A stretch of DNA of 43,076 bases. It comes from an uncultured Planctomycetales bacterium. GTDB taxonomy: Bacteria > Omnitrophota > Gorgyraeia > Zapsychrales > JANLHA01. Of the stretch, positions 1 through 43,076 are shown one piece after another. The notes beneath the pieces are model-generated. The model was not told where the DNA came from. It saw nothing but the letters and a program-made list of their open reading frames with translations, and did not search any database. Both the position numbers and the translations under genes were made by a program. The stretch covers positions 1 to 43,076 of the forward strand of contig CAZWOH010000002.1 of assembly GCA_964635405.1 (NCBI GenBank). Direction: 5' to 3'. The first letter of the stretch is position 1. The number at the start of each line of letters is the position of its first letter.

Positions 1-473
1 CAAAGGCCAAGACGGACGCTGGCATCAACCGAGTGTTGAGATTTGAAGATAGACTATTAGGTTATGACTACGTTGGCATCATCAAGAACCTGCCTGACAT
101 GATCGTTCAGATCGTTTCCGTACCGTTTGACTACGTGATTGATTCCCGAGTGAAATTATGGAATGCAAAAGATAGCTTTGGGGCATGGGCAAAAGCCAAG
201 ACGGACGCTGGCATCAACCGAGTGTTGAGATTTGAAGATAGACTCTTAGGTTATGACTACGTTGGCATCATCAAGAACCTGCCTGACATGATCGTTCAGA
301 TCGTTTCCGTACCGTTTGACTACGTGATTGATTCCCGAGTGAAATTATGGAATGCGAAAGACAGCTTTGGGGTATGGGCAAAGGCCAAGACGGACGCTGG
401 CATCAACCGAGTGTTGAGATTTGAAGATAGACTTTTAGGTTATGACTACGTTGGAATCATCAAGAACCTGCCT
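1..473 (+). repeat. In-frame 189-bp (63-aa) tandem repeat, >=2.5 copies, probably continuing upstream of the window
   Basis: Units lie at nt 6-194, 195-383 and 384-473 (partial; it diverges after ctgcct at 473). Nt 1-5 (caaag) match the tail of a unit (gcaaag), so another copy probably lies upstream. Unit peptide: AKTDAGINRVLRFEDRLLGYDYVGIIKNLPDMIVQIVSVPFDYVIDSRVKLWNAKDSFG(A/V)WAK. Copies 1 and 2 differ at 5 of 189 nt (cta/ctc, gca/gcg, gat/gac, aaa/aag synonymous; gca/gta Ala/Val). Confidence 0.9.
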
Positions 474-3400
474 GTTGTGTTGCGGCTTACTCACAATGCG
501 ATTGTTGACGCTTTTGCTAGATTTTTTGTCTGGCTTGTCCTATTTGTACTCGCGCCGAAAGTTTTTCGTTTAAATAAATTCGATGATTTCATCGCTTTAG
601 TGAAAGCCGTATTTACAAATGTCCAAGGGGACAAAGCTGGAATTTTAAGAGCAATAAGAGTTCTCTACGCTTCTGGCGCTTATAAGAGATTTGGCCAAGG
701 CGAATTAGTTCCGCATTTAATCAAATTATTAGAAGATCATCAGGACAATGCAATTATTCATATTGTTGCTTTAACAAAGATGCATCGCAAGACCCGCTTC
801 GGAGCTTTGAAAGGGCTCTTTAGCAAACTACTTCCTTTAAGTCTTTCAGAAAAATTAAGTCAGACAAAAACAAGAATTATCGTCGATGTCCGCAACATTA
901 AAGGCATCGGCGGCGATCGTGATGAAGAAATTTTTATTAATTTATTGGCACTTTCCGCTAACTTAGGTTTACAGCCGGATCAAATTGAAGTTGTGGCAGA
1001 CAAAGAGCAAAAAGTTTGGCGCTTTAGAAATATTGTTTTGCAATTTAATGATGAAGTTGCCGCTGGCCCGCGCCGCGGGATTTTGTATCTTCCTGAAAAT
1101 CTTCTTTCCAGTCAGGATGTCCTGATTAAGTCTAAGATCACAGAACAAAGTGCTGGCTTAGAAGCTCATCCGGCGACGGCTCCGCCGTCCGACGTAAAAC
1201 ATGAACAAATGGCTGCTTCATCTTCCGTCGTTTTACAACCTGCATTTGCAAAAATTTTAGTCGGCGGTGCGATTGTTTTAATGCTTAGCTCGGGATGGTT
1301 TTTGAGCACATTCCCGGCTCTAGGTTCTTTATGGGTCGCATTAGGTTTTGGCGTTGTTAGTAGTCTTCTTTATCTTGTAAGCCGCAATTCACAATCTCCG
1401 ACGAACGTTGGAATTGCCGCTAAAGTTTTTGGCTTGATGGCCATCACGGTTTTGACGACGGCTGGTCTAAAATCAATCGCATCTATTGCTGGAGTAGGAT
1501 CATTGTTCTTAGGGCAAGCAGCGTTAGCTGTTTTTGCAGGTGCTAGCGTAATTGCGTTGAGTGCATGGGCTATTGGATTCTTTAGCAATACGATTAATGA
1601 AAAAGTTATCAAGAGTTTGCGAATTGTTTCCTATCTTGCGATGCTTTTTGCGATGGTGGCAACGGGGATTTTGATTTTAGGGACAGCTTTCCCGGCGGCG
1701 GAAGGAATCATCGAAGGGTCGATGCTTGAATTGATGATCAGGGTTATCGGCGGTCTCTTGTCATTAGCCATCGTGATTTCGATCTTTAAGGGCGCGTTAC
1801 GGTTGACAACCCAAAACGTGAAAGAATTAAATGTCTATCGTTTAACTAATGAAGAGTTAAATATCCGTTTGCGCTATTACGGTACGCTTTTAGGCAACGC
1901 TGGACTTATTCCGCAAGTGCAGGCGATCATCGATAATTCCGATTTGCAAAAGAAGAGAAACTTCTTAATCGATTTGATGCAACGCGATTTCCAAAACAGC
2001 ATTCGCGCTGTTCAGAGCAAACCGACGCGCTTTGTGCGTATCGAAGCTTTCCGTCAGTGGTTACGTGCAAATCGTATTGAGTTTGCCGAAGAATTTATTG
2101 GCGCCTTGCTCTCGACGCTTAATTTTATTTGGAATATCGCCGGCAAATTCCACTTCACGCAAAATAATTCTGGCATTATCCGCAACTCAATTTTATTTGT
2201 GGTCGCAGTTGGATTGAGTCTTATCCCAGCTTTCTTCTTGTTCCTCGGAGAATTAACGTATAACTTCTTTGCTCGTCATGCGGTGCGCACCTATGAATTT
2301 TTGCGTATGCAGGAAGTTCTCTTAAATGCCTCGCAGCCTACAAAATTGACTGCTCAACAAATCAATGCCGAAAACGCTCGTCGTATTCTTAATGCGCAAA
2401 TTGCGGATGCCAATGTCAACAATAATGGACGTTGGTTGAGAGTCAAACGTGAATGGTTTGCTTTCAGCTTGGCGCATCCGATTATGGCCAATGCTTTGAA
2501 TTTGTTCAAAGGCCGTCTTTTGATCTTTATCGTCGCGGAACCTTTGTCGACGATGGTTAAAGCTCTCGCGGTGGGCTTAAACGGTACAGCTTTAGGAATA
2601 GTTTTAATGCCAATTGTTTTCGCTTTGACTTTAATCTTTCACGTTATTAACGAAATTCTTTTAAGCGTCTTTGGTTTGATCGGTGGAGCTTTGGGAGCAT
2701 TCCTTGTGAGCACAATGCTTTCTCATCGCGCTGATAGCATCGCGCGGGTTTTCCTCATGAGCTTTATATTGTCGTTTATTAGTACAGTCAGAACGATCGT
2801 CCACGCTTTTATGGAATATCGTTATGCCGGCCTCGTTGAAAAGAATAAATTAACAGGATTTAAAGATCAAAAAGGTCGTCCCGTCGCGTCGATTGAACAG
2901 ATTGCTTTAGCCCGCATGATTGAGAATCCAAAAGATTTAGAGAGCTGGATGAATGATGCGGCTGTGCGTCAACAGTTCCTTTCCGGATATCTTTATGCCC
3001 AAGATAGCAGTTTAGCCCGCATGGTTATCGGAAATAATCGTTGGTCAGCGCGAGTCAAGATTTATCTTAGCGAAGGCCGTGGTCGAATTTTGGTCTTTGC
3101 TTTGGCTATTCCTGCGGCGATTTTTATTTATCTTTTAAATACCTTTATTCCGTTTAATTGGATTCATAAAGCTACTGGCAAGCTTTTTGGGACAACAGGT
3201 GCTGGTTACGAAAGAATTGATACGCTTTATCAGCAATTAGGTAATCTGAAACTTGCATTTTGGTCAGGTGTCGTCGGTATGATGACGATCAATGCGGAAA
3301 TCGAAGGCGCGCTTCATTTTGCTGATAAGATCGGCGGGACACCGGGTCAAGTGATCACTTCTTGGGAACGCGATGTTCTTAATATGGGACATGCGTTTAT

Positions 3401-6400
3401 GGGTAATAATTCTCAGGAAGGGCTTTATGGACTTATAACGGCCGGCAATAAATTTATTTATGGCCCCGATGGTTTGGAAGTTGGACCTGCAGTGGTGACC
3501 AATGCCATTTATCGTCAGGCGGGTGTCAATACACAAGAGGCAAATGCAGCGCTTTATTATCAGGCTTACCGCGAAGGCCGTATTTCCAGCTTGCCTCCGA
3601 TTGCTTGGACTTTGGCTAAGGATATGGAAAAAAGAACGCATGCGACATTAACGCAAGAACAATTTGCGCGTGTGCTTATTTCTGCCGGCCTTATCGCTGA
3701 TACACGAGATGCCAATGCTAAGGGTAAGGCGCTAAGTCAAGAAGTGCGCGATTTGATTGATCCACATGTGGTTGATTTGATTGAGACAAAGTACCTTAAT
3801 AATGTCAGCAATCTATTTGAGAGAATTAAGATTGCTATTGGTATTCCAGGGCAAGTAGCTGACGGTGATTTGCTTGCTTCTGCGCAAAAATATAGCCAAG
3901 AAAACGATAAGCCGGTTGTGACCCTGCAGCTTTTCCCCAAGCAAGAGTCTGATGTTCGACAAGGAACCTATTTAGTTGTACGAAATGATAAAGAACAAGA
4001 AGTTTTAGTTGTTTCTGCGAATCGCCATGATCCACTTGGCGTTGTTCCTGCCGCGGGGATTATCGATCAAAATAAGGGTAAAGTTTTCACGGCATTTTTA
4101 GTGATTGATTCAAAGGATTTAGTGTCTGCTTTGATGGCTAAGAATCTCGCAGAAACACCGTTAGCTCAAAGTTTATCGGATATGTACCAGCGTGTTGCCG
4201 AAAAAATGGGCTTTAAGCCCGGCGAGGCTATCATTATGTTGCCGCAGCATGTCGGGTTTGAAAAATTTGCCCAAGCGCTTCAAGGCGAGAAGACAATTGA
4301 AGTCAAAGACAAGGAAGAACTTGAGCCTAAAGAGAAAATTAAACCCGGCGAAGAAGTTAAAAACGGGGAAAAAGAGACTCCAGCGATTGAAAAATCGTTT
4401 AGCCTTAACGATATTATTAAGGGGAATAAATTTGATTCCTGGAGAAGCGTTTATTTAAATATTGACGCTTTTGAAGTGATAAGAATGACATTAGGAAACC
4501 TTGGATTGCCGTTGCGCAATAATACATGGGAAGAATTCCAACGTACTATTTCCGTTTTTGATACAGATAAATCGCTTTCTTTTAAAGAAACTCTTGGAAA
4601 AATAATTAAGTTGGATTCGGACCGCATCGATAGCGAAAAACAAATCGCGAAGTTTAAGGATGTTGACAACAATCAATATGCCAAGAAGTTGTTTGAGCAG
4701 AAGAATCTTCAATATCAGTTGCAGGACGCGAGAGATTTAGCGATTGCGGCAGAAACCAGCAGTTGGGAGAGATTTGTTTTGTGGGTAGGGGAGCTCTTTA
4801 ATACAGCAGAGAGCCAGTTTAGAAATGAATTAAAGAATACTCAAAAAACAATAATAAATCTTGAGCGCACACAAGATGCTCTAAAGATAGCTCTTGCTGC
4901 TAATGTTTCCGTCGAAAATATTCGTAATCTGGGTGCTGAGCATTCTTGGTTTGTTGCGCAAGTTGAGGGCATTAATGTTCTTGAGCCTGCTGGCTATCAA
5001 AGACTTAAATCTACTTTGACTCAACGAACTATCCGAGGGAGCATCTTTATTTTAGATATTGATGAAGATGCCCGGGCAAGCATTATAACGTTGTTAAGCC
5101 ATCAAAACACCGTTGACGATAATTTGTACGCCTTGTTGGATCCTTCAAAGAAGACTGCTGCTAAACCTGCACTTTTAAATGGCTTGCGCTTAGCCATGGT
5201 AAATGCTGCTCAGCAAGAAGAAAAATTATGGAATAGTAATTCATCATTAGCTACGACCATAGCAAAACAAAAAATGCTTGCGGCGAGTGTTAACGCGAAT
5301 GCGATGAGTGTTCATGATTATTTTAATGCTTTGACAAAGAATTCCGATCTTCCGGCTGAGAAATTTGTCGATATGAAAAAGACGGCTTTAGAAAGAATCA
5401 GCAAGACGATAAAAGAACTTAACCTTTCTTCTCAGATGCAGATTGAAGAAACTACTTTTGTTTTAGCTGATATTTATACGAAATTATCTAAGGAATATCA
5501 GAAAAATTTGATGGTCCTTCAAAGCAGTAAAGAAGCTTTATTAAATAGTAATAATGACGAAGAGAAGAAAAATCTGCAGGCCCGCATAACGGGTACGCAC
5601 CAACAATTAGATACAATCGCGCAAGACTTAAAGTTGTTAAATAAATTTAAGAATGAATTAGCCAAGACAAATGTTTATGTTGCAGAAGATATTCTTGGTG
5701 CGCAAGAATTGTACGAATCGGTTGCACAACCGGCCTTGACTGTTTTACTCGATTATGATGCTGGGAAAGTTAGCTTTGCGGATGTCCGCTCAGTATTCTC
5801 AGTGATCAATGCGAAAATCGAATTATTAAATATTAAACATGAAATATTTATTACTAGAAATAAGATCGACAATTTGGAAAAAACGCCAAGCCTCGAGGAA
5901 GCAAATGTTCAAAATCCGAGTTTGTCTAACGCTCGCAATGAAGTTAGAAAGGCAGAAGCTGATGTGGCACGTACACATCTTGCCTGGTTGGAGGCGATAG
6001 TAGCTCAAACAAGTCATGGAAATATCGCTGACCAAAAAGAGCAATCTGCTCGCGTCTCTGATCCAAAAGCAGAAAAATTGTCAGCAGCTCCTTCGTCCCG
6101 CGCTGATGGGGCTGACAGTGCTTATTATGGTGTTGTTAACAGTAATGGTGAGCTTAAAGAAGCAGCAAAAATATTAAAAGACGTCTGGGCTGGCAAGGAC
6201 TCAGAACTTTTGGTTCGCGGCTTAACGTATTCAAAGGTTGTCGGGTCAGATTACAGGAACGGGTTTGATTGGGACAAAAATATTGGCGATATCCAAAAGT
6301 TAAAAGATATGGGTGTTAAAACGATTCGGACGTATTATCCGATCACCTCCGAGCGTTTTCTCAATGAATTAGCCAATCAGGGCATCAAGGCGATTATCGG

Positions 6401-9400
6401 CATTCCTAATTATGATGATCGTTATAATCCAGGCCCGGACATTAGCCGCGGCGGATATAAACATTATATTGAGAAATATAAAAATCATCCTGCAGTTTTA
6501 ATGTGGGAATTTGGGAATGAATACAATTACCATCCGCAATGGTTTAATGGGAATGTTGATCAATGGTATTCCATTTTGGAAAATGCCGCTGGTAATGCAA
6601 AACGCATTGATCCGATGCACAAAGTTTCGACAGCCCACGGTGAAGTTCCTTTAGCTGGTGTTTTACGTCAGGTTCCGTCGGTCGATGTTTGGGGGCTTAA
6701 TGTTTATCGTCCAAATGTTTCGGATGTATTCAGCGATTGGAAAAAAGCGGTTACAGAATCTGCAGCGCGCAAAGACCTGCAATTCTATTTTTCTGAAACA
6801 GGGGTTGATTCATTTGATTGGGCTGAAAGAAAAGAAGATCAGGGTAAGCAAGCTCGTCACATGAAAAATATTTGGAATCAGGTGCAGATGCAAGCTAAGA
6901 CTCAGCCTGGTGTTTTCTTAGGGGTAACATTTATGACTTTTGCGGATGAAAGTTATAAATCGGAAAAATCAGATGACAAAACTGCTTTAGAAAAAACCTC
7001 TTTGTCAGCAAACCGCAACGGACAAAGCAATCGTGAAGATGCGAATTTGGTTATTGCGCAAGAAGCGGTTAGAAATGCGCAGGCGGATGTTGTTCGTGCG
7101 CAGCAGACCAACAAGCAAATAATTCAAGCCCTAGCTGCATTAGAACAAGCTCAAAAACAAGTTCTATTGATTTATCAAAAACGGTTGGATTTAGTAACTG
7201 CTGTCGAAAAGGCACAGAAAGAAGTCCAATTGGCGTTTAACAATGGTGATTTAGCCGCCTACACGAAAGCCACTTTGACGCTCGCTATAAGCGCATATCA
7301 AGCTGGTTTTAGCAATGATCGCGATAAAGCCAATTTGCGTAAGCTACTTATTGAAGGAAGTATTCTTCCGATACTTAACGCACCGATGGTCATTATTGAG
7401 CAGCAGGACATTAAAGCGCTTAGAACGCAATTGCGTGATCAGTTAACTGAGCTTCTTCCGCGTTTATCAATTGACACTTTAATTAAACTTCAGAAAGCAC
7501 GTTCGAGTGAAGATATTCTCAAAGTCGTGATGCACGATTATTCTGGGCTTGATACGGCGACCAAACGGCTGATCGATGAAATTAATACCGTCTTTTATCG
7601 TCTCGAGGGCCGCAATAATATCGGGAATTCTGCTCCGCTTGATCGCAATGAAGCGCTTTTCTTGCCCGGACAAGGCGGAACATTTAGTGAATTAGACAAG
7701 CCGATTATTCCTTTGATTAATGGCGTTATAAAGAGCCGTTTCCCCGATGTTAATGTTCATGATTGGTGGACGAGATTTGCGATTGTCCAAATTCATATTG
7801 AAAGCAATGGTAATGCGTCAGCGGTCAGTTCAGCCAAAGCTCGCGGATTGACTCAGGTTACCGAACCAACATGGAATCGGACAGTGGATTACATGGTTGC
7901 TCAAGGAATTATTCCTAACCGTAATGGCTGGTCATTTGCTGATAATGCCGATAATCCGGTTAAGAATTATATGGTTGGGCATTCGTATCTTGCCATTATT
8001 ATTAAGGAAATTGATCGTAAGTTTGCTGGTAAAGTTTTGACCTTAAGTGAATTTACGAATGCCGTTTCAGCTGCTTACAATGCGGGCGAAAATTATAGCG
8101 CCGCTTTCTATTTAAAACCGACGATTGATGAAACTGTTAAATATGTAGCCAAGGCGGCACATCTTTTAAAACACATGACAACGGATGAAAACGGTCGTAT
8201 CGTTTCTCTGGATGAGGCGGGACGAAAGGTCTTTTTCACTCGAACACTGGCTGCTTTGCGGATCAAATCTGACAGCATTAATAATAAAGATTTTGATCAG
8301 CTTGCCGCCAAGTTCGACGGAACAACCCTTTCTACAGAAGATTCCAGCAATTATAAAATTAAGCCGCAAAGCAGCGATATCGGCCCGCTGCTCGAGATGA
8401 TCGTTCCGCAAAAGTCTGCGGTACGCGCAATCTTAAGCGGTATTGTTACTCAAGTTGCGACTACTCCTTATGGCCAGTATGTCAAAATTTCTTCGATGAT
8501 CAACGGACATCGCGTTGAGCAAATCTTTGCTTATATGGGTGGTGCTTTGAAAGCCGAAAAGGCCTTAGGCCAAGAAGTTAAGGCGGGTGCTTTAATTGGC
8601 ATGTCTGGTTTGCAACAAGGTGCTAATCGTTATCTTTTTGCCCTCAAGATCGACGGCAAAGCGGTTGATGTGATGAGCGTTAATGAAAAAGAAGACGGTT
8701 CTCTAAAAACGATTCGCACGATGGTCGCTAAAGCTGTGCAAGACAATTTTAACGCGCTTACCGGTCGCGCCACGATCAAAGTTATGACACCAGAAGAACG
8801 CGAAGACGCGATGAAAGAAGATTTGGCTAAGATACGTCAAGATGCAGAAGACAGGATGGCTGCTTTAGATTTATTGCGTAATCGCAATGATGCGGAGCGT
8901 CAAGAAGTAGCGCGCAGGAACGCTGCCGTGGATATGGTGCGCGCTATTGCGAATACTGCCCGAACTCATCCCGAAACGGCTTTACATGACATGGTCGAAG
9001 AATTAGCAAAACTTGATGCAACAAGCAATGGAAGACTAGGACACGGTGTTAGTATTCAACTGAGATTTAATCCGGCCGCTCTTGGCTTAAATGTTGGAAT
9101 TGGCCGGCAGGCTGTTTGGGGTGGATTGAATTTATCGCTTGTCGGTACCGGTGAATTCTTTACGCTGGCAGAAGTTGTCATGCAGACAAAGAGTCTTTTA
9201 GGTCCTCCTGCCCCGGGTGTTTCCTCTGCGCAGAGAACGCTTGGCATCTTGTTCTATGTGGATGCCTTAATGAGTGTTTACAATTCATTGGTGGAACGTT
9301 CGCTTAACTTAGAAGAATATGGCGGGATCGGAATGGATCAGGGCACCAATCCGCTCTTTGGACGCACCAAGATTATTGTCAGCCCAGAAATCAAAGGCAA

Positions 9401-12400
9401 TGAATATCAGATCACGAAGTCGGGCAGTGTTTTCATGCTCACGCTAACTGAACTTTACAAAGATTTTATCAAGCTCACCTTTGGCCAGATTCCGGGTGTT
9501 GGCGTGCTCTTTGGTGGCGATCAAGCGCCGCGCGTTCTGACGAAGACCAAAATGGACGCTTATTATCAGCCCGGTCAGCGCGAAATGAGATTTATGCTCG
9601 ATGCTTATAGTAATGATAAGAGTGATGTTCAGTTTGTTTCGTATCGCTGGAAGGCCGACGATAAGGGCTTCCCAGTTCCTTTACTCGATGGTCAGAAGCA
9701 AGAATGGTTTGTTACCTTGTATAAACGCTGGAAAGATGATTCCGGAAATATCCATCGTGAGGAGTATGGGACATTTATTCGTTTCTTAACTTTACCCGGT
9801 GAGAAAAAAGCGGTTACGGACGATTTCTTCGCGCTTCCGGCGAATCATGGTTATAAAATGGAGCCGGGACAAGAATATGTCTTTCCGTCGATGGCCTCTT
9901 TGCAAAGCATGCAGGATATGTATGATGTGCGCCGCGGTGTGGACAGCCAGACCGGCGAGGTAATTTTGGCTGGCGCATTTGATTACACAGGAAAGCTTAT
10001 TCGCAAATACTATAAAGCGGACGGTTTGCCCCAGACTTTACCGGGGAGCGGTTATGAAAAAGACGGCTTAACAACTTATTTCGGTCGCGCGATCGTTAAA
10101 AATATTCCTTATTTACCGGTGTTGACCAATGGTAAAGATAGAGAAGGAAAATATATTCATCCTATCGTGATATTTAGTCAAGAAGCGGCTAGACAGGCTT
10201 ATTGGCTTCATACTCAAGAACAGGATCCGAATGTGACGGCTCATATTGTGACCAATCGCGGACGCAGTATTCCGGTTACCGGTGATATTAGTAAGGTTGA
10301 GCAGGAAGTATTGCAATGGGAGTATGACAAAAATGGATTGGCCATTAAGCCGGATGTTACTTTTGAGCGTCTTAAGATTTTTGAACAGACCACCAAATCC
10401 GTCGTCAATGATCGTGGCAATAAGATCGGATTTAATTCAGAAGATTTCACCGTCAAAACCGCCGAAACGACACTTAAAGATATTAGCAGATTGAGCAAAC
10501 AGCCTATTGCTGCTGACATTTTGATTTCGGATCCGATGCTTACAATGAAGCAGCCGGTGCAGATTTATCAATTTAATGGTCAGCGGATTTTGGTGGTCAA
10601 TACCGATTTATTAAAAGAACAGGTTAAAGAAGCTCAAGTGCTTAATGATGTTCAATTAGATATTGCGGTTAGCAATATTAGTTCTTTGGCTGTCGATCGC
10701 AGTGCTTTTGAAGCGGCTGTTGTGCAGCAAAGCAGTACGCGTTTAGAACGCACGATGACGATGCCTCAGGGCATCAAACTTGTTAAAGATTCGCGTTTGC
10801 AGGCAGGAGAGTATGGTATTCTCGTCGAGAATACATCACAGAAACCGATTTTCATAGCCCATTTACCGGGACGTTCAGTATATATCTATACCATGGAAGA
10901 GTATCGCAAATTAGTCACGACCCTGCAGAAGCCCGGGCAAGACATTACGCTTGTTTGGAAGAATAAGGCTGGCGAGGTGGTCGGTAAACTTGAAATCGCT
11001 TCGTATGCGGGTAAACAACCGACCACTTTGATCGTCGACGGTATGGGGCTTCGTCCCGGTGAGATCGGCGTTGGGGAGTATGGCGCGAACTTCCCCGATA
11101 TTGCTAAGAAGATTAAAGAATCCGACGCATGGGCAGCCGTTGAATCACCCAATGGAGAGATTAAAGTTATTACTGATCCTAAGGATCTTCCGTCGACAGA
11201 AAACAAAATAGTGACGATTACGCCTAAAGAAGGCCCGGCTCCTGCAACTGTTGGCACAGATCATATCGCTTCCCAACAAAAGAATTTGCCTGCTGTGCTC
11301 AAACAACCGGATAATAGTACCAAGGTCGTCGGGGTTTTTGATCTTGGAAAGAAAGAAGACGGTAATCGTAAGGGCATAGGTGTTTCTATAAAATCTGGTT
11401 TGCCTAATCCTGAATTACGCAATGGCCAGCCAATGTATAACGATTTTGAAGCGATGAAACCGGAAGCTGGCGGATTAGAAGCAACGGAACTTAGCTATGA
11501 AATTTCTGTAGCAGTTTATCGAATCATTAGGACTGTCGACCAGAATGGCGATAGGGTTACGATCGGAGAAAAACTCATTGAGCATATGAACAAAGTCTTT
11601 AGCCAGCCGGGCGCGGCTGGCGTTGGCTTCTTCTTTGGCGGAAATCTGCCAGTAGCTTTGAGTCAAAAAGACTTTTCGTACGCTCAAGAAATACAATTTA
11701 TCGCGCCGGAAGTTTTGCGTGCCGCGGGCATCAGATACGACGGCAAAGGGTATTTGATTCGTGTTGAGCAAAACGGAAAAGAATTTACGCGCACCTTGCC
11801 CGGCAATGCCATGGTGATCTTGCCGCAAGATTTCAAACTTTTGGAAACGAATGTGGAAAGCCGCTATCCGGTTATTGTGCAGGCTAATGAGAAAACGATT
11901 GGAGAGAATTTAGTTTTCAATAATGGTGTTGGTGCTTTGCGCGCTCGCGGCGTAGGTTCTATCCCGTTGACCCGCGAAATGCTTAAAATGTTTACGGATA
12001 ATAATCCTTACAATGGCACGCTCTTACCGATTCCGACGTACACGTTTAATGAAAAGACCGGCGAAATGAACCAGAAGATGGTCGTCGTCAACTTCAAGGT
12101 TAACGGCGTTGATGTCAGTGGGGCTATGTTGGACTTAGGACGCGAAGGAATTGCTTATATGAAACAGTTGACTAAGACGACCTTTACATTGCCGCTCAAA
12201 GAAGGCAATGCGACTTTGGGGATGGAAGAATTAAATCGTCGAGCGTCGGAGTTTGGCGTCGAGTGGACTAAGGATAATCGTTTGTTAAGCATTCTTTCAA
12301 TGCCTGCCGAAAAAGCTAATCCTCAAGCACAAAGCTTTATTGATCTTGGTGGACGCAATCGTGTGGCTATTGGTCTTTCCGATGATTTTAAGACGATAGC

Positions 12401-15400
12401 CCAAGCGTATAAGAGCAATGGTCTTTATATCGTCAACGGTAAACTTGTCATCGCTTCGCAGTTGTCAGCGCTAGAGCGGGCGACTTTGAGTGCCCGTGAT
12501 CAGGCGATGATTCAAGTTGTTGGACCAACCATGCCGCTTTTTGGCCGCTTTATGACTCGCGGACAAATACAGGATTTAGCTAATCGTGCGCTTGCTCCGA
12601 TTGCCGGCAAGCATTTGCCTCTGCAGGCTACGGGTACAGATAGCAATGAGCTGTATCCGTACTATTATGATGCAAATTTAAATAATCGTTATGATGAAGA
12701 TGATCCTATTGTTTATGTTGCCAAAGATCAACAACCGACGGGCTTTGTGGCGCTTGAAGCTTTGTTTGTTGAGCCTTTTGTTCCTGCGACGGGAACGTCA
12801 TTACCTGCGGTTATGCCTTTAGCGCCATCGGGTTCTATGGGGTTGTTTAATGCCTTGCCGCTTTTAGGCAAAGCTGTTAGCGATGTGTTTCGTGCTTCTG
12901 TAGTAGAAGCCGCGGAAATTCCTGTGTCTGTTAAGCCTGTCGCAAAGTCCTATGGTTTGGTATATAACCCGGGTGTTGATTCCGGTATTTTGGAAGTCAA
13001 TGCTGCGGGCAAGAAATTTTTAAATTCCCTTGAAAAACAATATCAGGATAGTTTGGGTGTTGGACGCGCGAAAGATAAAGGCAGTGTTCGTATGACGCCA
13101 GAACTTTTAGCGCAGATTATTAATTTGTCTGCGGGTCGTATTGAAGTTACAGGTGAAGCTGTAGAGAGCGACCTTGGCCAAGCACGATGGCTGGGCGAGC
13201 AAGCGGTCTTTAAGCTTAAACTGACTCGTGATTTAGTCATCAATGGTGTGGTCGTTCTCCCGGCTGGTTCGATTTTAGAATCCGGCGTTCGCGCTAAAGA
13301 AATCTTTGATGCGATCGAAGCTGTTGCCAACATCAAGGGCGATCAGAGCAAACAAGACGTTTTAAAGAAATTACAATCGATCTTTAAGGGCAATGAACAG
13401 ATCGTCAAAGAATTTGTTGACCGTTATTACGGTGCGACGATCGCCCGCACGCCGCAGGGCACAGTCTTCGTCGAGAATAAAGATTTTGTCCGGTATTTTG
13501 ATTTAAATCATGGCGTCATTTATATCAAAGGCGAACCGGTCTTGCGCGACGGCAAGCCGGTTTGGGAAAACGGTCGTCAGGTCTTTAAACTTTTATCCAG
13601 CCGTGAAATTCGACTTTCCGACGGGACATTGATTCCAGCGGGCACGGTGTTGGAGACCGGCAGCGGCACTAATGAGCTTCTTAACTTATTAACAGCGGTC
13701 AGCGCAGGCTCAAAGTCAAAGGATTTCTTGCGTCAGGAAATAGTCAAGCGCCGTGAGACCTTTGGCATTGATAAACAGACAGCGCAAGAGTTTGTCGAAA
13801 AATATTACGGCGGAGTCATGGCTCGGGGTGTCACGCACACGGTCTTTTTGAGCGCCCGTGAAGCGGCGCAAGCCTTTATCAATTTAAAGATGGGCCGCAT
13901 TGCTATCAGTGGTCAACCGGTCATTATGGATGGTCGGCAGTTGCTTAAGAATGACAAGCCAGTGTATAAGCTTTTGACAGTCGGCGAAAAAGAAATTGCC
14001 GGCCGCGTGACCTTGGCAGGGAATACGGTTTTGGAGGTTGGCGTAGAATTTCAATCTTTGCTTGATCTTCTTGAGGGCACAGCAAATAGCGAGAAGAGTA
14101 AGGAAGAAATACTTGTGCAGTTGATGGAGCATGGTTCATTATTTGAAGAAAAGTCTTCTGGCCCCTGGGGCATGATTGGCTCAATCTTCTACGAGTCAAA
14201 CATCAAATCTTTCGTTAATCGTTTCTACGGTAATCCGCTTTTGCGTGTGTCTAGGGGAAATACTCAAGGAACATTCTTTATGACTGATGAGCAGTTCCGT
14301 CGCTGGATTAGTCTTACAGATGGCTTGATTGATATTAGTGTCGAACCGGTTCTCGTCAACGACCAAGAACTTTGGAAGAGTGGCAAGCAAGTCTTTAAGC
14401 TAACAACAAATAAAGAGATTAAAATTGCTCAAGGAGTAGTTATACCAATTGGAACAGTTGTGGAGATTGGACAAAAATCACGCTCAACAAAGATTCTAGA
14501 TTTGATGCTTATGGTTTCTGAGGGCGGAATGGAAGATGAATCTTTTAATAAAATTGCTTTAGAAAAAGAATTGATGGCTTACAAAGATGTTTTGGATACT
14601 AGCCGGGAACAGATTCATGAATTTATTAAACATTTTTACGGCAATCCGGTGTTGCGGACTAAATATGGAACGGTCTTCGTGCCTGCTGATATGGCTAAGA
14701 AGTTTATTAATTTTAAGAATGCATGGATCAATATTGCCTCTGAATCAGTCAAGAGAGACGGCAAGGATTTATGGGTTGAGGGGCATCAAGTCTTGCGCAT
14801 GATTACTCCGTTTGAGATCAAGCTGGGGGGTAAGGTTATTCCTGCTGGAACGGTTTTGGATGTTGCTCCCGGATCTAAATATGATGAATTGCTCAAAACT
14901 ATTCAGGCTGTAGGAAACGGTATAGCACGGGATTCTGATAAAGAGAAGGCGGATTTAAGTCTGAGGCTTTCGAAATTTAAAGATGAGTTGGGTGCTGATG
15001 AAGCTAAAATTAAACAGTTTGTTGAGAATTATTATGGTCATGGTTTTTTTCAGGTGAGTAATGGTGCCCAAGTTGGCACTTATTTAGTCAGTGAAGAAAA
15101 TTATCGTCAGCGGATTAATCCGGGCAACGGGTGGACTTATCTACATGGTGAACAGCTCGTCGAATCTGTAGATGCCCAGACGGGTATTAAAAAATATCGT
15201 CATGGCCCCGATGGAGAGGAGATTTATCTACTGCGCACTATTCATCCCATGGATGTGAATGGTGGCGACAAACTTCCTACGGGGGTTTTATATGAGCCAG
15301 GGATTAAGTCTTTGGCTGCAGAAGAATTAACAGCCCTGCGCAAGAAGGGCTTGGAATCTGGAATTTTCCATACTGATAAAGGTTCCAGAGTCGGTGATGC

Positions 15401-18400
15401 GCAGACTCCCGCTCAAGTTATTGATTATGTCCATGGTCGATCTTATTTGACGAGTAAAGGTCCTAAGGAGGCGCTCAAGGTAACCAAGGACACCGTTATC
15501 ATTAATGGGGAGGTTGTACATGTGCGGGATGCAGTTTTTGAATTTTCCAGTGTCAAGGATGGGATTATCACGAAACAGCAATTTATCGATGCGGGCTTAG
15601 ATGCAGAAAAAATTATTAATGCCTTAATTGATAGGGAGTGGATGGAAAATATTTCTGAAACAAATGTGCGTTTAATACAAAACGTTGAAGCTATTCGTGG
15701 CCAATTAAAGAAATTGTTCCCAGCTGATTTTGAAAAGATATTTAGTATTTTAGAACAGTCCCAGTATACGCCTATTGCTTTGGCATTTAAGAATTTAGAA
15801 GCGAAGTTTCCTCGAGGATACATGCTGGTAAAGGAAAATGAGTGGACTCAGTATGTTGGATTAAATGAGTCGATACTGCGAGGCATGTTGTTAGGCACAA
15901 ATGGCAAGATGGTTATTGAACCTGTCAAAAATGAAAAAGGCCAATTGCAATTTGCTTACCAACTCACAAATGTGACATTGTCCGACGGACGGTTTAAGGA
16001 AAAGACGTTTGTTCAGTTTACTGATGAATCTTTTAAGATTTTGACAAACCTCTTAAAAGCTCAAGGCAACTTAAACAGCTATGGCTTGGTTCGCACCGTT
16101 TCCGGGCAACAGTTGCCATTGACTGCACAACTTCTTAAGGAATGGAATACACGCATTAATGGGGGCTTTCTTGACACTGTTTTTGTGAAAGGCAAGGCGG
16201 TTAACGAAAAGGATAAATATGAATGGCGTGTAGATCATCAAGGACATGAGTTAGATGGTGCGCGGGTGAATCTTGACCTTGCGGGATTTATTTATTTAGG
16301 AATTTTAGACAAGATACAACAAGAAGGACAGGCCGTTGACCACAAGGGAGAGACTATTGTAGCTCAAGCTGTGACTTCCGATAAGAAGCGGGCCTTACCC
16401 CCGATCACCGAGCCAATTTACCGTAAGCTTCAGAGTAAGACAGGATGGAATGGAATTTTTGTTGAGTATAGACATATTGAGATTGAGAAGGAAGGGTTTG
16501 TCTATTTCTTTGATGCTAATGGTGACGGTGAATATAATGATGGCGAAAAGATGATTGTGACTTATGATCCTCCGCTAGGCGCTTTACCCTTGTTGGCCGC
16601 AGATGTGCAGGTTAATAAAGCTGGTAAAAAATTGCTTCAGGCGTTGAGCGCCGAAGAGTTTTCAGTGTCTCTTAAGGACGGCCGTTCTTACTTTATTAAC
16701 AAGGAACAATTTAAGGATCTTATAAACGATAAAGCGCAAATTCGTCAAGCGATTAGGGCAGGACGCTTGACCCGTGATTCCCAAATTTCTCAAATTACCA
16801 AGTTTGATCAGGATGGCAACCCGAAGGTTCGTTACTATTTGTCTGAAACTTGGGAAAAGTCCAAAGCCCAGAAGGCTGGAGGAATTATTGCCGAAGTTCA
16901 AATTAAAAAAGTTGGATTAGATTGGAACGACGTTTCCAAGAAATTGATTGAAAATGGTTGGGCAACCAAAATTGAACAAGATAAACTTAAAATTGATTTA
17001 GAGATGGACTTGGAAAAGAAAAAAGGTCAGATGTTGGCTGTTTTTGGTAAAGATTTCCCAACGATTTTGTCGATGATACAACAATCCCGCAACTTAAAGG
17101 GCGCTAAAGCAACGACGATGCATGAGGTTATGCCTGACGGAACTCTTGGGGAACAGATTGGTGAATCGGCGCCTTTAAATAATATGAAGTTAAAGAAACC
17201 AATTGTAATGGCAGAAAAAATATTTTCAGTTCAGGAGGCTACATTTAAGTCTCAAGCGCGGGAATTTATGATTGATGTCAACATTATCGTTCGTCGTACT
17301 GCTAATGGAGCTTTGGAAAAGATCGCGGGCGTTAACGCTAAAGGGGACACCATCCTTGATTTTTATCCTGCCGAAAAGAATATAGAGAGAAAAGATGGTA
17401 ATGACGTTAAGGTCGACGGAAAAGTCTTCGTTGGTCGTATCGATGAAAAAGTCCGACCTATTTATTATTACAGAGCAAAAGGAAATAATTTTGAGATTCT
17501 CAACCGCAATGGTGATCTGGTTGAGAATGATGCTAGTAAGTTGGTCGGTTACGCAATTTTGCAAGAAGGATATAGTTTAAGTGATAAGCTTCCTGAGTTT
17601 ATTAAAGAATATTTAGCGGGGCGGGACTTTATTATTACGGCTGAACTCAATGAGAAAGGTGAGTTTAAGAAAGGCTTCGTCATTGACCGTGATGGTAACC
17701 GCACTATGGCGCAGATTGACAAGCTTTTGCATACGAATAAAGCTGGTCGAGATCAGTACACGATTCAATTTATGTCGGAAGATGAAGACATTGTTGGGCG
17801 TAAACAAAGAAATGGTGAGAAGGACATTGAGTATAATCTCGCTAATTATAAAGCTGTGCTAATTGATAAAACATATCAGGTTTTAAATCCTGAAGATGAA
17901 GAAGAGTATGTTCTTCGGTCTAGTAAAGAGAAAATTGGTAGTAATGCAATGAATCAGCGTCTTGAAGAGGCATTGAACAAGGCGACTCATAGTGATGTTA
18001 GGCTCAAGGAAAAAATCCGTTTGGAATTTAATGAGGGTATTGAGGTTATTGAAAATAATTTAGGTATTAAAGAAAACATGGGACATAAAAAAGGACAGGC
18101 CAAATTTGATAAAGCAGATGTCGAACGTTCTTATGGCCTTGGGTCTGCGGAATATCGCGTTAGGGGCGATCAGCAGGCGCGGATTTTACTCGCGGTCATT
18201 CGTGATGAGAAAAACCAAAGCGGTGTACAGGGCCAAGATGTCATTATCAATGTTAAGTGGGACGGGACATTGCCTGTGAAAGGCTATAAAATTTCAGCCT
18301 ATGGGATCGTTAGTACCGTTGAACCCAGGAAAGACGAAGTCACTAAAAAAACGGTCAAACTTCCGCTTAAAGCTGTGGCCAATGGGCATACTAAAGAATT

Positions 18401-21400
18401 TGAAGACGCTGTTGTTAAGCAGGATGAGCTGTTAGTCGAAGTCTTAGAAACCCCGTGGCATCAGCAGACCAATGGTTTGTATGAAGAATCCAAAGCGTTA
18501 GCGGTCAGTCGGTATCTCTTACCTAATGATCCTTGGAATCGTTCTTTAGCCAAGAGAATGCCGTCCGGCGAAGTTGCTCTCGATCAATTAAATAAAGATC
18601 AAGGGAAATACGATCTCTCTCCCGGTCAGTACGTGACTACGCCGAATATTAAAGGTTTCTCATCGGAAGCTAATCTTTTGCGTCAAACAGAATTTATCGG
18701 TATGTTCGATGAAGATGGCGACGGAATAAAGGAGACAGCTCGCTACAAAGCTACCAAAGAGGCTATTGAGAAAACCCAATTCGTTATGATCGGATACAAC
18801 CTTAAGACAGGGATATATTATGAACAACGTCGATACGTTGATAAGACTTTGCGTGTGTATTATTTTGATGGGTTTCCGCTTTTTGTTAATTATATAGATA
18901 ATCCTTACGCGGATTATCCTAAAGAGTATCAGTTTAGTAGCTTAGAGAACAGAGTATATACCGATGAAAAAGGTGATGTTTATTATATCGTGATCGAGCA
19001 TTTGCAGACGCGCGATATTTTTGAGCGATCCAAGAATTGGATTTCTGGTGAGACCGTAGTTTTATTTAAAAATGGTAAGCGTGTTTATACTTCCGATCGG
19101 TTTAAGGGGCAGACTTCGCCGTATTTGACGACGTTTAGTTTAGAAGACGTATTGCGCAATTCTATGGTTGGTCAAGCTGTTAGCCCTAATGAGTTTAAAG
19201 AAATTATGGCCGCTGCCCGTAAAGGTAAGCTTTTAGAGTTTGATGTTGCAAAGCAAAATCCTGCTAAAGAGCCTTATGTGGGTGAAGGCACAGACAGTTG
19301 GACGAACTTTGCTTTGAAAGTTTTAGGGCCAGGATTATTGTGGGTAGTTGCTGCAATCTTTGGTATACCGGCGGTGTATTACGCTTTAATCGCTTTCGCA
19401 TTGTGGTTTTATCGTGTAGTGATGGGTAAACGTGGTCAGGTCCGGATTAATGATCCGATTTTGGATGATTTGACTGGCATGGGCTTTACTCCGGCTCAAG
19501 CTCAATTTATTATTCGCGACTGGAGCATTAATGGGGCGTTTAAAGGGCCGAAAGATTTTCGTCTGCGCATGGCGGGTGATCGTGTGTCTGAATTTAACCT
19601 TGCTAATTTACACATTGAGTCTTCTAGCCCCGAAGGCTGGGCTGTGAAACATATTATTAAGCGCTGGATTACCCGGACACGTTTTGCAGGTGCATTAAAA
19701 CACGCCGCACATTTTGATTATGGTTATACTCGTCGTGAAGGTGAAAAGTTCAATGGATTTAGCAAGGGTGATTTAATTAATTTAAGCAATGCTGCAAACA
19801 AGAGCGCTGCGGATTTTGCGCAAGCTTGGGGTGCCTTGTATCAGGTGTCGGCTGAGGAACAATCAGGTTTTGTATCGTTTACGACGATGGTGACAACTGC
19901 TGGATATATTTCTGAAGATGAGATTCGCAGTGTGGTTAACAGTAATTTTATTACTTCATTTGTAGGCAAGGTCAGTACTCGCCGCGCTGCTCAGATTATT
20001 TTGCGTAAGATTTTTGCGATAGTCCGCGATTCTCAAAATTATAACGAAGCCCTTGAGGCGCGAGTCGATGAACTTATGAAATCGACCGGAATGGATAAAG
20101 TTTTTTCGGATCAGGATTTTACTTTAAAATCTACCTTTTTGAAAAATATTCAGAATGCTCGCCTCTTGCCCGCCGGGTTAAGCTTGCACGACTTTGATAT
20201 TACATCTAAGAATGGTCTCCTTGCTTATAGCTGGGACGATTTGCACAAAAGCCCGCCGTCGGATCGTCAAATGGTTAATGCTTTAGTCTCAATTGAGAAG
20301 TTGTTTATTATGCAGATGGTGTTGCAGAGATCGCTTTTTGGTTTGACGGGTCAAGGTCGTCTTGAGGAATATCTTTGGACTAAACATTTATATCCGATTT
20401 TGAAGAGTAGCGATGTAGAAGACTATATGGATGTTCTTCCAATTATTCGATTTTTTAAAGAGGTTTTTCATCAACTGCTACACAATGAAGTTCACAAGAA
20501 GTTAGACGAAGTTCGCGATCCTAAGGGCAAGATCGTTTATATGCAGCAGATATTTAATGAAGAATTGCTTAATGATGCTTTTCGTTATTTATTGGGCGTC
20601 AAGGATCCAAGTCTTTCGGATGAGACGTGGATTTTAAGCGATAAAGTAATAAGTGAGATTCAACCTTTGGCGCAAGAGATCAATCGTTATTTCGATGCTC
20701 ATGTTCAATTTTTCCGTCAAAATAATGGCTTAGCTGAGTTTTCAGCAGAAAGTGTTAAAGAGCTTTTACAAGACGAAAGTGTCAAAAAGATTATTAATCC
20801 TGATGAAAAGTTGTTGACAAAGGACGAACTTGACCAACTTGGTGAAGGCGATAAATCGGTTTCTAGGAGTTTGGTTGAGAAAATTATTATTATTCGTGCA
20901 AGTATGCGTTTGGAGCCGATTCTTAAGGCTTTTGTCAATGTTGTGGATAAGGAAATCAAAATGCCGGTGGCTAAGAATCGGTTGGCTGTTTGGATGATTC
21001 ATTTGGTCCCAGTTATAAAGATGGTCTTTAGTTCCAAATGGCGCAAGAGAATTTTCTCCTCCGGTGGTCCGTATAATCAGACAGCCAGAGATTTCTTGCG
21101 TCGGTTTAATCATTATATTTTATTTGGATCAGTCACGGGATTGTTTGTTTATTTGAGTATGCATGCAGTGGGATATTTTAGTCATGTTGGTGTTTCTGCT
21201 TCTATTACATTGCCGACAGCTATGTTGGGGGTCCCAATATTTGTTCTTTTAAGTTTGCTCTTTTTTGGGGTAGTTTTAAAGGCAATTCGCAAGAATTTTG
21301 ATAAAAAGAGAAACGATATTACAAGCGGCACAAAGACTCCCGCACAGAAGGCCGAGCTTTTAGTGAAAGCGAATAACACCTTCAAGCTTTGGTTACAAAT

Positions 21401-24400
21401 CTTTTATGGTGGGCAATTGGTTATTTTAGCTGTTCTCTTTATTTTGGGAATTAGCGGAGTAGCAGTGAGTGAGATAATTCCTGTTTCTATTGTCCTTGCT
21501 ATTCCGGATGCAATTAAACAGATTTTGTTGTTTATTCCGTATTTGATTTTTATTGCGACTTGGCGTTTGAGTTTTTATGCGGCTAACTATTTCTTTATGG
21601 GCATTGCAACCTGGGGATCGCATATTGTTAATAACACGTATGAGCTTAATAACAGAAACAAGCCGGATCAGATTAAAACGGCCTTAAAGAAATTGTTGAC
21701 CGATCCGACGCCAGCGTTATTAACTCGCGAATCTGGTCAAAAAATGCCATCGCGTGGGCATGAACGCGTTGAGGCTTTCAAGATCGTGTTGAGGGAATTA
21801 GGTGGTGATGAGGATTATTACTATTTGATTAGCAAAGAAACAATTGTGGATTTTGAGGAAGGCAAAATTGATATCAATGTTATGGCCGACAGGATTGTCG
21901 ATGAGTTAAGTGGAAAGCTTTATGATCAAAATGATTTAGTAGGTCAGGATGCTAAGACCCAAAATGCCATTATTTCTGCTAAGCGTGAGTGGAGCTTGTT
22001 GCGTTTAATTGAATGGATTAATGATCAATATCGCCTTGATCGAGGGTTAGAGCCGATGAATTGGGACGAAGTTCTGCCCGTAAGTCAGATTATGGAAGCG
22101 GCTGCCGAGGATCTCTTTTATACACCCGAGCAACTTTTGACGTACGACCCTACTGATAAAGACGTTTCTTACATGACCCACCGTTTAGGGATGTTGGCTC
22201 AAGCAAGGACAGAACTCTTTTTGTTGATGATAAAGCGTTTATTGCCAAGTTTGACTATACAAAAAACAAGAGAATTAGTAGAAAAAGATTTTTCGACTGA
22301 AGCTTTAAAACCGATTAAGGCGAGTTTTGATAGATACTTAAGCCAGTTTAACGAAAATGATGAGGCATTTAGAGATTCAGTACGAAAAGAATTGCAAAAG
22401 ATGATCACAGATGGCCAATATTTACCTCTTGCGATTAGTCAAGAAAACAAAGCCGTGCTTTTAAACGCTAAAAAATCATTGGTATCTTTGATGGTTTATT
22501 GGAATATTTGGCCAGAGATTCAACGCTGGGCTACTTTCCAACTCCCAACGATGTGGGCCAATGCTCGTTCTCAGAAACGTACTTTAACGAAATTATATAG
22601 TTATTACGCCCAGATGTTTGGTATGCCTAACGATAAAAGTACTCATGAAGAAGTTGAGAAAAAAATCCGTGTGATTAATAGGCATTTGGGTAGTTTTGCT
22701 GCTATGGATGCAGCATTGGGTGGTAAGCTTCGTGAAGTTATCGATGCTTTAGAGCGGACACATTATAAGGAAACATTTTATGTGGATGAAACAGGGAAAG
22801 TATATGGGTTTGAAGACGCAGTTGAATTCCTTCGTCAAAAGAATTCTGTTTGGGGAGAGATGATGGATCTTGTTAAAAATGATCGAGTTTTTCCAGCCTT
22901 TCATAAAGGTGATGTTCGTGGGAAAGGGGAGATAACCGAGATTTATCATTCAGAAAAATGGAATACCAAGACTGTGGCTATGCCCTATTTTATCGGTCCA
23001 GTTTTGTTGACCGTTGATGCTGATCATCGTGCGAGTTTGGCTGGACAGAATGGGTTTGCAGCTGCTTTGATGGATTTCTTTTATCAGCCCGGTATGGCCG
23101 CTGCGATTCCTGTGGTGCATCAGGATCTTACTAAAGGTGTTGGCCCCTTAGGTGACGTCGTCCCTGTTGGTGAAAATGCATTTTATTTTCATACTCAGCA
23201 GGGCAAAATGTTGTTTGGCGGCTTAGGGGCTTATGGAAAATTCTTTGAGCGCGTCACGCCGATGCGTTGGTCAGAAGGCATCACAGATTCTTACGTTGCT
23301 GAGGATATCGAAACCGTTTTGCGTTATCGAGGGTTTGGTTATACGGTTGGGCGTACTTCATATATCAAAACTGAAAAGGGATGGCCGAATCAGTTTACGC
23401 AGGCTCGTAATCCGACCCGAAAGTGGTCGTATGATTCTGTAGAATCGGTTACTGGCCGCACGCCGCTTAAGCTTTTATTATCACCGTATGTTGATTGGCC
23501 GTATCGTATTAATAATTTTATTCTTGATGGTTTTGGATTTTATTTTAAGAAGCCGATAGTCAATCGCTACATTAAGTGGTTGGTGGTTTTTTCTTTAATC
23601 TTGGACTGGAATTTGTTTAGCGGCCTTGCTCTGGGGCTGTGGGTAGGAGCGTTGTTGTTATCGCAAGCGATTAGTTTTGGGTTGTTATTCTATAATAATT
23701 ATGATCAAGCTTTAGGTTTTTGGCGTGGGTTGTGGCTGACATTTAAAATGGTTTCTGGCAAGATGTATTGGTTTTATTTGTATATGCTTAAAACTTATGA
23801 AGAGACGATTGGTCTTTTGGCGGCAAACCGGTTAGGGAGATTTCTTTCGACCGCAGGGAAGGCAGGAAACATTTTGCGTACCCCGGATTGGCGCGAACTT
23901 TACAAGATTACCTTTTTCTCGCAAAAAGCGGGAGCTCTATGGCTCTTGGTTTCGTTAGTGGCTATTGGCTTTCATCCGTTTAAGAGTGTTTTATGGATAT
24001 TGACCTTACTCTTTCCTTTGGCAGCTTTGATTGCCCCGTATGTTTTTAATCCAGCTCGCCCAGAGGCTAACATACAAAAGAGAATATCGATGCTTGCAGC
24101 TATCCCAGTTTTAGGAATAATTTCTGGCGCAATCCTGTGGGCTGGGTCTTGGGTTCTTGGGCTTGCATGGGTGGAGTTGCTTATTCTATATGTTAGAGTT
24201 AACTTAAAAAATCAAGCGATCACGGTGAATTTCAATAAAGATCGTTGGGAAAATGTTTGGCATATTCTTTTGGGCTTTTTCTGGGGATTAACGGATGTCA
24301 TTATGGCGGCGCATTATAAATTATCTCGTCTCTTCCCTTGGAATCGTAGAGAGGAAGATCGTTTGCAGGCATATATTTGGGAGTATGGCAAGCAAGTTCA

Positions 24401-27400
24401 ACCAAAGCTCTCGAGTGCTATGCAAAAAGAAACTTTGGAAAACTTGAAGTTGTTTGCTCAATACCCAACTCATAATCGCATGATGTATACGCGCGTTCCA
24501 CTTCCGATTGTTTTTCACTCTATTGATATTTTCACTTGGGTGCATGAAGGCTTTGTAAATCGTTTTAAGACCGCAAGTGACAATGAGGAAAAAACTACAG
24601 CCGCCGCAAAGGCCTACGAGCCAATCCTTCAAATCTGGAAGACTTCAGTCAAGCCTCAAAATCAAGCAGTTGATCAATATAAATATAAGTCAGCGCAGAG
24701 CCCTGATGTTGTCGCTTATGTCAAAACTCTCAAGGATAGAGTTATGTATTTGAAGGTTTATTTTGCAGATCTCGCTTTAGCGAAAGAAATGGATAAGAAT
24801 TTTCAGAGAAATATCAATGTTTATCTCCAAGTTCTTAAAGATATTGAGGACGCTTTGCAACAAAAAACGGGGCAATCAGATTCCTTATATCTACGACGGT
24901 TAGAGGAAATTGATTGGGAATTGACAGAGATGTCCTTCTTCCCGCATAAGCCTGTTAAACGTGCTAGCTTAAAGAGCGCAGCTGGGTGGAACACCCTTAA
25001 CGGGATTAAAGTCAATTTAGGTAATGTTGTCAGTAAGATTTGGTTCTCTGTAAAATCAGTTATGAGATTTTCTCGCGATCGCGTTTTACATATGATTGGT
25101 GTCGAGGATACATTTATTGCATTGTTTGTTTATGCTTTCATGGTTCCAATGGCAATTTTGACTGGCGTTTTATCTATTTTAAAGCGGATTTTGGTTGGCT
25201 TAGATCGCGTTTTTCTCAGAGGATTTGCAAGAAAGAAAGTGATAAACATTTGGCATAAACAAGAAGCCACTGGTGCGGCACTTTCTGGTTATCCGGCTTT
25301 GCCAATGTCGAAGCGTATGGCTTTAAATGAAAAACATACGCTTTATAATTTTGGTAAAAGTTTAGGTGGTGAGAAATCTATTAACGAAACGGATGAAAGT
25401 AAGTCGCTGGATTTGATACGTTTACTTCTGGACAATGATAAACTTGAAGAATTTATTAAGTCATCAGCAAACAAAACTTCTACCGCCTCCAGCTCAGCGA
25501 TTGTGGACTTTAAAGAACTCGAAACAGTCCAATGGTCTAAAGAGCATCAACCTAAATCTTCTAGTTCGACACTGGACATAAAAACTTTCCCAATCCTTGT
25601 TTCTGCTATTGCGGGAATGCAGGATAAAAATATTTTGGTGACGGTGACATTGAAAGACGCAACAACTGGCACAGTTGAGATTAAGTTTGATTCTCCGTCA
25701 GAAGAAGACGTTTTAGAAGCTTTACAATATGCTTTTGATCAGCAAAGACAGAACGAAAAAGATATGAAAAATTTAGTGGCTTGGTTCCCAGCGCCTGAGA
25801 AAAAGCTTTTTGGCATGATGACTAAAGCGCCTGTGAGAACTTTTACTCTTCGATTCCATGGCATGGCAGGCAACATCGCTTACGTAAAAGATAATACCAT
25901 TTATGTTTCTCATCATGCTCTACGTGCGCCACCAGTCTGGGAATTTAGCATGGATTACAAACAAGCCCGCCGTAGATTCCTTAACATTATCTTTTCTGAT
26001 GAAATTGAACACCTTCTGTATCCAAACCAAACTCAAGCCACGACTCATCAGCATCTGATTGCCCGCTTGGGAAATAATCAAGACGATGTCATGGCATTGT
26101 ATTATTTCGTGAGCGACATAAATTTTGTTGTTAACAATGAAGATTTGCAGGGTCTTTTAGAAAAAACATCGGCACAAAGATTAGCTAATTATTTGGCTGG
26201 GCAAGGTTTGACTGTATCACAGTTAAAAGCCGGTGGAAAAAATATCAATGATTTAGTCGTTGCCGGCAACGATGATTTAAATACATTAAGAGCTGTTGTC
26301 GAGTTATTTAGCAATGGCGTTGGGCAGAGAATTATTATTCTTGGTGGCTTCGGTCGGTTGACGATATCTTTAGTTAGACGAGCTGTCAAAGCTGGGTATA
26401 GTATCCAATTATCAGCAACAGAACAAATTAATAGTTCAAATTTTGCAGAGTTTGAAAAGCGGGTCATGCGTGCTCCACGAGCCAATGATCTATTAAAAAT
26501 CAGCGAAGCTCAGATTATCAAGCAGATCATGTTTCAAATTATTTCTAAGAATTATCCTGCAGTAATTCAAAGATTCCAAGAGCCAGGCCGTATTGTCATC
26601 GAAGAGTCTTCGACAAATACTCTTGATAATTATAAAAAGTATCATGACTTTCTCGTTGAGGATGCGCGTTTTAAGACACAAACTCAACAAAATCAGCCGT
26701 GGACTATTGTCAACATTAGCCACCCGTTGTTAGAATTTCGTACCCAAGCAACCTATCAAAAGGTTTTTGAGTCACTCATTGCCCAAGGAAAAATCCGCGG
26801 GACATCTTTAGCGCAAGAATATCAAGTTAATGGTTTGGAACGCTCGGTAAGAGAAAGACTTATTGACGAGGTGTTTAGAATTATTATTTATTCACAGCAT
26901 GAGGATATCCGTATTTTATGTGGTGAAAAGAAAGGTTTAAACGCAATTGATGCAGAATATTTTCTGGTGGCAGTGGAGTTATTTAATGGACTCAATGAAG
27001 ATTATGAAAGAAATTTATTAGCTAATCAGCTTGTCGCAGCGTGGGTGACATATCCAGCAAAAGGGCGTTTGTCCGAAGAACAAATGCGCGCAGGTTTATC
27101 ACCTGCTACGTTGGAATTTTTTGAGACGATAGTTGCTTTCTTTGATACAAAAGATCTCTTGAATAAACAACAGGAATCTACCGTCGAAAGAATAGGTCCT
27201 AAAAGTTTTATGGATACCCCAGTTAATGGATCATTTGTTGAAACAATCCCCGTTGACCGGCTAACGAAAGAGTTGGAGGACAGGACAAGGGCTATGCGTT
27301 CACCTGAAAAACTAACAGCTGAGCTGGTTGGGCGTGTCTTAAAGGCTTATAGCAATAATACAGTTTTGGCTGAATGGCATCTTGCCACCTATTTGGTTCA

Positions 27401-30400
27401 AATTCGTGCAAATCGGCATTCTAGCCCAGAACAAAGAGCGGAAGATTATAGAATAGTTCGCAAAGCGATTGCAGATTATAAGCATACCGGAAAGATTGAA
27501 GAATATTCCCGTCCGGATATCCCTGTTTTACGTCGGAACGTTGAAATTTTTGGTGTTCTTTACGGCGATTCGCAGGATGAGGCAGCACTCAACAGGGTTG
27601 CTTTTTTTAATAATCATATTGGAATTCATAGAACGTATGGCGACTTTAAGATAGGTCGCTTTGATTTGAACCCAGAAGCATTTTTGAGAGTTGATGATCA
27701 AGGTGATCTTTACTTCGATATTTTATTTTACAGATCCAAAGAACCATCGAAAAAAGTCATTCTTTCATCCAATGACCCAAATTTGATTGAGCCGGATCTA
27801 AGTGATGTTGATCAAAAAGACGTGAGCAATATCCCGATTTATGAAAGAATTTCTGCAGAAGATGCAGGAAATTCTCTCGCTGAGCCATTCTTGCCGCGGA
27901 TAACTTCAATTTATGGCGCGGGTATTTTAGCTGTCCTTCCTTTTGCACCAACAGAATGTTTAAGTGTATTCGCACAACATATAAGCAATATCATTCACCC
28001 TTCAGAAGAAGATATGGTTAACGTGCTTAGTCGTTTCAAGACAATTCCAATAGATATTGTCGGAGTTTCGACATCAGAATGGACTTTACTGCCCAAAAAA
28101 GCTTATGAATATATTTTCCGTCATCTTAATAAGTTATATGAGGATGATGAAGAAACCGGAAAGCAATATCATTGGTTAGCATGGATACACACCCATCCCT
28201 ATTATTCAAATATAGATCATCAAATAATCGCACCGCTGTTTACATTGCTGGTGAAAACAAAGCTTGCAAAATATCACTATGATAATAGAAATATTTTTCA
28301 ATATATGTCGCCGGGGGACATAGAAAATGCATTAGTATTTCCAAATATGTCAAGGGCTTGGAAGCTTCCAGATATTCTTTTAGGGGAAGTAATTATTTCT
28401 GGAATTCAAGTTATAGATGAGGACTGCAGGGCTATAGGTAAACCCAATTGGCACGATTTTTATATGAAAGACAAGCCCGTGTTGGATGAATTATTAGATT
28501 TTGCCAGCAAAGCAAATAAAGGATTTTCGACTGTCTTTCAAGAAGGTGAAGAAAGGAGGCTCCCTGAGTCGATTTCTATATTTTATGAAACAATGCATCA
28601 TTGGTTGCAAGAGTCTAGAGAAACAGAACGCAAAGGAGAACTGATAATCGTTTCTTCCACCAGCTCTCCTATCACCTCCCAAAACAATACCGCGTCGTCG
28701 GTTATCCCCGCCGCCAGCGCGGCGGTAACGGTTGAGGACGTTGTTTTAAAGCAGCTCTTTGCACTCCGCGGCAATATTCCTTTTGGCTCTAAAGGCCTTG
28801 ATCAGGCAAGAACACCATTAAGTGAGACGGGATTAACTGAATCGGATTTTGAGATTTTTTACCAGCTTGCCTGCGTTCATTATTTGGGCCAACATCGTAA
28901 AGATAAGCCAAAGACGAGTTATCTAGTTCATATTTTAGACGGGCTATTGATCCTTATAAATCTTCTAAAGGTCAGCGATCCCAACGCCATCGCGGCGTTT
29001 TATGTGCACGATACGGGTGAGCGATCTGCATTAAATGAGAATCAAGCGTATCCCACGCCTGAAATGCTGCAAACGGTTGAAGAAGATTTGCGCGAGCGTT
29101 TGGGACAGATTAATGCGCTTGATGTGGAGCTTATTATTAAGTATTGGAAGCTTCTGACCAAGACAAAGGTTAAATTTGTCAAGTTTGACATGGTTCCCTA
29201 TCTTTCAGAGATAGCTCAAGAGGGCGATCTTCTGATCCTCGTCAAATTAGCCGACCGAATACAGAATTTACTCAGCGATCAATATTCCAATAATAGACAA
29301 TTGGTTGAACGCTATATTTGGGAAACCATTGAGTATTTCTTGGAAACGCCATTGACTCCAGCGGGCAAGACGTTTGTCGGAAGCCTGTCAGAACAATGGC
29401 AAGGTGCTGGCAATGCCTTTAGACTTATGTTGATTCAGTCGCTTATCCTCAATTTTAATAAACTTCAGGGGATTCATACACCGGCAGATGTTAAAGACAC
29501 TATTTATAGAATTATTCCACAGATCAATTTAGAGCGCTATGCAACGTATTCTCCGTGTCGATTATTAGATCTCGCCTTAGATGATTTGAAAAATCATAGC
29601 GCTAGCTCGGCGATTGATTCGTCCAAACCGCAATATCAATGGAAATATGGAATTAACCAAATTGGCAGCCACAAGACCGTACAATCTAATATTCTTCGTC
29701 GAGCAGAGACGATGATTGAAGAATTGCAAAAAGTTTCGGTTGCGGGCAGTACGGTTGATCAAAGCTATTTGACAAAGAATATTTTTGGGAATATTAGAAT
29801 TAACGGCAGGGTGGTTGCATTTTGTGGCCACGTTGTGGCAGGCGATTTGATGCGCCAAGACGAAGAAGCTTTAGTAGCTGGCTTTAAACAACAATTAACA
29901 GAATGGTTGTCGAAGTTCTCCGGCGCGCCACCGGGCAGTTTAACACAACAGCTCTTTTCAAATTTTCGTGTTCTTGTTGTTTCCTCCCCCAATGTTTTTT
30001 CAATAATTAAAAATAATTCTAAAAATCCGCAGGTTTCAAGCTCATCTTTGCAAGTTGTAAGTCCTGATCAGTTAGCAGAGTATGGGAAGATTAGGCCCAT
30101 CGAATACAAGCCAGATCCTTCTATCTTAGTTATATTTGATAGTCATTACTGGACTGAAGAGCCGCGTAATCTCTTAGATGAAGAACAAGATATGCTTGAG
30201 AGGTTGATTTTTGGGGACATCTATTTCCAAGGGAAAAATGTTTTTGTCTCTGAAAATTGGGATCTGACTGATGGAGCTTTGATGGCGGTAGCTGGTAATA
30301 GAGCTGTGATTATTAATCGTTTTGTTCTCGATAATTTATTGAAACAGCAAGATTCGTTGTCGGCAGGAGAGTTTGAAGAACTTGTCAGTTTTTATAAAGA

Positions 30401-33400
30401 TATTGTTATCGGTATTCATGTTAACTTGCGTTTTGTATTCTTTGATGAGGAAGAATTGCATGAGGAAATGATCCGTCGGTACATGAAAGATAATAGAGGA
30501 TTAACTATAGCTTTTAAAATCTTGGATCAGCTCAATCAATATAATGTTGTACTTAACAAGAATTTTTTGGAGTCTTTCCAAAGACTTCGTCGGATGCTTC
30601 CACAAGGACAGGAATTAGTAATTTTTTGTCCGAACGTATCGTTACCTAATAACCCAGCTGTGGATTATATGGGAGTTATTTTTCAAGCAAAGTTAGGGCA
30701 TAATTTGCGTGGTGAAAGACAAGTTCCTGTTAAACAACCGATCACTGGTAATGGTTTTAATGGGGATTTAGAGCAAAGGGATCGTTTAGCCGAGACTTTG
30801 TTTGATGCCGTGTCAAGGATTTTGGTCGGCGGGGAAACTCCTTTGGTGTTGTTTGATTTGGATGATACGTTAAGCCATGGGTTTGGCGGACCGCTGCATG
30901 AAGGAATTCTTGACTTGATGCAGCAGTTAGCAGGGACGCATGTTGTTTTTGGTATTAATACGGGTGCGGATTTGCCTTGGGTAAGTCACCGCGTGTTAGA
31001 TTTAACTCAAGAAAAGTTTATTATTCCTGTTCTTATCTTGAGTTCCGGACGTCAAGTATTGATCTGGGATAATCAACGACAAGCTTATCGAGTCTATGAG
31101 GTGGATAAAAAAACCAATAAAGGAAAAAGTACACTTGCGCTCATCAGCAAATTAGGTATTAAAAAACAAAGTGTGATTTATGTAGCTGATTTCCCAGGAT
31201 CGGAGGATAAAAAACAAGCTGGGATTGATGACAGTATGCTTAATCGAGGGTTTGGTCTCATTGTTTCTGTTGGGCCGCGTCATGATTTTAATGTAGAAGA
31301 AAACACAGTGTTAATACAGACCCAAAACTACGGAATAGTAGGGCCGCAGGCAACAGTCGTTTTGATGCAAGTTCTGTCGGATATGTTTCATAGGCCTATG
31401 CCAGCAGTTAAATTGAAGAACGTCGCAAGCAATCTTTCAGCGAGCGGCCGCTTAATTTTTTCTCCAGCGGCTATGTTAGGGGATGAAATAAAAATAAGTA
31501 TCAGCAACGATTCGGATACTATCACAGTGCCGGGTAAGGGTAATCTATCGTTACAAATTACTGATGGTTCCCGCATGGCTTATGCAGGGGTTGAGCGCAA
31601 GGATCCTCAAACCGGTCAGGTCACGTGGGAAAAAATCTATGCGATTCCGATGATTCGTGTTAATGGACATCGTGAATTAGCGATTCGCGATCCACAAATC
31701 AATGTCTGTTTGTTTTTGTCTTACGGATCTTCGGTTGGGCTTCAAAAGCCAAGCTGGCATTCTCGTAGACCTTTGAAGATCGCTCGTGTTGATGAAGTTG
31801 CGAGTAGATATAATTATCAATTTGACAGCTTTACATCTTTTGAAAATTTGTTGTTATCCCTAAATGTTATTCGAGAGATTATGGAAGGTTTATCGAATTT
31901 TGATGGGATTGAACTTATTCAAGGCCGTAGCCGAAGTGTAGTTTTTCGTACGGCCCGAGGAGATTTGATTATAAAAATGTATAGTGCAAAAGATTCTGGT
32001 GATTCTAGATTCGCACGGGATTTGTTATTCGTAACTACTTATAATGCTGCTCAAAATGCTCATCGGCCAACGGGGTATTCAAGTCAAGATCGCTTTTTTG
32101 TCGTGGAAGTGGATACAACTGCTTTAACCTTAGCTGAGTGGATGGCTTCTTTAAGCGATAAAGATCAGTTAAATAAGGCAGTTTTAGCTATAGCTAGCGG
32201 CTTAAGGGATTTTGGTTCTATTAGTTTTTATGAATTTGGAATGATTACTAGCAATGGGCCTAATCCTGACAGTAATGATTTTGTGCAGATGGATGAAACC
32301 CCTCAAACTTACTTCCACTTTGAACGAGAGCTTATACATAGGATTTTAAAAGAGTTAGGAAACATTGGCTTAAAAATGTCTAACCCTTCGCTTTTGGATG
32401 ATTGGCAACAAAGGATATCCACCCTTAATTATTTTGTTTTGAACCACGGAGATTGGAGTCCTTGGAACATTCTTGTTGATCAGGATGGTCGTCTTGTGAC
32501 CGGAATAGATGGTGAAGATATCTTGTCAGCCCCGCCAGAGAGGGATATCGCAATATCATTGATACGTTTGTTTGATACCTCTTTTGATATGCCATTAGTC
32601 AGGGAAAATCTTAATCGATTATGTGAGTCATTATTGGAAGTTTATAATGAAAATCGTCGAATAAATTTTGATGTTCTGCCGTTTTTTCTTGCTTTGGCGG
32701 CCTTGCGAAATGCCAGAGGACAGGGGATTGATTTTCGAAATCAAATACGCGCAAAGTTAATGCTGAGTTTGGCAGAATATTTCCTTAGCTTTTCGACGGT
32801 TGATCGGCGCAATGTTTTTCCTGTAACAGAAGCTGTATTTAGAGTCGCAATATTTGATTCAAATGCCCATGTCCAAATAGCCGGGTCATTTAATAATTGG
32901 AAACCTTCTTCTGTGGATTGGCAACCCGTTACAACTAATACAGGAACATTGGTCGCCTTGGAAGCACGGTTATCTTTAGTCGCAGGAGAGTATGCTTATA
33001 AATTTATTATCGATGGCAGATGGATTGCAGATTCCAGCGCAGGCGAAATAAAAAAAGGCAATATGATTTTAAGATTACCGTTTCCTGCAATAGAAAACGA
33101 GCAGCATCTTGAGACAGATACCGCCTCCAGCGGGGTTCACTATAGGCCAGTTAATTGGGGCATTTTGGTCCGCGATATCCGCGTTATCGGGTTTGATTTG
33201 GACGACACGTTGTATAACTCGAAAATCCTTATGCAGGAGTTTAGGAATTGTATTTTTTATTTTCTGGCTGAACGTTTAAAGACAAATTATACCGATGCCA
33301 AAGAACATTATTATGAAACAAAGAAAAAAGTCGCACAAAAATCAGGAGGACAGCCGCTTGCCATTGAAGTTCTTTATGAACTTGGAGTATCTCTTCAAGA

Positions 33401-36400
33401 GTGGGAAGAGTATTCTGATAAAAAATTTTCTTTTAAGAATTATGTTAGATACGACGAGAACCTGCATAATCTGTTAAGAGAAATCAAGAATTTGGAAATA
33501 AAGATTTTCTTATTAACTAATAATAGCTTGAATCAAACACACGGTATTTTAAATGCTTTAAAAGTTTACGAGTTGTTTGATTTAATTCTGACTAGGACGC
33601 ACGTGCCTCTTAAGCCTAATCCAGAGGGATTTAAAAGAGCGGCAAAACATTTTAAAGTAGAGCCGCATGAAATTCTTTATATGGGAGATAATCTGCGAAA
33701 TGACTCGGATTCTCCGAAGGAGAATGGTAATCGCGCATTAATAGCGATGATAGAAGATTCTAGTATTTATTACGTTTTGGGGATGTTCATAGAACATCGC
33801 AAGCGCAGAGAAGATCCGAATTTCAAGTGGCATTTGGAAGAACTGATGAATCGGGAATCTTCTGCTTCTGGTTCTTCCCCAATTAACCTTGGGTCCGGAC
33901 GAAAGCCGGCGGAGGTTATGCACGCATTGCGCTTATATGAACAAGCTTTTTCTGACGGACAATGGATCGATGCGATGCGCTTGCTTTTTGTTTTTGCTCA
34001 TCTTCCATGGGTTGCGGATAAACCTCTAGCGATTGCTAATCAGATTGCGCAACACATAGCAGATTTACGCAAACAAATTCTCCAAGCCCAATATCCGATT
34101 GAACATGCAGATAAATATGTTTTGCTTCATATTTCTGATAAACATCAAACGATGACGACACGTAACATCAACCAAGCTTTCACGGATCCGCAAGTTTTTA
34201 GTGATCCGGCAAAATTTTCCGCATTGTTTAAAGATCTTCTCGATTTGCGTCGAGAAGTCGCGGATGATTTTAAGCCGCAAGCCACACTCGCTCTTGCGCA
34301 GGCGCGGGAGCTGATTTGGGCGCGCGCGGGGGATGTCGAAACTTTGGTTAGCATGTATTCTGTATATGAAGAAACCGCTCGGGCGCTTTTGTGGAAATAT
34401 TCGCCGATCGATTTGTCAGCAGACCAGCGCGCTTTCCTGACGGTAGCTGCAAAATTCGAAGAAAGCCAGACGATGTTGTCAATAGAGCGGATCTCGGGAG
34501 AGATTGCTTTGTCGCTCAATGATACGCAAAAGATTTGGCATGAAATTCGTGAAATCTTCAGGCGTAACGCTATTGATAAACCACTTAAGGAACTTTTAAA
34601 CGGAATTTGGCAACATGAAGATATGGTTTTGTTTGAAGGAGTTATTTTAGGTGAAATCAAAGATTGGGTTAGAAATAATCGACAGGCTCTTGTCGAATCT
34701 ATTGGAAACGAATTTGTGCTTTTTGATCAGCTTGTTAGACATGTTATCGCAGAGTATAAGACAAAAAATCCCGGACAACGGATGCCGCCGTATAAGGACA
34801 TCGAAGCTCAAGTGGCACAGATCATTTCTCCAGCGGATTTTAGCACTAAGCGCGCGGCGCCGGATAAGAAGCCTATTGTTCTGACTGCTCAATCTGCGTC
34901 GGGAGAAGAGTGGCACTATAAAGTTTTTATCAGTCGGGAAATGGACTCAAATCTTTGGCAGGATAATCAAGCGGTAATTATTTCAAAATTACAAAAATAT
35001 TTGACGATTGCGGCAACAAATGGAAAATGGAATACAGATGATTTTTCTTCGGAGTCTATTTATCAGATTTCTCAGCGCGGAGTAAGAGTTCTTAAGTTCA
35101 GAGAAGGTGCGAAACGTTTTGCTGTGGTTGTCATTAGTGACCCGCAGTTGCTGGCGCAGGGACGGTTTTTTATCAATGCGAGTTTGAGAGATAAACTTAA
35201 AGGTCAGGAATATGAAGATTTTCTTTTGGGTTTGATTAGTAAAGCACAAAAGAACCAAGGTTTTGTGCCAGCGGTAGCCTCCAGCGCGGCGGTGGATTAT
35301 GTCGAGTTACGCGCTAAAGGATTATTGTCGGACCCCGTTGTGGTGAGGGTGGTTTTTGCAAAAGGTCAGTTGACTGTAACGGGATCGAATGGGATGGGAC
35401 AAGATCAAGACGCCGTTGTCGAGGGATTTAAACAACAATTAACAGAATGGTTGTCCAAGTTCTCCGGCGCTCCGCCGCTTTACGGCGAGAAACAGGCGTT
35501 TTTCTTTATTCTGCTTCGTGAGGTTTCCATCCCAGTAATAGTTTCTCCAAAGACAGCTTCATCTGTAGTCACCGCCGTCAAAATGAGCCCGTCGGTCGGC
35601 GAACGTGTCCCCGTTGTCCCGGGACAAGAATTTTTCGTTGACATTGTTGTTCAGACAAACGGTTCTGTTAAACAAAATCAGTTGAGGGTAGAGCTTTTTA
35701 CCAACATGAATCATTCTGGTAGTTGGACTCCGATAGAAGTGAATTTAGAAAATATATCTTTGATTTCAAAAGGCAAGGCGGGGCATTTTTATCATGCGCA
35801 TGTAATTCTTCAAGCACGCCAGCCTGGAAAATTTGCTTTCACCGCCCGGGCAAAAATTTCCGATCAAAAAGAATTCGTTTGGGTAGGTGGGGATGCGACG
35901 GTCAAGGTATCTCTTCTTCCCGATTGGTTTAACCCGGCTACGTTTCATTCGGAGTATACTTATACACCGGACATTGCGAAAGAAGGGTTTGCTGATAATT
36001 TCACCGGCCTGTTAGGCTACATCAAAAGTCAAAAACAAGTTACCCGCAGAAATGCTTTTTTCCTTTCGCCGTTTTTCCCAACGTCGAACGTGTCGCCGTT
36101 TTCTGCCGTGTCTGTTTATGTTCTTAATCCTGCCTTGATTGACTGGTCAGCGGTGGTGGATGCGGGGCAGACTCATCTGGAAAAATCCCATGCCTTTTAT
36201 CAAAGCGCCTCACAAGAAAGAAAAGAGCAGCTAAAGCGTTTTGCCTCTCATCCAGAGGTTGGCAATTACGCGCATCATATTTTGCGCCGGATTCGTACTA
36301 GCAAGTGGGTGATTTATGGTGTTGATTATGACAGTTTAAGTGAGCTGGGCGATCAGGAAATTTATGATTTTATTGTTTATGAAGAGTTTGTTGCTTTGGA

Positions 36401-39400
36401 ACAATTTCGTGTTTTGTTAACGAATTCTGGTGCAAGAATTTTAGGCGATTTGCCGTTTTTCCGTTCTTTGGATGGCACGGATGCTTATTATCATAAGGAA
36501 TATTTTGTGACAGAGCAAGGGCGCATTGTAAGCCCGGGCATTGATAATCAAGTTTGGGGAGATTTAGCAGCGTATGATGAAATTGGTATTGAGAAATGTT
36601 GTTCAGAAGGCCAGATAGATCCAAGGCTTCTTGTGATTATTTATTGGCAGCACATCTTTGAGAGAGTTTTTGATGATCCTGTTCCCAAAATAGCCGGCTG
36701 GCGGCTTGATGCGTTTCATTTTTTTGGGCGTGGTCCTAATGCTCGACGGGTCATTTGGACAAGCCGGCTTTGGGATGATATTGCTTATTATGCACAAAAG
36801 CATAATCTTTTGATGATGACGGAACAATTAGGAGGTGATGACACAGCATATGAAAATCTTAAGAGGTTGGGTTATTGGCAAATGGAAGTTATACGGTCTT
36901 GGGGGAGAGGCAGCACGGTTGAATTTTATTATGGGAGACTATTTGATGCTAGCCGCAAAATTGCTTATACAACGGCCGAAACGCATGATGTACAGCGGTG
37001 GGCGGCAGAATATCTTGAGGACTTTATGCGCTTGGCAAAAACGAACGATAAGGCTCAGGCGCTTGAGCTTTTGGGTCCTGCCTTTTTGGGCTTTTATATT
37101 TTGGGCCCGCGAGCGGAAGCAGTGTTATTAAGTTTGAGTGATATGGCAACTTTAGATCCGATCAAGCGTGAAGTGTATAACGAAAAAGGCATGGTTGTTG
37201 GCTCTCAATGGGGCACAGAAAAGATTGGGTCGGTGGATCTTTCTGAGATGATACGCAGTTGTGTGGATATTAGAGAAAATCATCTTGCGATAAGCCGCTC
37301 TGAAATGATTTATCTTGCGACGGGTGATGTGCACGTGAAGGCTTTTCTTAAGAGATATGAAAGCGATGTTCTTGTGGTCATGGCTAATTTTAGCAATATA
37401 CAGAGACTAGCTCAAATTTCACTTTCAAGTTCGGATTTGGGCTTGGAGTTTCTCAATAGAGATCAGCATTCTGTTGTTGTGCAGATAGAAGATTTGATAA
37501 GTGGGCAGATTTATCCGCCGCAAGACTTGGGATTAGAGAATTGGATAGAATTTAAACCTTTTCTTGTCCCCGGACAGTTGGCGGTGTTTCATATGCAAAA
37601 CAAGTTAACAACCATTGCCGCCTCAGCGGTCAAAGAGGCAACAGCAATTTTTTCCGATAATTCCATACTTTACGAAGCCACACTCCTTAATCAAGTTGTT
37701 TCTTATACCAGAGCTGTTTTAGCCGCAAACGACAATATTCTTGGGACAATGATGTGCTTTGCAGCCTCCTTTTATACTCAAAAAGTAGCTAAAGATTTGA
37801 TAAATGATGACACTAGTATTATTAAAGTACTTAATATTAAACAACTTTTATCATTTCCTACCGCTGCTTCTTTTATGGGACATGCTCTGGTTTTTGTTAT
37901 TTTTAAGGACAGCCAAAGAATATATCTGCTTGACCCAACGATACAGCAATATATTTCTTCGCATGCGGCGTTATTATTAGAACCGCGCAGTGATTTTCAT
38001 GCGAGACTTTATGCGGTCCTTTTGAGCAATGGTTTTGTTCTTTATTCAGGGCATGAAATACAGATTATTGAGATTTATGCGAGAATTATTCGCATGGGTG
38101 TATATGCCAACCCGCAGCAAGTTTCTCGTTTGGTGGAGGATGCTGAAAGTTCGCAAGAACCGGTCTCTTACGACTATCAAAGTTTATTTTTAAATCCTGA
38201 TGTCCAGACGTATTTATCGCTTGTCAAAAATATTTATAATCAATCTTTGAGAGCCGAAGTTCATGGAAAAACTATTCATCAAGCGATGGTGCGAATTTTA
38301 AATAATGCAAAATTATCAGCGCAAGGCAGAGATATTGGCATTTTAGTTGACTTGGCCATCAAAAACGCCAGCGCGCCTGTGACCGGCCCGCCGGCAAGGG
38401 AAATTGTTGGTGCTTTGGCCGCCTCGTTTTTCTTTTTAACGAGCCCCAGTTTTTCTGCATCGTTTTCAAAATCCGTATTGCCAGATTCCGTAGCGCAAAT
38501 CACAGAGTCTCAAAAACAAATCCTTCAAACAGCACTGCCCGGCGTGTTGCCTGCGCTTTCTTTAGCGTTTAAATCGACATCAGATAATAAACCTCAAATG
38601 AGCACAGATTTAGGCCCATTAGTTCTTAATGGCATCGATCCGGATATGTTTAAAAATGTCAGAGAATTGCGCATTATCGCCGCTGGCGGAGGTGGCGATG
38701 TCGATAGCGCGATTCTTCTGGCTTTAGGGTTGCGTCGAATTCTTGGCGAAAATATAAAGATTGTTATTTTTACGACCAACGTCAAACACGCTAAAGAAAA
38801 CCCGATGGGCTGGCCGCTTTCCGTCGGAAATATCATTAATATCAGAACCGGTCAGCCGATTAAGCCTATCCCGGGCACGGAACATTTTTATCGCATTGTC
38901 CCCGGGCTTATTGTTCGAAACGAAATTTTGGATGATACCGACCGACCGTATCACGCACAAGTCCCGCTTTCGGATAGTCAGATGGTTGCTCTTGGGCTTC
39001 CGCAAGGAATTGAACTTCTGATGATCGATGTCAGTCAAAGCGCAAAAGATTTAGCCCAAGATTATTTACGCTCGCAAGGCGATGATGTTAACGCAAAAGA
39101 GCGTGTTCTTATCAGTCTTGATGTCGGCGGGGACAGCCTTGCGCGGTTCCCATACTCAATAACTTCACAGAATAAGCCGACGCATCCGGAGCGGTTTATT
39201 TGCTCGCCGGTGACAGACCTGATTATTTTGAATATGGCACGAGAAATTGAACGCGTTTTAAAAACAAACGTCTTCTGGGCTGTTTCGGCTTTAGGCGGCG
39301 ACGGAGAATCAACGCCGAAGGTGCTTGAGTATATGCGCGAATATTATGCGGAGCAACAGATCGTTGGCGTTTTGGATAATATTCGTTTGTTTAATGAATA

Positions 39401-42400
39401 TATAACCCGTCAAGATGCCCTTGTTTTGTATCAAGCGCTTGCGACGATACCCAGTGAAGTTTCAGGAAACCTTTTAAAACGTCTCTTCGCCATTTCTCGA
39501 CGGCTTGATGAAATTCGTGGATTAGTTGATCGGCAACAAAAGGTAAAACTTGTGCGTTGGGTGATGCGATCGCAATATTCTCAGCAAGGTTTCCATCCTC
39601 AACAAATGTTTGACGCCAATTATATGACACAGGCCCTTGCCCCAACATTGGCAGATTCACTGAGAAATGGGACTCGTCGCGAGTTATTGGCCCGGGCGTA
39701 TCCGTTGACAGTTTTCTTCTGTCCGTCGTCGATTGCGTCAAAAGTTCGCAATCGTGATTTTGGCAACGCTAATTTAAATTGGGAACAAATGGAAAGGGCT
39801 CTGCGGAAATTTGGTTACACGACGGAAGTGTCTGATTCGCAAATGATTCGCGAATTGCAAAAAGAAAAGACTGCTGCAGTTGTCGTTGCCGCCAGTTCGG
39901 TTCTTTTATTAAGAATTTTTGGCGGTAATCAAGAACTTGTTGAGCAATATTTGCAAAATGCCATGGCGACTTTAGATCTAGACAGGCCGCAGGTGGAAAA
40001 CGGAATCTTTGCTCCTTCTTTGGCCGCAGAGAGCCGAAAAGACGCCGATTCCTATATGCAACAGGATTCGGCAGTCGGTCTGTGCTTAGGCGGCGGGACA
40101 GGGATGATTTATCTGATTAATGCACTTCGTGAAGTTTTCCCAAGAGAATATGCAATAAGAGCAGGGCTTGCCGCTATTGATAATGGAGGTTCAAGTCATG
40201 CAATGGCAGAAGGTCTTCAGGCGGCTGGCTTTGGAGTCCCTTATCCTTTCGCGGATCTTCTTAGCCAATTGCAAGCGCTTTCAACTTTGGATAAATCCTA
40301 TCGTATTTTGGATCCGCAGGGCCGCGTGCAAGTAACGACACTAGACTCTAATCTGCCGGAAGTTGACGAAGAAGGTCATGCTCTTAGGGCAGGACAAATT
40401 GTTTTTTATGACGAGAATAATAGCCCTATTTACTTGGAAAATTTTGAGGAACTTATTATTCGTTTACTTGAACGTATCGTCAAAAATTTCTTGCCGAAAC
40501 AACAGTTAAGTGATGATTTTATCTTTTTTGCCATAAGCCTGCTTAATCTTATTGATTTGGTTAAGCCATATATTGAGAAAGGCTATATCAAATTGCCGGG
40601 TTTAAGCATACGAAATCTTTTGCCGATAGCTGTTATGGAATACATGGGGCTTATTGACGTCGATAATCCTAAGTATAAGCAGGGTGCGCGCAAGCTAATT
40701 GTTACTAATCAAAAAGATATGCATCGGCTTGAAAAAGGTCTTGATCTTATCGCGCAGATGATGGGAGTTCGTCAAGGCCGGGTACGGCTTTCGCATCTTT
40801 ATCCCGAGATGGTATATGCGATATATGCGGACTATGTGATTTTAATAGACAATCCAGAAAATCAACAAAAAATTATTCTTTTGGTCCGTCGAGAAAGTAA
40901 AAAATGGCTTGTGCGCGTTTGGGGAGAAGATGCTCAACATTCTGCTAATTTTGCGGGAGAACGTCTTGAAATTTCGTTGACTGACAATTTATCTATATAT
41001 TTTGAGGGCAATTTAAAAGGTTTTATTTTTTCTTTGCAAGCGCAAAATGGGCAGATACAGATATTTCAAGGATCGAAAAAAGCGGTAAGTCTTGTGGTTT
41101 ATAAAAGTAAAAAATATTTGATGTCTGATGACGGAACAGGGAGGCTAAAGCGTCTGGGGGGAAAGGACGCCTCCTATGAAGCTTTAGAAATTAACGGTTA
41201 CAGCGTGTATATTCGCTCCCCGATTATAGTAGGGCAGACGCATATTACAGAGACGGCTAATTATTCCCGTATTGTAGAATTTGGTCTAGCCAGACCCAGA
41301 GGTTCAAACGGTCGAATCACGTATAAACCTGATCCGAAAAGACGCGCGGCAGCTAACAGCGGATTTTTGCAAAGCATACTTTCACCAAATACAAAGTTTA
41401 TAACTTTAGGTCCGGGATCCAGACTTACGAGCAAGAAGATTCATCTTCTTGTCGGCGGCATTTCAGAGGCTTTAGCTGGCCGTTGTAAACGCAGTGATAT
41501 CCCTATTGTTTTATTTTTAGGGCCGACTTTAGATAATGAAAGTTTTGGGGATAGACTTATCATGGTAATTGAGAGGCTGGAAAGAACATTAAGGACGGAT
41601 TTTAATAAAAAACCGATATTTACAGATTTGGTTATTGCTCCTTTGGATACGAGCACGCTCGAATTTGCGTATAGCGTAGTCGGTCCGCAGCCTGTTGGTT
41701 GGTATATCGAGAAATTATTAAACGACGATGACAGTATTAAGCAAGCTGTTATTTCAGATTTAGATTTGCGCTATATACAGATGCTTATCGAAAACTATCG
41801 TGCTCAAGAGCATTTTGGGCAGGCGATTGTGGATATTGATGGCGCAGAGATTTGGTTAGAAGAAGGCTACAGGGCCGTTTCGCTTCGCGATTATCTTACG
41901 TTTAAAATCGCGCAATTTTTAGATTGCGTCAACCAAGAGCCTAAGCCCGAGATACGCCAACCCGGCGATCCTTCCAAGGAAGCCAAAAAGCCGCGCGGTT
42001 CATTTACGCCTTCGCCTGCAGAACTTGTAGAATTTAAAAGACGGTATCCAAATATCCGTGTTTGGACAGATGTTTTTACAACAGGAATTATATTTACGCC
42101 GCCACGCGATCCTCGTCAGCCGCCAGCGCCTAAAATCGGTTACGTTAAACATAATCCAGAGCGTCTGCGAGAACTTTTAAGGCTTCCCGCATCGGAAACG
42201 TCCGTCGCCAGCTCGGGAGTTATTCATAATTTGGCCGCGAATCGTCAAGAGGTCATTGAAACGGCGATCAGTGAGTTTGTCCGCCTTGGCATGGAGTCCG
42301 TCGAAAACACAGATAGCTTTATTGTCCTTCTTCCCGGCGGAAAAACAGCGCGGGATTTTTATTTAGTTTTTGCGGCGCGAGTTAAAGAATTGATGAGTGT

Positions 42401-43076
42401 TAATTTAGATTCCCTCAGCCAAGCCCAAAGAATTGATCGCCAGCATTTAGAAGCCTTATTGCCCCAGACGGTTTTTATTTCTCTTAATACTTCTATCCGC
42501 GACGGAGAGACAGACACACAAACAGTTTGGTTACCCTTACTTGAAATGTTAATGACTTATGGCTTGATCACGCCAGAACAAATTTTGCAGATTGACTATC
42601 GTGGCCCGCAATCCCCAGAGCAAAAAGCTTTGGATTTGCAAAATGCCATTGCGCAAAGACTTAAAATACTCAAAAAAGAGAAAGTGGACTTGGCCCTTGT
42701 CGGTATCGATGAGAATGGCCGCTGGGCTGGAATTGAGCCGCAGGATAATGGCGCGTTGGATTCGAAGCAGATGTATATTCACAGTGAAGAGACAACCCAT
42801 TACACGGTTACCCCCCATTTCATTTTAAATAGAGTCAACCAAGTTATAGGTCTTCTCTCTGGCGGGAATAAGCGTTGGGTGGACATGCATTTAACGACAG
42901 ATAATCCGCCTGATCGGCGCGATGTCCCAGTAGTCGATTTGCGAAATCATCCTCACGCGCTTGTGATTATTGACCAAGAAGCGCGCACTTTTCCGACGGA
43001 AATAATTTCTTATTTCGACTCGGTTAGCGGTCAAAGGCTTGAGACTGAAATTTATTTAAATGCCGCCAGAGGTGTT
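3..43076 (+). CDS. Single giant ORF, partial at both ends (>=14,358 codons); membrane-anchored multi-enzyme megaprotein
   Basis: Hand translation of frame +3 gives only sense codons from nt 3 to nt 43076, with no TAA/TAG/TGA. I checked it codon by codon at nt 3-480, 4440-4500, 17160-17240, 25020-25080, 33000-33060 and 43020-43076. Independent support: no + strand ORF in the supplied track starts at a coordinate = 0 mod 3. That is only possible if this frame has no stop at all, since otherwise ATG..stop pieces would be listed. The other five frames are broken to <=171 aa. Differences between internal repeat copies are almost all synonymous third-position changes in this frame. About 20 enzyme-family signature motifs read in this frame. 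Confidence 0.9.
1242..3160 (+). other. N-proximal membrane region: about 11-12 predicted transmembrane helices in the giant ORF
   Basis: Runs of 19-33 hydrophobic residues, for example:
- AKILVGGAIVLMLSSGWFLSTF (1248-1313)
- ALGSLWVALGFGVVSSLLYLV
- VGIAAKVFGLMAITVLTTAGL
- IAGVGSLFLGQAALAVFAGASVIALSAWAIGFF
- IVSYLAMLFAMVATGILILGTAF
- VIGGLLSLAIVISIF (to ~1790)
- ILFVVAVGLSLIPAFFLFLGEL (~2175-2270)
- LLIFIVAEPLSTMVKALAV
- ALGIVLMPIVFALTLIFHVINEILLSVFGLIGGALGAFLVSTML
- VFLMSFILSFISTV (2511-2810)
- ILVFALAIPAAIFIYLLNTFIPF (3084-3158)
A further weak hydrophobic segment, FFVWLVLFVLAP, lies at ~510-557. Confidence 0.7.
4440..6060 (+). other. Long alpha-helical / coiled-coil-like segment, preceded by a K/E-rich low-complexity linker at ~4287-4395
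   Basis: About 540 aa rich in E/K/Q/L/A/N with few Pro/Gly and heptad-like spacing, e.g. QFRNELKNTQKTIINLERTQDALKIALAAN, LQARITGTHQQLDTIAQDLKLLNKFKNELAKTN and ARNEVRKAEADVARTHLAWLEAIVAQ. The linker peptide is KTIEVKDKEELEPKEKIKPGEEVKNGEKETPAIEK. A second helical stretch lies at ~6990-7450 (AQEAVRNAQADVVRAQQTNKQIIQALAALEQAQKQV). Confidence 0.4.
6120..6960 (+). other. Clan GH-A (TIM-barrel) glycoside hydrolase module, GH17/GH5-like
   Basis: The motif NHPAVLMWEFGNEYNY has the acid/base Glu codon at 6519-6521. The motif YFSETGVDS has the nucleophile Glu codon at 6795-6797, 92 residues downstream. This is the typical clan GH-A NE...E spacing. Flanking strands also fit: GVKTIRTYYP, GIKAIIGIPN and GVTFMTFADESYKSE (GH17-like FxxFDE motif). 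Confidence 0.6.
7730..8170 (+). other. Lytic transglycosylase (SLT / GH23 family 1-like) module
   Basis: The peptide AIVQIHIESNGNASAVSSAKARGLTQVTEPTW has the catalytic Glu codon at 7800-7802 (ES...S..GA.GL.Q motif). It is followed by GHSYLAIIIKEI and SAAYNAGENY (AYNAG motif, nt 8073-8093). Confidence 0.75.
8395..8690 (+). other. Degenerate LytM / peptidase M23-like beta-barrel module (metal ligands not conserved)
   Basis: The peptide AILSGIVTQVATTPYGQYVKISSMINGHRVEQIFAYMGGALKAEKALGQEVKAGALIGMSGLQQGANRYLFALKIDGKAVDV follows the M23 core pattern (G.V....YG..V.I.H......Y.H.....V..G..V..G..IG..G.tG...GPHLHFE....G..VDP). However, RYLFAL replaces HLHFE and no upstream HxxxD motif is seen. Confidence 0.55.
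13010..15305 (+). repeat. Six divergent protein-level tandem repeats of ~126-140 aa (unnamed domain)
   Basis: Anchor motif F[VI]xx[YF]YG occurs at nt 13413 (FVDRYYG), 13791 (FVEKYYG), 14211 (FVNRFYG), 14622 (FIKHFYG) and 15018 (FVENYYG). Spacings are 378, 420, 411 and 396 nt. Each unit continues ...GTVF...F[IV]....G.I.I.GEPV..DGK..W..G.QVFKL.....I.L..G..IPAGTVLE.G. A more degenerate unit precedes them at ~13010-13330 (...AGRIEVTGEAV...QAVFKLKLTRDLVINGVVVLPAGSILESG). Confidence 0.75.
15561..15770 (+). repeat. Copy A of a ~65-aa helical motif (dispersed protein-level repeat)
   Basis: Copy A reads GIITKQQFIDAGLDAEKIINALIDREWMENISETNVRLIQNVEAIRGQLKKLFPADFEKIFSILEQSQ. It aligns with copy B at 16891-17100 through the shared pattern GLD....K.I.N..W.......L.I.........Q....F..DF..I.S...QS. 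Confidence 0.45.
16891..17100 (+). repeat. Copy B of the ~65-aa helical motif
   Basis: Copy B reads VQIKKVGLDWNDVSKKLIENGWATKIEQDKLKIDLEMDLEKKKGQMLAVFGKDFPTILSMIQQSR. The GLD anchor is at 16914-16922 here and at 15594-15602 in copy A. Confidence 0.45.
19308..19425 (+). other. Isolated hydrophobic segment (one long TM helix or a helical hairpin)
   Basis: FALKVLGPGLLWVVAAIFGIPAVYYALIAFALWFYRVVMG has ~32 consecutive apolar residues with a central GIP. It is the first strong hydrophobic run after nt ~3160. Confidence 0.6.
21110..21620 (+). other. TM cluster (about 5-6 helices) preceding the glycosyltransferase module
   Basis: Hydrophobic runs: HYILFGSVTGLFVYLSMHAVGYF, VSASITLPTAMLGVPIFVLLSLLFFGVVLKAI, LWLQIFYGGQLVILAVLFILGISGVAV and IIPVSIVLAIPDAIKQILLFIPYLIFIATWRLSFYAANYFFMGIATWG. 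Confidence 0.7.
21620..23470 (+). other. Soluble (predicted cytoplasmic) processive glycosyltransferase module with GT2-type catalytic motifs and FKS/GT48-like flanking motifs
   Basis: - LLTVDADHRA: D-x-D codons at 23016-23024.
- PLGDVVPVGENAFYF.
- YVAEDIETVLRYRGFGY: ED codons at 23301-23306.
- QARNPTRKWSYDS: (Q)xxRW-like, ~23400-23440.
- WANARSQKRTLTKLYSYYAQMF at 22551-22619, upstream. From memory this resembles the fungal Fks1 / plant callose synthase motif WAS.RSQTL.RT..G.MNY..A. Confidence 0.65.
23510..24320 (+). other. TM cluster (about 7-8 helices) following the glycosyltransferase module
   Basis: Hydrophobic runs: FILDGFGFYF, YIKWLVVFSLILDWNLFSGLALGLWVGALLLSQAISFGLLFY, GFWRGLWLTFKMVSGKMYWFYLYML, AGALWLLVSLVAIGFHPF, VLWILTLLFPLAALIAPYVF, MLAAIPVLGIISGAILWAGSWVLGLAWVELLILYV and VWHILLGFFWGLTDVIMAA. 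Confidence 0.7.
25110..25200 (+). other. Last predicted TM helix in the window
   Basis: TFIALFVYAFMVPMAILTGVLSILKRILVGL. No comparably hydrophobic run occurs between here and nt 43076. Confidence 0.55.
26250..26760 (+). other. DUF218 / YdcF-SanA-ElyC-like module
   Basis: The peptides DLVVAGNDDLNTLRAVVELFSNGVGQRIIILGGFG (26250-26357), ISEAQIIKQIMFQII (26502-) and RIVIEESSTNTLDNYKKYHDFL (26601-26630) match the DUF218 pattern (vvLGg..., sEA..m..., E..S.nT.eN). Confidence 0.5.
27990..28400 (+). other. JAB/MPN (JAMM)-like module, tentative
   Basis: YHWLAWIHTHPYYSNIDH has its HxH codons at 28188-28196, followed by S-x-x-D (SNID). A second SPGD lies at 28308-28319. The spacing is atypical compared with the canonical HxHx7Sx2D. 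Confidence 0.3.
28840..29330 (+). other. SpoT/RelA-type HD (HD_4) phosphohydrolase module
   Basis: SYLVHILDGLLIL has its His at 28929-28931. AIAAFYVHDTGER has its HD at 29007-29012. DLLILVKLADRIQNLLSD has its Asp at 29253-29255. This matches the RelA/SpoT hydrolase pattern H...(24)...HD..ED...(60-70)...vKLADRLhNmR. No adjacent (p)ppGpp synthetase motifs are recognised. Confidence 0.6.
29880..29933 (+). repeat. Copy 1 of a dispersed 54-nt / 18-aa element (GFKQQLTEWLSKFSGAPP)
   Basis: Copy 1 is ggctttaaacaacaattaacagaatggttgtcgaagttctccggcgcgccaccg. Copy 2 (35424-35477) is ggatttaaacaacaattaacagaatggttgtccaagttctccggcgctccgccg. They share 50/54 nt. All 4 differences are synonymous third positions, so the peptides are 18/18 identical. 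Confidence 0.9.
30830..31400 (+). other. HAD-superfamily phosphatase module, subfamily IIB-like (Cof / sugar-phosphate phosphatase type)
   Basis: - Motif I: LVLFDLDDTLSHG (DxD codons 30855-30863).
- Motif II: VVFGINTGA.
- Motif III/IV: NKGKSTLALISKLGIKKQSVIYVADFPGSEDKKQAGIDDSML. Confidence 0.55.
31840..32800 (+). other. Aminoglycoside-phosphotransferase / choline-kinase-fold (protein-kinase-like) small-molecule kinase module
   Basis: RGDLIIKMY has its Lys at ~31974. The Brenner-type motif FVLNHGDWSPWNILVD has the catalytic Asp at 32451-32453 and Asn at 32466-32468. The metal-binding motif LVTGIDGEDILSAPPERDIA has its Asp at 32508-32510. This is the classic APH pattern HGD....N.l....g....iDwe.a....p..Dla. 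Confidence 0.65.
32830..33070 (+). other. CBM48 / AMPK-beta-type glycogen (alpha-glucan) binding module
   Basis: VFRVAIFDSNAHVQIAGSFNNWKPSSVDWQPVTTNTGTLVALEARLSLVAGEYAYKFIIDGRWIADS matches the pattern V.v.GsFnnW......m........f...l.L..G.y.YKF.vDG.W..D. Confidence 0.65.
33170..33760 (+). other. HAD-superfamily phosphatase module, subfamily IA-like
   Basis: - Motif I: VIGFDLDDTLYNS (DxD codons 33195-33203).
- Motif II: IFLLTNNS (~33510).
- Motif III: LKPNPEGF (~33610).
- Motif IV: ILYMGDNLRNDSD (~33680-33706). Confidence 0.65.
35424..35477 (+). repeat. Copy 2 of the dispersed 54-nt / 18-aa element (GFKQQLTEWLSKFSGAPP)
   Basis: See copy 1. The flanks are also related at protein level: QDEEALVA / QDQDAVVE upstream, and a V/I-rich strand ending in SP about 20 aa downstream (VLVVSSP / PVIVSP). 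Confidence 0.9.
35570..35930 (+). other. Probable beta-sandwich (Ig-like / E-set) module immediately upstream of the glucanotransferase
   Basis: Alternating-polarity strand pattern: VPGQEFFVDIVVQTNGSVKQNQLRVELFTNMNHSGSWTPIEVNLENISLISKGKAGHFYHAHVILQARQPGKFAFTARAKISDQKEFVWVGGDATVKV. There is no family-specific motif, so the call rests on composition and position only. Confidence 0.3.
35930..37600 (+). other. GH77-like 4-alpha-glucanotransferase (amylomaltase / disproportionating-enzyme-like) module
   Basis: - FFLSPFFPTSNVSPFSAVSVYVLNPALIDW (36058-36150; compare the GH77 pattern P......SPYs..S.fa.NP.lID).
- ARILGDLPFF (36438-36461).
- AGWRLDAFHFF, nucleophile-position Asp at 36708-36710.
- LLMMTEQLGG, acid/base-position Glu at 36822-36824.
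- TAETHDVQRW, third carboxylate at 36987-36989. Confidence 0.65.
37640..38050 (+). other. Transglutaminase-like / papain-fold module with a Cys-His-Asp triad pattern
   Basis: GTMMCFAASFY has its Cys at 37755-37757. SFMGHALVFVIF has its His at 37881-37883, 42 aa later. RIYLLDPT has its Asp at 37932-37934, 17 aa after the His. This fits the transglutaminase-core pattern G.C..fa......(~40)..HaW.ev.....(~15)..Dpt. Confidence 0.45.
38640..39350 (+). other. DUF1152-like module (tentative)
   Basis: LRIIAAGGGGDVDSAILLALGL (~38670-38735), VLISLDVGGDSLARFP (~39103-39150), FICSPVTDLIILNMA and AVSALGGDGES (~39280-39312). From memory, the GGGGD ... DvGGD ... SP.aD pattern matches Pfam DUF1152. Confidence 0.35.
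40070..41560 (+). other. YvcK / CofD (UPF0052, 2-phospho-L-lactate-transferase-like) module with a large internal insertion
   Basis: GLCLGGGTGMIYLINAL (GGGTG at 40089-40103), LAAIDNGGSSHAM (~40170-40210; compare YvcK tVaDDGGSSGrL) and KFITLGPGSRLTSKKIHLLVGGISEAL (GPGS..TS at 41409-41432; compare iviGPGSLYTSvlPnLlv). The two halves are ~400 aa apart, against roughly 190 aa between the corresponding motifs in B. subtilis YvcK as I recall it. Confidence 0.65.
42230..43076 (+). other. NagB / 6-phosphogluconolactonase-like (sugar-phosphate isomerase fold) module, cut by the window edge
   Basis: Matches to E. coli NagB as recalled:
- FIVLLPGGKTARDFY (~42320-42365), against l.lPtGgTP...Y.
- VDLALVGIDENGRWAGIEP (42686-42740), against GG.G.DGHIAFNEP.
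- QVIGLLSGGNKRW.
- LRNHPHALVIIDQEA, against LQLHPKAIMVCDE.
The catalytic-position His is Arg here. Confidence 0.55.

Follow-up and report, generated by a model that had tools for sequence, protein, structure and literature searches.

The giant protein of Velamenicoccus archaeovorus, which represents the Archaeovorin type, reportedly comprises 39,678 amino acids (aa). Surveys list between 3,650 and 5,761 proteins of at least 10,000 aa, with maxima of 85,804 and 147,155 aa (West-Roberts 2023; Nielsen & Lui 2026). One of the classes described is the "multi-enzyme metabolic cluster", which contains a sugar-metabolism module including HAD (Nielsen & Lui 2026, bioRxiv 10.64898/2026.06.07.730766). 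In case of the Omnitrophota, for which the threshold of a "giant" was set at 30,000 aa, many transmembrane (TM) helices are combined with SLT domains, GT5/GT1 and sugar-phosphate enzymes, and the authors speculate that products of wall degradation are converted to glycogen (West-Roberts 2023, bioRxiv 10.1101/2023.11.21.568195). According to the giant-protein literature, approximately 94 % of such proteins are membrane-targeted.

The stretch of DNA analysed here (43,076 nt, referred to as the window) is spanned by a single open reading frame. Re-translation of frame +3 yielded 14,358 sense codons without any stop, as had been stated in an earlier reading of the letters alone (the sequence-only reading). 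Neither a start nor a stop codon of this ORF is situated within the window, and its length exceeds the limit of at least 30 kb or 10,000 codons. Since TAA, TAG, and TGA are all absent from frame +3, the openness of the frame is independent of the genetic code. The other five frames are interrupted by 804, 1,348, 595, 640, and 979 stops, and the longest open stretch found there measures 193 codons. The longest entry of the ORF track supplied with the sequence indeed comprises 171 aa (34145-34660, minus strand). That this track is blind to the giant ORF, as noticed before, is explained by the fact that ORFs running off the ends were left unlisted.

Each of the 28 slices examined, 1.5 kb in length, showed a Fourier period-3 peak of 8-25x background, RNY was highest in frame +3 in 28 out of 28 slices as well, and coding periodicity is thus nowhere lost along the window. 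Compared to L001, the one close relative (an orthologous contig of a metagenome-assembled genome, MAG, labelled Planctomycetales), the ORF shows a dN/dS of ~0.25. Furthermore, the copies of the tandem repeat at the 5' edge, which is in frame, differ at 8 sites, 7 of which are synonymous third-position changes, in good agreement with the claim that differences between repeat copies are mostly synonymous. The absence of stops, the periodicity, the synonymous bias of the repeat differences, the dN/dS value, and Pfam matches above curated thresholds show that the giant frame is genuinely coding throughout and subject to purifying selection. As presumed in the sequence-only reading, no separate genes or RNAs reside inside the window: besides the lack of in-frame stops, no Rfam family at gathering score and no tRNA were found. 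Internal promoter-like and terminator-like sites occur at chance frequency, and only 4 in-frame SD-like sites followed by ATG were detected in the ORF, none of them at a module junction. The window starts within the near-identical 5' array, a likely reason for a break of the contig. It is a known weakness of assemblies from short reads that giant genes are truncated where contigs end.

Features of the giant ORF and its modules (nt, position in the window; aa, position in the ORF; L001, close relative, see text)
Feature	aa	nt	Strand	Basis
Single ORF, fragment of a larger gene		3..43076	+	0 stops, period-3/RNY, dN/dS
Tandem repeat, 5' edge		1..474	+	TRF: period 189 nt = 63 aa, 2.5 copies, 97 % identity
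N-proximal cluster, ~14 predicted TM helices	166-1047	498..3143	+	Kyte-Doolittle
5,390-aa TM-free block holding hydrolases and repeats	1048-6436	3144..19310	+	hydropathy
Clan GH-A TIM-barrel glycoside hydrolase	~2095-2320	6285..6962	+	PDB 9oro GH158, E 1.3e-6
SLT lytic transglycosylase	2597-2697	7791..8093	+	PF01464, E 4.6e-12, 46 bits (cutoff 21.3)
M23-like peptidase	2800-2889	8400..8669	+	PF01551, E 5.2e-6, 27.0 bits (just below cutoff 28.7)
Six ~130-aa repeat copies	~4272-5060	12816..15182	+	tile self-BLAST, phmmer, alignment
Membrane core, soluble loops between TMs	6437-8398	19311..25196	+	hydropathy
FKS/GT48-like glycan-synthase module (candidate)	~7640-8100	22920..24302	+	alignments; sub-threshold
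ASS motifs, 8 of 9	8495, 9564, 9867, 11041, 11759, 11852, 13297, 14069	span 25485..42221	+	
5,960-aa TM-free tail	8399-14358	25197..43076	+	no convincing TM segment
APH-type kinase fragment	10808-10874	within 32424..33038	+	PF01636, E 2.4e-6
CBM48/AMPK-beta glycogen-binding module	10955-11012	within 32424..33038	+	PF16561, E 1.6e-6
HAD-IA phosphatase	11059-11243	33177..33731	+	PF13419, E 1.6e-19; TIGR02253, E 7.6e-21
Dark conserved module	~11290-11760	33870..35282	+	common to L001 only
Divergent GH77-like 4-alpha-glucanotransferase	11852-12540	35556..37622	+	PF02446, 30.8-34.1 bits (cutoff 25)
DUF1152	~12890-13158	38670..39476	+	PF06626, E 6.3e-9, 35.9 bits (cutoff 27)
YvcK/CofD-related, weak	~13362-13830	40086..41492	+	TIGR01826 E 1.4e-4, PF01933 E 8e-4, both sub-cutoff
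6PGL / glucosamine-6-P deaminase (NagB)-like	14069-14358	42207..43076	+	PF01182, 28.7 bits (cutoff 27)

Diverse enzyme domains had been expected along the whole length of the ORF. The domains are genuine, but recognisable ones cover only ~14 % of the ORF and are confined to two regions, whereas for ~85 % neither a Pfam nor an NCBIfam family was found even at relaxed thresholds, and a rescan of the dark regions in Pfam at E up to 1 revealed no credible family. Approximately 10 distinct families are lined up along the chain, none of which is present more than once or twice, and their matches are far below the NCBIfam equivalog cut-offs. The copies of the ~130-aa repeat are ~23-38 % identical to each other, and an AF2 model of this repeat based on a 6-row MSA was too poor for use (pLDDT 53); internal repeats account for ~5 % of the ORF length. 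The further expectation that the product ranks among the largest of prokaryotes does not hold, as proteins of at least 10,000 aa are known by the thousands, up to the maxima given above.

Approximately 25-30 TM helices were predicted by a Kyte-Doolittle scan, i.e., ~1 per 500 aa, and these occur in clusters. The topology was derived from Kyte-Doolittle hydropathy together with the positive-inside rule. No Pfam match was obtained for the N-proximal TM cluster. The membrane core starts with one or more TMs at aa 6437-6475, continues with clusters at aa 7074-7192 and 7860-8062, and ends with a last TM at aa 8367-8398. Due to the fact that peptidoglycan, the substrate of SLT and M23 domains, is located outside the membrane, and due to the positive-charge bias of the flanking TMs, the TM-free block of 5.4 kaa is predicted to be extracytoplasmic. 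Conversely, the 6-kaa tail is assigned to the cytoplasm, since its enzyme families act on phosphorylated or nucleotide sugars; both placements are predictions from the protein sequence.

Within the putative outer block, the GH barrel gave weak matches to Glyco_hydro_2_C in Pfam and to beta-galactosidases in NCBIfam, the nearest family in the PDB search being GH158. The SLT domain is accompanied by a weak NCBIfam match to EmtA. In the tail, PDB matches of the CBM48 module to the CBM of AMPK-beta and of the HAD module to 2hoq were observed, and the latter module is 56 % identical in L001. In case of the GH77-like module, the N-terminal part of which is beta-rich, the PF02446 cutoff is passed, but the aligned profile positions comprise only 36-99 of 465, and the NCBIfam cut-offs are missed by a wide margin. 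The dark module situated between these two displays dense invariant columns in the alignment of window and L001, and neither a match in 1.84 billion representatives nor a Pfam family was found for it. The 6PGL-like module, with a weak match to TIGR01198 (pgl), is the last one seen, and the ORF runs on beyond the window. Three motifs noticed by eye (HD motif of the RelA/SpoT type, aa ~9748; JAMM-like motif, aa ~9396; second HAD, aa ~10280) were dropped as Pfam lent no support.

Relatives of the ORF are very few, and wherever a relative is visible completely or over a long distance, it is a large or giant ORF as well. Their sources are several MAGs of Omnitrophota, one of Elusimicrobia, another one labelled Planctomycetales, and a single contig from a metagenome. 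With three phylum labels among the relatives, the taxonomic placement is indirect. For the C-terminal 5,000 aa, no match was obtained in 5.8 billion clusters (word-index search, E up to 1e-5). With a 1,200-aa query, 16 relatives of the GH77-like module were detected in 1.84 billion representatives, sharing 23-40 % identity; 6 of the best 10 of these 16 carry source names, all of them Candidatus Omnitrophota, and one relative from this group is a complete gene of 5,183 aa. Over aa 11050-12548, L001 shares 56 % and 48 % identity with the window, and it contains, in this order, HAD, the conserved dark module, GDE_C, the GH77-like module, GT5, and GT1. Except for a 10-N scaffold gap, L001 is in one frame, and since its apparent frameshift coincides with this gap, a biological frameshift was rejected.

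Two further relatives share the membrane core with the window at 26-33 % identity over ~290-700 aa and, like the window, are very low in cysteine (0.12-0.26 %). P0017, a protein of 7,525 aa from the Elusimicrobia MAG ELM_99 (GCA_022072025.1, 95.5 % complete), matches aa 7310-8017 and is separated by an 80-nt gap from a 3,234-aa gene encoding GT5 and GT1. L005 (Ga0315279_10000206), a stop-free locus of 21.1 kb, matches aa 6322-6868 and 7467-8018 and contains, in addition to the membrane core, a block homologous to the GH barrel. Both are arranged as in the window, although the distance between them is ~1,650 aa compared to ~4,000 aa in the window. In contrast to the single frame of the window, ELM_99 has two separate genes for the membrane giant and for the giant with the alpha-glucan enzymes. 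In the relatives, GDE, GT5 starch synthase, and GT1 occur as additional alpha-glucan enzymes, either fused in frame or in an adjacent gene. The occurrence of the same modules in one frame or divided among adjacent genes is concrete evidence for a growth of these giants through operon fusion at the borders of modules.

The part of the membrane core common to the window, P0017, and L005 (26-34 % identity) contains an invariant D-x-D (aa 7672-7674), A-E-D (aa 7766-7768), and R-K-W (aa 7806-7808), followed by TM helices. This motif combination arose by chance in 4 out of 500 shuffles. For each of the three members, the top Pfam match is PF02364, located on the TM part that adjoins the module, with sub-threshold scores of 9.6-9.7 bits (E ~0.3) for the window, 16.3 bits (E 0.003) for P0017, and 6.6 bits for L005, the gathering threshold of 37.2 bits being reached by none of them. 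Among PDB entries, a profile of the core matched only FKS1/GSC2, at E values of 0.15-0.5 that are below significance; here YVAED is aligned with HLNED of FKS1 and Y.K.GKG with YYQCGKG (FKS1 1148-1263). Profiles of the full module retrieved no match from PDB, and a single-sequence AF2 model of the GT48-like module was too poor for use (pLDDT 41). The possible affinity of the core to FKS/GT48 is thus to be taken as a lead and not as family membership. To our knowledge, GT48 is essentially eukaryotic. The window resembles FKS1/GSC2 and the callose synthases (CAZy GT48, fungi and plants) in the succession of a cytoplasmic catalytic stretch and TM helices, but differs from them in that its module sits within a giant bacterial protein.

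The pattern ASS[SAGVT][AVILGT], which was defined post hoc, occurs 9 times in the ORF, compared to an expectation of 0.58, and 2 times in L001 (0.16 expected). Except for the motif at aa 405, which is located upstream of the other eight, all copies follow the membrane core. One copy is situated 20 aa ahead of the DxD of the HAD module, another directly before the 6PGL-like module, and in case of the GH77-like module the motif coincides with the onset of homology in the relatives (aa 11850-11856). The codons of the motif vary from site to site, which argues for selection at the protein level, and a recombination signal acting on the DNA was rejected for the same reason. A feature general to giant proteins was rejected as well, since none of 17 relatives at greater distance, P0017 included, contains the motif. 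The ASS motif may represent a processing site.

Taken as a whole, the window probably represents an internal piece, with a length of at least 14,358 aa, of a single predicted multi-pass membrane, multi-enzyme giant of the Omnitrophota/PVC/Elusimicrobia type. According to the mechanism proposed here, the outer hydrolase block would cut cell-wall polymers, belonging either to the bacterium itself or to cells that serve as host or prey, and the tail would interconvert sugar phosphates and an alpha-glucan (glycogen-type) polymer in the cytoplasm. The membrane core, with its sub-threshold likeness to FKS/GT48, would join the outer and the inner side. Such a protein might be regarded as an "operon in one polypeptide", presumably built through fusions that joined adjacent genes where modules meet.

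A chimeric or mis-joined contig would explain the giant frame as an assembly artefact. The near-identical tandem repeat in which the window opens is a typical trouble spot of assemblies, but random joins are unlikely to keep one frame open for 43 kb, codon statistics are uniform, and the module order recurs in the independent assemblies of L001, L005, and P0017; as the repeat copies differ synonymously, assembly stutter does not account for the array either, and we regard an artefact as very unlikely. Among the giant genes of cultured bacteria, those for NRPS/PKS and for repetitive adhesins are the most frequent, and the block of six repeats could be taken as a hint to a megasynthase or to an adhesin of the RTX, Ig-like, or dockerin type. 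Pfam revealed no condensation, adenylation, KS, AT, PCP, cadherin, Ig-like, RTX, dockerin, or TSP3 domain in any tile, and the repeats occupy only ~5 % of the ORF. This identity is refuted at the level of domain content and thus extremely improbable. The chain could also be a polyprotein or "fused operon" that is translated as written and converted to ordinary-sized enzymes by cleavage at the ASS motifs or by internal initiation. The overrepresentation of the motif, its diverse codons and its location at module starts are compatible with such a scheme, as are the division of the same modules among adjacent genes (P0017 and the next gene) and a possible gene start at a module boundary of L001; C39/S8 domains have been raised as possible cleavers (West-Roberts et al. 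2023, bioRxiv 10.1101/2023.11.21.568195). A flexible Ser-rich linker accounts for the motif equally well, however, and the post hoc pattern is missing in the more distant relatives. No protease domain for cleavage at ASS was detected in the window, and the few SD-like sites avoid the junctions, while promoter-like sites remain at chance level. Processing into separate enzymes is therefore considered unlikely.

The function of the giant is also open to an alternative in which it is not a predatory weapon but a machine for envelope polysaccharides, in which the core would be a processive FKS/GT48-like (or GT2-like) glucan synthase that builds beta-glucan from sugar nucleotides of the cytoplasm and exports it, while the GH158-like glucanase, SLT, and M23 on the outside would remodel the glucan and peptidoglycan of the bacterium itself. 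The invariant D-x-D, A-E-D, and R-K-W of three giants, the restriction of the PDB matches to FKS1/GSC2, and PF02364 as top Pfam family in 3 out of 3 members point in this direction. Moreover, GH158, the family nearest to the outer GH, is a beta-1,3-glucanase family, the order of this hydrolase and the synthase-like module is retained in L005, and CBM48, GH77-like, and YvcK-like modules suit the handling of sugar nucleotides and glucans. On the other hand, all GT48 signals are sub-significant (E 0.003-2.6; 9.7 bits compared to 37.2), the full-module profile remains without PDB match, and the poor model of the core offers no structural backing. The assignment of the GH does not go beyond clan GH-A, with Pfam and NCBIfam favouring GH2 and beta-galactosidases, and the cytoplasmic enzymes are of the alpha-glucan and not of the beta-glucan type. 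This function is possible, albeit not probable.

Returning to the fragment of a membrane-spanning multi-enzyme giant, it is tempting to speculate that giant envelope proteins of Omnitrophota-like bacteria and Elusimicrobia form a lineage characterised by the conserved FKS/GT48-like core. In the window, this core would be fused to an outer block and to a cytoplasmic block, the modules of the latter being delimited by a lineage-specific ASS motif, although this proposal is doubtful at present. If true, operon fusion would have given rise to a self-contained machine for synthesis, export, and remodelling of polysaccharides, and the beta-1,3-glucan synthases of eukaryotes would gain a relative among prokaryotes. 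A stop-free ORF of 43 kb per se carries little weight today, as genes for 10-147 kaa have been catalogued by the thousands in Omnitrophota and their kin. The near-unique sequence enlarges the "dark" space of giant proteins, and the candidate FKS/GT48-like core and the ASS motif, both undescribed in the papers on giant genes, provide testable handles with regard to polysaccharide export and proteolytic processing.

Compared to the Archaeovorin type (West-Roberts 2023), for which degradation of cell walls and conversion of the sugars to storage have been proposed, the window shares the many TMs, SLT, glycoside hydrolases, peptidases, and sugar-phosphate or glycogen-type enzymes. The divergent SecA-DEAD/preprotein-binding domain, a hallmark of this type, was not found in the 14,358 aa (all tiles at E up to 0.01, rescanned regions up to 1), and the same applies to HEAT repeats, which dominate the domain counts of the Archaeovorins, and to TPR, methyltransferase, and NUDIX domains in Pfam. 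GT5 and GT1 were likewise not detected in the window by Pfam but occur in L001 and in the gene beside P0017, and C39/S8 peptidases were not detected in the window, which lacks the N-terminus, where they would be expected close to a signal peptide. Because the gene is truncated, missing Archaeovorin hallmarks are not decisive.

Agreement is also found with class 1 of Nielsen & Lui 2026, with which the window has in common an open ORF of at least 10 kaa, many enzyme families without a dominant repeat, the sugar-metabolism module (HAD in the window, GT5/GT1 in the relatives), approximately one TM per 500 aa, and an almost unique sequence. It differs from this class in the ASS motif and the GT48-like core, both unmentioned there, in being only a fragment, and in the labels of its nearest relative (Planctomycetales) and of its membrane-core relative P0017 (Elusimicrobia). 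The window is another giant of the catalogued multi-enzyme proteins of the Omnitrophota type, genuine and no longer exceptional.

On re-translation, frame +3 (nt 3-43076) proved free of TAA, TAG, and TGA over all of its 14,358 codons, as the sequence-only reading had stated, and each of the other five frames carries 595-1,348 stops with no open run beyond 193 codons. The longest entry of the mechanical ORF list supplied with that reading is indeed 171 aa (34145-34660, minus strand); the giant frame is missing from this list because ORFs running off the ends go unlisted. A Fourier period-3 peak of 8-25 times background was observed in all 28 consecutive slices of 1.5 kb, the periodicity check that had been proposed, and in these slices frame +3 shows the strongest RNY bias, with GC1 > GC3 > GC2 throughout. 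Copies of the 5' tandem repeat were said to differ mostly synonymously, and 7 of the 8 differing sites are synonymous third-position changes (chance of at least 7 of 8 approximately 4e-4 by our estimate, taking about 1/4 of random changes as synonymous). Compared with the contig L001, the one close relative found, 1,016 aligned codons gave a dN of 0.35 and a dS of 1.41 (ratio approximately 0.25), with identities of 0.68, 0.76, and 0.49 at codon positions 1, 2, and 3. Several domains pass curated Pfam thresholds. By four independent lines, i.e., periodicity, repeat, dN/dS, and Pfam, the frame is real coding sequence, and the absence of stops, the coding signal, and selection support the earlier interpretation as one real giant gene. 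No Rfam family and no tRNA was found in the window, in agreement with the claimed lack of RNA genes, and promoter- and terminator-like sites were about as frequent as in shuffled sequence (34 vs 37.6, 22 vs 20.5, 41 vs 44.2, and 21 vs 19.4). In steps of 2 kb across nt 1-43076, the GC skew was always positive (0.06-0.23) and did not change sign. The window starts within the 63-aa repeat array, which comprises at least 2.5 copies and could plausibly explain why the contig breaks here.

Approximately 25-30 TM-like helices were found in the ORF by a hydropathy scan. They occur in clusters, which delimit three parts: (a) a TM-free block, (b) a membrane core, and (c) a tail of 5,960 aa without TM helices. 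Part (a) contains a TIM-barrel glycosidase of clan GH-A (best match GH158, PDB 9oro, E 1.3e-6) with additional weak matches to Glyco_hydro_2_C and beta-galactosidase, an SLT lytic transglycosylase (E 4.6e-12), an M23-like peptidase at 27 bits, slightly under the cutoff, and six diverged copies of a repeat of approximately 130 aa. In part (c), an APH-type kinase fragment, a HAD-IA phosphatase (E 1e-19 to 1e-21), a CBM48 glycogen-binding module, a GH77-like 4-alpha-glucanotransferase, DUF1152, and YvcK/CofD-related and 6PGL/NagB-like modules were identified. Enzyme domains had been read along the whole length; several of them are real, whereas the assignments together account for only about 14 % of the ORF, and the remainder has no family match even at E up to 1. 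Judged from enzyme substrates and a positive-charge bias at the flanking helices, part (a) probably lies outside the membrane and part (c) inside.

Features of the window ORF and counterparts of its core module (aa i of the frame +3 product corresponds to nt 3i to 3i+2)
Feature	Position	Strand	Basis or content
Tandem repeat	nt 1-474	+	189-nt (63-aa) unit, 2.5 copies, 97 % identity
TM clusters	aa 166-1047, 6437-6475, 7074-7192, 7860-8062, 8367-8398	+	hydropathy scan
Part (a), TM-free block, 5,390 aa	aa 1048-6436	+	hydropathy scan
Part (b), membrane core	aa 6437-8398	+	TM clusters
Core module	nt 22920-24302 (aa 7640-8100)	+	DxD, AED, RKW invariant, TM helices after
Core module counterparts	P0017 aa 5774-6260; L005 nt 9989-11410		invariant motifs and TM helices
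Duplicated segment	nt 29808-30059 vs 35346-35579	+	two distant sites in cytoplasmic tail
ASS motif	aa 405 (nt 1215), 8495 (25485), 9564 (28692), 9867 (29601), 11041 (33123), 11759 (35277), 11852 (35556), 13297 (39891), 14069 (42207)	+	pattern scan

Further observations concern the tail and the composition of the ORF. A segment of approximately 70-85 aa ending in ...GFKQQLTEWLSKFSGAPP is duplicated (aa 9936-10019 vs 11782-11859, 44-51 % identity) and occurs in L001 as well. A dark module of approximately 470 aa (aa 11290-11760, nt 33870-35282) is very highly conserved in L001, with long invariant runs, has no Pfam family, and found no match among 1.84 billion representative proteins. Lacking such outside matches, this module, placed between HAD and GH77-like, is an uncharacterised domain restricted to the lineage. 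Cysteine is extremely scarce and accounts for 0.13 % of the residues of the ORF. The largest relatives (P0017, the adjoining gene 2 of its locus L003, P0006, P0002, P0005, and L005) together with the window ORF range from 0.05 to 0.26 %, and most shorter or partial relatives checked from 0.7 to 1.2 %, except for a few that are low as well.

The core module is shared with P0017, a protein of 7,525 aa from the Elusimicrobia MAG ELM_99, and with the metagenome locus L005. In all three, D-x-D (aa 7672-7674), A-E-D (aa 7766-7768), and R-K-W (aa 7806-7808) are invariant, separated by 91 and 37 residues, and are situated in a soluble loop preceding the TM cluster of aa 7860-8062. This pattern arose in 4 of 500 whole-ORF shuffles, and we take its spacing to be reminiscent of the D,D,D,QxxRW signature of processive GT2 synthases. 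Whole-module profiles found no match in the PDB. A core-only profile searched against 177,635 distinct PDB sequences matched solely the 1,3-beta-glucan synthases FKS1/GSC2, at sub-threshold E values of 0.15-0.5, with YVAED aligned to HLNED and Y.K.GKG to YYQCGKG. For the adjacent TM part, PF02364 (GT48) was the top Pfam family in all three proteins, again sub-threshold (E 0.003, 0.29, and 2.6) and in the same profile region; the catalytic stretch of P0017 weakly matches the GT2 family PF13632. With each signal sub-threshold, GT48 membership is a consistent lead rather than an established fact, and the module is possibly a prokaryotic relative of the eukaryotic beta-1,3-glucan synthases.

Judged by database searches, the window sequence appears nearly unique. 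A C-terminal query of 5,000 aa found no match among 5.8 billion clusters, and an exhaustive HMMER search of the 1.84 billion representatives with aa 11290-12489 returned 16 proteins, all matching the GH77-like half only. Among the top 10 looked up, six have a source name, in each case a Candidatus Omnitrophota MAG. GDE_N and GDE_C are present in all four Pfam-scanned GH77-like relatives (P0001, P0002, P0003, and P0005) and a GH77 match in three; P0003 additionally carries a response regulator and HATPase. One GH77-like relative is a complete gene of 5,183 aa in an ordinary neighbourhood. The sole close relative found is L001, a contig of 9.3 kb whose MAG bears the label "uncultured Planctomycetales"; L001 is 56 % and 48 % identical to the window over aa 11050-12548. 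Its apparent frameshift falls on a 10-N scaffold gap, and L001 is therefore read as a single frame, in the order unmatched N-terminal region, HAD, conserved dark module, GDE_C (530 aa inserted in comparison with the window), GH77-like, GT5 starch synthase, and GT1. Within nt 1-40 of L001, a stop (nt 17-19) is followed by an ATG at nt 23, with the HAD module 505 aa downstream. This could mark a genuine gene start at the border of a module, or it could be noise from the contig edge.

ELM_99 originates from an anammox reactor and is 95.5 % complete and 0 % contaminated. In its genome, P0017 is followed, across an 80-nt gap, by a separate GT5 and GT1 gene of 3,234 aa (both genes in L003 nt 10001-42362, GCA_022072025.1). 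L005, found in a second metagenome scan, is a 21.1-kb locus (Ga0315279_10000206, contig range 87577-108683) on a 127-kb contig; the whole of it reads as a single frame of 7,035 codons without a stop, hence another giant gene. It is co-linear with P0017 across more than 3,000 aa and shares with the window the order GH barrel, block matching aa 6322-6868, and membrane core. L005 is almost Pfam-dark; the exception, an HHH_3 (ComEA-like) motif, lies upstream of its membrane core, and a similar HhH-like stretch is seen by eye at aa ~6478-6515 of the window. Given these shared modules, the window is a member of a loosely knit lineage of giant envelope proteins. Modules common to the window and its relatives share a single frame in some cases and are distributed over adjacent genes in others, which is consistent with such proteins having grown through fusion and fission of operons at the borders of modules.

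The motif ASS[SAGVT][AVILGT] was observed nine times in the window (0.58 expected) and twice in L001 (aa 482 and 1227; 0.16 expected), and in none of 17 more distant relatives scanned; its conservation is confined to the closest relative. T/S usually precedes and V/I follows it, and its codons vary from site to site. It precedes the HAD module in the window and L001 despite differing upstream modules, coincides exactly with the point where homology between the relatives and the GH77-like module sets in, and directly precedes the 6PGL-like module. The motif could be a flexible linker or a candidate proteolytic processing site.

With good confidence as to what it is, and with less as to its function, the gene product is most likely a membrane-anchored "operon in one polypeptide". 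The outer block would cleave glycan and peptide bonds of a cell wall, the multi-pass core, which may be a processive glycan synthase or a translocase, would join both sides of the membrane, and the cytoplasmic block would process sugar phosphates and alpha-glucan. According to the published reading, a host or prey wall would be the target of the outer enzymes; the likeness of the core to GT48 and of the barrel to GH158 prompts the alternative that these enzymes remodel the cell's own envelope. An assembly artefact as origin of the ORF, and an NRPS/PKS gene or a repetitive adhesin as its identity, are effectively excluded.

The giant-gene phenomenon itself is already well documented. Genes of at least 10 kaa occur in Omnitrophota, Elusimicrobiota, Planctomycetota, and other phyla and reach 85,804 aa, with many TM helices, SLT, GH, peptidases, GT5/GT1, and sugar-phosphate enzymes, for which conversion of wall degradation products to storage glycogen was suggested (West-Roberts et al. 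2023, 10.1101/2023.11.21.568195). Nielsen & Lui 2026 (10.64898/2026.06.07.730766) report 3,650 proteins of at least 10 kaa in their corpus, 5,761 with NCBI MAGs, the longest of 147,155 aa; about 94 % show membrane targeting, sequences are mostly singletons, long ORFs are systematically truncated at contig ends, and a "multi-enzyme metabolic cluster" class has a sugar-metabolism module. The window fits this class, which it matches in its size and architecture, its anchoring in the membrane, the uniqueness of its sequence, and its truncation. Unlike the Archaeovorins of West-Roberts et al., it has no SecA-DEAD, HEAT, TPR, methyltransferase, NUDIX, or GT5/GT1 match, and its N-terminus lies outside the window; for these reasons it is filed with the broader kind of multi-enzyme giants and not as an Archaeovorin. 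Neither the GT48-like core nor the ASS junction motif is described in these two studies, and both, together with the evidence for fusion and fission, constitute what the window adds to the known giants.

Follow-up and report, generated by a model that had tools for sequence, protein, structure and literature searches.

The window, by which we mean the whole analysed stretch of 43,076 nt, is filled by one continuous reading frame (nt 3..43076) on the + strand, which also carries all the features described below. Frame +3 contains no stop over 14,358 codons and stays open past both ends of the window; a six-frame count found 595 to 1348 stops in each of the five remaining frames. A stop-free run of 14,358 codons at 42% GC cannot have arisen by chance. 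The order GC1 > GC3 > GC2 and a purine-rich first codon position are uniform along the whole ORF. Over aa 1-4960, the dN/dS values relative to the ortholog called L002 lie between 0.11 and 0.34, and this range includes the Pfam-dark parts. This single frame is under purifying selection, and the window contains an inner part, of at least 14,358 aa, of one giant gene. Rfam and tRNA scans of the window gave no match.

A reading of the same DNA from its letters alone, hereafter the sequence-only reading, had described the encoded protein as a mosaic of about 20 unrelated enzyme families, similar to an operon fused into one ORF. The protein is indeed a multi-family mosaic, but the number was inflated, as about 13 families are supported, with one copy each except possibly for HAD, which might be present twice. 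Most of the module calls were borne out, with HMM or profile support for 13 of the 16 named types. The SLT, APH, CBM48, HAD, GH77, DUF1152 and Pgl/NagB modules all exceed the Pfam gathering score in the window, and the clan GH-A, SpoT-type HD and polysaccharide synthase calls were recovered by profile or PDB searches as GH158-like, SpoT/MESH1-like and FKS/BcsA-like, respectively. Known families account for ~23.5% of the residues, and ~76% have no assigned family. This remainder consists of transmembrane clusters, conserved ‘dark’ blocks and five repeats of ~130 aa.

The window begins within a tandem repeat of 63 aa (189 nt; nt 1..474), which is cut by the window start and was delineated by TRF with a period of 189, 2.5 copies and 97% identity. 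It is the sole DNA tandem repeat in the window. The L002 contig also starts within the 189-nt repeat, of which it holds two further copies. Hydropathy analysis predicted two transmembrane clusters along the protein, plus several isolated hydrophobic 19-mers. The first cluster (nt 498..3143, aa 166-1047; Kyte-Doolittle 19-mers > 1.6) follows the repeat.

Between the two transmembrane clusters, we identified a clan GH-A glycoside hydrolase module (nt 6198..6974). It matches GH158 in the PDB with E-values of 1.3e-6 in phmmer and 1.1e-15 with a profile, and the lower-ranked PDB matches of the profile are GH2 (1e-8) and GH72 (3e-5). Its catalytic motifs, WEFGNEYN and SETG, are invariant in the alignment, and 340 loci related to this module were found. 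By sequence, the module belongs with GH158, a family of endo-beta-1,3-glucanases, and is a putative enzyme of that specificity. Downstream lies a family-1 lytic transglycosylase (SLT; nt 7770..8102; Pfam E 5e-12, 45.8 bits) with intact ES...GLTQ...AYNAG motifs. It is followed by a LytM/peptidase M23 domain (nt 8400..8669; Pfam M23 E 5.6e-6) with a marginal score of 26.9 bits, just short of the 28.7 required. This domain had been called degenerate, and it does lack the zinc ligands HxxxD and HxH.

Large conserved blocks whose folds have no match extend from nt 8712 to 11246 (aa 2904-3454 and aa 3574-3748) and from nt 11430 to 12923 (aa 3810-4307). The first two blocks are common to loci L004, L005, L006, L009 and L011, and their profile, A10, has no PDB relative. 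Together they cover the greater part of a segment that is hypervariable relative to L002. A sharp step of divergence was observed at aa 2900-3020, where identity to L002 falls from ~0.9 to ~0.25. The block at aa 3810-4307 has 47% identity to P0002/L008, where it lies directly upstream of the GH-A module. It is also found in L002, L004, L006, L009, L014 and L017, and its profile, A9, similarly has no PDB relative. Another shared block (nt 17250..19010, aa 5750-6336) has matches in the giant ORFs L024, L017 and L009.

Self-BLAST detected a single sizeable region of protein repeats, at aa 4208-5102. It corresponds to an alpha/beta repeat (nt 13077..15347) whose units were defined by HMM, with five full units of ~130 aa (aa 4359-5021, nt 13077-15065) and a partial sixth that ends at nt 15347. 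Six units of ~130 aa had been counted before, and the location was right, but only five of them are complete. The AlphaFold2 model of one unit has a pLDDT of 87.7, and Foldseek matched it to nothing in the PDB or BFVD at E ≤ 1e-3; as modelled, its fold is neither Ig nor cadherin nor RTX. The earlier view that repeats are a minor part of the protein, placed at nt 1-473 and 13010-15305, agrees in position with the TRF and HMM units. Repeats are confined to aa 1-158 and aa 4359-5115 and make up ~6% of the protein. Self-BLAST also revealed a domain of ~75 aa in two copies (nt 15555..17090; aa 5185-5260 and aa 5627-5696), which phmmer found in L004 and L009 as well. The sole recurring peptide, of 18 aa, is GFKQQLTEWLSKFSGAPP, which occurs twice, and no recurring linker motif resembling a cleavage site was found in the window protein.

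The second transmembrane region (nt 19320..25196, aa 6440-8398, delimited by hydropathy) harbours a module similar to processive beta-glucan synthases, in which transmembrane helices come after a GT core at about aa 7650-7860 (nt 22944-23582). A profile built from four sequences, A4, matches GSC2/FKS1 (E 1.5e-9) and BcsA (2e-5) in the PDB, and the match spans the GT core and the transmembrane segments, corresponding to FKS1 residues about 1080-1512. The VDAD and AEDI motifs are present. With the Pfam family Glucan_synthase (PF02364), the window alone gives an E-value of 0.4, under the gathering score. The homologous locus L012 reaches 1e-11 to 1e-14 (44-54 bits, the cutoff being 37.2), and it is the only one to exceed that score. 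A search with a 1,200-aa query covering the synthase region found no match, and the homologs L012, L003 and L022 surface only with the HMMER filters off. Matches to this region were missed, at least locally, because of the HMMER bias filter acting on a sequence rich in transmembrane segments. The single-sequence AlphaFold2 model of aa 7501-8100 has a pLDDT of 41. The module resembles both the fungal FKS1/GSC2 (GT48) and BcsA (GT2) proteins in having transmembrane helices after a GT-A core, and Asp- and ED-containing motifs at aligned positions. Unlike them, it is embedded in a giant protein, and no regulatory part of the Rho1 or c-di-GMP (PilZ) type was detected in the window. It is a candidate FKS-type synthase in a bacterium.

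The region that follows the synthase is a long series of enzyme-like modules. A DUF218-like module (nt 26145..27137, aa 8715-9045) was detected with marginal scores, an E-value of 0.06 in the window and about 3e-5 in two homologs, so that the call made earlier has some profile signal without being firm. An exhaustive search identified ~23 homologs of this module, mostly in long proteins. A PDB profile match to YdcF was not significant (E 0.19). After aa 9050-9540, for which no homolog was found, comes an HD hydrolase of the MESH1/SpoT type (nt 28620..29537, aa 9540-9845). Its profile, A1, matches MESH1 in the PDB with an E-value of 1.6e-14, and RelA/SpoT also matched. Its H..H, HD and E motifs are conserved, being invariant in the A1 alignment; the window has ‘GER’ where its relatives carry ‘ED’. 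Motifs and profile argue for a RelA/SpoT-homolog HD domain, with (p)ppGpp as the putative substrate.

Next, a possible second HAD domain (nt 30840..31322, from aa 10282) is recognizable at the motif level, with motifs I to IV in order (LVLFDLDDTL, GINTG, KGKS and VADFPGSEDKK), and received no HMM support from Pfam, NCBIfam or the PDB. An APH-fold kinase similar to aminoglycoside phosphotransferases (nt 31920..32642; Pfam APH E 2.6e-6, 27.8 bits) has the beta3 Lys, HGDWSPWN and IDGED. It is followed by a CBM48/AMPK-beta glycogen-binding domain (nt 32859..33041; Pfam AMPK1_CBM E 1.6e-6), which matches AMPK beta CBM structures in the PDB, and by a HAD-IA phosphatase (nt 33177..33734; Pfam HAD_2 E 1.9e-19; NCBIfam TIGR02253 E 4.5e-21), with PH1655 as its PDB match. 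Of the two HADs proposed earlier, one has HMM support, through HAD_2, and the other an ordered motif pattern only.

Further downstream, we identified a module similar to GH77 4-alpha-glucanotransferases with an amylase-C-like tail (nt 36063..37427; Pfam GH77 E 2e-8). Its NCBIfam matches are 4-alpha-glucanotransferase (1e-5) and treS_nterm (1.5e-4), and it harbours the RLDAFH, TEQLG and THD motifs. A DUF1152 domain is found at nt 39006..39476 (Pfam E 8e-9, 35.6 bits). The CofD/YvcK-like module (nt 40086..41480) was detected weakly as two colinear pieces, with E-values of 1e-4 for NCBIfam YvcK (aa 13362-13428) and 0.004 for Pfam CofD (aa 13784-13826); there is profile signal for this call as well, with marginal scores. 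The last module in the window resembles 6-phosphogluconolactonase/NagB (nt 42240..42986; Pfam Glucosamine_iso E 1.8e-7, 31.7 bits; NCBIfam pgl E 1e-4). Overall, the catalytic motifs are intact in the GH-A, SLT, HD, APH, GH77 and HAD modules.

Two of the proposed modules received no support, in addition to the second HAD with its motifs alone. The JAB-like domain has no Pfam, NCBIfam or PDB match, and no JAMM motif (HxHx7-14SxxD) occurs anywhere in the protein. The transglutaminase-like fold, also without a Pfam, NCBIfam or PDB match, comes down to an isolated ‘MMCFAASF’ at C12585. What had been said of absent domains was upheld. AMP-binding, condensation, ketosynthase and PP-binding domains are missing in Pfam searches even at E ≤ 5, and none was found with NCBIfam. 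No single adhesin fold dominates the protein, and searches for Ig, cadherin, RTX, dockerin, discoidin and laminin-G domains gave no match.

Orthologs of the window were found on two MAG contigs, L002 (81% identity) and L001 (70%), which come from the same SRP278252 co-assembly and fall into different bins. Exact 40-mers taken from the window itself occur in neither genome_contigs nor metagenome_contigs. Both are colinear with the window, over aa 1-3405, aa 3872-5027 and aa 1450-3300. The corresponding MAGs (SRP278252_co1_54 and _150) carry the label ‘uncultured Planctomycetales bacterium’. Beyond these two, the nearest relatives are for the most part MAG loci of Candidatus Omnitrophota, in which the reading frame runs through the entire 20-kb locus without a stop. 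For the DUF218-like and HD modules, the named owners of the relatives are Candidatus Omnitrophica and Endomicrobiales. The long relatives have only single modules in common with the window. Comparison of homologous giant ORFs showed that modules are shared and their order differs: L004, L005, L006 and L009 have SLT, degenerate LytM and conserved blocks, then GH-A, whereas GH-A comes first in the window. Modules also occur as separate genes, the GH-A module being a standalone gene of 420-450 aa in Bacteroidota. The sequence comparisons are direct evidence that modules have moved and been replaced between lineages. Because GH-A is standalone elsewhere, module order differs and catalytic motifs are mostly kept, the likeness to an operon contained in one ORF is supported.

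Giant genes of this architecture are real and have already been published, and the window adds one more example. We consider it probable that the gene is of the ‘Archaeovorin’, or ‘multi-enzyme metabolic cluster’, type of Omnitrophota and their PVC relatives, with a trans-membrane multi-enzyme layout. Omnitrophota are tiny bacteria and probably predators. Velamenicoccus archaeovorus encodes the type example of the Archaeovorins, which is 39,678 aa in length (West-Roberts et al., bioRxiv 10.1101/2023.11.21.568195). The hallmarks of these giants are a divergent SecA_DEAD domain, an N-terminal C39/S8 peptidase and a size of > 30,000 aa, and Archaeovorins contain GT, methyltransferase, GH, peptidase and NUDIX domains (10.1101/2023.11.21.568195). 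Like them, the window is a single, giant ORF in which transmembrane segments are numerous and Pfam domains sparse and highly divergent. It similarly combines a glycoside hydrolase, a glycosyltransferase, a peptidase-like domain, an SLT and enzymes of sugar metabolism in one polypeptide, and long unannotated parts of it have a periodic predicted structure. In addition, the closest named relatives of its modules are Omnitrophota MAGs. It differs in that SecA_DEAD, methyltransferase, NUDIX, HEAT/TPR, GT5/GT1 and glycolytic-enzyme domains are absent from it. The SecA_DEAD domain and the C39/S8 peptidase were looked for within the window, a fragment that includes neither terminus of the gene. Conversely, the set of GH158-like, FKS-like, MESH1-type HD, APH, CBM48, GH77, DUF1152, CofD and Pgl modules is unreported in that study (10.1101/2023.11.21.568195).

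The other description covers Omnitrophota proteins that reach 10 kAA or more, of which ‘multi-enzyme metabolic clusters’ form class 1 and are mostly sequence singletons (Nielsen & Lui, bioRxiv 10.64898/2026.06.07.730766). With at least 14,358 codons, the window exceeds the threshold of 10,000 aa. As in class 1, one polypeptide is tiled by many Pfam families without any being dominant by copy number, HAD (PF13419) and HD domains are present, and sugar metabolism is combined with membrane anchoring. The class was defined on whole proteins from complete genomes, and the comparison made here is that of a fragment. The C-terminal third of the window gave no match at E ≤ 1e-5 with a 5,000-aa query, and a metagenome scan of aa 10560-14358 found no relative. 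This fits class 1 proteins being mostly singletons; it also means that the continuity of this third lacks independent confirmation. With the repeat adhesins, either of the Ig/cadherin/RTX kind or the Dockerin/TSP3-type giants of Omnitrophota, and with NRPS/PKS, the likeness is in size only, as their domains are absent in the window at E ≤ 5.

From the hydropathy profile and the usual workplace of such enzymes, we infer a topology with three compartments. The giant protein would be seated in the cytoplasmic membrane. Its layout starts with the 63-aa tandem repeat and the first transmembrane cluster, followed by a cysteine-free portion of ~5,400 aa with the GH158-like, SLT and degenerate LytM modules, the dark blocks and the five alpha/beta repeats. 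The second transmembrane cluster then encloses the FKS/BcsA-like processive glucan synthase. A tail of ~6,000 aa or more comes last, with the DUF218-like, HD, HAD, APH, CBM48, GH77, DUF1152, CofD/YvcK and Pgl/NagB modules. The part between the transmembrane clusters would face outward, so that its murein- and glucan-cutting modules might act on the cell wall, that of a prey or host or that of the cell itself. The synthase would extrude beta-glucan, and the cytoplasmic tail would handle alpha-glucan, sugar phosphates and possibly alarmone turnover. This arrangement would call for an odd number of helices between aa 6440 and aa 7192 and an even number between aa 7860 and aa 8398. Such a fusion may keep the modules together and in constant proportion within a very small cell, as an operon plus a scaffold would, and the gene would evolve through movement and replacement of its modules.

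Four other readings bear on these proposals, and they concern how the gene came to be read as one, where it comes from and what its product does. It might be thought that assembly mis-joined unrelated genes, or that the frame is open by accident. Both the window and the L002 contig begin within a tandem repeat, where assemblies typically break, and the C-terminal third has no independent relative. Nevertheless, a chimeric join rarely keeps the frame, let alone over 14,358 stop-free codons at 42% GC, and the codon statistics are uniform, L001 and L002 are colinear, and purifying selection acts throughout the compared part; we regard an artefact as extremely improbable. A source in Planctomycetota rather than Omnitrophota, which would assign the gene to a separate and less studied set of giants, is unlikely, if far less so than an artefact. 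Loci L001, L002, L005 to L007, L011 and L059 are all labelled ‘uncultured Planctomycetales bacterium’, and proteins of at least 10,000 aa have been reported from that phylum. However, these labels are automatic names of third-party MAGs, and the loci that bear them interleave with Candidatus Omnitrophota loci, with GH-A identities of 52-58% for both, and have the same multi-module blocks. The named owners of the relatives of the DUF218-like module, moreover, are Candidatus Omnitrophica.

As to function, the product might be a polyprotein, a precursor cut by proteases into enzymes and membrane proteins of ordinary size that act separately. The fusion would then serve expression or delivery and not a single-molecule function, which is compatible with our main explanation. 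West-Roberts et al. proposed this from the C39/S8 peptidases near the N-termini of giant proteins (10.1101/2023.11.21.568195), and the modules of the window are discrete, keep their catalytic motifs and have standalone counterparts. Against it, the sole protease domain in the window is a degenerate M23, and no cleavage-like linker recurs, GFKQQLTEWLSKFSGAPP with its two occurrences being the only repeated peptide, which makes this reading rather doubtful, though the least unlikely of the four. Alternatively, the enzyme-like domains might chiefly bind a host cell as part of a surface coat or adhesin, as proposed for giants of Omnitrophia, Patescibacteria and Nanohaloarchaeota. The literature favours adhesion for many giant ORFs, and the degenerate LytM, the repeat array and the large conserved dark blocks would suit such a role. 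Yet the repeats amount to ~6% of the protein and have a fold unlike that of any known adhesin, and Ig, cadherin, RTX, dockerin, discoidin and laminin-G matches are lacking. The GH-A, SLT, HD, APH and GH77 modules have intact catalytic residues, and a long tail of enzymes acting on nucleotides and sugar phosphates would be senseless outside the cell. We therefore consider an adhesin quite improbable.

Returning to the multi-enzyme type, the window is a well-resolved example in which wall-degrading modules are followed by a membrane synthase, then by metabolic enzymes. A more specific and speculative proposal, which we hold to be unlikely as it stands, is that of a self-contained, trans-envelope ‘glycan conversion line’. 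It would associate the FKS (GT48)-like synthase and the GH158-type beta-1,3-glucanase with murein cutters on the outside, and with alpha-glucan and sugar-phosphate enzymes and an alarmone hydrolase on the inside. If this were true, the synthases of Omnitrophota-type giants would be bacterial proteins closely related to the FKS/callose synthases of eukaryotes, and these giants would build or remodel a beta-1,3-glucan structure, for instance an attachment matrix, as they live in association with a host. The lack of cysteine over the first ~9,000 residues and the neighbourless repeat fold would then be adaptations of the exported part.

Few large objects in bacterial genomes are as poorly understood as the giant genes of Omnitrophota, beside which loci resembling type II secretion and for sugar import have been reported. 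The window provides several leads, namely a bacterial FKS-like synthase near a GH158-like glucanase, a confident repeat fold without neighbours and 9,000 residues devoid of cysteine. With regard to the latter, no cysteine is present in the first 8,972 residues, and cysteines appear from aa 8973 onward only. The samples of neighbouring ordinary genes were too small to provide a baseline for their cysteine rate. The cysteine-free zone also covers the presumably cytoplasmic GT domain of the synthase and thus does not map cleanly onto the ‘outside’ of the predicted topology.

Frame +3 is open throughout the window and at both of its ends (nt 3-43076, 14,358 codons, no stop). The other five frames contain 595-1348 stops each, and their longest ORF has 171 aa. 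At 42% G+C, a run of 14,358 stop-free codons cannot be due to chance. Codon-position composition (GC1 > GC3 > GC2, with purine-rich first positions) follows an identical pattern in all 3-kb slices, and dN/dS against the orthologous locus L002 (compared over aa 1-4960) stayed within 0.11-0.34 in all 400-codon windows, also those in dark regions. This is a single reading frame under selection. tRNA and Rfam scans detected no such families in the window. The sole off-frame ORF of at least 150 aa (nt 34145-34660, minus strand, TTG start) runs antisense to the giant ORF in the stretch from the HAD to the GH77 module and is most likely spurious.

Modules were searched for by tiled hmmscan against Pfam and NCBIfam and by phmmer against PDB sequences. 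SLT (aa 2597-2697), APH (aa 10808-10874), AMPK1_CBM/CBM48 (aa 10955-11012), HAD_2 (aa 11064-11243), GH77 (aa 12021-12082, with more pieces up to aa 12172), DUF1152 (aa 13002-13158) and Glucosamine_iso/Pgl (aa 14080-14303) all exceeded the Pfam gathering score. The GH-A, HD and synthase assignments required profiles made from relatives. The GH-A module (aa 2066-2324) retains both catalytic glutamates and is nearest to GH158 (E 1.1e-15), with GH2 and GH72 behind. The HD module (aa 9540-9845) has no Pfam match but harbours the HD motifs, and its profile, built from nine homologs (exhaustive HMMER search), matches MESH1 and RelA/SpoT hydrolase domains (E 1.6e-14). DUF218 and CofD/YvcK are marginal, the latter with two weak, colinear pieces. 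So is M23, which falls just under the Pfam threshold and lacks the zinc ligands, in agreement with its earlier description as a degenerate LytM module. The JAB-like and transglutaminase-like modules proposed by the sequence-only reading found no support in Pfam, NCBIfam or PDB, and its second HAD is supported at the level of motifs only. Its mosaic of about 20 families was thus largely right but over-counted: about 13 are supported, covering 23.5% of the residues. As that reading had stated, NRPS/PKS-type domains are absent from the window, even at E <= 5 in the Pfam hmmscan. The catalytic signatures of the SLT, APH-type kinase, GH77, GH-A, HD and HAD modules are intact, and as far as motifs can tell these are not decayed relics. 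The predicted modules are shown to be discrete and mostly catalytically competent. The description of the ORF as a non-repetitive, operon-like mosaic is supported, among other things by the standalone occurrence of GH-A in Bacteroidota.

Such a mosaic is an already known kind of giant protein rather than a new one. ORFs above 20 kb with few annotated domains occur in most Omnitrophota classes (Seymour et al. 2023, PMC10066038). 'Archaeovorins' are giant proteins rich in TM segments that combine GT, GH, peptidase, SLT and sugar-metabolism domains and are read as tools for the digestion of prey cell walls (West-Roberts et al. 2023, bioRxiv 10.1101/2023.11.21.568195). 'Multi-enzyme metabolic clusters' are single polypeptides tiled by many distinct Pfams, commonly with HAD and HD content; membrane targeting applies to 94% of them, and 80% are singletons in sequence (Nielsen & Lui 2026, bioRxiv 10.64898/2026.06.07.730766). 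The ORF of the window, an internal fragment of its gene, is consistent with these descriptions. Proteins of this class are still poorly understood, and the present one provides several concrete leads.

The FKS/BcsA-like module, a predicted processive glucan synthase (aa about 7650-8070, nt 22944-24206), is invisible to standard searches, partly because the HMMER bias filter discards TM-rich sequence. Its homolog in the Omnitrophota locus L012 (aa 2334-2592) scores above threshold for Pfam Glucan_synthase (FKS, GT48); others are found in L003 (aa 5673-5876) and L022 (aa 4407-4797). A four-sequence profile best matches the eukaryotic FKS1/GSC2 (GT48) structures (E 1.5e-9), ahead of bacterial BcsA (2e-5); the matched region spans the GT core plus the TM helices behind it. 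The synthase shares one polypeptide with the GH158-like module, of a beta-1,3-glucanase family; it comes about 2,000 aa after GH-A in L003, L012 and L022 but 5,500 aa after it in the window. FKS-type glucan synthases are not mentioned in the West-Roberts et al. and Nielsen & Lui preprints.

Hydropathy revealed two TM-like clusters, at aa 166-1047 and aa 6440-8398. These membrane-like segments divide a section of wall-active enzymes from one of nucleotide and sugar-phosphate enzymes. Between them lie conserved blocks (aa 2904-3454, 3574-3748, 3810-4307 and 5750-6336) that have no Pfam or PDB relative and recur in other giant ORFs. We propose that the protein would be anchored in the cytoplasmic membrane, with an outward-facing section (aa about 1050-6440) attacking murein and glucan, while the FKS/BcsA-like module would extrude beta-glucan. 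The tail from aa about 8400 would stay inside the cell and handle alpha-glucan and sugar phosphates (CBM48, GH77, APH-type kinase, HAD, Pgl/NagB and YvcK-like modules), its HD module perhaps acting on alarmones. Fusion of the modules would provide fixed stoichiometry and co-localization.

All 19 cysteines lie at aa >= 8973 (nt 26919-43076), with none in aa 1-8972 (nt 3-26918), where about 32 would be expected at the C-terminal rate (P about 2e-14). Cysteine is also absent from both orthologs (L001 and L002) and from the giant ORFs L006 and L008, and L004 and L005 (about 6,900 aa) have one each. Export of the cysteine-free part is an incomplete explanation, since the boundary falls within the DUF218-like module and not in a TM segment, and since the cysteine-free zone also takes in the GT core, presumed to be cytoplasmic. 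Neither the West-Roberts et al. nor the Nielsen & Lui preprint mentions cysteine depletion.

A GH-A alignment scan collected 340 related loci in three groups: orthologs, other giant ORFs and standalone genes. The two ortholog contigs come from study SRP278252, in MAGs that carry the label 'uncultured Planctomycetales'. L002 runs colinear with aa 1-3405 (81% identity) and matches aa 3872-5027 at 61%; for L001 the identity is 70%, over aa 1450-3300. The next group, of giant ORFs, comes mostly from Candidatus Omnitrophota MAGs, with 'Planctomycetales'-labelled ones interleaved; their GH-A modules are 38-58% identical, and their frames are open from one end of the fetched locus to the other, over as many as 6,921 codons. 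That modules occur elsewhere as separate genes holds for GH-A, a standalone ORF of 420-450 aa in Bacteroidota and others. Long proteins with a DUF218-like or HD module, whose named owners are Candidatus Omnitrophica or Endomicrobiales, have that one module in common and no more. The comparison with homologous giant ORFs called for by the sequence-only reading revealed differing module orders: GH-A precedes SLT in the window and its orthologs, the order is SLT, dLytM (the degenerate M23 module), block Y, block X and GH-A in L004, L005, L006 and L009, and GH-A directly follows block X in L008/P0002 (X and Y being conserved dark blocks). Judging from these alignments, modules are shown to be mobile between genes. 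Homolog and metagenome searches detected no relative of the C-terminal third.

Amino acid identity to L002 (aa 3028-4617) is low over aa about 2900-3870 (nt 8700-11600): it drops sharply at aa 2900-3020, from about 0.9 to 0.22-0.49, and dS climbs from 0.13-0.38 to at least 0.9. L002 carries about 1,080 aa in place of about 470 in the window. This hypervariable or replaced segment, in an otherwise closely related gene, suggests intragenic recombination. Elsewhere, L009 and L023 lie on one contig, JADFXT010000008.1 (Candidatus Omnitrophota nDJH15bin6, 114,756 nt). Their GH-A modules are on the same strand, with about 45 kb between them, and each frame is open over its whole 20-kb locus, so that one ORF of more than 66 kb may hold both.

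The repeats listed in the sequence-only reading are real, and no others were found: a 189-nt tandem (nt 1-474, 2.5 copies, 97%) and a protein repeat whose five full units, each about 130 aa long, occupy aa 4359-5021 and are followed by a partial sixth (region nt 13077-15347, aa 4359-5115). Among the loci compared, the latter is restricted to the window and its ortholog L002 (aa 5108-5772). In a confident AF2 model of one unit (pLDDT 87.7, alignment of six in-window rows), a beta-rich first half leads into four helices. Foldseek found no neighbour of this model in PDB or BFVD at E <= 1e-3, which argues that the unit, as modelled, is none of the Ig, cadherin or RTX adhesin units. The beta and helix make-up of the model brings to mind the 'beta-helix with exterior helices' that West-Roberts et al. 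predicted, a likeness that, coming from a single-unit model, is only a lead. The L002 contig likewise starts within the 189-nt tandem (nt 3-665), with two more copies. Both starts probably reflect an assembly break at a repeat of varying copy number; the gene's true N-terminus is further upstream than either.

A small domain of helices, about 75 aa long and matching no assigned family, has two copies in the window (nt 15555-15782 and 16881-17090) and one in each of the Omnitrophota giants L004 (aa 2788-2863) and L009 (aa 323-388). Lastly, an 85-nt direct repeat (nt 29849-29933 and 35393-35477; 82% identity overall, 94% in a 54-nt core) has its copies 5,544 nt apart, i.e. 1,848 codons, in frame. 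The peptide encoded at aa 9960 and 11808 is the same in both copies (GFKQQLTEWLSKFSGAPP, 18 aa), and the copies flank on both sides the block formed by the possible second HAD (motifs from aa 10282), APH, CBM48 and the HAD-IA phosphatase module. This repeat may be a scar left by recombination, or it may encode a linker or docking peptide that recurs.

What the first reader, a model, noticed from the sequence alone, without database searches (positions are those of the whole stretch)
1242..25200. Predicted topology: a ~16-kb (~5,400-aa) extracytoplasmic segment between TM clusters, followed by a cytoplasmic enzyme tail
Strong hydrophobic helices are confined to nt 1242-3160, 19308-19425, 21110-21620, 23510-24320 and 25110-25200. 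The long TM-free stretch 3160-19308 contains the modules that act on the cell envelope or extracellular polymers (GH-A, lytic transglycosylase, LytM-like). Everything after 25200 consists of families that need cytoplasmic substrates such as ATP, nucleotides and sugar phosphates. This suggests one polypeptide that spans the membrane many times, projects an enormous exposed arm and keeps an ~18-kb cytoplasmic tail. That arrangement would suit a cell-surface attack or attachment machine, as proposed for predatory or epibiotic bacteria. The arrangement is inferred from hydrophobicity by eye only. The 19308-19425 segment could be one helix or a hairpin, which would change the parity of the model.
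Basis: inference. Interest (0 to 1): 0.8.

Follow-up and report, generated by a model that had tools for sequence, protein, structure and literature searches.

The report
Giant membrane protein hiding glycan synthase
The window is one unbroken 14,358-codon piece of a giant bacterial gene whose clustered membrane helices are real, but the central clusters are the channel of a cellulose/beta-glucan-synthase-like enzyme, so the protein looks like a sugar-polymer factory with a huge outside arm rather than a simple anchor for an attack arm.

Summary
The whole window is one open frame (nt 3-43076, 14,358 aa, no stop). Strong hydrophobic helices lie almost only at nt ~1224-3158 and ~19305-25202. The segments between and after them are TM-free.

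- **Outside arm.** The ~5,400-aa segment (GH-A, SLT, degenerate LytM, five to six ~130-aa repeats) is most likely extracytoplasmic.
- **Basis.** This rests on a new result: aa ~6100-8400 is a conserved module. Its core matches solved FKS1 beta-1,3-glucan synthase and BcsA cellulose synthase by profile and by fold.
- **Topology chain.** That match fixes the glycosyltransferase domain in the cytoplasm. Four conserved helices then link it back to one conserved helix (nt 19320-19412), which returns the arm from outside.
- **TM clusters.** The clusters at nt 21110-24320 are therefore a glycan-export channel, not mere anchors.
- **Tail.** A cytoplasmic tail fits its enzymes, its composition and its 19 cysteines (none in the first 8,972 aa). 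Helix parity is unresolved, and it hinges on nt 24084-24203 and 25113-25181, not on 19308-19425.
- **Not found.** No HD domain was detected, and the first 2,400 aa of the tail carry no recognisable domain.

Giant multi-TM, multi-enzyme proteins are already described in Omnitrophota. The embedded synthase is absent from the two giant-gene preprints and from two targeted full-text searches.

The parts
3..43076 (+). One continuous open reading frame (14,358 aa), a fragment of a larger giant gene
   Evidence: 0 stops in this frame against 595-1348 in the others. Third-codon-position differences dominate against relatives L001 and L002. Relatives are also fully open.
1..474 (+). 189-nt (63-aa) tandem repeat, 2.5 copies; the cause of the assembly break
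   Evidence: TRF finds 97% matches. L001 carries two more copies, and the end of L003 overlaps the repeat.
1227..3149 (+). TM cluster 1: about 12-14 helices (aa 409-1049). The last helix (aa 1029-1049) is predicted to run in-to-out.
   Evidence: The flank before the last helix has 4 K/R and the flank after has 2. Helix positions are conserved in L001 and L002. No homologues or families were found.
3150..19319 (+). TM-free segment of 5,390 aa, predicted extracytoplasmic
   Evidence: Only 2 windows reach KD >= 1.6. K+R enumeration gives 36 for outside against 20 for inside. Zero cysteines.
6291..6992 (+). GH-A TIM-barrel glycoside hydrolase (GH158-like), with GNE and SETG catalytic motifs
   Evidence: PDB 9oro GH158, E 1.3e-6. 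Weak Pfam GH2_C hit. Homologues at 34-57% identity include proteins with a Por secretion tail. Motifs seen.
7791..8093 (+). SLT lytic transglycosylase domain, with the E-S and AYNAG motifs present
   Evidence: PF01464, E 3.2e-12, 46.5 bits against a cutoff of 21.3. Sequence.
8400..8669 (+). Degenerate LytM/M23 domain (no HxH metal ligands)
   Evidence: PF01551, 29.5 bits against a cutoff of 28.7. The sequence shows RYLFALK where HLHFE would be.
13080..15350 (+). Five to six tandem ~125-137-aa repeats of an unannotated domain
   Evidence: Self-BLAST. Iterated HMM gives 5 copies at E 1e-46 to 1e-55 plus one weak copy. Alignment A1.
19320..19412 (+). Helix o: one conserved TM helix, predicted out-to-in, that ends the outside arm
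   Evidence: KD 2.2. It is a single 22-31-aa helix in 6 homologues, followed by a K/R-rich stretch. Flanking K+R is 1 before and 4 after.
19413..21110 (+). Conserved cytoplasmic domain: a ComEA-like helix-hairpin-helix motif followed by a helical domain of unknown function
   Evidence: Collinear in P0015, P0016, P0018, P0019, P0021 and P0029. HHH_3/HHH_6 hits in 3 of 7 members, and PDB 8dfk at E 0.005.
21111..21629 (+). Four TM helices (p, q, r, s) plus a conserved interface motif (IFIATWRLSFY) before the GT domain
   Evidence: The q-r loop has 6 K/R in its first 15 residues. Invariant T-W-R-L...N-Y in alignment A4.
21630..23576 (+). Cytoplasmic GT-A glycosyltransferase domain of a processive synthase. 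Motifs: VDADH (nt 23013-23027), VAEDIET (nt 23295-23315), RKW (nt 23418-23426).
   Evidence: Profile A2 against PDB: FKS1 E 3.5e-17, BcsA E 7e-11. Foldseek top 34 hits are all membrane-integrated synthases. The long model's top 9 hits are Fks1/Fks2. Pfam on alignment members: Glyco_trans_2_3 in 9 of 20, Glucan_synthase in 6 of 20. Motif positions.
23577..24047 (+). Channel helices u, v (hairpin), a long interface helix, then w, x (hairpin). Equivalent to FKS1 TM7-TM10 and BcsA TM5-TM8. Ends with a cytoplasmic FNP motif.
   Evidence: HMM alignment to FKS1 residues 1282-1492. AF2 helices at aa 7845-7866, 7874-7901, 7906-7942, 7971-7988 and 7992-8015. FKS1 topology from PMC12715860.
24084..24203 (+). 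y/z: a 40-aa hydrophobic insertion absent from most homologues; either a hairpin or a single span (first parity uncertainty)
   Evidence: Alignment A3 shows a gap here in 10 of 12 homologues.
24255..25112 (+). Conserved amphipathic helix A (FFWGLTD) and a conserved ~265-aa domain, both predicted cytoplasmic
   Evidence: Helix A has a maximum KD of 0.4-1.5 in most homologues. It aligns to the cytosolic stretch after FNPHQF in FKS1.
25113..25181 (+). Helix B: a conserved hydrophobic helix with a central Pro; either spanning or re-entrant (second parity uncertainty)
   Evidence: KD 2.31. Conserved in 8 homologues, with 14-24 hydrophobic residues and Pro in 6 of 9 sequences (the window and 8 homologues). 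K+R in the 20-residue flanks is 4 before and 7 after.
25182..43076 (+). TM-free tail of 5,965 aa that runs off the window; probably cytoplasmic. Domains: APH (nt 32424-32624), CBM48 (32865-33038), HAD (33177-33731), GH77 (36063-36518), DUF1152 (39009-39476), NagB/6PGL-like (42543-42908).
   Evidence: Pfam and NCBIfam. PDB HAD and AMPK-CBM hits. All 19 cysteines of the protein lie at aa 8973-13975. Composition log-likelihood ratio.

Best explanation
The window encodes part of a giant (>14,358 aa, probably >17,700 aa) inner-membrane protein of an uncultured PVC-type bacterium. The polypeptide crosses the membrane in clusters.

**Proposed layout**
1. After the first cluster it emerges on the outer side as a 5,390-aa arm. 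The arm carries a GH-A glycosidase with both catalytic glutamates, an SLT lytic transglycosylase, a degenerate LytM domain and five to six ~130-aa repeats.
2. One conserved helix (nt 19320-19412) brings the chain back into the cytoplasm.
3. A conserved ~2,300-aa module follows. Its core is a processive, membrane-integrated glycosyltransferase of the cellulose-synthase fold, closest to fungal FKS1 beta-1,3-glucan synthase and bacterial BcsA.
4. The module's GT-A domain (DxD, ED and RKW motifs intact) sits in the cytoplasm. Its flanking helices (nt 21111-21629 and 23577-24047) form the channel through which the growing glycan is pushed out.
5. A long TM-free tail with kinase-like, HAD phosphatase, glycogen-binding, amylomaltase-like and sugar-phosphate-isomerase-like domains most likely stays in the cytoplasm. 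There it may feed or regulate sugar supply.

On this reading, one polypeptide joins cytoplasmic sugar metabolism, polymer synthesis and export, and outside glycan and peptidoglycan remodelling. This resembles the separate BcsA/BcsZ-type components of exopolysaccharide systems.

**Shown:** the ORF; the helix clusters; the domain identities; homology of the core to solved synthases; conservation of the module.

**Inferred:** the side of each segment; that helix B is re-entrant rather than spanning; the nature of the polymer; functional coupling between the parts.
For: **ORF and helix clusters:**

**Conserved module**
- 62 representative proteins match aa 7193-8392 (E down to 1e-202). Many are 2-7.5-kaa proteins.
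- The matches are collinear from window aa ~6100 to ~8350.

**Synthase identity**
- Profile A2 hits FKS1 at E 3.5e-17 over FKS1 residues 1084-1492, and BcsA at about 1e-10.
- The AF2 model (pLDDT 69, pTM 0.69) gives Foldseek hits only to BcsA, Chs1/2, Fks1, hyaluronan synthase and CesA in ranks 1-34.
- The 1,200-aa model's top 9 hits are Fks1/Fks2.
- Asp7672, Asp7674, Glu7767, Asp7768, K and W are invariant or nearly invariant.

**Topology**
- In FKS1 the GT domain is cytosolic, between TM6 and TM7, and EL4 is extracellular (PMC12715860).
- K+R enumeration favours the long arm outside, 36 against 20.
- Helix o is a single helix in the family, with a K/R-rich C-flank.
- GH-A relatives carry secretion tails.
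- In homologue P0026 a GH-A domain is bracketed by positive-inside TMs.

**Tail**
- Cytoplasmic-type enzymes.
- Homologues P0013 and P0018 carry a phosphoribosyltransferase domain after helix B.
- All 19 Cys lie in the tail.
- Its composition resembles the module's cytoplasmic domains.
- Helix B has a central Pro, only 14-18 hydrophobic residues in several homologues, and a more positive C-flank.

**Context**
- The Elusimicrobia relative P0042 is followed by a 3,234-aa GT5/GT1 protein.
- West-Roberts et al. report pilZ genes next to giant genes.
Against: - The window's own Pfam hit to Glucan_synthase is far below threshold (E 0.19). Homology rests on a family profile and a medium-confidence model. 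The 1,200-aa model is poor (pLDDT 55).
- The canonical QxxRW motif is only partly present (RKW).
- The polymer made is unknown.
- Helix B is strongly hydrophobic in the window (KD 2.31, Hessa dG -0.75). Standard predictors would call it a TM helix. With y/z as a hairpin, that would put the tail outside.
- In P0018 and P0026, helix B seems to span and is paired with a second TM.
- The cysteine-free zone also covers the cytoplasmic GT module, so it is not a clean compartment marker.
- No function or homologues were found for TM cluster 1 or for about 4,500 aa of the arm.
- No proper topology predictor (DeepTMHMM or TMHMM) was available. The scales used were re-implemented from memory.
Confidence: 0.55

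Rival explanations
1. The TM clusters only anchor the protein. The exposed arm is a weapon or adhesin used by a predatory or epibiotic cell to breach prey walls, and the tail is a cytoplasmic enzyme bundle.
For: GH-A, SLT and LytM-type modules sit in the TM-free arm. Relatives are labelled Omnitrophota and Elusimicrobiota. For these lineages a predation or episymbiosis role for giant proteins has been proposed (West-Roberts 2023). Tandem ~130-aa repeats could act as a stalk.
Against: The central TM clusters and the domain between them are homologous to processive glycan synthases, so they are not mere anchors. The LytM domain lacks metal ligands. An SLT next to a trans-envelope machine is commonly used on the cell's own wall (established knowledge for T3SS, T4SS and flagella). 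Nothing in the window shows passage across an outer membrane. The lifestyle of the source organism is unknown: its nearest record is labelled 'uncultured Planctomycetales bacterium'.
Confidence: 0.2
2. Helix B (nt 25113-25181) is a true membrane span and y/z is a hairpin. The ~6,000-aa tail then lies on the same (outer) side as the hydrolase arm. Its 'metabolic' domains would act outside the cell or inside a host or prey after delivery.
For: B has KD 2.31, is conserved, and behaves as a spanning helix paired with a second TM in P0018 and P0026. KD and TopPred helix counts give even parity between the arm and the tail. West-Roberts et al. found most domains of giant proteins predicted as extracellular.
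Against: APH-type kinase, HAD, GH77 and 6PGL/NagB-like domains need ATP or sugar phosphates. The PRPP-dependent domain after B in P0013 has no compensating TM. Cysteines appear only in the tail. The tail's composition differs from the arm's. The C-flank of B is the more positive one, 7 against 4. West-Roberts et al. themselves call some predicted localisations highly unlikely.
Confidence: 0.2
3. The reading frame is not made as one polypeptide. It is either an assembly or annotation artefact across a repeat, or a precursor that is cleaved into separate membrane and soluble proteins. In that case a whole-chain topology has little meaning.
For: The window starts in a tandem repeat that breaks assemblies. 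In relative L006 the homologous region is split between two frames. West-Roberts et al. discuss possible proteolytic processing by C39 or S8 domains.
Against: 43 kb without a stop in one frame, against hundreds of stops in the others. Purifying selection is evident. The same collinear order appears in several independent assemblies. No peptidase of the C39 or S8 type is found in the window. Cleavage after membrane insertion would not change the sidedness of the parts.
Confidence: 0.1

Closest known systems
Fungal FKS1/FKS2 beta-1,3-glucan synthase (GT48; PDB 7xe4, 9pe1, 9wzv)
   Same: Best sequence-profile match (E 3.5e-17), collinear over FKS1 residues 833-1500. Shared features: a cytosolic GT-A domain inserted between TM groups; two helical hairpins after the GT domain with a long interface helix; an FNP motif followed by an amphipathic W..D.F-type helix. 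The 1,200-aa model's top 9 structural hits are Fks1/Fks2.
   Different: Four rather than six helices precede the GT domain. The extracellular TM7-TM8 loop with its disulfide is deleted. TM11-17 are absent. There is no detectable AC domain. The Pfam Glucan_synthase score is far below threshold. The module is embedded in a >14,000-aa bacterial polypeptide, not a ~1,900-aa eukaryotic enzyme. The product has not been tested.
Bacterial cellulose synthase BcsA (GT2; PDB 4p00, 4hg6, 9b8v) and its periplasmic partner glucanase BcsZ
   Same: Best Foldseek match for the 391-aa core (E 5e-4, TMq 0.50). It shares the DxD and ED motifs and an R/K-W motif at the QxxRW position, with the channel helices arranged as TM5-6 / IF3 / TM7-8. 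The pairing of a synthase with a glycoside hydrolase on the outer side is also shared.
   Different: No PilZ domain and no BcsB-like partner in the window. The hydrolase is fused into the same chain and belongs to clan GH-A, not GH8. Sequence similarity is limited to the GT core.
Giant Omnitrophota proteins ('Archaeovorin' type, West-Roberts et al. 2023; 'multi-enzyme metabolic cluster' class, Nielsen & Lui 2026)
   Same: A very long single ORF. TM helices in clusters at about 2% of residues. A mix of glycoside hydrolase, glycosyltransferase, HAD, kinase and sugar-metabolism domains. Divergent domains. Homologues of the module are labelled Omnitrophota.
   Different: The fragment carries no SecA-DEAD, methyltransferase, NUDIX, C39 or dockerin domains. 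The nearest genome record is labelled Planctomycetales. The two preprints contain no occurrence of 'glucan synthase' or 'cellulose synthase' and none of 'cysteine'. West-Roberts et al. excluded TM regions from structure prediction.
Re-entrant membrane helix of monotopic phosphoglycosyl transferases (PglC type)
   Same: Helix B is a hydrophobic stretch of about 23 residues with a central proline and basic flanks. Standard predictors would call it a TM helix. (Own knowledge; a lead only.)
   Different: No sequence or structural relationship was tested. In two homologues B appears to span the membrane and pair with a second helix.

Membership tests
Processive membrane-integrated glycan synthases of the cellulose-synthase fold (GT2 BcsA/CesA/Chs/HAS and GT48 FKS) | GT-A catalytic domain homologous to solved members | tested here: met
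   Profile A2 against PDB: FKS1 E 3.5e-17, BcsA E 7e-11 to 1e-10, E. coli BcsA E 1e-5. Foldseek ranks 1-34 are all such synthases.
Processive membrane-integrated glycan synthases of the cellulose-synthase fold (GT2 BcsA/CesA/Chs/HAS and GT48 FKS) | Catalytic motifs: DxD, (T/x)ED, Q/RxxRW-type | tested here: inconclusive
   VDADH (aa 7671-7675) and VAEDIET (aa 7765-7771) are present and invariant or nearly so in the family. Only R-K-W stands at the QxxRW position. No activity data.
Processive membrane-integrated glycan synthases of the cellulose-synthase fold (GT2 BcsA/CesA/Chs/HAS and GT48 FKS) | TM helices on both sides of the GT domain forming a channel, with an amphipathic interface helix | tested here: met
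   Four helices before and two hairpins after the GT domain. AF2 helix at aa 7906-7942 lies between the hairpins. HMM alignment to FKS1 TM7-TM10.
GT48 (Pfam PF02364 Glucan_synthase) specifically | Score above the curated Pfam threshold | tested here: not met
   Window core: E 0.19, 10.3 bits against a cutoff of 37.2. Six of 20 family members hit, at best E 8e-6. Nine of 20 hit Glyco_trans_2_3 instead. It is therefore not filed as GT48; it sits between GT2 and GT48.
Giant Omnitrophota proteins (Archaeovorin type) | Giant ORF with numerous TM regions and GH/GT/peptidase-type domains | tested here: met
   14,358 aa open, about 25 TM helices, and GH-A, SLT, LytM and GT domains. Full length unknown.
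Giant Omnitrophota proteins (Archaeovorin type) | SecA-DEAD-like domain, methyltransferases, NUDIX; Omnitrophota origin | tested here: not met
   None of these domains is in the window, although the gene continues beyond both ends. The closest genome record is named 'uncultured Planctomycetales bacterium'. Phylogenetic placement was not testable here.
SLT lytic transglycosylase (PF01464) | Score above threshold and catalytic Glu-Ser motif | tested here: met
   46.5 bits against a cutoff of 21.3. HIESNG and AYNAG are present.
Peptidase M23 / LytM | Zn ligands HxxxD and HxH | tested here: not met
   Score is borderline (29.5 bits against a cutoff of 28.7). The sequence has no HxH (RYLFALK at that place), and no HxxxD was seen. 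It is therefore a degenerate LytM domain.
Clan GH-A glycoside hydrolase (GH158-like) | TIM-barrel homology with the two catalytic glutamates (NE... and ...E.G) | tested here: met
   PDB GH158, E 1.3e-6. Homologues carry PF02836. FGNEYN and FSETG are present. Family-level assignment and substrate were not tested.

The most novel reading that the evidence does not exclude
Giant proteins of Omnitrophota, Elusimicrobiota and related PVC-type bacteria contain a previously unnoticed bacterial relative of the eukaryotic FKS/callose-synthase lineage. It is fused in one chain to an outside GH158-like glucanase and wall-remodelling arm, and to a cytoplasmic sugar-metabolism tail. These giants (or a subset of them) would then be single-polypeptide exopolysaccharide factories. 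Their polymer, possibly a beta-glucan, could form the contact matrix with hosts or prey. GT48 would then have a bacterial sister group.
Probability: 0.3. Interest if true: 0.8.

Novelty: new variant of a known kind. Interest (0 to 1): 0.6.

Why it matters
Giant multi-TM proteins are the signature feature of Omnitrophota-like ultra-small bacteria, yet their function and even their topology are unresolved. The original authors state that predictors disagree and give implausible localisations.

Finding a module homologous to enzymes with solved structures gives a fixed reference point inside the chain: its GT domain must face the cytoplasm. From that point the side of neighbouring segments can be deduced. 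This turns an open topology problem into a testable one.

It also suggests a concrete biochemical activity, processive glycan synthesis and export, that can be assayed. It offers an alternative to the 'cell-wall attack' reading. And it points to a bacterial relative of the antifungal-target enzyme family FKS.

Tried and rejected
**Searches that found nothing or failed**
- On aa 6400-8450 and on aa 400-1100 it found nothing. The word index evidently misses this family. The exhaustive HMMER search found 62 relatives.
- The metagenome scan with the C-terminal 400 aa found no relative, so the end of the gene was not recovered.
- Pfam and NCBIfam on every inter-TM segment and on homologues' flanks gave nothing, apart from the weak SBP_bac_3 hit below.
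- phmmer found no similarity between the window's post-B region (aa 8394-10800) and the post-B regions of four homologues, and no PRTase motif anywhere in the window protein.

**Leads rejected**
- The weak SBP_bac_3 hit in aa 7336-7473 is spurious, because that stretch lies inside the GT domain.
- The idea that aa 6471-7036 equals the FKS1 accessory domain is not supported. The profile hits only HhH proteins.
- P0013 as a stand-alone, non-giant version of the module is rejected. On its contig it follows a collinear upstream ORF in another frame.

**Weak or limited evidence**
- The 1,200-aa AF2 model had low confidence (pLDDT 55) and could not show whether helix B spans. Coordinates cannot be inspected with these tools.
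- Cysteine absence as a clean marker of the exported part is only partly tenable. The cytoplasmic GT module is also Cys-free, and homologous giants are Cys-poor throughout.
- The count of KD >= 1.6 segments alone is not above the shuffle expectation (23 against 23.7). The signal lies in the strong windows and in their clustering.
- HD domain: not found.

Full report
**What is in the window.** Translating all six frames shows that frame +3 (nt 3-43076) has no stop codon at all. The other five frames have 595-1348 stops. The window is therefore one 14,358-codon fragment of a larger gene, open at both ends.

The frame is under protein-level constraint. Against two related contigs (91.5% and 82.6% nucleotide identity), differences at third codon positions outnumber those at first and second positions: 572 against 267 and 174, and 384 against 156 and 107.

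The related contigs come from MAGs recorded as 'uncultured Planctomycetales bacterium', and they are also fully open. The window begins inside a 189-nt tandem repeat. That repeat varies in copy number between relatives and is where assemblies break. One relative's contig that ends in the same repeat adds 10.2 kb of further open frame, with more hydrophobic helices. The window start is therefore not the N-terminus, and no signal peptide can be looked for here.

**The observation.** No topology predictor was available. I scanned with Kyte-Doolittle (19-residue windows), with the Hessa biological scale, and with a TopPred-type GES trapezoid. The last two were re-implemented from memory.

All three place strong hydrophobic helices at nt ~1224-3158, 19305-19421, 21111-21629, 23577-24206 and 25083-25202. 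One more strong stretch at nt 495-572 was not listed.

Composition shuffles show that the number of weak segments is not above chance. Windows with KD >= 2.0 are: 89 observed against 16 expected (maximum 56). All 89 lie in aa 165-1052 and aa 6435-8400. The 5,382-aa middle segment has two windows >= 1.6, and the 5,958-aa tail has ten. The clusters and the TM-free stretches are real.

**Domains.**
- *Middle segment.* It holds a clan GH-A TIM barrel. The best solved relative is a GH158 enzyme (E 1.3e-6). Both catalytic glutamate motifs, GNE and SETG, are present. Its closest database relatives (34-57% identity) include proteins with CBMs and a Por secretion tail, and fragments labelled Omnitrophica.
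- It also holds an SLT domain well above threshold, with its Glu-Ser motif. A borderline M23 domain lacks the HxH ligands and so is a degenerate LytM domain.
- Five to six tandem ~130-aa repeats of an unannotated domain lie at aa 4360-5116.
- *Tail.* APH, CBM48/AMPK-CBM, HAD, GH77, DUF1152 and NagB/6PGL-like domains all lie beyond aa 10,800.
- aa 8394-10800 has no recognisable domain, and no HD domain was found.

**The unexpected part.** An exhaustive HMMER search with aa 7193-8392 found 62 representative proteins (E down to 1e-202). Many are 2,000-7,500 aa long. They are collinear with window aa ~6100 to ~8350. Their sources name them as hypothetical proteins of Omnitrophota, Elusimicrobiota and Endomicrobiales.

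- A 20-sequence profile of the most conserved 391 residues hits the solved beta-1,3-glucan synthase FKS1 (E 3.5e-17, FKS1 residues 1084-1492) and the bacterial cellulose synthase BcsA (E ~1e-10).
- Family members individually hit Pfam Glyco_trans_2_3 (9 of 20) and Glucan_synthase (6 of 20). The window sequence itself does not reach threshold.
- An AF2 model of this core (pLDDT 69, pTM 0.69) matches only membrane-integrated processive synthases in Foldseek ranks 1-34: BcsA, chitin synthases, Fks1, hyaluronan synthase and CesA.
- A lower-quality 1,200-residue model has Fks1/Fks2 as its nine best hits.
- The DxD (VDADH), ED (VAEDIET) and R-K-W motifs are conserved.

The 'inter-cluster' domain aa 7210-7858 is thus a GT-A catalytic domain, and the flanking helices are its channel.

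The two preprints on giant Omnitrophota genes contain no occurrence of 'glucan synthase', 'cellulose synthase', PF02364 or PF13632. One of them explicitly excluded TM regions from structure prediction. Two full-text searches that paired Omnitrophota or Omnitrophica with these synthase names found nothing.

**Topology from the fixed point.** In FKS1 the GT domain is cytosolic, between TM6 and TM7. The TM7-TM8 loop is extracellular, and the stretch after TM10 binds cytosolic Rho1 (PMC12715860). BcsA has the same arrangement (established knowledge).

*Mapping the alignment.*
- Helices u and v (aa ~7845-7901) form a hairpin.
- A long interface helix and the GKAGN loop are cytoplasmic.
- Helices w and x (aa 7971-8015) form a second hairpin.
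- The FNP motif is cytoplasmic.

*Upstream of the GT domain.*
- Four helices (p, q, r, s) are conserved. They have strongly basic segments before p and between q and r, and an invariant T-W-R-L...N-Y motif at the end.
- The 565-aa domain before them is therefore cytoplasmic too. It begins with a ComEA-like helix-hairpin-helix motif.
- That domain follows helix o (nt 19320-19412) directly. Helix o is a single 22-31-residue hydrophobic helix followed by a K/R-rich stretch in six homologues. It is too short for a hairpin.
- The 5,390-aa segment before helix o is therefore on the other side, outside.

*Independent support.*
- A K+R enumeration over all 8,192 combinations of ambiguous helices gives a best bias of 36 for 'arm outside', against 20 for 'arm inside'.
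- The last helix of cluster 1 has 4 K/R before it and 2 after.
- In homologue P0026 a GH-A domain is bracketed by TM helices with basic cytoplasmic flanks.

I put the arm outside at about 0.85. 'Outside' here means extracytoplasmic. Nothing in the window shows passage through an outer membrane.

**The tail.** The evidence here is weaker. K+R cannot decide (36 against 35). Simple helix counts give even parity (KD, TopPred) or odd parity (Hessa) between arm and tail.

*Alignment results for the last elements.*
- Helix A (aa 8085-8105) is amphipathic in homologues and aligns with a cytosolic FKS1 stretch, so it is not a TM helix.
- y/z (aa 8028-8067) is an insertion absent from most homologues, so it should be parity-neutral.

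*Helix B (aa 8371-8393)* then decides the side of the tail.
- It is conserved and strongly hydrophobic in the window.
- It has a central proline in six of nine sequences (the window and 8 homologues).
- It has only 14-18 hydrophobic residues in several homologues.
- Its C-flank is more basic in the members that lack a second helix.
- It is paired with a second TM in two members.

*What follows B.*
- P0013 and P0018 carry a PRPP-type phosphoribosyltransferase domain after B. In P0013 there is no compensating helix.
- All 19 cysteines of the window protein lie at aa 8973-13975, with none in the first 8,972 residues.
- With Cys excluded, the tail's composition resembles the module's cytoplasmic domains more than the arm's: 13 of 19 windows against 2 of 17.

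I infer that B is re-entrant or otherwise non-spanning in this protein, and that the tail is cytoplasmic (about 0.7). This is inference. A standard predictor would probably call B a TM helix.

The cysteine pattern is not a clean compartment marker. The cytoplasmic GT module is also Cys-free, and homologous giants have only 2-9 cysteines in 5,600-7,500 residues.

**Mechanism proposed.** One chain combines three functions.
- A cytoplasmic tail of kinase-like, phosphatase, glycogen-binding, amylomaltase-like and sugar-phosphate-isomerase-like domains.
- A processive synthase that polymerises an NDP-sugar and threads the glycan through its own channel.
- An outside arm with a glycosidase, a lytic transglycosylase and a regulatory-type LytM domain.

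Separate proteins do these jobs in known exopolysaccharide systems. A synthase is paired with a periplasmic hydrolase of the same polymer, as in BcsA/BcsZ, and dedicated lytic transglycosylases open the cell's own wall for trans-envelope machines (established knowledge).

The best solved relatives of the two sugar-active modules are a GH158-family enzyme and FKS1 beta-1,3-glucan synthase. GH158 enzymes act on beta-1,3-glucan (own knowledge). A shared substrate is therefore suggested, but not shown.

Two items of context fit a glycan theme. The Elusimicrobia relative is followed by a 3,234-aa GT5/GT1 protein. West-Roberts et al. report conserved pilZ genes next to giant genes, and PilZ is the c-di-GMP switch of BcsA.

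A role of the polymer or the arm in contact with hosts or prey is not excluded. The window provides no direct evidence for attack.

**Comparison and novelty.** The general kind is already described: giant, multi-TM, multi-enzyme proteins in Omnitrophota and neighbouring phyla, with contested topology.

This locus adds four things.
- A conserved FKS1/BcsA-like synthase module inside such proteins.
- A structure-anchored way to orient neighbouring segments.
- The identification of where the parity problem really lies.
- An extreme, polarised cysteine distribution.

I rate it a new variant of a known kind, with interest 0.6.

Noticed in passing
window 3-26918 versus 26919-43076 (aa 1-8972 versus 8973-14358): There is no cysteine in the first 8,972 residues. 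All 19 cysteines lie in the last 5,386, including an adjacent pair at aa 12199-12200. Base composition would predict about 283 and 198 Cys codons for aa 1-8393 and aa 8394-14358, and off-frame TGY counts are normal. The relatives L001 (3,857 aa), L003 (3,396 aa) and the upstream ORF of L006 (1,542 aa) have no Cys. Homologous giants have 2-9 Cys in 5,600-7,500 aa. The cause is unexplained, and it does not map cleanly onto the predicted compartments.
   Followed up: partly
window 1-474; L001 1-855; L003 10056-10189: A 189-nt (63-aa) in-frame tandem repeat with 2.5 copies in the window and two more in L001. Contigs of related MAGs start or end in it, so it fragments the assemblies of this gene. 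In L002 the equivalent place instead holds about six extra TM helices.
   Followed up: partly
window 13080-15350: Five to six tandem ~125-137-aa repeats (23-39% identical to the reference copy in alignment A1) with the consensus G-T-V-F...G.I.I.GEPV...VFKL...IPAGTVLE...YYG. No Pfam, NCBIfam or PDB sequence match. The fold is unknown; it could be a stalk or a binding array.
   Followed up: partly
window 19440-19600 (aa ~6480-6535): A ComEA-like helix-hairpin-helix motif (MGFT.AQA..I...R..NG.F) lies directly after the TM helix that ends the outside arm. It is conserved in six homologues. Its function next to a glycan synthase is unclear.
   Followed up: partly
window 29808-30059 and 35346-35579 (aa 9936-10019 and 11782-11859): Two ~80-aa stretches of the tail, 1,850 aa apart, are 44% identical (E 3e-12). 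This is an internal duplication of an unannotated element.
   Followed up: no
window 34145-34660, minus strand: This is the only complete ORF >=150 aa in the window (171 aa, TTG start). It lies antisense inside the giant frame and is most likely a chance ORF.
   Followed up: no
L006 1-13441 (CAZKUL010000077.1): In this relative the homologous region is split. One ORF, open from the contig start to nt 4628, is collinear with window aa 6354-6782. A second ORF in another frame (nt 4501-13140, P0013) continues from window aa ~6975. This is either a frameshift (sequencing error or programmed) or a genuine gene split just before the four helices that precede the GT domain.
   Followed up: partly
L004 32658-42362 (Elusimicrobia MAG JAJVIP010000006.1): The complete 7,525-aa relative P0042 starts with a classical signal peptide. 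It is followed directly by a 3,234-aa protein with glycogen/starch-synthase-type GT5 and GT1 domains. A Peptidase_M23 gene and an S8 peptidase with a Por secretion tail lie upstream.
   Followed up: no
whole window: GC skew is positive in every 2-kb bin (0.06-0.23), with a higher plateau (~0.20-0.23) at nt 14000-24000. The coding strand is G-rich throughout.
   Followed up: no

Follow-up and report, generated by a model that had tools for sequence, protein, structure and literature searches.

We report that three folded modules encoded within nt 6120–8690 of the window—the whole stretch of DNA analysed, 43,076 nt long—belong to a single giant protein: a glycoside hydrolase (GH) module, an SLT-type domain and a degenerate LytM-fold domain (dLytM). 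The reading that we favour, and consider reasonably probable, is that these modules lie in a portion of a giant multi-pass membrane-anchored protein that is exported, in which the SLT domain and the dead LytM domain form a core cassette and the GH module is independent of it.

A giant gene with a probably exported portion

A single reading frame without stops, 14,358 codons long (nt 3..43076, + strand), fills the window, both ends of the gene lying beyond it, which sets the length of the protein at 14,358 aa or more. An ORF listing of the window does not show this frame, since it runs past either end. This frame has 0 stop codons versus 595–1,348 in each of the five other frames, and dN/dS against two related giant open reading frames (ORFs), L001 and L002, indicates purifying selection. 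Giant genes of this type have been described in Omnitrophota, and the bearer is a bacterium of the PVC superphylum, most likely one of the Omnitrophota. The GH, SLT and LytM region corresponds to aa ~2040–2896 of this ORF and was rejected as a separate gene or operon because the stop-free ORF spans the entire window. A preliminary description had placed three envelope-active modules within 2.6 kb, and the modules are real in that every residue it named falls in one open frame (+ strand, from nt 3). The resemblance to the giant proteins of Omnitrophota (West-Roberts et al. 2023 'Archaeovorins'; Nielsen & Lui 2026) extends to the very long single ORF, the many transmembrane (TM) segments and a mosaic of divergent enzymatic domains with an occasional SLT domain, while the main text of neither paper mentions an M23/LytM or GH158-like module. 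Pfam searches of the 14,358-aa fragment found no SecA_DEAD, glycosyltransferase, methyltransferase or NUDIX domains.

A Kyte-Doolittle scan predicts an N-terminal cluster of ~12 TM segments, the last at nt 3087..3143 (+ strand, aa 1029–1047), and no TM segment between aa 1048 and 6436. The next hydrophobic stretch begins at aa 6437 (nt 19311) and, over aa 6437–6475, is compatible with either one membrane pass or two. Lys/Arg-rich sequence is found on the N-terminal flank and on the far side of aa 6437–6475, and there are no Cys in aa 1–8972 versus 19 in the C-terminal third of the protein. The lack of TM segments, the Lys/Arg-rich flanks and the absence of Cys together suggest, from a rough hydropathy scan combined with the positive-inside rule and the distribution of Cys, that aa 1048–6436 are outside the cytoplasm, which would place all three modules in the exported portion of a membrane-anchored protein.

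An intact SLT domain next to a dead LytM domain

The family-1 SLT-type domain (nt 7755..8177, + strand, aa ~2585–2725) is well supported by PF01464 (46.8 bits vs a cut-off of 21.3, E 2.6e-12) and has the complete family-1 motif set: the catalytic E2600-S2601 (nt 7800–7805, the Glu codon being 7800–7802) within IHIESNGN, GLTQ and AYNAG (nt 8073–8087). The region around E2600 aligns with the catalytic IESGGN of EmtA/MltE, the AlphaFold model has pLDDT > 90 and matches MltE, Slt70 and MltC in Foldseek, and dN/dS is 0.19 (vs L001 and L002). Retention of the catalytic Glu and AYNAG, as originally noted, is thus confirmed. Such a domain would be expected to cut the MurNAc-GlcNAc bond of peptidoglycan glycan strands, although the chemistry of cleavage is not settled from sequence because the 'SLT' domain of PrgK, discussed below, can be a hydrolytic muramidase.

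The following linker (nt 8178..8372, + strand, aa 2726–2790) is modelled by AlphaFold as a short β-hairpin and a helix followed by a low-confidence stretch, with pLDDT < 50 at model residues 184–224 (aa 2753–2793), in a model of SLT-dLytM with pTM 0.55 built from a shallow alignment of 18 sequences. It is probably flexible, and its length varies about five-fold among homologues, from ~65 to ~330 aa.

The LytM/M23-fold domain (nt 8373..8687, + strand, aa ~2791–2895) was identified by combining Pfam, profile, Foldseek and MAFFT comparisons. PF01551 is borderline (27.4 and 30.7 bits vs a cut-off of 28.7), but the family profile (A1) matches exclusively M23/LytM structures in the PDB, with a best E value of 1.2e-6, and Foldseek pairs the AlphaFold model with LytM, EnvC and lysostaphin at probability 1.0, as well as with DipM. 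Alignment with active M23 proteins (MAFFT) shows that every canonical ligand is lost, as the preliminary description had recognised: in HxxxD the His is replaced by G2794 and the Asp by E2798, the catalytic His by Y2844 and HLH by R2876-Y-L2878, the start of RYLFAL (nt 8628–8645, giant frame). A single His, H2836, occurs in the 113-aa module (aa 2783–2895), at a non-ligand position. The His residues are missing in every member of the dLytM family, most of which have Glu at the Asp position. Closer members have the motifs VEQ[IV]F and R[YF]LF.LK..G..VD in common, family-specific motifs are kept down to 34% identity, and dN/dS is ~0.09 (vs L001 and L002), the lowest of the three modules. Such strong purifying selection argues that the domain is functional though non-catalytic, and because it is both degenerate and conserved, an accessory or regulatory role beside a glycan-strand cleaver is reasonable.

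This degeneracy probably arose independently of that in EnvC and NlpD, the type to which the domain had been compared. EnvC, NlpD and DipM share with it the LytM fold, the loss of zinc ligands and a non-catalytic action (proposed here for our domain). However, in profile searches active M23 enzymes (E 1e-6 to 1e-4) come out closer to it than EnvC (6.6e-3) and DipM (0.065) do, and no LysM and no coiled-coil/FtsX-binding parts accompany it; both features argue for independent loss of the site. Furthermore, EnvC, NlpD and DipM are separate, trans-acting proteins with LysM or coiled-coil/FtsEX-binding parts, whereas our domain is fused to its presumed partner.

A two-domain unit and an independent GH158-like module

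The clan GH-A (β/α)8 module (nt 6186..6992, + strand, aa ~2062–2330) was assigned by PDB sequence and profile searches; its only Pfam matches were weak, to GH2 TIM barrels and under the cut-off. Both catalytic Glu residues are retained in the giant frame, as first described—the acid/base E2173 in FGNEYN (nt 6519–6521) and the nucleophile E2265 in FSETG (nt 6795–6797)—and are invariant, as NE and SE, in 12/12 homologues; dN/dS is 0.12–0.13 (vs L001 and L002). As a single sequence the module matches GH158 structures (9oro, 3.6e-8; 6pal, 2.3e-7), and the family profile matches GH158 at 3.2e-17 vs 2.5e-10 for the best GH2 entry. By these searches it is closest to GH158, a family of β-1,3-glucanases and not of peptidoglycan enzymes, and its earlier placing in a cell-wall attack cassette needs revision. 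The best solved-structure matches are the endo-β-1,3-glucanases BuGH158 (6PAL) and GH158(Pro) (9ORO/9P25), with which it shares the NE acid/base and the spacing to the nucleophile Glu, 92 residues vs 86 in GH158(Pro) (Glu143 to Glu229). It differs from them in several respects: identity is only ~30% over 140 residues, no Ig-like C-terminal domain is evident, and it is embedded in a giant protein and not encoded in a polysaccharide utilisation locus. The C-terminal end of the module (nt 6945..7046, + strand) has diverged further. In alignments with 11 database and 11 giant-ORF homologues, DESYK (aa 2315–2319) replaces the conserved DEWWK and NREDAN (aa 2343–2348) replaces NEE[WY][WF]G, both aromatic motifs being lost in the window's GH clade. 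The second aromatic of NEEWWG shows a weak alignment to Tyr291 of GH158(Pro), a residue hydrogen-bonded to the nucleophile. The barrel would be aimed at β-glucan and not at peptidoglycan, with an activity perhaps altered or weakened in this clade. Stand-alone GH homologues of 340–540 aa exist in Bacteroidota and Pontiellaceae metagenome-assembled genomes (MAGs).

Between the GH module and the SLT domain is a helical spacer in which Ala, Gln, Glu, Lys and Leu are abundant (nt 7038..7712, + strand, aa 2346–2570), characterised by composition and a heptad scan and 96–99% identical to L001 and L002. The coiled-coil spacers originally proposed find marginal support at aa ~2352–2415 (nt 7056–7247), where a heptad-like pattern scores 0.78 vs a shuffle mean of 0.59 and is matched by 4.5% of shuffles; the remainder was not borne out.

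Giant ORFs in MAGs of Candidatus Omnitrophota contain homologous modules. The order SLT then dLytM recurs in the giant ORFs L001, L002, L004 and L005. In L006 the sequence is truncated upstream of dLytM, L008 combines an SLT domain with a weak dLytM-like match, and L003 shows such a weak match alone. SLT is the upstream neighbour of dLytM wherever upstream sequence exists, including in P0016, a complete stand-alone 606-aa secreted protein with the same order, which was alone among 5.8 billion clusters in scoring on both domains; the cassette is thus very rare and the comparative base small. The GH module, in the other giant ORFs, is ~2,400–3,200 aa away on the opposite side of SLT-dLytM. From these comparisons the conserved unit is SLT then dLytM only, the GH module being shuffled separately, and the three modules do not make up the single cassette first proposed.

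SLT-dLytM lies where the gene is most conserved (80–99% identity to relatives) and is directly followed by a segment that we call Block X (nt 8691..10382, + strand, aa ~2897–3460), delimited by identity comparison. Exactly at aa ~2900 identity to L001 and L002 falls from 80–99% to 18–42%, and the block is 24–31% identical to the post-dLytM blocks of L004, L005, L006 and L008, with no match in Pfam, PHROG, NCBIfam or the PDB. Judged by these identities, it is swapped or hypervariable between near-identical genes.

Possible target and mode of action of the cassette

The combination of a dead LytM domain with an SLT-type enzyme that it modulates is already known, from PrgK of the pCF10 type IV secretion system of Enterococcus faecalis, in which the degenerate, metal-free LytM domain has no hydrolytic activity, can bind peptidoglycan and, with the CHAP domain, lowers SLT/MUR activity (PMC11323569). 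Both systems fuse an SLT-family cleaver to a degenerate LytM domain in one membrane-anchored polypeptide, a likeness at the level of fold. The differences are that the order is reversed (LytM-SLT-CHAP in PrgK), that CHAP is absent from the window, and that PrgK is a ~870-aa protein of a Gram-positive bacterium, while the cassette is part of a > 14,000-aa protein in a diderm PVC lineage. PrgK regulation is inhibitory; in our cassette it might run in either direction. The SLT-then-M23 layout is also known, from phage phi29 gp13 and cyanopodovirus internal or ejected proteins, which have the same N-to-C order of lysozyme/SLT then LytM/M23 and, as may be the case here, belong to a large structure that penetrates the wall. 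Foldseek alignments cover both domains of a Synechococcus phage S-CBP4 protein, Pf-WMP4_33, the internal protein of Anabaena phage A-4L and a 'Morphogenesis protein 1 hydrolase', and 9k2v_E, of the phage lysozyme/SLT plus M23 type, is among the PDB matches of the dLytM profile. The M23 domain of phi29 gp13 is an active endopeptidase, whereas ours is dead. At the sequence level, tblastn against phage records gave no match to the cassette, and the sole PHROG match was a local one to SLT.

Which wall would be cut? Specialised lytic transglycosylases such as VirB1, EtgA, FlgJ and PrgK open the bearer's own wall for type III and type IV secretion, for flagella and for conjugation. It is possible, if tentative, that our cassette likewise opens its bearer's peptidoglycan for the > 5,000-aa exported portion and that dLytM restrains it against self-lysis. 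Complete peptidoglycan synthesis in Omnitrophota (bioRxiv 10.64898/2026.06.07.730766), membrane anchoring with very long TM-free loops, the position of the cassette where conservation of the gene is highest, and PrgK, the closest architectural and regulatory precedent with the same purpose, are all in line with this, but the stand-alone secreted P0016 is not, and the adjoining hypervariable block suggests a variable external target.

Attack on another cell by GH, SLT and dLytM together, with dLytM as an EnvC/NlpD-type activator, was the original proposal, and we find it rather unlikely in that form. Target-recognition modules are often swapped between near-identical genes, and Block X behaves in this way. 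The three modules do lie close together, prey adhesion and wall digestion have been proposed for Omnitrophota giant proteins, with SLT domains noted (West-Roberts et al. 2023), and DipM stimulates autolysins including lytic transglycosylases (PMC10336132). However, the GH module is unlinked to SLT-dLytM elsewhere and of β-1,3-glucanase family, dLytM is nearer to active M23 enzymes than to EnvC or DipM, and V. archaeovorus, a cultured relative, attacks archaea, which have no murein. Activation is not implied either, since PrgK, the only characterised fusion of this kind, is inhibitory; what stands of the earlier suggestion of a built-in regulator is the regulatory role itself, reasonable in view of the conservation of dLytM and the PrgK and DipM precedents. 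Attack as such goes beyond what the sequence shows; the data are equally compatible with cutting of the own wall for passage of the giant protein.

We regard as improbable that dLytM acts in trans on a separate amidase or other lytic transglycosylase, its adjacency to SLT being mere tethering. This is the canonical role of EnvC, NlpD and DipM (PMC10336132), the EnvC LytM domain matches well in structure (4bh5, rmsd 2.5 Å over 94 columns in Foldseek), and the variable linker argues against a fixed cis complex, but no amidase domain was detected across 14,358 aa and SLT invariably precedes dLytM where upstream sequence exists. That the module is a functionless relic or an active peptidase with unconventional ligands, as the lost ligands and the recurrent Glu might hint, is very improbable, because its dN/dS and retained motifs speak against a relic and one His in 113 aa cannot build a His/Asp/His zinc site and two catalytic His.

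Our favoured reading of an exported SLT-dLytM core applies equally to the bearer's own wall and to that of a prey, both being compatible with the data. The SLT domain would cleave glycan strands, and a flexible linker would join it to a LytM fold unable to cleave peptide bonds. Most likely this fold uses its remaining groove in either of two ways: it may hold peptidoglycan stem peptides, thereby placing the SLT domain, or it may dock on that domain and control its activity in cis, like the degenerate LytM domain of PrgK. An accessory or regulatory role also has a precedent in DipM, whose LytM domain binds the lytic transglycosylases SdpA/SdpB (PMC10336132). A linker of such variable length fits tethered domains that are independent of each other better than it fits a fixed autoinhibited complex.

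The SLT domain and its LytM-fold partner

The principal outcome of this analysis is that an SLT domain followed by a dead domain of the LytM/M23 fold (hereafter dLytM) is, as far as the comparison of related genes can tell, a new unit that moves as one within giant genes, with dLytM always behind SLT and ahead of a block that appears to have been swapped. Giant genes of Omnitrophota, and occasional SLT domains within them, have already been described (West-Roberts et al. 2023; Nielsen & Lui 2026), and the main text of neither study mentions an M23/LytM or a GH158-like module. Together with a glycosidase module (GH) upstream, SLT and dLytM occupy nt 6120-8690, which corresponds to aa ~2040-2896 of a giant protein whose reading frame begins at nt 3 of the + strand. 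All residues named in the preliminary description are in place and in frame, and its interpretation is borne out in part.

The SLT domain is significant by PF01464 in Pfam (score 46.8 bits, curated cut-off 21.3, E 2.6e-12; another sequence chunk scored 43.6 bits), and the catalytic Glu and the AYNAG motif with which the preliminary description had credited it are both in frame, the former as E2600 in IHIESNGN and the latter at aa 2691. The pair E2600-S2601 aligns to the catalytic IESGGN of Escherichia coli EmtA/MltE, a GLTQ motif (GLMQ-like) is also there, and the catalytic Glu is kept in all homologues of the cassette, that is, of SLT followed by dLytM. A single-sequence AlphaFold prediction of the SLT-dLytM region was unusable (pLDDT 38.7). 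In a model built from an 18-sequence alignment, the domain adopts a predicted goose-lysozyme-like α-helical fold with pLDDT >90 and the linker to dLytM is of low confidence. Foldseek matched this model to MltE, Slt70, MltC and Pseudomonas aeruginosa Slt with a probability of 1.0. By motifs and model, this is a complete family-1 SLT domain. Two options are left for its chemistry by sequence, lytic transglycosylase (1,6-anhydroMurNAc) or muramidase, because PrgK, a type IV secretion protein of pCF10, has an "SLT" domain that is in fact a muramidase (PMC11323569).

The assignment of dLytM (aa 2783-2895) to the M23/LytM fold, borderline by PF01551 in Pfam (cut-off 28.7 bits, scores 27.4 and 30.7), rests on two other lines of evidence. 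A profile built from eight members of the family (A1) retrieved only M23/LytM structures from the PDB, with 3slu best at 1.2e-6 and ShyA, lysostaphin, LytM, SpoIIQ and Csd next in the ranking, and the predicted structure matched lysostaphin, the LytM domain of EnvC (rmsd 2.5 Å), LytM (2.6 Å), DipM and Csd2 in Foldseek with a probability of 1.0. The loss of the M23 zinc ligands, which had been noticed from RYLFAL at aa 2876, was correctly recognized. In alignments with active M23 proteins and PDB entries, both HxxxD and HxH are gone: the His and Asp of HxxxD are replaced by G2794 and E2798, the catalytic His of "YaHl" by Y2844, and HLH by R2876-Y-L2878. The single His in the 113 residues of the domain, H2836, is at a non-ligand position, and therefore the loss is independent of the choice of alignment; a zinc site cannot be regained by aligning the domain differently.

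The same ligands have disappeared from all eight family members, the closer of which have in common the family-specific motifs VEQ[IV]F and R[YF]LF.LK..G..VD. Relative to L001 and L002, the two most closely related loci, dN/dS is 0.09 for dLytM, 0.19 for SLT and 0.12-0.13 for GH. By this measure dLytM, although dead, is under stronger constraint than either of the other modules and is not a relic. Its membership of the EnvC/NlpD/DipM type is not supported: Pfam found no LysM or similar accessory domain in its flanks, and profile A1 scored worse against EnvC (6.6e-3) and DipM (0.065) than against active M23 enzymes (1e-6 to 1e-4). Its likeness to EnvC/NlpD is at most functional and not one of family membership, and dLytM represents a new subfamily, distinct and very divergent, with conserved motifs of its own. 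The coiled-coil spacers that were thought to separate the modules fared unevenly in a crude heptad test, which gave marginal support at aa ~2352-2415 only (a score reached by 4.5% of shuffles) and none for the upstream and downstream spacers or the SLT-dLytM linker.

The glycosidase module

GH, whose barrel is followed by a helical spacer, had been taken to be part of a cell-wall attack cassette, a view that its best structural matches contradict. Pfam returned only matches to GH2 TIM barrels, all under threshold, and the best solved structures for the single sequence are of GH158 (9oro at 3.6e-8 and BuGH158, 6pal, at 2.3e-7). With a profile of 12 homologues, 9oro reaches 3.2e-17 and the top GH2 entry 2.5e-10, a difference of seven orders of magnitude. 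GH158 enzymes are retaining endo-β-1,3-glucanases in which Glu143 serves as acid/base and Glu229 is the nucleophile (PMC13195107). The module is thus closest to a β-1,3-glucanase family and is not a peptidoglycan enzyme.

The two catalytic Glu residues that had been claimed are in frame, E2173 in FGNEYN and E2265 in FSETG, and both are invariant in the 12 homologues. The NE motif falls on chain E135 (Glu143 of GH158(Pro)), at a compatible spacing from the nucleophile. Nevertheless, two C-terminal motifs are lost in the window, L001 and L002 only, DEWWK having become DESYK and NEE[WY][WF]G.VD..G.PK having become NREDANLVIAQ, whereas all other members of the family keep both. The second aromatic residue of the NEEWWG motif may correspond to Tyr291 of GH158(Pro), as judged from a weak local alignment in which the numbering matches, and Tyr291 hydrogen-bonds the nucleophile (PMC13195107). 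The loss of these motifs suggests that the GH active site may be altered despite the kept Glu pair. Homologues of GH also exist as stand-alone proteins of 340-540 aa in Bacteroidota and Pontiellaceae MAGs. One related locus (L024, from the Candidatus Omnitrophota MAG Gpa_28) has two GH158-like copies in frame 2, at aa ~1959-2207 and ~3247-3486; lying ~1,300 aa apart, they represent a duplication of the module inside one giant gene.

Module order, the swapped block and the giant gene

A search for relatives that covered a single genome of each species returned L001 and L002, both labelled "uncultured Planctomycetales" and with an identity of 89-92% across the whole region, and 25 further loci, the majority from Candidatus Omnitrophota MAGs, that match by the GH module only. 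In 20 of these 27 loci the matching frame is open at both ends of the locus sequence (which is ~20 kb long in ten of them); these too are therefore fragments of very long genes. In L001, L002, L004 and L005, profile scans found SLT and then dLytM, separated by linkers of 65 to ~330 aa. L006 has dLytM, with the upstream part cut off, L008 has SLT and then a weak dLytM-like match, and in L003 nothing beyond a weak dLytM-like match was seen. The claim of a three-module cassette does not survive this comparison, since SLT and/or dLytM and the following block lie ~2,400-3,200 aa upstream of GH in L004, L005, L006 and L008, the opposite order to that in the window, where GH is ~300 aa upstream of SLT. 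These arrangements show that the modules have been shuffled.

Members of the dLytM family are rare. HMMER, run in full over 1.84 billion representatives, yielded 18 matches at E <= 1e-3. In two profile searches of 5.8 billion clusters, P0016 was the only protein to carry both domains (two-domain profile A2), and a word-indexed search with A1 turned up only P0024, a fragment. P0016 is a complete stand-alone protein of 606 aa with SLT, dLytM and an N-terminal hydrophobic segment. A scan of JGI metagenomes found no relatives of dLytM. A phage origin was also considered and rejected: the cassette had no tblastn match among 50,697 phage records, and PHROGs gave only a local match to SLT.

Directly after dLytM, the similarity to the closest relatives collapses. 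Identity to L001/L002 is 80-99% up to aa ~2899 and then 18-42%, and the ~550 aa that follow (block X, nt 8691-10382, aa ~2897-3460) are 24-31% identical to the post-dLytM blocks of distant giant ORFs. Block X has thus evidently been exchanged between genes that are otherwise near-identical, as these identities suggest. It has no match in Pfam, PHROGs, NCBIfam or, with a five-sequence profile, the PDB, and the possibility that it is an amidase was dropped, as it is not recognizable as one in these searches. Past aa 2896, where the sequences are swapped or have diverged too far, dN/dS carries no meaning. Upstream of this point (window 6186-8687), dS against L001/L002 is a mosaic, ~0.07-0.10 in the GH tail and spacer and 0.4-1.1 in SLT and dLytM, which suggests recombination among related giant genes.

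The frame that encodes these modules has zero stops over 43,076 nt (window 3-43076, 14,358 codons), and a six-frame count over the whole window gave 595-1,348 stops in every other frame. The window therefore lies inside a single giant gene that extends past both of its ends and has 14,358 codons as its minimum length. An ORF caller listed no long ORF anywhere in the window, a blank that is not due to a lack of coding sequence; a recoded stop codon or an alternative genetic code, which this empty list could suggest, is ruled out by a frame without any stop. GC skew is positive throughout (window 3-43076), with G exceeding C on the coding strand. The window starts with a 189-nt tandem repeat (1-474; 2.5 copies, 97% matches) encoding 63-aa repeats, which match the relative L002 at several offsets, and therefore their copy number may vary or they may be collapsed in the assembly. 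No marker genes were found within the 43,076 nt.

A hydropathy scan identified 23 hydrophobic segments in the giant protein. About 12 transmembrane segments lie in aa 166-1047 (window 498-3143) and ~9 in a second cluster at aa 6437-8385 (window 19311-25157), and they bracket a 5,400-aa stretch (aa 1048-6436) with none. Lys/Arg-rich flanks are found before aa 1029 and after aa 6475. Cys is absent from aa 1-8972 (window 3-26918), all 19 residues being in aa 8973-13975 (window 26919-41927), and bacteria that lack disulfide machinery typically keep Cys out of their exported proteins. Presumably, then, the Cys-free part is exported and the Cys-containing part cytoplasmic. Toward the C terminus, the same + strand frame carries domains of cytoplasmic type, for the metabolism of sugars and phosphate: an APH-type kinase (aa ~10808-10874), an AMPK-β/CBM48-like glycogen-binding module (aa ~10954-11013), a HAD phosphatase (aa ~11059-11245), DUF1152 (aa ~13004-13158) and a glucosamine-6-P isomerase/6PGL-like domain (aa ~14181-14302), with weak matches to a GH77 amylomaltase (aa ~12021-12082) and to CofD (aa ~13784). 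From hydropathy, Lys/Arg flanks, Cys distribution and these C-terminal enzymes, we infer that the three modules are in the exported part, a location in which a wall-active cassette makes sense. The C-terminal third (window ~32400-43076, aa ~10800-14358) hints at processing of imported sugars or glycogen. Within the span of the second transmembrane cluster, a weak match to SBP_bac_3 is seen at aa ~7336-7473. The frame resembles Archaeovorin-type giant proteins of Omnitrophota in its great length and its many transmembrane segments. Pfam found no SecA_DEAD, glycosyltransferase, methyltransferase or NUDIX domain in the window, which is an incomplete gene, and many domains of such giant proteins need structure prediction to be seen (West-Roberts et al. 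2023).

Function and target wall

In the best-supported mechanism, SLT would cleave glycan strands and the tethered dLytM would act non-catalytically, either by binding stem peptides and thereby positioning SLT or by docking on SLT and gating it. There are three precedents. PrgK already combines a dead LytM with an SLT-type enzyme: its LytM, crystallographically degenerate, is joined to the SLT/MUR domain, and LytM and CHAP, which can bind peptidoglycan, reduce the activity of MUR (PMC11323569). In DipM, the partners bound by the LytM domain are two lytic transglycosylases, SdpA and SdpB, and an amidase, AmiC (PMC10336132). By analogy with these proteins, a role for dLytM as built-in regulator of the fused SLT, whether as activator or as inhibitor, is plausible, as put forward in the preliminary description. 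The order SLT then M23 is also that of phage φ29 gp13 and of cyanophage internal proteins, which are wall-piercing virion proteins.

Which wall would be cut is less clear-cut. Digestion of prey walls has been proposed for Omnitrophota giant proteins (West-Roberts et al. 2023). A serious rival is that the cassette acts on the wall of its own bearer, in a "space-making" role, because Omnitrophota have a complete peptidoglycan pathway (bioRxiv 10.64898/2026.06.07.730766); the hypervariable block adjoining the cassette, however, leans toward an external target. We give very little credence to a more elaborate scenario in which dLytM, displayed beside a hypervariable targeting block by a nanobacterium that lives as a predator or episymbiont and carries it on its surface, would mimic LytM factors of the prey, docking onto amidases or lytic transglycosylases normally under EnvC, NlpD or DipM control and switching on these autolysins, so that the victim would help to dissolve its own wall as SLT cuts the glycan.

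A glycan-cutting SLT with a tethered, non-catalytic dLytM would be of interest for several reasons. Giant genes of Omnitrophota have been proposed to mediate predation or episymbiosis, and a function that can be tested is available for hardly any of their sequence. SLT and dLytM form a compact cassette (~330 aa) that could be expressed alone; it would be specific for murein-type walls, and it is kept across several giant genes, directly ahead of the swapped block. It could tell bacterial attack from own-wall remodelling by these giant proteins. Besides PrgK, it would also provide an independent second example of a dead LytM joined to the glycan-strand cleaver that it may control, which bears on how frequently LytM domains have turned from enzymes into regulators.

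Follow-up and report, generated by a model that had tools for sequence, protein, structure and literature searches.

A putative GT48-like processive glycosyltransferase module within a giant bacterial open reading frame

The window, meaning the whole stretch of DNA analysed (43,076 nt), is a single uninterrupted open reading frame (ORF) in + frame 3 (nt 3-43076), which encodes 14,358 aa without a stop and is open at both ends. Within it lies one copy of a conserved membrane module (Table 1), detected by hmmsearch with profile A1 at aa 7498-8166 and extended to aa ~6966-8166 (nt ~20898-24500) by collinear phmmer matches to relatives. It is slightly larger than the span of 21110-24320 proposed in a sequence-only reading of this DNA. 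All strings quoted in that reading were recovered at their positions between two transmembrane clusters, which hydropathy and the AlphaFold model place on either side of ~640 soluble residues; the clusters hold nearer to ~4 and ~7 helices than the 5-6 and 7-8 proposed. In the AlphaFold model the helices of the N-terminal cluster occupy model residues 18-52, 62-98, 103-140 and 159-199, and the cluster closes with a conserved helix, IPYLIF..TWRLSFYA.NY (A3 consensus). The GFGFYF string, a further proposed resemblance, falls outside what HMMER aligned.

Table 1. Features of the ORF, all on the + strand.
Feature	Position (nt)	Residues (aa)	Basis
GH158-like (clan GH-A) glycoside hydrolase module	6225..6716		phmmer against PDB
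Entire conserved synthase module, inside giant ORF	20898..24500		phmmer collinearity with relatives; hmmsearch A1
N-terminal transmembrane cluster, ~4 long helices	21084..21629	7028-7209	hydropathy peaks, AlphaFold helices, A3 consensus
Cytosolic GT domain, first part	21630..22550	7210-7516	profile A4 alignment to Fks1 755-940
WANARSQKRTLTKLYSYY helix, matching Fks1 stretch starting at 940	22554..22607	7518-7535	HMMER alignments (A1, A4)
K7652, equivalent of Fks1 K1082	22956..22958	7652	A1 alignment; K in 29/29 sequences
VDADH	23013-23027	7671-7675	ORF translation
D7672-A-D7674, DxD motif (Fks1 D1102-A-N1104)	23016..23024	7672-7674	A1 alignment
PLGDVVPVGENAFYF		7715-7729	ORF translation
LGDVVPVGEN ... 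GGLGAYGK segment	23148..23240		A1 alignment
AEDIETVLRYRG	23298-23333	7766-7777	ORF translation
E7767-D7768, ED motif (Fks1 E1221-D1222; TED of BcsA)	23301..23306	7767-7768	30/30 invariant
K7792, R7806-K7807-W7808, E7814	23376..23444		A1 alignment
TRKW	23415-23426	7805-7808	ORF translation
GFGFYF	23529-23546	7843-7848	ORF translation
C-terminal transmembrane cluster, ~7 helices	23535..24326	7845-8108	HMMER second stretch, hhalign, model helices

A search of 1.84 billion cluster representatives returned 65 relatives (31 at E<1e-30), nearly all of them unannotated parts of other very long proteins from Omnitrophota and Elusimicrobiota MAGs. Sixteen loci were found in GTDB genomes, labelled Omnitrophota, uncultured Planctomycetales/Planctomycetia and, once, Desulfonema, and at most of these the ORF stays open for >1,300 aa on either side of the module. 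Stand-alone relatives (643-949 aa) are encoded in operons that also specify a B12 radical SAM enzyme resembling OxsB and an outer membrane factor resembling TolC. Two preprints describe giant membrane proteins from Omnitrophota (West-Roberts et al., 2023, 10.1101/2023.11.21.568195; a 2026 preprint, 10.64898/2026.06.07.730766). The present ORF resembles them in its length (>14,000 codons), its many membrane helices, its relatives from Omnitrophota MAGs and its combination of cell-wall-degrading (SLT, M23) and sugar-metabolism domains, but SecA_DEAD and TSP3 were not detected within the 43,076-nt window. The main text of both preprints and one supplementary file do not mention a glucan synthase, GT48 domain or processive glycosyltransferase (10.1101/2023.11.21.568195, 10.64898/2026.06.07.730766).

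Searched alone, the window copy matched no glycosyltransferase in Pfam, NCBIfam or the PDB. A Smith-Waterman comparison of this copy with Fks1 755-1273 and 1376-1496 was not significant (z=1.5 and 2.7 against shuffles). The closest known enzymes are nevertheless fungal Fks1/Fks2 (CAZy GT48; PDB 7XE4, 8JZN, 9WZS), and with them the callose synthases of plants, and the family is collinear with Fks1 over those same two regions. Profile A1, built from 30 family sequences, matched Fks1/Fks2 best in the PDB (75.8 bits, E=3e-20) in two collinear stretches, Fks1 940-1273 and the membrane region 1376-1493 (profile positions 395-517), and reproduced the string pairings proposed earlier (WAN..RSQ; ..GEN/LGDVAAGKEQ; AEDI/NEDIYAG). 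Profile A4, which covers the full module, aligned Fks1 755-1271 as one stretch (E=1.2e-10). Comparison by hhalign gave 96.8-97.5% probability, with P=2e-7 for the membrane stretch; the close-clade profile A3 gave P=1.9e-4 and 1.7e-4 for two regions in the correct register, against P=0.4-0.7 for reversed-sequence controls. In HMMER, A3 (close relatives alone) fails to reach Fks1, so the link between the family and Fks1 is transitive. By itself the window copy has diverged too far for detection, and intermediate sequences are required; the resemblance exceeds chance at the level of the family, not for a single sequence pair.

In Pfam, Glucan_synthase (PF02364) matched collinear parts of its model in 7 of the 30 relatives, of which P0043 alone exceeded the gathering score (44.8 bits against 37.2), and did not match the window itself; the Fks1 accessory domain, FKS1_dom1, was not detected. 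Foldseek ranked Fks2 first with the AlphaFold model (pLDDT 70.9, pTM 0.72), with 9wzs at E=4.9e-10 and TM 0.43 over 990 columns, then Fks1; identity to Fks is only 12-13% in this alignment. BcsA (GT2; PDB 4HG6, 4P00), the second-best match in both structure and sequence, was ranked fourth (E=4.9e-8 over 494 columns), followed by CesA, HAS and Chs; the TM-scores are modest and the E-values for Fks and BcsA only ~100-fold apart. With Fks1/Fks2 outscoring BcsA, and A4, PF02364 on relatives, hhalign and Foldseek in agreement, the proposed GT48 resemblance stands, and the searches yielded neither clear GT2 best matches devoid of GT48 signal nor a lack of glycosyltransferase matches.

The residues shared with Fks1 lie along the whole catalytic domain. 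In its first part, N7340..R7344.D7346 and E7369 (which follows strand beta1 and is the equivalent of Fks1 E851) are invariant in 17 close relatives, and the A4 alignment to Fks1 755-940 pairs 'EAERRISFF...TVLTPHYAE' with 'AKREWSLLRLIEWIN...VLPVSQIMEAAAE'. Fks1 shares this first strand of EA.RR../TP.Y.E type as well as the WAS.R.QTL helix; the helix falls in a stretch of ~250-300 aa between beta1 and DxD that is common to the family and GT48. Fks1 K1082, matched by K7652, is a UDP-Glc-binding residue (PMC12715860, PMC10499315). The DxD aspartates, which follow a beta strand in the AlphaFold model, are conserved in 29/29 and 28/29 sequences. In the A1 alignment E7724 corresponds to Fks1 E1173, Y7744-G7745 to Y1193-G1194 (E, Y and G in 30/30) and K7746 to H1195 (K in 29/30), while the ED region aligns to NEDIYAG of Fks1 in both A1 and A4. 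Further on, K7792 (24/30), K7807 (27/30) and E7814 (28/30) correspond to Fks1 K1246, K1261 and E1268, and the shared residues also include D1102 and E1221-D1222. Matching Fks1 residues have been mutated or assigned (PMC10499315, PMC12715860). W7808 (25/30; Y in 4 others and F in 1) occupies the place of W383 in BcsA QRGRW, 41 residues past the E of ED, the same spacing as in BcsA as judged from match coordinates. In the C-terminal cluster, RFLSTAGKAGN..R (nt 23838-23879) and APYVFNP (nt 24033-24053) are the counterparts of Fks1 ARYISTGRGFATSR and APFVFNP, so that ARYISTGRGF- and APFVFNP-type membrane motifs are common to both.

Other features differ from Fks1. The module is bacterial and part of a polypeptide of >14,000 aa, its stand-alone relatives are far shorter than the ~1,900 aa of Fks1, it has ~11 membrane helices against 17, and a Rho1 partner is not expected. 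It carries DxD in place of DAN, W in place of I1262, K in place of H1195, and W/L in place of R1248. Because it retains DxD and a QxxRW-like W, both absent from Fks1, the family looks intermediate between GT2 and GT48, and with the GT2-type DxD and K-W kept it is probably GT48-like, not typical GT48.

A glycoside hydrolase module precedes the synthase by ~5,000 aa in the same ORF. It had been read as GH17/GH5-like; the best phmmer matches in the PDB are instead to GH158 of clan GH-A (9oro, E=1e-7; 6pal, E=7.5e-7), spanning just part of the barrel, with an N2172-E2173 'NE' motif. Pfam recovered the GH2_C TIM barrel alone (20 bits). GH158 enzymes act on beta-1,3-glucans (PMC7157763, PMC13195107). 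This assignment fits a beta-1,3-glucan product, although the module could instead serve prey digestion. In bacteria, beta-1,3-glucan is made by GT2 membrane enzymes such as curdlan synthase CrdS and cyclic beta-glucan synthase NdvB, the latter with a clan GH-A hydrolase-type domain (GH17) on the same polypeptide. The arrangement here is NdvB-like in joining synthase and GH-A module, a parallel already drawn in the sequence-only reading, and unlike it in the GH158-like type of the hydrolase and the distance between the two. None of the curated GT2 or NCBIfam models for CrdS and NdvB matches the window.

An ordinary, very divergent bacterial GT2 synthase of the cellulose, chitin, curdlan or hyaluronan type, with its Fks1 likeness due to the fold common to GT2 and GT48, is an unlikely explanation. 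Like bacterial BcsA, the module would be a synthase of GT-A type that is processive and forms its own channel, it has DxD, ED and K-W at BcsA spacing, BcsA ranks fourth in Foldseek, and PF13632 (Glyco_trans_2_3) matches 8/30 relatives, two barely above threshold. Yet BcsA reaches only 36 bits (E=2.7e-8) with A1, half the score of Fks1, and is confined to ~195 catalytic-core residues (profile positions 127-322) against ~630 aligned to Fks1. Of the two enzymes, only Fks1 has counterparts of the WAS.R.QTL region and of the membrane motifs near the C-terminus, the PF02364 matches fall outside the catalytic core (model positions 4-160 and 611-683 of 819), NCBIfam recognises no bacterial synthase family, and neither a PilZ domain nor a BcsB partner was detected with the module. 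Still less credible is that the module has lost catalysis and persists only as a membrane anchor or scaffold of the giant protein. Giant proteins do evolve fast, with many highly divergent domains (10.1101/2023.11.21.568195), and every curated Pfam and NCBIfam model misses the window copy; however, donor-binding, catalytic and acceptor residues are (near-)invariant in 30 sequences of 19-47% identity, a sign of purifying selection at the active site.

A GT48-like processive synthase with another product (a different beta-glucan or a heteropolymer, or else a chain that the radical SAM partner of the stand-alone relatives goes on to modify) deserves more weight, though it is tentative. The low identity to Fks, the metal-binding DxD and the W/L at R1248 would allow it, as would the operons of the stand-alone relatives; we know of no beta-1,3-glucan system that resembles them. 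Against this, acceptor-side E7724, K7792, K7807 and E7814 agree with Fks1, the same polypeptide carries a beta-1,3-glucanase-type module, and every characterised GT48 enzyme produces beta-1,3-glucan (PMC3797821, PMC12715860).

The favoured reading, to which we assign a probability of about 0.7, is that nt ~20900-24500 specify a processive glycosyltransferase module that is membrane-integrated, complete and probably active, has a cellulose-synthase-like fold and comes from an unannotated bacterial family nearest, among characterised enzymes, to GT48 Fks1/Fks2. Its basis is the homology and the fold, together with the conserved catalytic residues and the gene context; from these we infer which way the module faces, its donor sugar, its use of metal, the linkage it makes and any cooperation with the GH158-like module. 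Set between two helix bundles, as in Fks1/Fks2, the GT-A domain (aa ~7210-7840) would face the cytoplasm and bind a UDP-sugar, most likely UDP-glucose, via K7652 and D7672-x-D7674, probably with a divalent cation, given that Fks1 has DAN where this module has DxD. E7767-D7768, on the finger helix, would serve as catalytic base and in chain extension, K7807-W7808 may hold the acceptor end, and the chain would be exported through a cellulose-synthase-like channel made by the C-terminal helices, which bear the GT48 signature motifs (K/R)(F/Y)I.T.GKG and APF.FNP. A beta-glucan is the most likely product; sequence does not reveal linkage specificity, and we hypothesise beta-1,3. GT48, the class of Fks1 and callose synthase, is regarded as eukaryotic, and the evidence suggests that it has a bacterial sister family so far without annotation.

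A single open reading frame fills the window (nt 3-43076, + strand, frame 3), comprising 14,358 codons free of stops and open at both ends, so the gene must be longer than 43 kb; the other five frames carry 595-1,348 stops each. GC skew is above zero in all 2-kb bins of the window (0.06-0.23). Because the whole window is one reading frame, the synthase is one module (aa ~6966-8166) of a giant gene, and a search of the window for a second copy of the module returned this one only. Two clusters of transmembrane helices were located by Kyte-Doolittle analysis and in the AlphaFold model at aa ~7028-7209 and ~7845-8108, on either side of ~640 aa of soluble sequence, as the sequence-only reading had described, and all strings quoted in that reading were found in the translated frame where it had placed them. 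The characters of giant proteins are present, namely an ORF of >10,000 aa, many membrane helices, cell-wall-degrading domains and relatives in Omnitrophota. SecA_DEAD, which is reported for most giant Omnitrophota genes, was not seen in the window, which holds part of the gene only.

The window sequence by itself carries no recognisable glycosyltransferase. When nt 20943-24575 were translated and searched against Pfam and NCBIfam at E<=10, neither a GT2 nor a GT48 match was obtained: the glucan synthase model PF02364 (gathering score 37.2 bits) was unmatched even at this cut-off, and the curated GT2 models PF13632, PF13641 and PF00535 gave no match above threshold. FKS1_dom1 (PF14288) was absent from the 1,211-aa region and from the entire 14,358-aa translation. 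A phmmer search of the region against all PDB sequences returned noise only, a word-indexed search for protein homologues returned nothing, and AlphaFold run on the single sequence gave an unusable model (pLDDT 37.7). Smith-Waterman alignment of the window with the fungal glucan synthase Fks1 found the right register, at scores that were not significant over 200 shuffles (z=1.5 for Fks1 755-1273; z=2.7 for 1376-1496). The pairwise likeness to Fks1 that the sequence-only reading had put forward could not be proved from the window sequence alone.

Profiles of the relatives reach further. Three alignments were used: A1, a 30-sequence core alignment; A4, 14 sequences over the full 1,116-aa module; and A3, the window with 16 loci of close relatives. 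Against the PDB, the A1 profile matched Fks1 and Fks2/GSC2 best, at 75.8 bits (E=3e-20); the match falls into two collinear parts, which pair profile 13-319 with Fks1 940-1273 and profile 395-517 with Fks1 1376-1493. The next family was bacterial cellulose synthase, BcsA (E=2.7e-8, 36 bits), over profile 127-322 only. HMMER reproduced the string pairings of the sequence-only reading, in the WAN.R.Q region, for ..GEN with LGDVAAGKEQ and for AEDI with NEDIYAG, and ran on ungapped to set KGW....F...RKW...E....R against KGRDLGF...TKIG...E....R of Fks1. The A4 profile aligned in one stretch with Fks1 755-1271 (E=1.2e-10) and added the first GT-A strand, EAERRISFF...TVLTPHYAE opposite AKREWSLLRLIEWIN...VLPVSQIMEAAAE; BcsA matched A4 in the core only (E=1e-6). 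As a HMMER profile, A3, built from close relatives only, found neither Fks1 nor BcsA in the PDB at E<=1. With hhalign, A3 aligned over 385 columns at P=1.9e-4 and in the membrane region at P=1.7e-4, with the register correct in both; A4 and A1 against Fks1 gave 96.8-97.5% probability (P=2e-10 and 8e-12); controls with reversed Fks1 gave P=0.4-0.7.

Individual relatives were also compared with Pfam, where PF02364 was matched by 7 of the 30 and PF13632 (Glyco_trans_2_3) by 8. P0043, scored as a whole distant member, clears the PF02364 gathering score (44.8 vs 37.2 bits). Scores below threshold were obtained for P0025 (32.8), P0046 (22.1), P0047 (20.3) and P0045 (17.4 bits), and the sub-threshold matches fall on differing, collinear parts of the model (4-160, 25-151, 274-318, 333-511 and 611-683 of 819). 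PF13632 (threshold 27 bits) was barely passed by P0047 (28.4) and P0064 (27.9). Searched alone against the PDB with phmmer, the distant members P0043 and P0047 gave no Fks or BcsA match. The profile alignments show significant similarity to characterised GT48 enzymes over the catalytic domain, at the profile level only.

When supplied with A4, AlphaFold produced a model with pLDDT 70.9 and pTM 0.72, in which strands precede E7369 and D7672, as a GT-A fold predicts. The top three Foldseek matches in the PDB were Fks2/Fks1 structures (9wzs, 9wzv and 9wzu; E=5e-10 to 4e-9, ~990 aligned columns), led by Fks2 9wzs (E=4.9e-10, query-normalised TM 0.43, 990 columns). BcsA 4p00 came next (E=4.9e-8, 494 columns), ~100-fold behind Fks in E-value, and was followed by plant CesA, hyaluronan synthases and chitin synthases. 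The model predicts a GT-A domain flanked on both sides by membrane bundles; its fold is of the cellulose synthase kind and comes nearest to that of Fks. A predicted structure by itself would be insufficient to separate GT48 from GT2, yet this one is in line with the sequence ranking.

The roles of Fks1 residues have been defined by structure and mutagenesis (PMC10499315, PMC12715860). These residues were mapped through the A1 HMMER alignment and counted in the 30 sequences, which are 19-47% identical to the window (see table). The near-invariance of the active-site residues argues for an active enzyme. Fks1 has DAN rather than DxD, with metal-independent catalysis (PMC10499315); the module instead carries a true DxD, D7672-A-D7674. 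ED is present, and x-x-R-K-W stands in place of the GT2 QxxRW. An aromatic residue follows the glutamate of ED at a distance of 41 positions, which, judged from match coordinates, would be the spacing of BcsA W383 (QRGRW). The DxD is a feature of GT2 rather than GT48 type, and the ED-to-aromatic spacing would be another. The first strand and the DxD strand are ~300 aa apart (251 aa in Fks1), and the WAS.R.QTL helix lies in this stretch. Of the membrane motifs, RFLSTAGKAGN..R is the counterpart of ARYISTGRGFATSR in Fks1, and APYVFNP that of APFVFNP. The GT48-type features aligned outside the core by HMMER and hhalign are the WAS.R.QTL helix region, ARY.STGRGF and APF.FNP. The inter-strand stretch with WAS.R.QTL and the two membrane motifs match Fks1, not BcsA.

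Domains and active-site residues of the window ORF (Fks1 counterparts taken from the A1 alignment; for E7369, from A4)
Feature	Window nt	ORF aa	Strand	Fks1 counterpart	Match or conservation
SLT lytic transglycosylase domain	7791-8093	2597-2697	+		E=1.3e-10
Peptidase_M23 match	8400-8669	2800-2889	+		E=8.9e-6, slightly below Pfam threshold
Glutamate		E7369		E851	invariant in 17 close relatives
Lysine		K7652		K1082	29/29
Aspartate		D7672		D1102	29/29
Aspartate		D7674		N1104	D in 28/29
Glutamate		E7724		E1173	30/30
Tyr-Gly		Y7744-G7745		Y1193-G1194	30/30
Lysine		K7746		H1195	K in 29/30
Catalytic ED motif		E7767-D7768		E1221-D1222	30/30
Lysine		K7792		K1246	24/30
Lysine		K7807		K1261	27/30, plus 3 R
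Tryptophan		W7808		I1262	W in 25/30, plus 4 Y and 1 F
Glutamate		E7814		E1268	28/30
APH-like kinase		~10809-10874
AMPK1_CBM/CBM48		10955-11012
HAD_2 (beta-phosphoglucomutase-like)		11064-11243			E=2e-18
GH77		12021-12082			weak
DUF1152		13002-13158
6-phosphogluconolactonase/GlcN6P-isomerase-like		14181-14302

The classification of the module was weighed on these grounds. An ordinary GT2 synthase, with which the module would share its DxD and aromatic spacing, was rejected since Fks1 ranks above BcsA in both score and aligned span. A dead domain serving as a membrane anchor was likewise rejected, given that donor, catalytic and acceptor residues are near-invariant across the 30 sequences. The GT48-like assignment made from sequence alone is upheld at the family level by the profile, hhalign and Foldseek evidence. 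The family is placed here beside GT48, as a bacterial sister group that is GT48-like but bears motifs of GT2 type, and is not counted among typical GT48 members, because at the family level it shares similarity, fold, ED and motifs outside the core with GT48, and because the window's own copy falls short of the Pfam threshold, DAN is replaced and the accessory domain is missing. In contrast to Fks1, no counterpart of the N-terminal accessory domain was found, and the alignment of the module to Fks1 begins at residue 755. Seen in this way, the enzyme is of a known kind, and its bacterial form is new.

When 1.84 billion cluster representatives were searched exhaustively with phmmer, 65 relatives were recovered, of which 48 had E<1e-10 and 31 had E<1e-30; most are fragments of other very long proteins of up to 7,525 aa. 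The core common to them corresponds to window aa 7499-8022, and close relatives additionally contain aa ~6966-7425. For the ten relatives whose database records were checked, every name given is 'hypothetical protein', and the source is an Omnitrophota or Elusimicrobiota MAG. P0025 and P0040 (MBV9079826.1 and MBV9079720.1) belong to one Elusimicrobiota MAG, so the synthase family is not confined to Omnitrophota. A word-indexed search with profile A1 returned three already-known fragments and one GT2 (3.8e-4).

Each GTDB species was represented by one genome in a scan with an alignment narrower than A1 (A2), which found 16 loci, all in MAGs, labelled Candidatus Omnitrophota/Omnitrophica, 'uncultured Planctomycetales/Planctomycetia' and, in one case, Desulfonema. 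At most loci the frame around the module is open for >1,300 aa upstream and >1,500 aa downstream. At L007, L012 and L015 the module-bearing frame starts 531-1,116 aa before the catalytic core, and at L009 and L010 it ends ~750 aa past the core start. In a few genomes the module can thus lie near a gene end and not deep in a giant ORF, with assembly errors or frameshifts as possible causes.

Stand-alone synthases (P0067, 949 aa; P0070, 643 aa, MBU0693078.1) occur in a conserved same-strand operon (L017 2587-10850; L018 448-6090; L019 4251-9932; L020 785-6466). It begins with a TolC-like outer membrane factor (OEP), continues with an unknown protein 356-444 aa long, a B12-binding radical SAM enzyme and one to four small unknown ORFs, and closes with the synthase. 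This arrangement suggests a trans-envelope export system together with a polymer-modifying enzyme. In the distant relative P0043 (2,179 aa, JGI metagenome) the synthase module is fused to B12-binding and Radical_SAM domains, and the fusion reinforces the association of synthase and radical SAM seen in the operon. The B12/radical SAM part of P0043 closely matches OxsB (PDB 5ul2, E=1e-44), a radical SAM enzyme that depends on cobalamin and belongs to the oxetanocin pathway.

Upstream of the synthase, the SLT and M23 domains sit in a stretch nearly without hydrophobic segments (aa ~1050-6440), and look like a peptidoglycan-degrading pair as in reported giant Omnitrophota proteins. The same stretch bears a clan GH-A module (aa ~2075-2238, nt 6225-6716), part of the same polypeptide as the synthase. 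Its best PDB matches are to GH158 (9oro, E=1e-7; 6pal, E=7.5e-7), a family that acts on beta-1,3-glucans (PMC7157763, PMC13195107); Pfam gave GH2_C at 20 bits only. The module had been described as GH17/GH5-like, which holds for the clan and not for the family. An NdvB-type fusion of GH17 to the synthase was not found: there was no GH17 match, and the GH158-like module lies ~5,000 aa upstream of the synthase. Among the 65 relatives, mostly fragments, none matched aa 2075-2238. At L018, 3.5 kb downstream of the synthase and beyond toxin-antitoxin genes, there is a 551-aa clan GH-A protein (9562-11217; PDB 9fz9, E=2e-62) with weak GH158 (6pal) and GH72 signals and a Pfam GH2_C match; BLASTP found no similarity between it and the GH158-like region of the window. 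The C-terminal third of the giant ORF (window ~32427-42908) contains a row of sugar-phosphate and alpha-glucan-type domains, which might act as suppliers to the synthase. No UDP-glucose pyrophosphorylase was detected among the C-terminal domains of the window ORF.

Beta-1,3-glucan is the favoured product by analogy, because all characterised GT48 enzymes make this polymer (PMC3797821, PMC12715860) and the GH158-like module is in the same polypeptide. As a pointer to the product the GH158-like module is circumstantial: since it lies ~5,000 aa from the synthase, together with SLT and M23 and in sequence nearly devoid of hydrophobic segments, it may have a part in digesting prey. If the module resembles Fks1 and BcsA in its working, the GT domain would be cytoplasmic and would hold a UDP-sugar through K7652 and a cation bound by DxD. 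The ED finger helix would catalyse transfer while K-W grips the acceptor end, and the polymer would exit by way of the bundle of C-terminal helices. Of this mechanism, the homology, the fold and the conservation of catalytic residues are established, and the module would be expected to operate like its two models.

The Omnitrophota/Elusimicrobiota family could be the surviving bacterial lineage that gave rise to eukaryotic GT48, with the GT48 beta1-DxD region and channel motifs in place and the ancestral GT2 DxD and QxxRW-type tryptophan kept, a proposal that is tentative and, on balance, rather unlikely. The transfer may also have run in reverse, from eukaryotes to bacteria in ancient times. 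In the literature searched, no bacterial origin for GT48 has been proposed and GT48 is discussed for eukaryotes only. Within the incomplete coverage of that literature, the 20 papers citing PF02364 all concern eukaryotes, and no paper brings GT48 together with Omnitrophota. Neither a glucan synthase nor a processive glycosyltransferase appears in the main text of the two giant-gene Omnitrophota preprints (10.1101/2023.11.21.568195; 10.64898/2026.06.07.730766) or in one supplementary file. Bacterial entries may already be present, unremarked, in CAZy/InterPro, because P0043 passes the Pfam threshold.

Fks1 is the target of echinocandins and ibrexafungerp. Its mechanism could be studied more simply in the short relatives that stand alone (643 and 949 aa), and if the family is the lineage of origin, these small members (643-949 aa) would offer tractable bacterial models of the echinocandin target. 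Furthermore, with a bacterial family that is nearer to Fks1 than to any GT2 and yet has GT2-type motifs, phylogeny can directly test how beta-1,3-glucan synthesis arose in eukaryotes. Giant Omnitrophota proteins, so far considered for attachment and for the breakdown of cell walls, would gain a biosynthetic, polymer-exporting activity.

Follow-up and report, generated by a model that had tools for sequence, protein, structure and literature searches.

Short peptides that lie between modules are known from the sites of viral polyproteins and from MARTX toxins, whose Leu-X sites are cut by a cysteine protease domain. The polyserine linkers of secreted enzymes are long, near-homopolymeric serine runs. 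According to PMC2386152 (citing Howard et al. 2004), enzymes that degrade carbohydrates have their modules set apart by such linkers, as in the modular carbohydrate-active enzymes of Saccharophagus degradans, Cellvibrio japonicus, and Teredinibacter turnerae. Giant multi-enzyme proteins have been described in Omnitrophota (West-Roberts et al. 2023; Nielsen & Lui 2026, class 1 'multi-enzyme metabolic clusters'); these two papers and Seymour et al. 2023 make no mention of a junction peptide, linker or serine motif. The comparisons presented here show that the ASS strings of one such ORF represent a short junction peptide with ordered residues, present in several copies; related lineages have SSS(S)-[L/P] in its place. 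They also show where it sits: the ORF is a membrane-anchored giant of the Omnitrophota type, and the peptide marks the N-terminal edge of enzyme-sized modules within its multi-enzyme tail.

The window, as the whole analyzed stretch of 43,076 nucleotides is called here, is a single stop-free ORF (nt 3-43076, 14,358 codons) with nine ASS tripeptides, at aa 405, 8495, 9564, 9867, 11041, 11759, 11852, 13297, and 14069. The six strings initially quoted as close matches translate exactly, in the frame of this ORF (Table 1). The motif had been thought to be confined to the part following the last transmembrane helix, which holds for eight of the nine copies but not for the one at aa 405; the membrane/extracytoplasmic part (8,400 aa) contains one ASS against 2.2 expected. 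The sites at aa 8495, 9564, and 9867 are within orphan sequence.

Table 1. Motif sites, modules and related features in the C-terminal part of the window ORF.
Feature	Position	Strand	Remarks
Last predicted transmembrane helix (aa 8374-8393)	25122..25181	+	Kyte-Doolittle scan
TASSSAIVDF (aa 8494-8503)	25482..25511	+	First junction-type motif past the membrane part; contains ACCGCCTCCAGC
SSSST (aa 8519-8523)	25557..25571	+	All-serine variant, 25 aa downstream of TASSSAIVDF
SSTSSPITSQNNTASSVIPAASAAVTVED (aa 9551-9579)	28653..28739	+	Low-complexity Ser/Thr/Ala/Pro, ~30 aa, two motif copies
SASSAIDSS (aa 9866-9874)	29598..29624	+	77 aa upstream of partial small-domain copy A
Partial paralogue A of small domain (aa 9943-10002)	29829..30008	+	53% identical to aa 11792-11848
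SSSSL (aa 10012-10016)	30036..30050	+	Right after copy A; position paralogous to TASSV aa 11851
CBM48 (AMPK1_CBM) module (aa 10955-11012)	32865..33038	+	Pfam
TASSGVHYRP (aa 11040-11049)	33120..33149	+	CBM48-HAD linker; L003/L007 homology begins at aa 11050
HAD phosphatase module (aa 11059-11243)	33177..33731	+	Pfam
SSASGSSP (aa 11286-11293)	33858..33881	+	HAD/module X junction; SSALSSSP in L003; L007 homology stops at aa 11289
Module X (aa 11296-11740)	33888..35222	+	Mostly helical; in L003 (271/439 aligned residues identical)
VASSAAVDYV (aa 11758-11767)	35274..35303	+	Start of small domain B; contains GCCTCCAGCGCGGCGGT
Small domain B (aa 11756-11851)	35268..35555	+	VASSA on one side, TASSV on the other
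TASSVVTAV (aa 11851-11859)	35553..35579	+	GH77-like homology starts at aa 11854-11856 (P0053, L003, L004, L005, L007)
Ig-like + GH77-like 4-alpha-glucanotransferase module (aa 11856-12542)	35568..37628	+	Homology
IAASAVKEA (aa 12538-12546)	37614..37640	+	Degenerate copy; L007 homology stops at aa 12542
DUF1152-containing module (aa 12789-13290)	38367..39872	+	76% identical to L007+L008 aa 6599-7058
VAASSVLL (aa 13296-13303)	39888..39911	+	AASSVL conserved in L007+L008
CofD-like module (aa 13304-13853)	39912..41561	+	59% identical to L007+L008 aa 7629-8179
VASSGVIHNL (aa 14068-14077)	42204..42233	+	~110 aa ahead of the first matched Pfam position of the 6PGL/NagB-like domain
Glucosamine_iso/6-phosphogluconolactonase-like domain (aa 14181-14302)	42543..42908	+	Pfam

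Among the relatives, the closest are MAGs that bear the label 'uncultured Planctomycetales'. The nearest one, from run SRP278252, holds a stop-free ORF of 8,179 aa, of which L007 is the first 4,846 aa and L008 the next 3,333 aa; L003 is a further relative. Homology between the window and L003 and L007+L008 breaks at aa 11050, 11289, 11759, 11826-11856, 12542, 12789, and 13290-13304, and an ASS or SS[AP] motif is present, in at least one of the two sequences, at all seven of these breakpoints, among them two module insertions (~530 and ~555 aa) and the absence of one module. Conversely, all four ASS sites in the region with homologues are located within 10 aa of a breakpoint (permutation p 2.5e-5). 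At TASSGVHYRP, ASS is kept together with the 9-mer GCCTCCAGC in three relatives, with unalignable flanks and a different upstream module in each. Module X is absent from L007, and the site that follows it reads RASSSTVDYV in L003 and RASSAAVDYV in L007. L003 and L007 carry a GDE module of ~530 aa inserted at the position of TASSVVTAV, and at that of IAASAVKEA L007 has DKASSTVL, 19 aa ahead of a starch-synthase domain. Homology of the DUF1152 module begins at NASAPV in the window and RSSAPV in L007+L008, where a 555-aa insertion, itself starting with SSS, lies exactly past the conserved AASSVL. The idea of a junction motif at module boundaries is thus supported, more strongly than the window alone allowed: orthologous junctions of L003 and L007 keep the motif, and every breakpoint of module gain, loss or swap carries it. 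This comparison shows the ASS/SSS seams to be the places where whole modules were inserted, deleted or exchanged between relatives. In L003 and L007, the motif is missing on both sides of the GDE module, toward the small domain and toward GH77.

Sites of the ASS/SSS type lie 0-40 aa upstream of module starts and are spaced by ~370-460 aa; in L007+L008, they precede the starts of HAD, starch-synthase, alpha-amylase, and Ig-like domains by 1-37 aa. Independent evidence of a boundary exists for the sites at aa 11041, 11759, 11852, 13297, and 14069, and for the looser ones at 11286 and 12538. Pfam edges place TASSG between CBM48, which ends at ~aa 11012-11020, and HAD, which starts at aa 11059, and alignments with stand-alone HAD proteins start at residues 2-5 of these and at aa 11058-11062 of the window. 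The GH77-like module is 36% identical to P0053 (E 2e-112); ASS precedes the start of this alignment by 2 aa in the window, as SSSS does by 7 aa in P0053. No homologue was found for the VASSGVIHNL region; since the first matched position of the 6PGL/NagB-like domain is profile position 83, this site lies near the N-terminal edge of the domain. In a poor AF2 model (pLDDT 35), the motif sites are in coil, in or near local pLDDT minima, with site 11041 inside the lowest-scoring stretch. AASSVLLL (aa 13297) sits in a hydrophobic stretch and is not an obvious linker.

Serial duplication of a linker plus a small domain, once proposed as the origin of the motif, is supported by a single pair, copies A and B, which share 53% identity. 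The other modules following the motif are mutually unrelated enzymes (HAD, GH77-like, and 6PGL-like in the window; starch synthase and alpha-amylase among those of L007), and an HMM of the small domain finds no further copies.

Over the whole window ORF, ASS ranks only 225th of 5061 tripeptides, and in its C-terminal part 8th-9th of 3403 (8 observed against 2.2 expected). The control with shuffled sequences that had been suggested was run by repeating the post-hoc motif search on each of 60 discovery-matched shuffles. ASS with its flanks is indeed the top pattern in the window, but the observed statistic is reached by 1-3 of the 60, and the enrichment from the window alone is weak and marginal. 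In L007, ASS is the first of 3090 tripeptides (11 against 1.58 expected, p 9e-7); L008, added afterwards, holds 8 more against 1.58, for a total of 19 against 3.16 (p 1e-9). There, ASS is enriched ~6-fold and SAS and SSA only ~2-fold; therefore, the order of the residues matters. More distant Omnitrophota multi-enzyme proteins have SSS(S)-[L/P] in place of ASS, with SSS as the top-ranked tripeptide in L005, P0053, P0064, and P0051, where it adjoins Pfam domain edges. No enrichment was found in the Omnitrophota giant ORFs L004 and L006.

On the sequences compared, the supported consensus is [S/T/V]-A-S-S-x-hydrophobic. The residue two after ASS is L/I/V/M/F at 69% of 29 sites, against a background of 32%, and only this part of the tail is general, the [DH]-[YF] ending proposed earlier being over-fitted. 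All six serine codons are used, and the TCN and AGY families are mixed at 19 of 28 sites; this heterogeneity suggests that the motif is kept by selection at the protein level. The shared nucleotide string is nevertheless real: GCCTCCAGC, a 9-mer of rare codons, occurs three times in the window (0.19 expected), three times in L007 (0.07 expected), and once in L003, always at junctions, on the coding strand (+ in the window), and in the same frame. Its exact form is common to 7 of 22 ASS sites in the first set, which grew to 30 with L008. Such sharing is not predicted by protein selection alone, and none of the explanations tried accounts for it. Together with the lineage-specific wording (ASS, SSSSL, SSSP), it suggests that something more specific than flexibility also reads or generates the motif.

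The best reading of the motif, to which an even chance of being right is given, is that of a minimal, ordered, serine-rich inter-module linker. It would act as a small, polar, unstructured hinge directly ahead of the strand or helix with which the next module opens, which might insulate adjacent folds and let the seam tolerate the gain or loss of modules. Compared with the polyserine linkers in modular carbohydrate-active enzymes, it would be a related form, but ordered and very short. A passive hinge has no need for a fixed residue order, yet ASS is ordered, which counts against this reading. Also counted against it are the lineage-specific wording, the near-absence from the membrane part, the junctions without a motif, L004 and L006, the hydrophobic AASSVLLL site, the 9-mer in 7 of 22 sites, and the low pLDDT of the AF2 model. 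The motif is a practical marker for dividing giant proteins into parts and for testing their cleavage.

Among the alternatives, it is extremely improbable that the ASS strings are ordinary output of Ser/Ala-containing sequence, chosen after the fact. The low rank of the core in the window and the shuffles that equal its statistic agree with chance, as do the information in its flanks, which ranks 20th of 320 comparable tripeptides, and the failure of BLOSUM window clustering to recover the motif. This reading is largely refuted by the pre-specified replication in L007+L008, including the part added later, and by the coincidence with homology breakpoints; the persistence of the motif at orthologous junctions, inside otherwise unalignable linkers, also argues against it. 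A processing signal is rather unlikely, although it is the foremost of these alternatives: a dedicated protease would cut the giant product at [A/S]-S-S-x-hydrophobic into enzyme-sized pieces, following the logic of polyproteins. The single site immediately upstream of each enzyme-sized module, the limitation to the tail past the last transmembrane helix, and an ordered, lineage-specific wording, as expected from co-evolution with a recognition partner, are in line with this, and small P1 and P3 residues suit the general preference of Ser-Lys dyad peptidases. The cleavage of giant proteins has also been proposed, with cleavage points stated as unknown (West-Roberts et al. 2023). Against it, the motif is missing from some junctions, and no candidate processing protease turned up in the window (14,358 aa), where the search detected just an M23 peptidoglycan peptidase and an SLT domain, or in L007+L008; both ORFs are incomplete, however.

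The nucleotide string itself could be the functional element, an in-frame (ACC)GCCTCCAGC(GCG) serving as a recombination or microhomology site for the frame-preserving insertion, excision, and exchange of modules. The ASS peptide would then be a mere translation of this adapter, and sites with other codons its decayed copies. Besides the excess of GCCTCCAGC at junctions, its retention upstream of HAD, and the breakpoints of all module indels at motif sites, this idea draws on the 14-nt direct repeats GCGCCTCCAGCGCG that flank the HAD module of L007, on the window copies at 33123 and 35277, which flank HAD plus module X, and on GCCGCCAGCGCGGCGGT at 28710, identical in 16 of 17 nt to the copy at 35277. 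Moreover, 24 of 27 codons are identical between the window and L007 in a tract that starts exactly at the 9-mer, against ~50% elsewhere. It is nonetheless improbable, as ~23 of the 30 ASS sites use unrelated codons (including all 8 in the additional 10 kb of L008), often with TCN and AGY mixed, and the SSS motifs of other lineages have no nucleotide consensus. Allowing one mismatch gives no enrichment (10 matches against 6 expected), and RecA-type homologous recombination requires more than 9-14 nt. No recombinase, flanking structure, RNA structure (z -0.9 to +1.7), Rfam match or wider GC3 island was seen. Less probable still is that the serines are acceptors of phosphorylation or O-glycosylation, regulating or protecting the seams. 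Neither serine varies, the second residue after them is hydrophobic, their position may plausibly be in an exposed linker, and kinase-like (APH) and phosphatase (HAD) modules are found in the same tail; however, APH and HAD families mostly act on small molecules, and the motif fits none of the O-glycosylation sequons tested.

In comparison with known systems, the inter-module linker reading brings the motif close to polyserine linkers, as these are outlined in PMC2386152: both are serine-based, separate the functional modules of multi-module proteins that act in carbohydrate metabolism, and are lineage-specific alternatives to Pro/Thr linkers. Contrary to them, the window motif has 2-4 serines in a fixed order (A-S-S-x-hydrophobic, SSSSL, SSSP), is located in the tail of a giant ORF past the last transmembrane helix rather than in secreted enzymes, and shares an exact 9-nt string among some of its copies in the window and relatives. 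By analogy, it may also resemble the cleavage sites of polyproteins and MARTX toxins, which are short, recurrent, weakly defined peptides at unstructured seams between the functional modules of a very long product; in contrast to those, no candidate protease for it was found in the window or L007+L008. The ORF itself is like the Omnitrophota giants in its more than 14,000 stop-free codons, its several clusters of predicted transmembrane helices, its SLT and M23 cell-wall domains, and its tail tiled with HAD, CBM48, GH77, kinase-like, and sugar-phosphate enzyme domains, to which the relatives add starch synthase, GT1, amylase, GDE, radical SAM, and HD domains.

An ordered, serine-based junction peptide marks the seams between the modules of this giant ORF, is kept across relatives, and coincides with breakpoints of module gain, loss and swap. 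The ORF takes up the entire 43,076-nt window as a single stop-free frame (nt 3-43076, 14,358 codons), open at both ends. Very long, free of stops, provided with TM helices and tiled with unrelated enzyme domains, it has the traits of an Omnitrophota-type giant multi-enzyme ORF; it matches what Nielsen & Lui 2026 describe for Omnitrophota giant proteins of the 'multi-enzyme metabolic cluster' class and is likewise consistent with the giant genes reported by West-Roberts et al. 2023. Hydrophobic segments form clusters at aa 160-1050, 6437-6465, 7074-7190 and 7860-8060, with a final segment at aa 8374-8393. Within the first 8,400 aa, the sole Pfam matches are an SLT lytic transglycosylase and an M23 peptidase, which adjoin in the membrane-associated N-terminal part (nt 7791-8669), an arrangement in keeping with the proposal that giant Omnitrophota proteins degrade cell walls.

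At its very start (nt 1-474), the window holds a 189-nt (63-aa) tandem repeat, present in 2.5 copies with 97% identity, which explains why DYV and VLR tripeptides recur periodically at aa 11-159. Every 2-kb block of nt 1-42000 has a positive GC skew (0.06-0.23), and the cumulative skew climbs without a turn. The sole further ORF of at least 150 aa (nt 34145-34660, minus strand, 171 aa, TTG start) lies antisense within the giant ORF and is probably spurious.

Domains, junctions, all-serine variants and copies of the 9-mer in the window and its relatives (identities are those of L007+L008 to the window)
Feature	Window position	Window	L003	L007 or L007+L008	Source or remark
SLT lytic transglycosylase	aa 2597-2697				Pfam
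M23 peptidase	aa 2800-2889				Pfam
APH-type kinase fragment	~aa 10808-10874				Pfam, last 5,960 aa
CBM48	aa 10955-11012				Pfam, last 5,960 aa
HAD	aa 11059-11243			39% identity	Pfam, last 5,960 aa
Small domain				82% identity	
GH77-like module	Pfam match starting aa 12021			47% identity	last 5,960 aa
DUF1152	aa 13003-13158			76% identity	Pfam, last 5,960 aa
CofD-like				59% identity	weak match, last 5,960 aa
6PGL/NagB-like domain	aa 14181-14302				Pfam, last 5,960 aa
Junction upstream of HAD	aa 11041	DTASSG	DSASST	GASSAIGKASSQ	
HAD to module X junction	aa 11286	ESSASGSSPINLGSGRKP	ESSALSSSPINLGPGRKP	without module X	
Small-domain start	aa 11759	VASSAAVDYVELRAKG	RASSSTVDYVELRAKG	RASSAAVDYVELRAKG	
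All-serine variant	aa 6540	SSSP			
All-serine variant	aa 8519	SSSST			
All-serine variant	aa 9551	SSTSSP			
All-serine variant	aa 10012	SSSSL			
All-serine variant	aa 11286	SSASGSSP			
GCCTCCAGC copies		25485, 33123, 35277	1463	2353, 3523, 4336	coding strand, one frame

All six strings quoted in the original prediction are present in the window, in frame and correctly placed. Over the whole ORF, nine copies of the tripeptide ASS stand against an expectation of 4.5, which places it 225th of 5061 tripeptides; the tail beyond the last TM helix holds eight, with 2.2 expected (rank 8-9 of 3403). By itself, the core does not stand out. The proposed confinement to this tail holds for eight of the nine copies, one ASS lying upstream. 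The information content of the ASS flanks is modest (z 2.1-2.9, rank 20 of 320 comparable tripeptides). A post-hoc motif search, which picks for each tripeptide the best residue class at five positions of its flanks, was repeated on shuffled sequence: in the real tail, ASS comes out as the top pattern, but its score is reached by 1-3 of 60 shuffles. The support that the window itself gives to the motif is therefore borderline. All-against-all clustering of 9-aa windows with BLOSUM62 did not recover the motif, since the low scores of small residues hide it from this method. Of all tripeptides in the full ORF, PGQ is the most over-represented (10 vs 1.7 expected); its copies are scattered over aa 1114-12523 without an obvious common context.

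No collinear homologue of the window ORF was found in protein collections. Protein homologue searches with aa 8400-9900, aa 11030-11870 and aa 14040-14358 gave zero matches each, and an exhaustive HMMER search with aa 10801-12000 returned per-domain matches only, without a collinear giant homologue. An exact 30-mer of the window had no match in the genome contig collection, a metagenome contig scan with alignment A2 found no relative, and CBM48 alone was matched when four window segments were searched against PDB sequences. The relatives used here come from module-based searches of genome contigs. One of them, L003, is a 9.3-kb contig of the MAG SRP278252_co2_854 ('uncultured Planctomycetales'), with 55% identity to window aa 11050-11842; the other, L007+L008, covers the initial 24.5 kb of a contig of 65 kb in the MAG SRP278252_co1_150 and carries a stop-free ORF of 8,179 aa. 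Among the further comparison sequences, L004, L005 and L006 are Omnitrophota MAG sequences, and the proteins P0053 and P0064 are encoded in such MAGs. The apparent gene boundary ahead of P0053 (L001 2514-2526) is a run of N marking a gap in the scaffold; one larger ORF may therefore comprise both P0053 and the 837-aa product upstream of it.

Among 3090 tripeptides in L007, ASS shows the highest enrichment (11 vs 1.58 expected, p 9e-7), and the next 3,333 aa of the L007+L008 ORF, fetched later, hold eight more against 1.58 expected, which brings the total to 19 against 3.16 (p 1e-9). Around 15 of these 19 sites lie in sequence without detectable homology to the window. The enrichment is 6-fold for ASS and only about 2-fold for SAS and SSA, indicating that residue order matters. 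Of 29 sites from the window, L003 and L007+L008 together, 17 have S, T or V ahead of ASS, and in 69% the second residue after ASS is L, I, V, M or F, against a background of 32%; the [DH]-[YF] tail originally included in the motif is not general. The top-ranked tripeptide in L005, P0053, P0064 and P0051 is SSS, mostly as SSSSL or SSSP, and tripeptide ranking gave neither the ASS nor the SSS motif in L004 and L006.

The placement of the motif where one module ends and the next begins is borne out by Pfam edges and homology breakpoints in the window and in its relatives. TASSG (aa 11040) falls after CBM48 ends and before HAD begins, and stand-alone HAD proteins align from residues 2-5 onward to window aa 11058-11062. 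Alignment of the GH77-like module with P0053 begins at aa 11856, two residues past ASS, and in P0053 this module begins seven residues after SSSS; VASSG (aa 14068) is found upstream of the 6PGL-like domain. ASS in L007+L008 stands 20-27 aa ahead of HAD, 19 aa ahead of the starch-synthase domain, 1 aa ahead of the inferred alpha-amylase start and at the small-domain start, and an SSS run lies ~7 aa ahead of a methyltransferase. SSS runs in P0053, P0064, P0051, P0016 and P0134 stand 7-25 aa ahead of response-regulator, PGM or HAD, or directly after GDE_C. SSSD (aa 12475) falls inside the GH77-like module, not at a seam.

Conservation in homologues, which had been put forward as a check, is found at orthologous junctions in both L003 and L007. 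Upstream of HAD, the motif is accompanied by a linker that is otherwise unalignable, and the upstream module is different in the window, L003 and L007. Seven homology breakpoints were located (aa 11050, 11289, 11759, 11826-11856, 12542, 12789 and 13290-13304), and all seven have the motif in one or both of the compared sequences. Module X (445 aa, between HAD and the small domain) is absent from L007, where HFASSPR runs straight into ASSAAVDY; L003 and L007 carry an inserted GDE module of ~530 aa at the position of the window's TASSV; and a 555-aa insertion in L007+L008 starts with SSS, directly after a conserved AASSVL. The GH77-like homology ends with IAASAV in the window and KASSTV in L007+L008. 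All four window ASS sites in the comparable region are at most 10 aa from a breakpoint (permutation p 2.5e-5, with breakpoint zones covering 6.9% of that region). In L003 and L007, the motif is missing from the small-domain-to-GDE and GDE-to-GH77 junctions. The AlphaFold single-sequence model was poor (mean pLDDT 35) and was taken as weak support alone.

In the window (nt 33882-33930) and in L003, module X begins after HAD with the peptide INLGSGRKPAEV(M/V)(H/Q)AL. This peptide also occurs in L007 (~3475-3520), upstream of HAD and alone between two serine motifs, which gives it the look of a portable mini-element.

Serial duplication of a linker-plus-domain unit, another early suggestion, applies to one paralogous pair, the other modules that follow the motif being unrelated enzymes. 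Small domain B (aa 11756-11851) is flanked by VASSA and TASSV, and SSSSL comes after partial copy A (aa 9943-10002); A and B are 53% identical (aa 9943-10002 vs 11792-11848). As TASSV in B occupies the position of SSSSL in A, the ASS and SSS versions of the motif are linked. An HMM of the small domain found no further copy, including after aa 8495 and 9570. Both copies contain an identical 18-aa stretch, GFKQQLTEWLSKFSGAPP (nt 29880-29933 and 35424-35477), which is kept in L003 and L007; its DNA has four differences in 53 nt between A and B, a likeness that suggests gene conversion or strong constraint.

All six serine codons are in use at ASS sites. In 19 of 28 sites, one serine of ASS is encoded by a TCN and the other by an AGY codon, a mixture that codon usage predicts for ~47% of sites; in other lineages, the SSS motifs do not share a nucleotide consensus. 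This codon diversity and the lack of a consensus suggest that selection acts on the protein. The nucleotide string noticed at three window sites, the 9-mer GCCTCCAGC, is likewise real and recurs in L003 and L007, and several of its features speak for a component at the nucleotide level. It is exact at seven of the 22 ASS sites first examined, with a codon-usage expectation of ~0.0035 per site, and consists of the gene's rarest Ala and Ser codons. With three copies in the window (0.19 expected) and three in L007 (0.07 expected), all on the plus strand and in frame, it is an over-represented exact word with strand bias, as a repeated DNA or RNA element would be. At the junction upstream of HAD, it is kept in the window, L003 and L007 despite unalignable flanks, and the HAD module of L007 is flanked by 14-nt direct repeats. 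Window positions 28710 and 35277 have 16 of 17 nt in common, and ~80 nt of near-identical DNA, shared by window 35277-35357 and L007 4336-4416, begin exactly at GCCTCCAGC, with the same codon at 24 of 27 identical residues vs ~50% elsewhere. One-mismatch copies are not enriched. Modules near the ~80-nt tract have only 39-47% protein identity between the window and L007 genomes.

Several other origins were considered. RNA structure around GCCTCCAGC was ruled out (fold z from -0.9 to +1.7), and no Rfam family matched in the window. A rare-codon or GC-rich island at the junctions was also ruled out, GC3 being raised in five core codons only, as was an artefact of stop-codon or serine-codon reassignment, because all six Ser codons appear at the sites. 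A relic Shine-Dalgarno/start-codon origin was rejected: GGAGG is found on the opposite strand only, and the codons before ASS do not appear to be one step from ATG. The Chi-like reading of the reverse complement, GCTGGAGGC, was left aside given its orientation relative to the GC skew.

The junction peptide would most likely act as a minimal polar hinge, placed directly ahead of the first secondary-structure element of the next module, which would make it a very short, ordered relative of polyserine linkers. A passive hinge does not explain the set residue order, the lineage-specific wording, the tail-only placement past the last TM helix, or the 9-mer, and these same traits keep alive three more specific functions, namely recognition by a protease, modification of the motif serines, and use as an in-frame adapter for module shuffling. 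As far as the sequence of the window and L007+L008 extends, it revealed no processing protease: the only endopeptidase domain is the window's M23, of a peptidoglycan peptidase family, and L007+L008 has none; both ORFs run off the available sequence. It is also conceivable, though rather unlikely, that [A/S]-S-S-x-hydrophobic belongs to a lineage-specific 'grammar' of giant multi-enzyme genes and is a signal for a dedicated factor, most plausibly a module-releasing protease, with its conserved in-frame coding string as a module-shuffling adapter. If true, this would explain how giant multi-enzyme genes grow and how their products become working enzymes.

The motif bears on the question whether giant bacterial proteins work as a single chain or in pieces (West-Roberts et al.). 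A seam marker that can be read from sequence would offer a rule for splitting dark giant ORFs into foldable units, give precise candidate sites for proteome searches, useful for testing processing, and provide direct evidence that such genes evolve as whole modules are inserted, deleted or swapped at defined seams. Its lineage-specific wordings could, in addition, serve as a handle for seeking a co-varying protease, kinase or recombination factor.

The accounts of Omnitrophota giant genes by West-Roberts et al. (2023), by Nielsen & Lui (2026) and by Seymour et al. (2023) make no mention of a junction peptide, linker or serine motif. Recurrence of a short motif at module boundaries is common to this system and to polyprotein cleavage sites. 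Polyserine linkers (PSL) are known from modular carbohydrate-active enzymes (PMC2386152) and, like the ASS motif, are placed between functional modules of a multi-module protein. Unlike PSL, which are long, near-pure serine runs, the window sites have 2-4 serines, and the longest run in the relatives is S7 (P0064). Contrary to the variable, order-free composition of PSL, the ASS motif has a set order and a hydrophobic residue two positions on. The motif is best seen as a variant form of the already known serine-rich inter-module linkers.

Follow-up and report, generated by a model that had tools for sequence, protein, structure and literature searches.

A kinase–CBM48–HAD cassette and a GH77-like, probable glucanotransferase module in a giant protein of the Omnitrophota type

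Giant proteins with domains for sugar metabolism, HAD_2 domains and glycoside hydrolases arrayed along one chain have been described in Omnitrophota, and GT5 (starch/glycogen synthase-type), GT1 and phosphoglucomutase domains are common and co-occur in them (bioRxiv 10.1101/2023.11.21.568195; bioRxiv 10.64898/2026.06.07.730766). Neither text mentions GH77, CBM48, a glucanotransferase or an APH-type kinase. The stretch of DNA analysed here (the window; 43,076 nt) is a single open reading frame with both ends open and encodes part of a giant multi-domain protein. The frame that begins at nt 3 (nt 3–43,076, forward strand, as are all features below) contains 14,358 codons and zero stops, and the remaining five frames contain 595–1,348 stops each. 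Searches of genome, viral and JGI collections did not retrieve the window itself. The encoded protein of over 14,000 amino acids is closest in kind to the Omnitrophota giant proteins. Like the 'Archaeovorins' (West-Roberts et al. 2023) and the 'multi-enzyme metabolic clusters' (2026), it has several transmembrane clusters in a frame of no fewer than 14,358 codons, in which numerous unrelated enzyme domains lie between unannotated stretches. It likewise contains HAD_2 and glycoside-hydrolase domains together with the peptidoglycan enzyme domains SLT and M23, and the three close relatives of its GH77-like module that are named by NCBI are all Candidatus Omnitrophota MAG proteins. On the other hand, the window carries GH77, CBM48 and an APH-type kinase, on which both texts are silent, whereas GT5, GT1, methyltransferase and NUDIX domains were not found by Pfam at E<=0.01 across the whole window. 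We place the window protein among the giant multi-enzyme proteins already described from Omnitrophota, as a variant of that class. The preliminary description of this DNA had known of no described counterpart, which holds for the GH77, CBM48 and glucanotransferase content but not for the general architecture. Transmembrane-like hydrophobic clusters were detected at residues 166-1047, 6437-6467, 7074-7192, 7860-8062 and 8367-8398, and convincing clusters were absent from the giant frame beyond residue ~8400. The region at nt 31840-37600 would therefore form part of the soluble tail of a membrane-anchored multi-enzyme protein, and this tail may be cytoplasmic.

The first module of this region, at nt 31908–32830, is a small-molecule kinase with a predicted APH/choline-kinase fold. 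Pfam APH matched nt ~32424-32624 above its cut-off (30.6 bits versus 23.2; E 3.7e-7), a match that spans profile positions 165-230 only, and the motifs were read directly: a glycine-rich loop (GRSRSVVF), a Lys codon at 31974, the catalytic loop HGDWSPWN at nt 32445-32468 (Asp at 32451 and Asn at 32466, an intact HGDxxxxN) and an intact Mg-binding IDGED at nt 32505-32519 (Asp at 32508). A single-sequence AlphaFold model of the kinase reached a pLDDT of only 34 and did not confirm the fold. The catalytic loop and the Mg-binding Asp are shared with Mak/Pep2, NahK, AmgK and MTR kinase, which act on small molecules, and a sugar context is plausible; similarity specific to any of these families is absent, however. 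Maltokinases have the APH/MTR-kinase fold and Mak uses a Gln as Mg-binding residue (PMC11046441, section 5.3.4), whereas an Asn occupies this position in the window kinase, which also lacks the Mak N-cap and the TreS fusion. An affinity to maltokinases had been suggested, but the NCBIfam and Pfam maltokinase models gave no match even with thresholds relaxed to E 0.1 and 10, and neither a single-sequence nor a profile search matched the maltokinases in PDB; a Mak/Pep2 identity is thus not supported. The sole relative of the kinase, P0036, is weak (17.6 bits), although its alignment extends across both lobes at 26% identity. In P0036 the kinase adjoins NTP_transferase and epimerase domains, a layout that resembles sugar-1-kinase salvage routes, and a GH77 domain is present in the same protein. 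The window kinase would phosphorylate a small molecule with ATP at the glucan, probably a sugar and possibly at its anomeric position.

Directly fused to the kinase is a CBM48 of the AMPK-beta glycogen-binding type (nt 32835–33090). It was matched by Pfam AMPK1_CBM (28.7 bits versus a cut-off of 26.8; nt ~32865-33038) and, in PDB, by the CBMs of AMPK beta1/beta2 (E 5e-6). The glycan-binding W/K/W residues are conserved, in that the Trp of GSFNNW, the Lys of YKF in YKFIIDGRW and the Trp of DGxW align with those of the AMPK CBMs. The domain would most plausibly dock its region of the polypeptide onto an alpha-glucan. It is followed at nt 33177–33731 by a HAD-IA phosphatase with a cap insert, which matched Pfam HAD_2 (71 bits, E 1.7e-19; nt ~33192-33731), NCBIfam TIGR02253 (79 bits) and TIGR01549 (HAD-IA; 48 bits versus a cut-off of 23.3) and, in PDB, 2hoq (PH1655; E 1.5e-7). 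All four motifs are present: DLDDT with the nucleophile Asp at 33195, the Thr in LLTNNS, the Lys in LKPNP, and GDNLRND within MGDNLRNDSD.

The chain places a CBM48 whose binding residues are conserved next to a kinase and a phosphatase, and in this it recalls both AMPK beta and SEX4 (CBM48 plus phosphatase). Nevertheless, the kinase of AMPK is a Ser/Thr protein kinase rather than an APH-fold enzyme, the phosphatase of SEX4 is of the dual-specificity type rather than a capped HAD-IA, and here kinase, CBM48 and phosphatase all stand on one chain. In eukaryotes, phosphoglucans are substrates of CBM-phosphatase pairs, and the CBM48 here lies between kinase and phosphatase, which is consistent with a polymer cycle like that of glucan-water dikinase and SEX4/laforin: phosphate would be placed on glycogen by the kinase and taken off by the HAD enzyme. 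However, the known glucan kinases have a PPDK-like dikinase fold and the known glucan phosphatases a dual-specificity phosphatase fold, and both folds are absent from the chain. Moreover, an insert of ~100 residues separates HAD motifs I and II at the C1 cap position. C1-capped HAD enzymes typically act on small substrates and not on a phosphorylated polymer, so the insert argues against a phosphoglucan, and the families that it matches best are nucleotidases and phosphatases of small molecules, MupP-like ones among them. We therefore regard phosphorylation of the polymer itself as very improbable; the HAD enzyme would probably hydrolyse a small phosphorylated metabolite such as a sugar phosphate or a nucleotide.

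An unannotated, possibly helical linker of ~600 residues (~1.8 kb; nt 33732–35549) follows, in which no Pfam, NCBIfam or PDB sequence matches and no similarity to the flanks of relatives were found. Beyond it lies a module for which a confident AlphaFold model was obtained (pLDDT 91.8, pTM 0.90), with three domains: an N-terminal beta-sandwich (nt 35550–35909; model residues 1-120, all-beta, block pLDDT 78-95) that is kept among relatives, a GH77-type (beta/alpha)8 catalytic domain (nt 35922–37319), and an all-beta C-terminal sandwich equivalent to GH13 'domain C' (nt 37332–37619). Although a single-sequence PDB search with the module gave only insignificant matches, Pfam Glyco_hydro_77 matched above its cut-off (34.1 bits versus 25, E 1.9e-8; a partial match, best over profile positions 36-99), and the profile of its clade retrieved amylomaltases from PDB at E 1.3e-9. 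The catalytic codons, Asp at 36708 (Asp12236), Glu at 36822 (Glu12274) and Asp at 36987 (Asp12329), lie in columns that align with the canonical RIDHFRG, IAEDLG and YTGTHDN, and this triad is at least 90% conserved across the clade, whose motifs are SPF..S, GDLPFF, WRLDAFH, EQLG and THD. The Pfam matches, the motifs and the AlphaFold model thus bear out the four modules of the preliminary description, namely an APH-fold kinase with intact HGD...N and IDGED, a CBM48 fused directly to it, a HAD-IA phosphatase with four motifs and a GH77-like enzyme behind a beta-sandwich, down to the exact carboxylate codons; with a CBM48 and a GH77-like enzyme present, the alpha-glucan theme that it proposed is plausible. 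The GH13-type C domain had not been part of that description.

With GH77 amylomaltase and D-enzyme (MalQ; Thermus aquaticus 1CWY) the module shares the clan GH-H barrel, the motifs SPx..S..A.NP, GDLP, R-x-D, E-x-LG and THD, and the aligned triad. It differs in its N-terminal beta-sandwich and in its domain C, which classical GH77 enzymes lack (PMC11046441, section 5.2.3), in a nucleophile motif, RLDA(F/L)H in the clade, with two extra residues as in the GH13 RLDAAKH, in an identity of only 18-22% in the multiple alignment, and in being embedded in a giant protein. By Foldseek, the model matched GH77 structures at 15-18% identity with a target TM-score of up to 0.63, whereas the top matches were three-domain GlgE and TVAII (E 2e-22, TM ~0.55, identity 10-13%). 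The order of N domain, barrel and domain C is that of GlgE (GH13_3) and the neopullulanase-type TVAII, but the conserved regions of the barrel are GH77-like and not GH13. NCBIfam matched the C-terminal domain with the C-termini of TreS and maltodextrin-glucosidase, and the clade profile matched domain C of TreS, GlgE and oligo-1,6-glucosidase (E 2.5e-7 to 5e-6). On the model, the cassette is a three-domain clan GH-H enzyme, with best whole-module structural matches to GlgE/GH13 rather than GH77 that may point to a different donor specificity. Its most likely activity is that of a retaining 4-alpha-glucanotransferase working on chains of glycogen or maltodextrin; in the double displacement, Asp12236 would be the nucleophile, Glu12274 the acid/base and Asp12329 the transition-state stabiliser.

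An exhaustive HMMER search among 1.84 billion representatives yielded nine relatives of this module at E<=1e-30, all in proteins or fragments of 692-5183 residues and three of them the NCBI-named Omnitrophota MAG proteins; the clade of the module is thus rare. A GH133 glucosidase region follows the module on the same polypeptide in six close relatives (P0005-P0010): four of these have both GDE_N and GDE_C, the fragment P0007 has only GDE_N, and P0010 has only GDE_C. GDE_N and/or GDE_C also lie downstream of GH77 in the remoter P0025, P0031, P0032 and P0040. This fusion to an amylo-1,6-glucosidase supports the view that the module takes part in glycogen debranching as a 4-alpha-glucanotransferase. 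The closest stand-alone relatives would act as indirect debranching enzymes in the style of eukaryotic GDE/AGL, sharing its transferase-plus-glucosidase logic (P0005-P0010), although GDE/AGL carries a GH13_25 transferase instead of a GH77-like one and no GH133 domain was found anywhere in the 43-kb window.

These data also bear on a GlgE-type route on one polypeptide, in which a maltokinase would produce maltose-1-phosphate, the three-domain transferase would take this as donor, as GlgE does, and extend an alpha-glucan, and the HAD enzyme would trim surplus sugar phosphate. The fold shared with maltokinases, the CBM48 adjoining the kinase, the GlgE structures at the top of the Foldseek matches and the similarity of the C domain to GlgE_C and TreS are compatible with such a route. 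It is nonetheless doubtful, since the kinase lacks maltokinase matches and the Gln ligand, the barrel is GH77 rather than GH13_3 in motifs and profile matches, the GH133 fusions point to degradation or remodelling, TreS was not found in the window, and kinase and transferase are not co-conserved. Indeed, the flanks of ten relatives of the GH77-like module, hundreds to thousands of residues long, share no other module of the window. By sequence comparison with these relatives, then, the kinase-CBM48-HAD-GH77 chain is not conserved and the GH77-like module recurs alone. With this, and with the small substrates favoured by a capped HAD, the cycle of phosphorylation, dephosphorylation and transfer that had been proposed is not supported.

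The recurrence of the module alone, beside HATPase_c and HD in another giant frame (L001) and beside REC in P0008, would also fit a plain concatenation of functionally unrelated enzymes, with the CBM48 as a general anchor only and the kinase and HAD enzyme acting on non-glucan substrates such as cell-wall sugars (GlcNAc, MurNAc), nucleotides or a regulatory target. The SLT and M23 domains on the same frame, the amino-sugar-salvage-like surroundings of the P0036 kinase, and the nucleotidases and MupP-like phosphatases among the best HAD matches agree with this. Concatenation alone is nevertheless rather unlikely, given the retained glycan-binding residues of the CBM48 and its direct fusion to the kinase, the GH77 domain that P0036 carries along with a kinase of this type, and the common co-occurrence of sugar-metabolism domains (GT5, GT1, phosphoglucomutase) in the published giant proteins. 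With moderate confidence, we favour a giant Omnitrophota-type multi-enzyme protein in which a glucanotransferase cassette would act on an alpha-glucan and a kinase-CBM48-HAD cassette, perhaps coupled to it, would dock onto the glucan and act on small molecules. The giant protein would thus consist of self-contained enzyme cassettes joined by unannotated linkers.

The modules analyzed here are encoded by a single forward frame that spans the window (nt 3–43076). This frame comprises 14,358 codons with zero stops, whereas the five remaining frames contain 595–1,348 stops each, and no start or stop codon was found within it; the modules therefore sit in part of a giant gene that extends past the window on either side. 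An artefactual ORF was ruled out by the length of the open frame, given that each of the other frames has stops by the hundred. GC skew was positive in all 2 kb bins of the window (0.06–0.23). Pfam scans assigned at least nine distinct families to the ORF, and four of them, APH, AMPK1_CBM, HAD_2 and Glyco_hydro_77, were found where the preliminary description had placed them. The translation also bore out the motifs that it had quoted and contains HGDWSPWN and IDGED in the kinase, GSFNNW and YKFIIDGRW in the CBM48, all four HAD motifs (DLDDT, LLTNNS, LKPNP, and MGDNLRNDSD), and the three carboxylates of the GH77-like module (Asp at nt 36708, Glu at nt 36822, and Asp at nt 36987).

The GH77-like module consists of an N-terminal beta-sandwich (nt 35550–35909), a barrel (nt 35922–37319), and a C-terminal beta-sandwich (nt 37332–37619). 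Glyco_hydro_77 (PF02446, clan GH-H) matched it with 34.1 bits (cut-off 25, E 1.9e-8), the best stretch covering profile positions 36–99 only. When a profile of the clade was used, the barrel half matched PDB amylomaltases at E 1.3e-9, and the C-terminal ~100 residues matched TreS, GlgE, and oligo-1,6-glucosidase at E 2.5e-7 to 5e-6. In an alignment that included 12 canonical GH77 proteins, D12236, E12274, and D12329, the residues encoded at the three carboxylate positions, fell in the columns of RIDHFRG, IAEDLG, and YTGTHDN and were at least 90% conserved. The nucleophile motif of the clade, RLDA(F/L)H, is two residues longer than that of GH77 and resembles the RLDAAKH of GH13. AlphaFold, run on a 24-sequence alignment that did not include the metagenomic relative L001, gave a confident model (pLDDT 91.8, pTM 0.90), in which an N-terminal beta-sandwich (residues 1–120 of the module) precedes a (beta/alpha)8 barrel carrying inserts and a second beta-sandwich at the C-terminus (~595–690). 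In Foldseek searches with this model, the best E-values were those of three-domain GH13 enzymes, namely GlgE (2e-22) and TVAII/neopullulanase; GH77 amylomaltases were retrieved at E 4e-16 with the highest identity (15–18%) and the highest target TM-score (GH77 range 0.59–0.63). Classical GH77 enzymes are described as being without a beta-sandwich domain C (PMC11046441, section 5.2.3), whereas the C-terminal beta-sandwich of the module matches domain C of GH13; the module thus sets a catalytic domain of the GH77 type in a three-domain frame of the GH13 type. On the reading that we judge most likely, the module, whose clade is rare and whose catalytic residues are intact, would be catalytically competent as a retaining transferase of alpha-1,4-glucans.

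Relatives of the module were scarce. An exhaustive HMMER search with a two-sequence profile against 1.84 billion representative proteins gave 52 matches at E ≤ 0.001 and nine at E ≤ 1e-30, proteins or fragments of 692–5,183 residues, and canonical GH77 enzymes (450–550 residues) appeared in it only at E 1e-8 to 1e-3. A word-indexed homologue search with the module retrieved one protein (P0001), a scan of JGI metagenomes retrieved one good relative (L001) and one marginal relative (L002) but not the window itself, peptide patterns and an exact 41-mer found no match among GTDB representative genomes, and a viral contig collection yielded none either. When the whole window protein was compared with all retrieved relatives by BLASTP, the only common region was residues ~11850–12540 (nt 35550–37610). 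The kinase, the CBM48, the HAD phosphatase, and the linker had no counterpart in the relatives despite hundreds to thousands of flanking residues on each side, and phmmer gave the same result. The idea of the chain as a conserved operon-like unit was thus ruled out, since only one module is common to the relatives. At NCBI, three close relatives (P0005, P0008, P0010) and two more distant ones (P0013, P0031) are named as Candidatus Omnitrophota MAG proteins, and relatives at a greater distance again belong to Auribacterota and Poribacteria. It is from these relatives that the window protein is assigned, by inference, to Omnitrophota.

In six of the relatives (P0005–P0010), the module is followed, after a gap of ~230 to 570 residues, by GDE_N and/or GDE_C, the domains of GH133 amylo-alpha-1,6-glucosidase; of these, P0006 (2,046 aa) and P0010 (5,183 aa) are encoded by genes that are complete and lie on long contigs. 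Four remoter proteins (P0025, P0031, P0032, and P0040) likewise carry a GH77-GH133 fusion. Proteins with such fusions, GH77 or GH77-like, range from 1,089 to 5,183 residues, and those with an organism name belong to Omnitrophota and Auribacterota MAGs. Two loci are recorded for the fusion relatives, L003 10001–16141 and L004 5070–20621. Within the window, neither a Pfam match to GDE_N or GDE_C nor similarity to the GDE parts of the relatives was found, and the gene extends past the window. The eukaryotic glycogen debranching enzyme pairs a transferase with a glucosidase (PMC11046441, section 3.4.4), the same logic as in the fusion relatives. This recurrent fusion is noteworthy: it is a putative bacterial counterpart of the debranching-enzyme architecture of eukaryotes, and it offers the best functional clue to the module, which would be a 4-alpha-glucanotransferase acting on glycogen. 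The searchable literature contained no description of GH77-GH133 fusions or of glycogen debranching in Omnitrophota, an absence that is no proof of novelty.

Other relatives show the module in different surroundings. On L001 (JGI contig Ga0172371_10000459, 62 kb), a second giant ORF (2–22054, +) stays open through at least 7,351 codons and encodes HEAT repeats, an inositol monophosphatase, a response-regulator receiver, HATPase_c, the GH77-like module, HD domains, and a weak RelA/SpoT region; the module is flanked there by HATPase_c and HD, and no GH133 lies close to it. A nucleophile motif of the RLDAFH type occurs in two stand-alone proteins of ~500–540 aa, P0020 and P0038. The former also has a C domain like GlgE_C, and two fragmentary members of its cluster are Poribacteria MAG proteins by NCBI name. 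Both may be free-standing members of the same lineage intermediate between GH77 and GH13. A broader reading, which we put forward only tentatively, is that GH77 catalytic regions combined with GH13-like N- and C-terminal beta-sandwiches and an RLDAxH motif define an unrecognised lineage of clan GH-H. Omnitrophota and neighbouring phyla would have joined this lineage to GH133, giving a convergent, eukaryote-style glycogen debranching enzyme, and within giant proteins its companions would be a sugar kinase docked on glycogen by CBM48 and a sugar-phosphate phosphatase, together making up a membrane-tethered glycogen-processing assembly on a single polypeptide.

The putative APH-fold kinase (nt 31908–32830, +) was recognized through its catalytic loop. 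The Pfam APH match (PF01636, nt ~32424–32624, cut-off 23.2 bits) rose from 27.9 bits in an initial scan to 30.6 bits (E 3.7e-7) when the domain was searched by itself, and covered profile positions 165–230 only. The segment from HGDWSPWN to IDGED, with 19 residues from Asp to Asp, aligns with the catalytic loop of APH(3'), and a candidate G-loop and ATP-binding Lys (GRSRSVVF...LIIKMY) were found in the N-lobe. A single-sequence AlphaFold model of the kinase with the CBM48 had a pLDDT of 33.8. In sequence terms the kinase is nearly an orphan: a word-indexed homologue search gave zero matches with the kinase alone and only CBM48-repeat proteins with the kinase-CBM48-HAD segment, and a PDB search with the single kinase sequence gave nothing relevant. 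A two-sequence kinase profile matched only the APH(3') catalytic loop in the PDB (E 0.06), and Pfam and NCBIfam together returned the generic APH family alone, over the catalytic loop.

The preliminary description had linked the kinase to the maltokinases of the GlgE pathway (Mak/Pep2). No maltokinase model or chain (Mak N-cap or TreS-fused) was matched in NCBIfam at E ≤ 0.1, in Pfam at E ≤ 10, or in the PDB by single sequence or profile. The Mg ligand in the catalytic loop of Mak is Gln310 (PMC11046441, section 5.3.4), whereas the window kinase has Asn, and this kinship was not borne out. A GlgE/maltokinase route assembled on one polypeptide has some structural appeal because GlgE gave the top Foldseek matches to the GH77-like module, but these results for the kinase and the GH133 fusions of the relatives are at odds with it, and we consider it improbable. 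Pfam scans of the window detected no TreS or GH13_3 domain. Among the proteins retrieved, one weak relative of the kinase was found in P0036 (L005 6001–11463), a complete protein of 1,820 residues with GH77, NTP_transferase, kinase-like, and NAD-dependent epimerase domains. Its residues ~800–1140 align to the kinase across both lobes with 26% identity, and the two have in common the candidate G-loop region with the N-lobe Lys, GD(W/Y)xPxN, (I/V)DGE, and APxE(R/K)D(I/L)A..LIRL, with QGD in P0036 where the window kinase has HGD. The domain layout of P0036 is similar to that of salvage routes pairing a sugar-1-kinase with a nucleotidyltransferase, and by this analogy we lean slightly toward the window kinase being a sugar kinase, possibly anomeric. 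A gene neighbouring P0036 carries the phage domain Sipho_Gp157, and the contig may therefore be viral or prophage.

Directly downstream of the kinase, the CBM48 (nt 32835–33090, +) matched AMPK1_CBM (PF16561, nt ~32865–33038) with 28.7 bits (cut-off 26.8) and the modules of AMPK beta1/beta2 at E ~5e-6. Three residues that contact glucan in AMPK beta, namely the FNNW Trp, the YKF Lys, and the DGxW Trp, are conserved. The HAD-IA phosphatase (nt 33177–33731, +) matched HAD_2 (PF13419, nt ~33192–33731) with 71 bits (E 1.7e-19) and TIGR01549 (HAD-IA) with 48.2 bits (cut-off 23.3), and its best matches were small-molecule HAD-IA enzymes: PH1655 (2hoq), TIGR02253, pyrimidine 5'-nucleotidase, and phosphoglycolate phosphatase. 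Motifs I and II are separated by ~100 residues, the position of a C1 cap, which in the HAD superfamily points to a small substrate rather than a polymer. The reaction cycle proposed in the preliminary description, in which one membrane-bound protein would phosphorylate, dephosphorylate, and transfer an alpha-glucan, is speculative, and phosphorylation and dephosphorylation of the polymer itself is very improbable, given the folds involved and the capped HAD. We instead regard it as probable that the tail of this Omnitrophota-type giant protein carries self-contained cassettes. One would be the GH77-like transferase; in the other, the CBM48 would dock the neighbouring kinase and phosphatase onto alpha-glucan, and both enzymes would take small molecules as substrates, probably sugars and sugar phosphates. 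That the region is simply a bag of unrelated enzymes appears unlikely to us.

Giant multi-enzyme proteins of the Archaeovorin type were taken here to be 7,000 aa or longer, with transmembrane segments and numerous enzyme domains, and the ORF displays each of these features. Crude hydropathy detected five transmembrane-like clusters (residues 166–1047, 6437–6467, 7074–7192, 7860–8062, and 8367–8398) and no convincing cluster past residue 8400, which places the stretch from the kinase to the GH77-like module in a long soluble tail. An SLT lytic transglycosylase (46 bits) and a Peptidase_M23 match just below its cut-off (27.0 versus 28.7 bits) were found at nt ~7794–8670 (+). These peptidoglycan-cleaving modules are in a long segment between transmembrane clusters that may be exposed to the periplasm or exterior, across the membrane from the metabolic tail. 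Sub-threshold Pfam matches were a 23-residue Glyco_hydro_2_C stretch (nt ~6462–6530, +) and an SBP_bac_3-like stretch (nt ~22008–22420, +). DUF1152 (nt ~39006–39476, +, 35 bits), a weak CofD/YvcK-like stretch (nt ~41352–41480, +, 17 bits), and a 6-phosphogluconolactonase/NagB-like domain (nt ~42543–42908, +, 28.6 bits) are candidates for further sugar-phosphate modules of the same tail. Two regions gave zero Pfam, NCBIfam, or PDB matches, one of over 2,000 residues ahead of the kinase (nt ~25200–31800, +) and the other the ~600-residue linker between the HAD and the GH77-like module (nt 33732–35549, +); both may hold unrecognised domains. The one complete ORF of 150 aa or more listed for the window (nt 34145–34660, −; 171 aa, TTG start) runs antisense within the linker region and most probably arose by chance on the strand opposite the giant gene.

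Giant Omnitrophota proteins with glycosyl hydrolase, peptidase, HAD_2, and glycogen-synthase-like domains have been reported (10.1101/2023.11.21.568195), as have "multi-enzyme metabolic clusters" that include a sugar-metabolism module and are interpreted as anchored in the inner membrane with their enzymes in the cytoplasm (10.64898/2026.06.07.730766), and the window protein matches both. The preliminary description's statement that the arrangement has no described counterpart thus holds only in part: giant multi-enzyme proteins with sugar metabolism are published, and neither text mentions GH77, CBM48, or a glucanotransferase. Such proteins as a class and each individual family are already known, and the window protein is not a new kind of system. 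As far as established, the new elements are a GH77-type enzyme with GH13-type N- and C-terminal domains, the confinement of its clade to large proteins of Omnitrophota and neighbouring lineages, and the fusion of an APH kinase, a CBM48, and a HAD phosphatase in one chain. For carbohydrate enzymology, its GH77 barrel and GH13-type domain C make the module a candidate intermediate of the two families, and the GH133 fusion in its relatives would parallel, in bacteria, the debranching enzyme of eukaryotes. The giant proteins of Omnitrophota, whose function is still guesswork, gain concrete enzyme cassettes: a glycogen-binding module joined to a kinase and a phosphatase, and a probable glucanotransferase.
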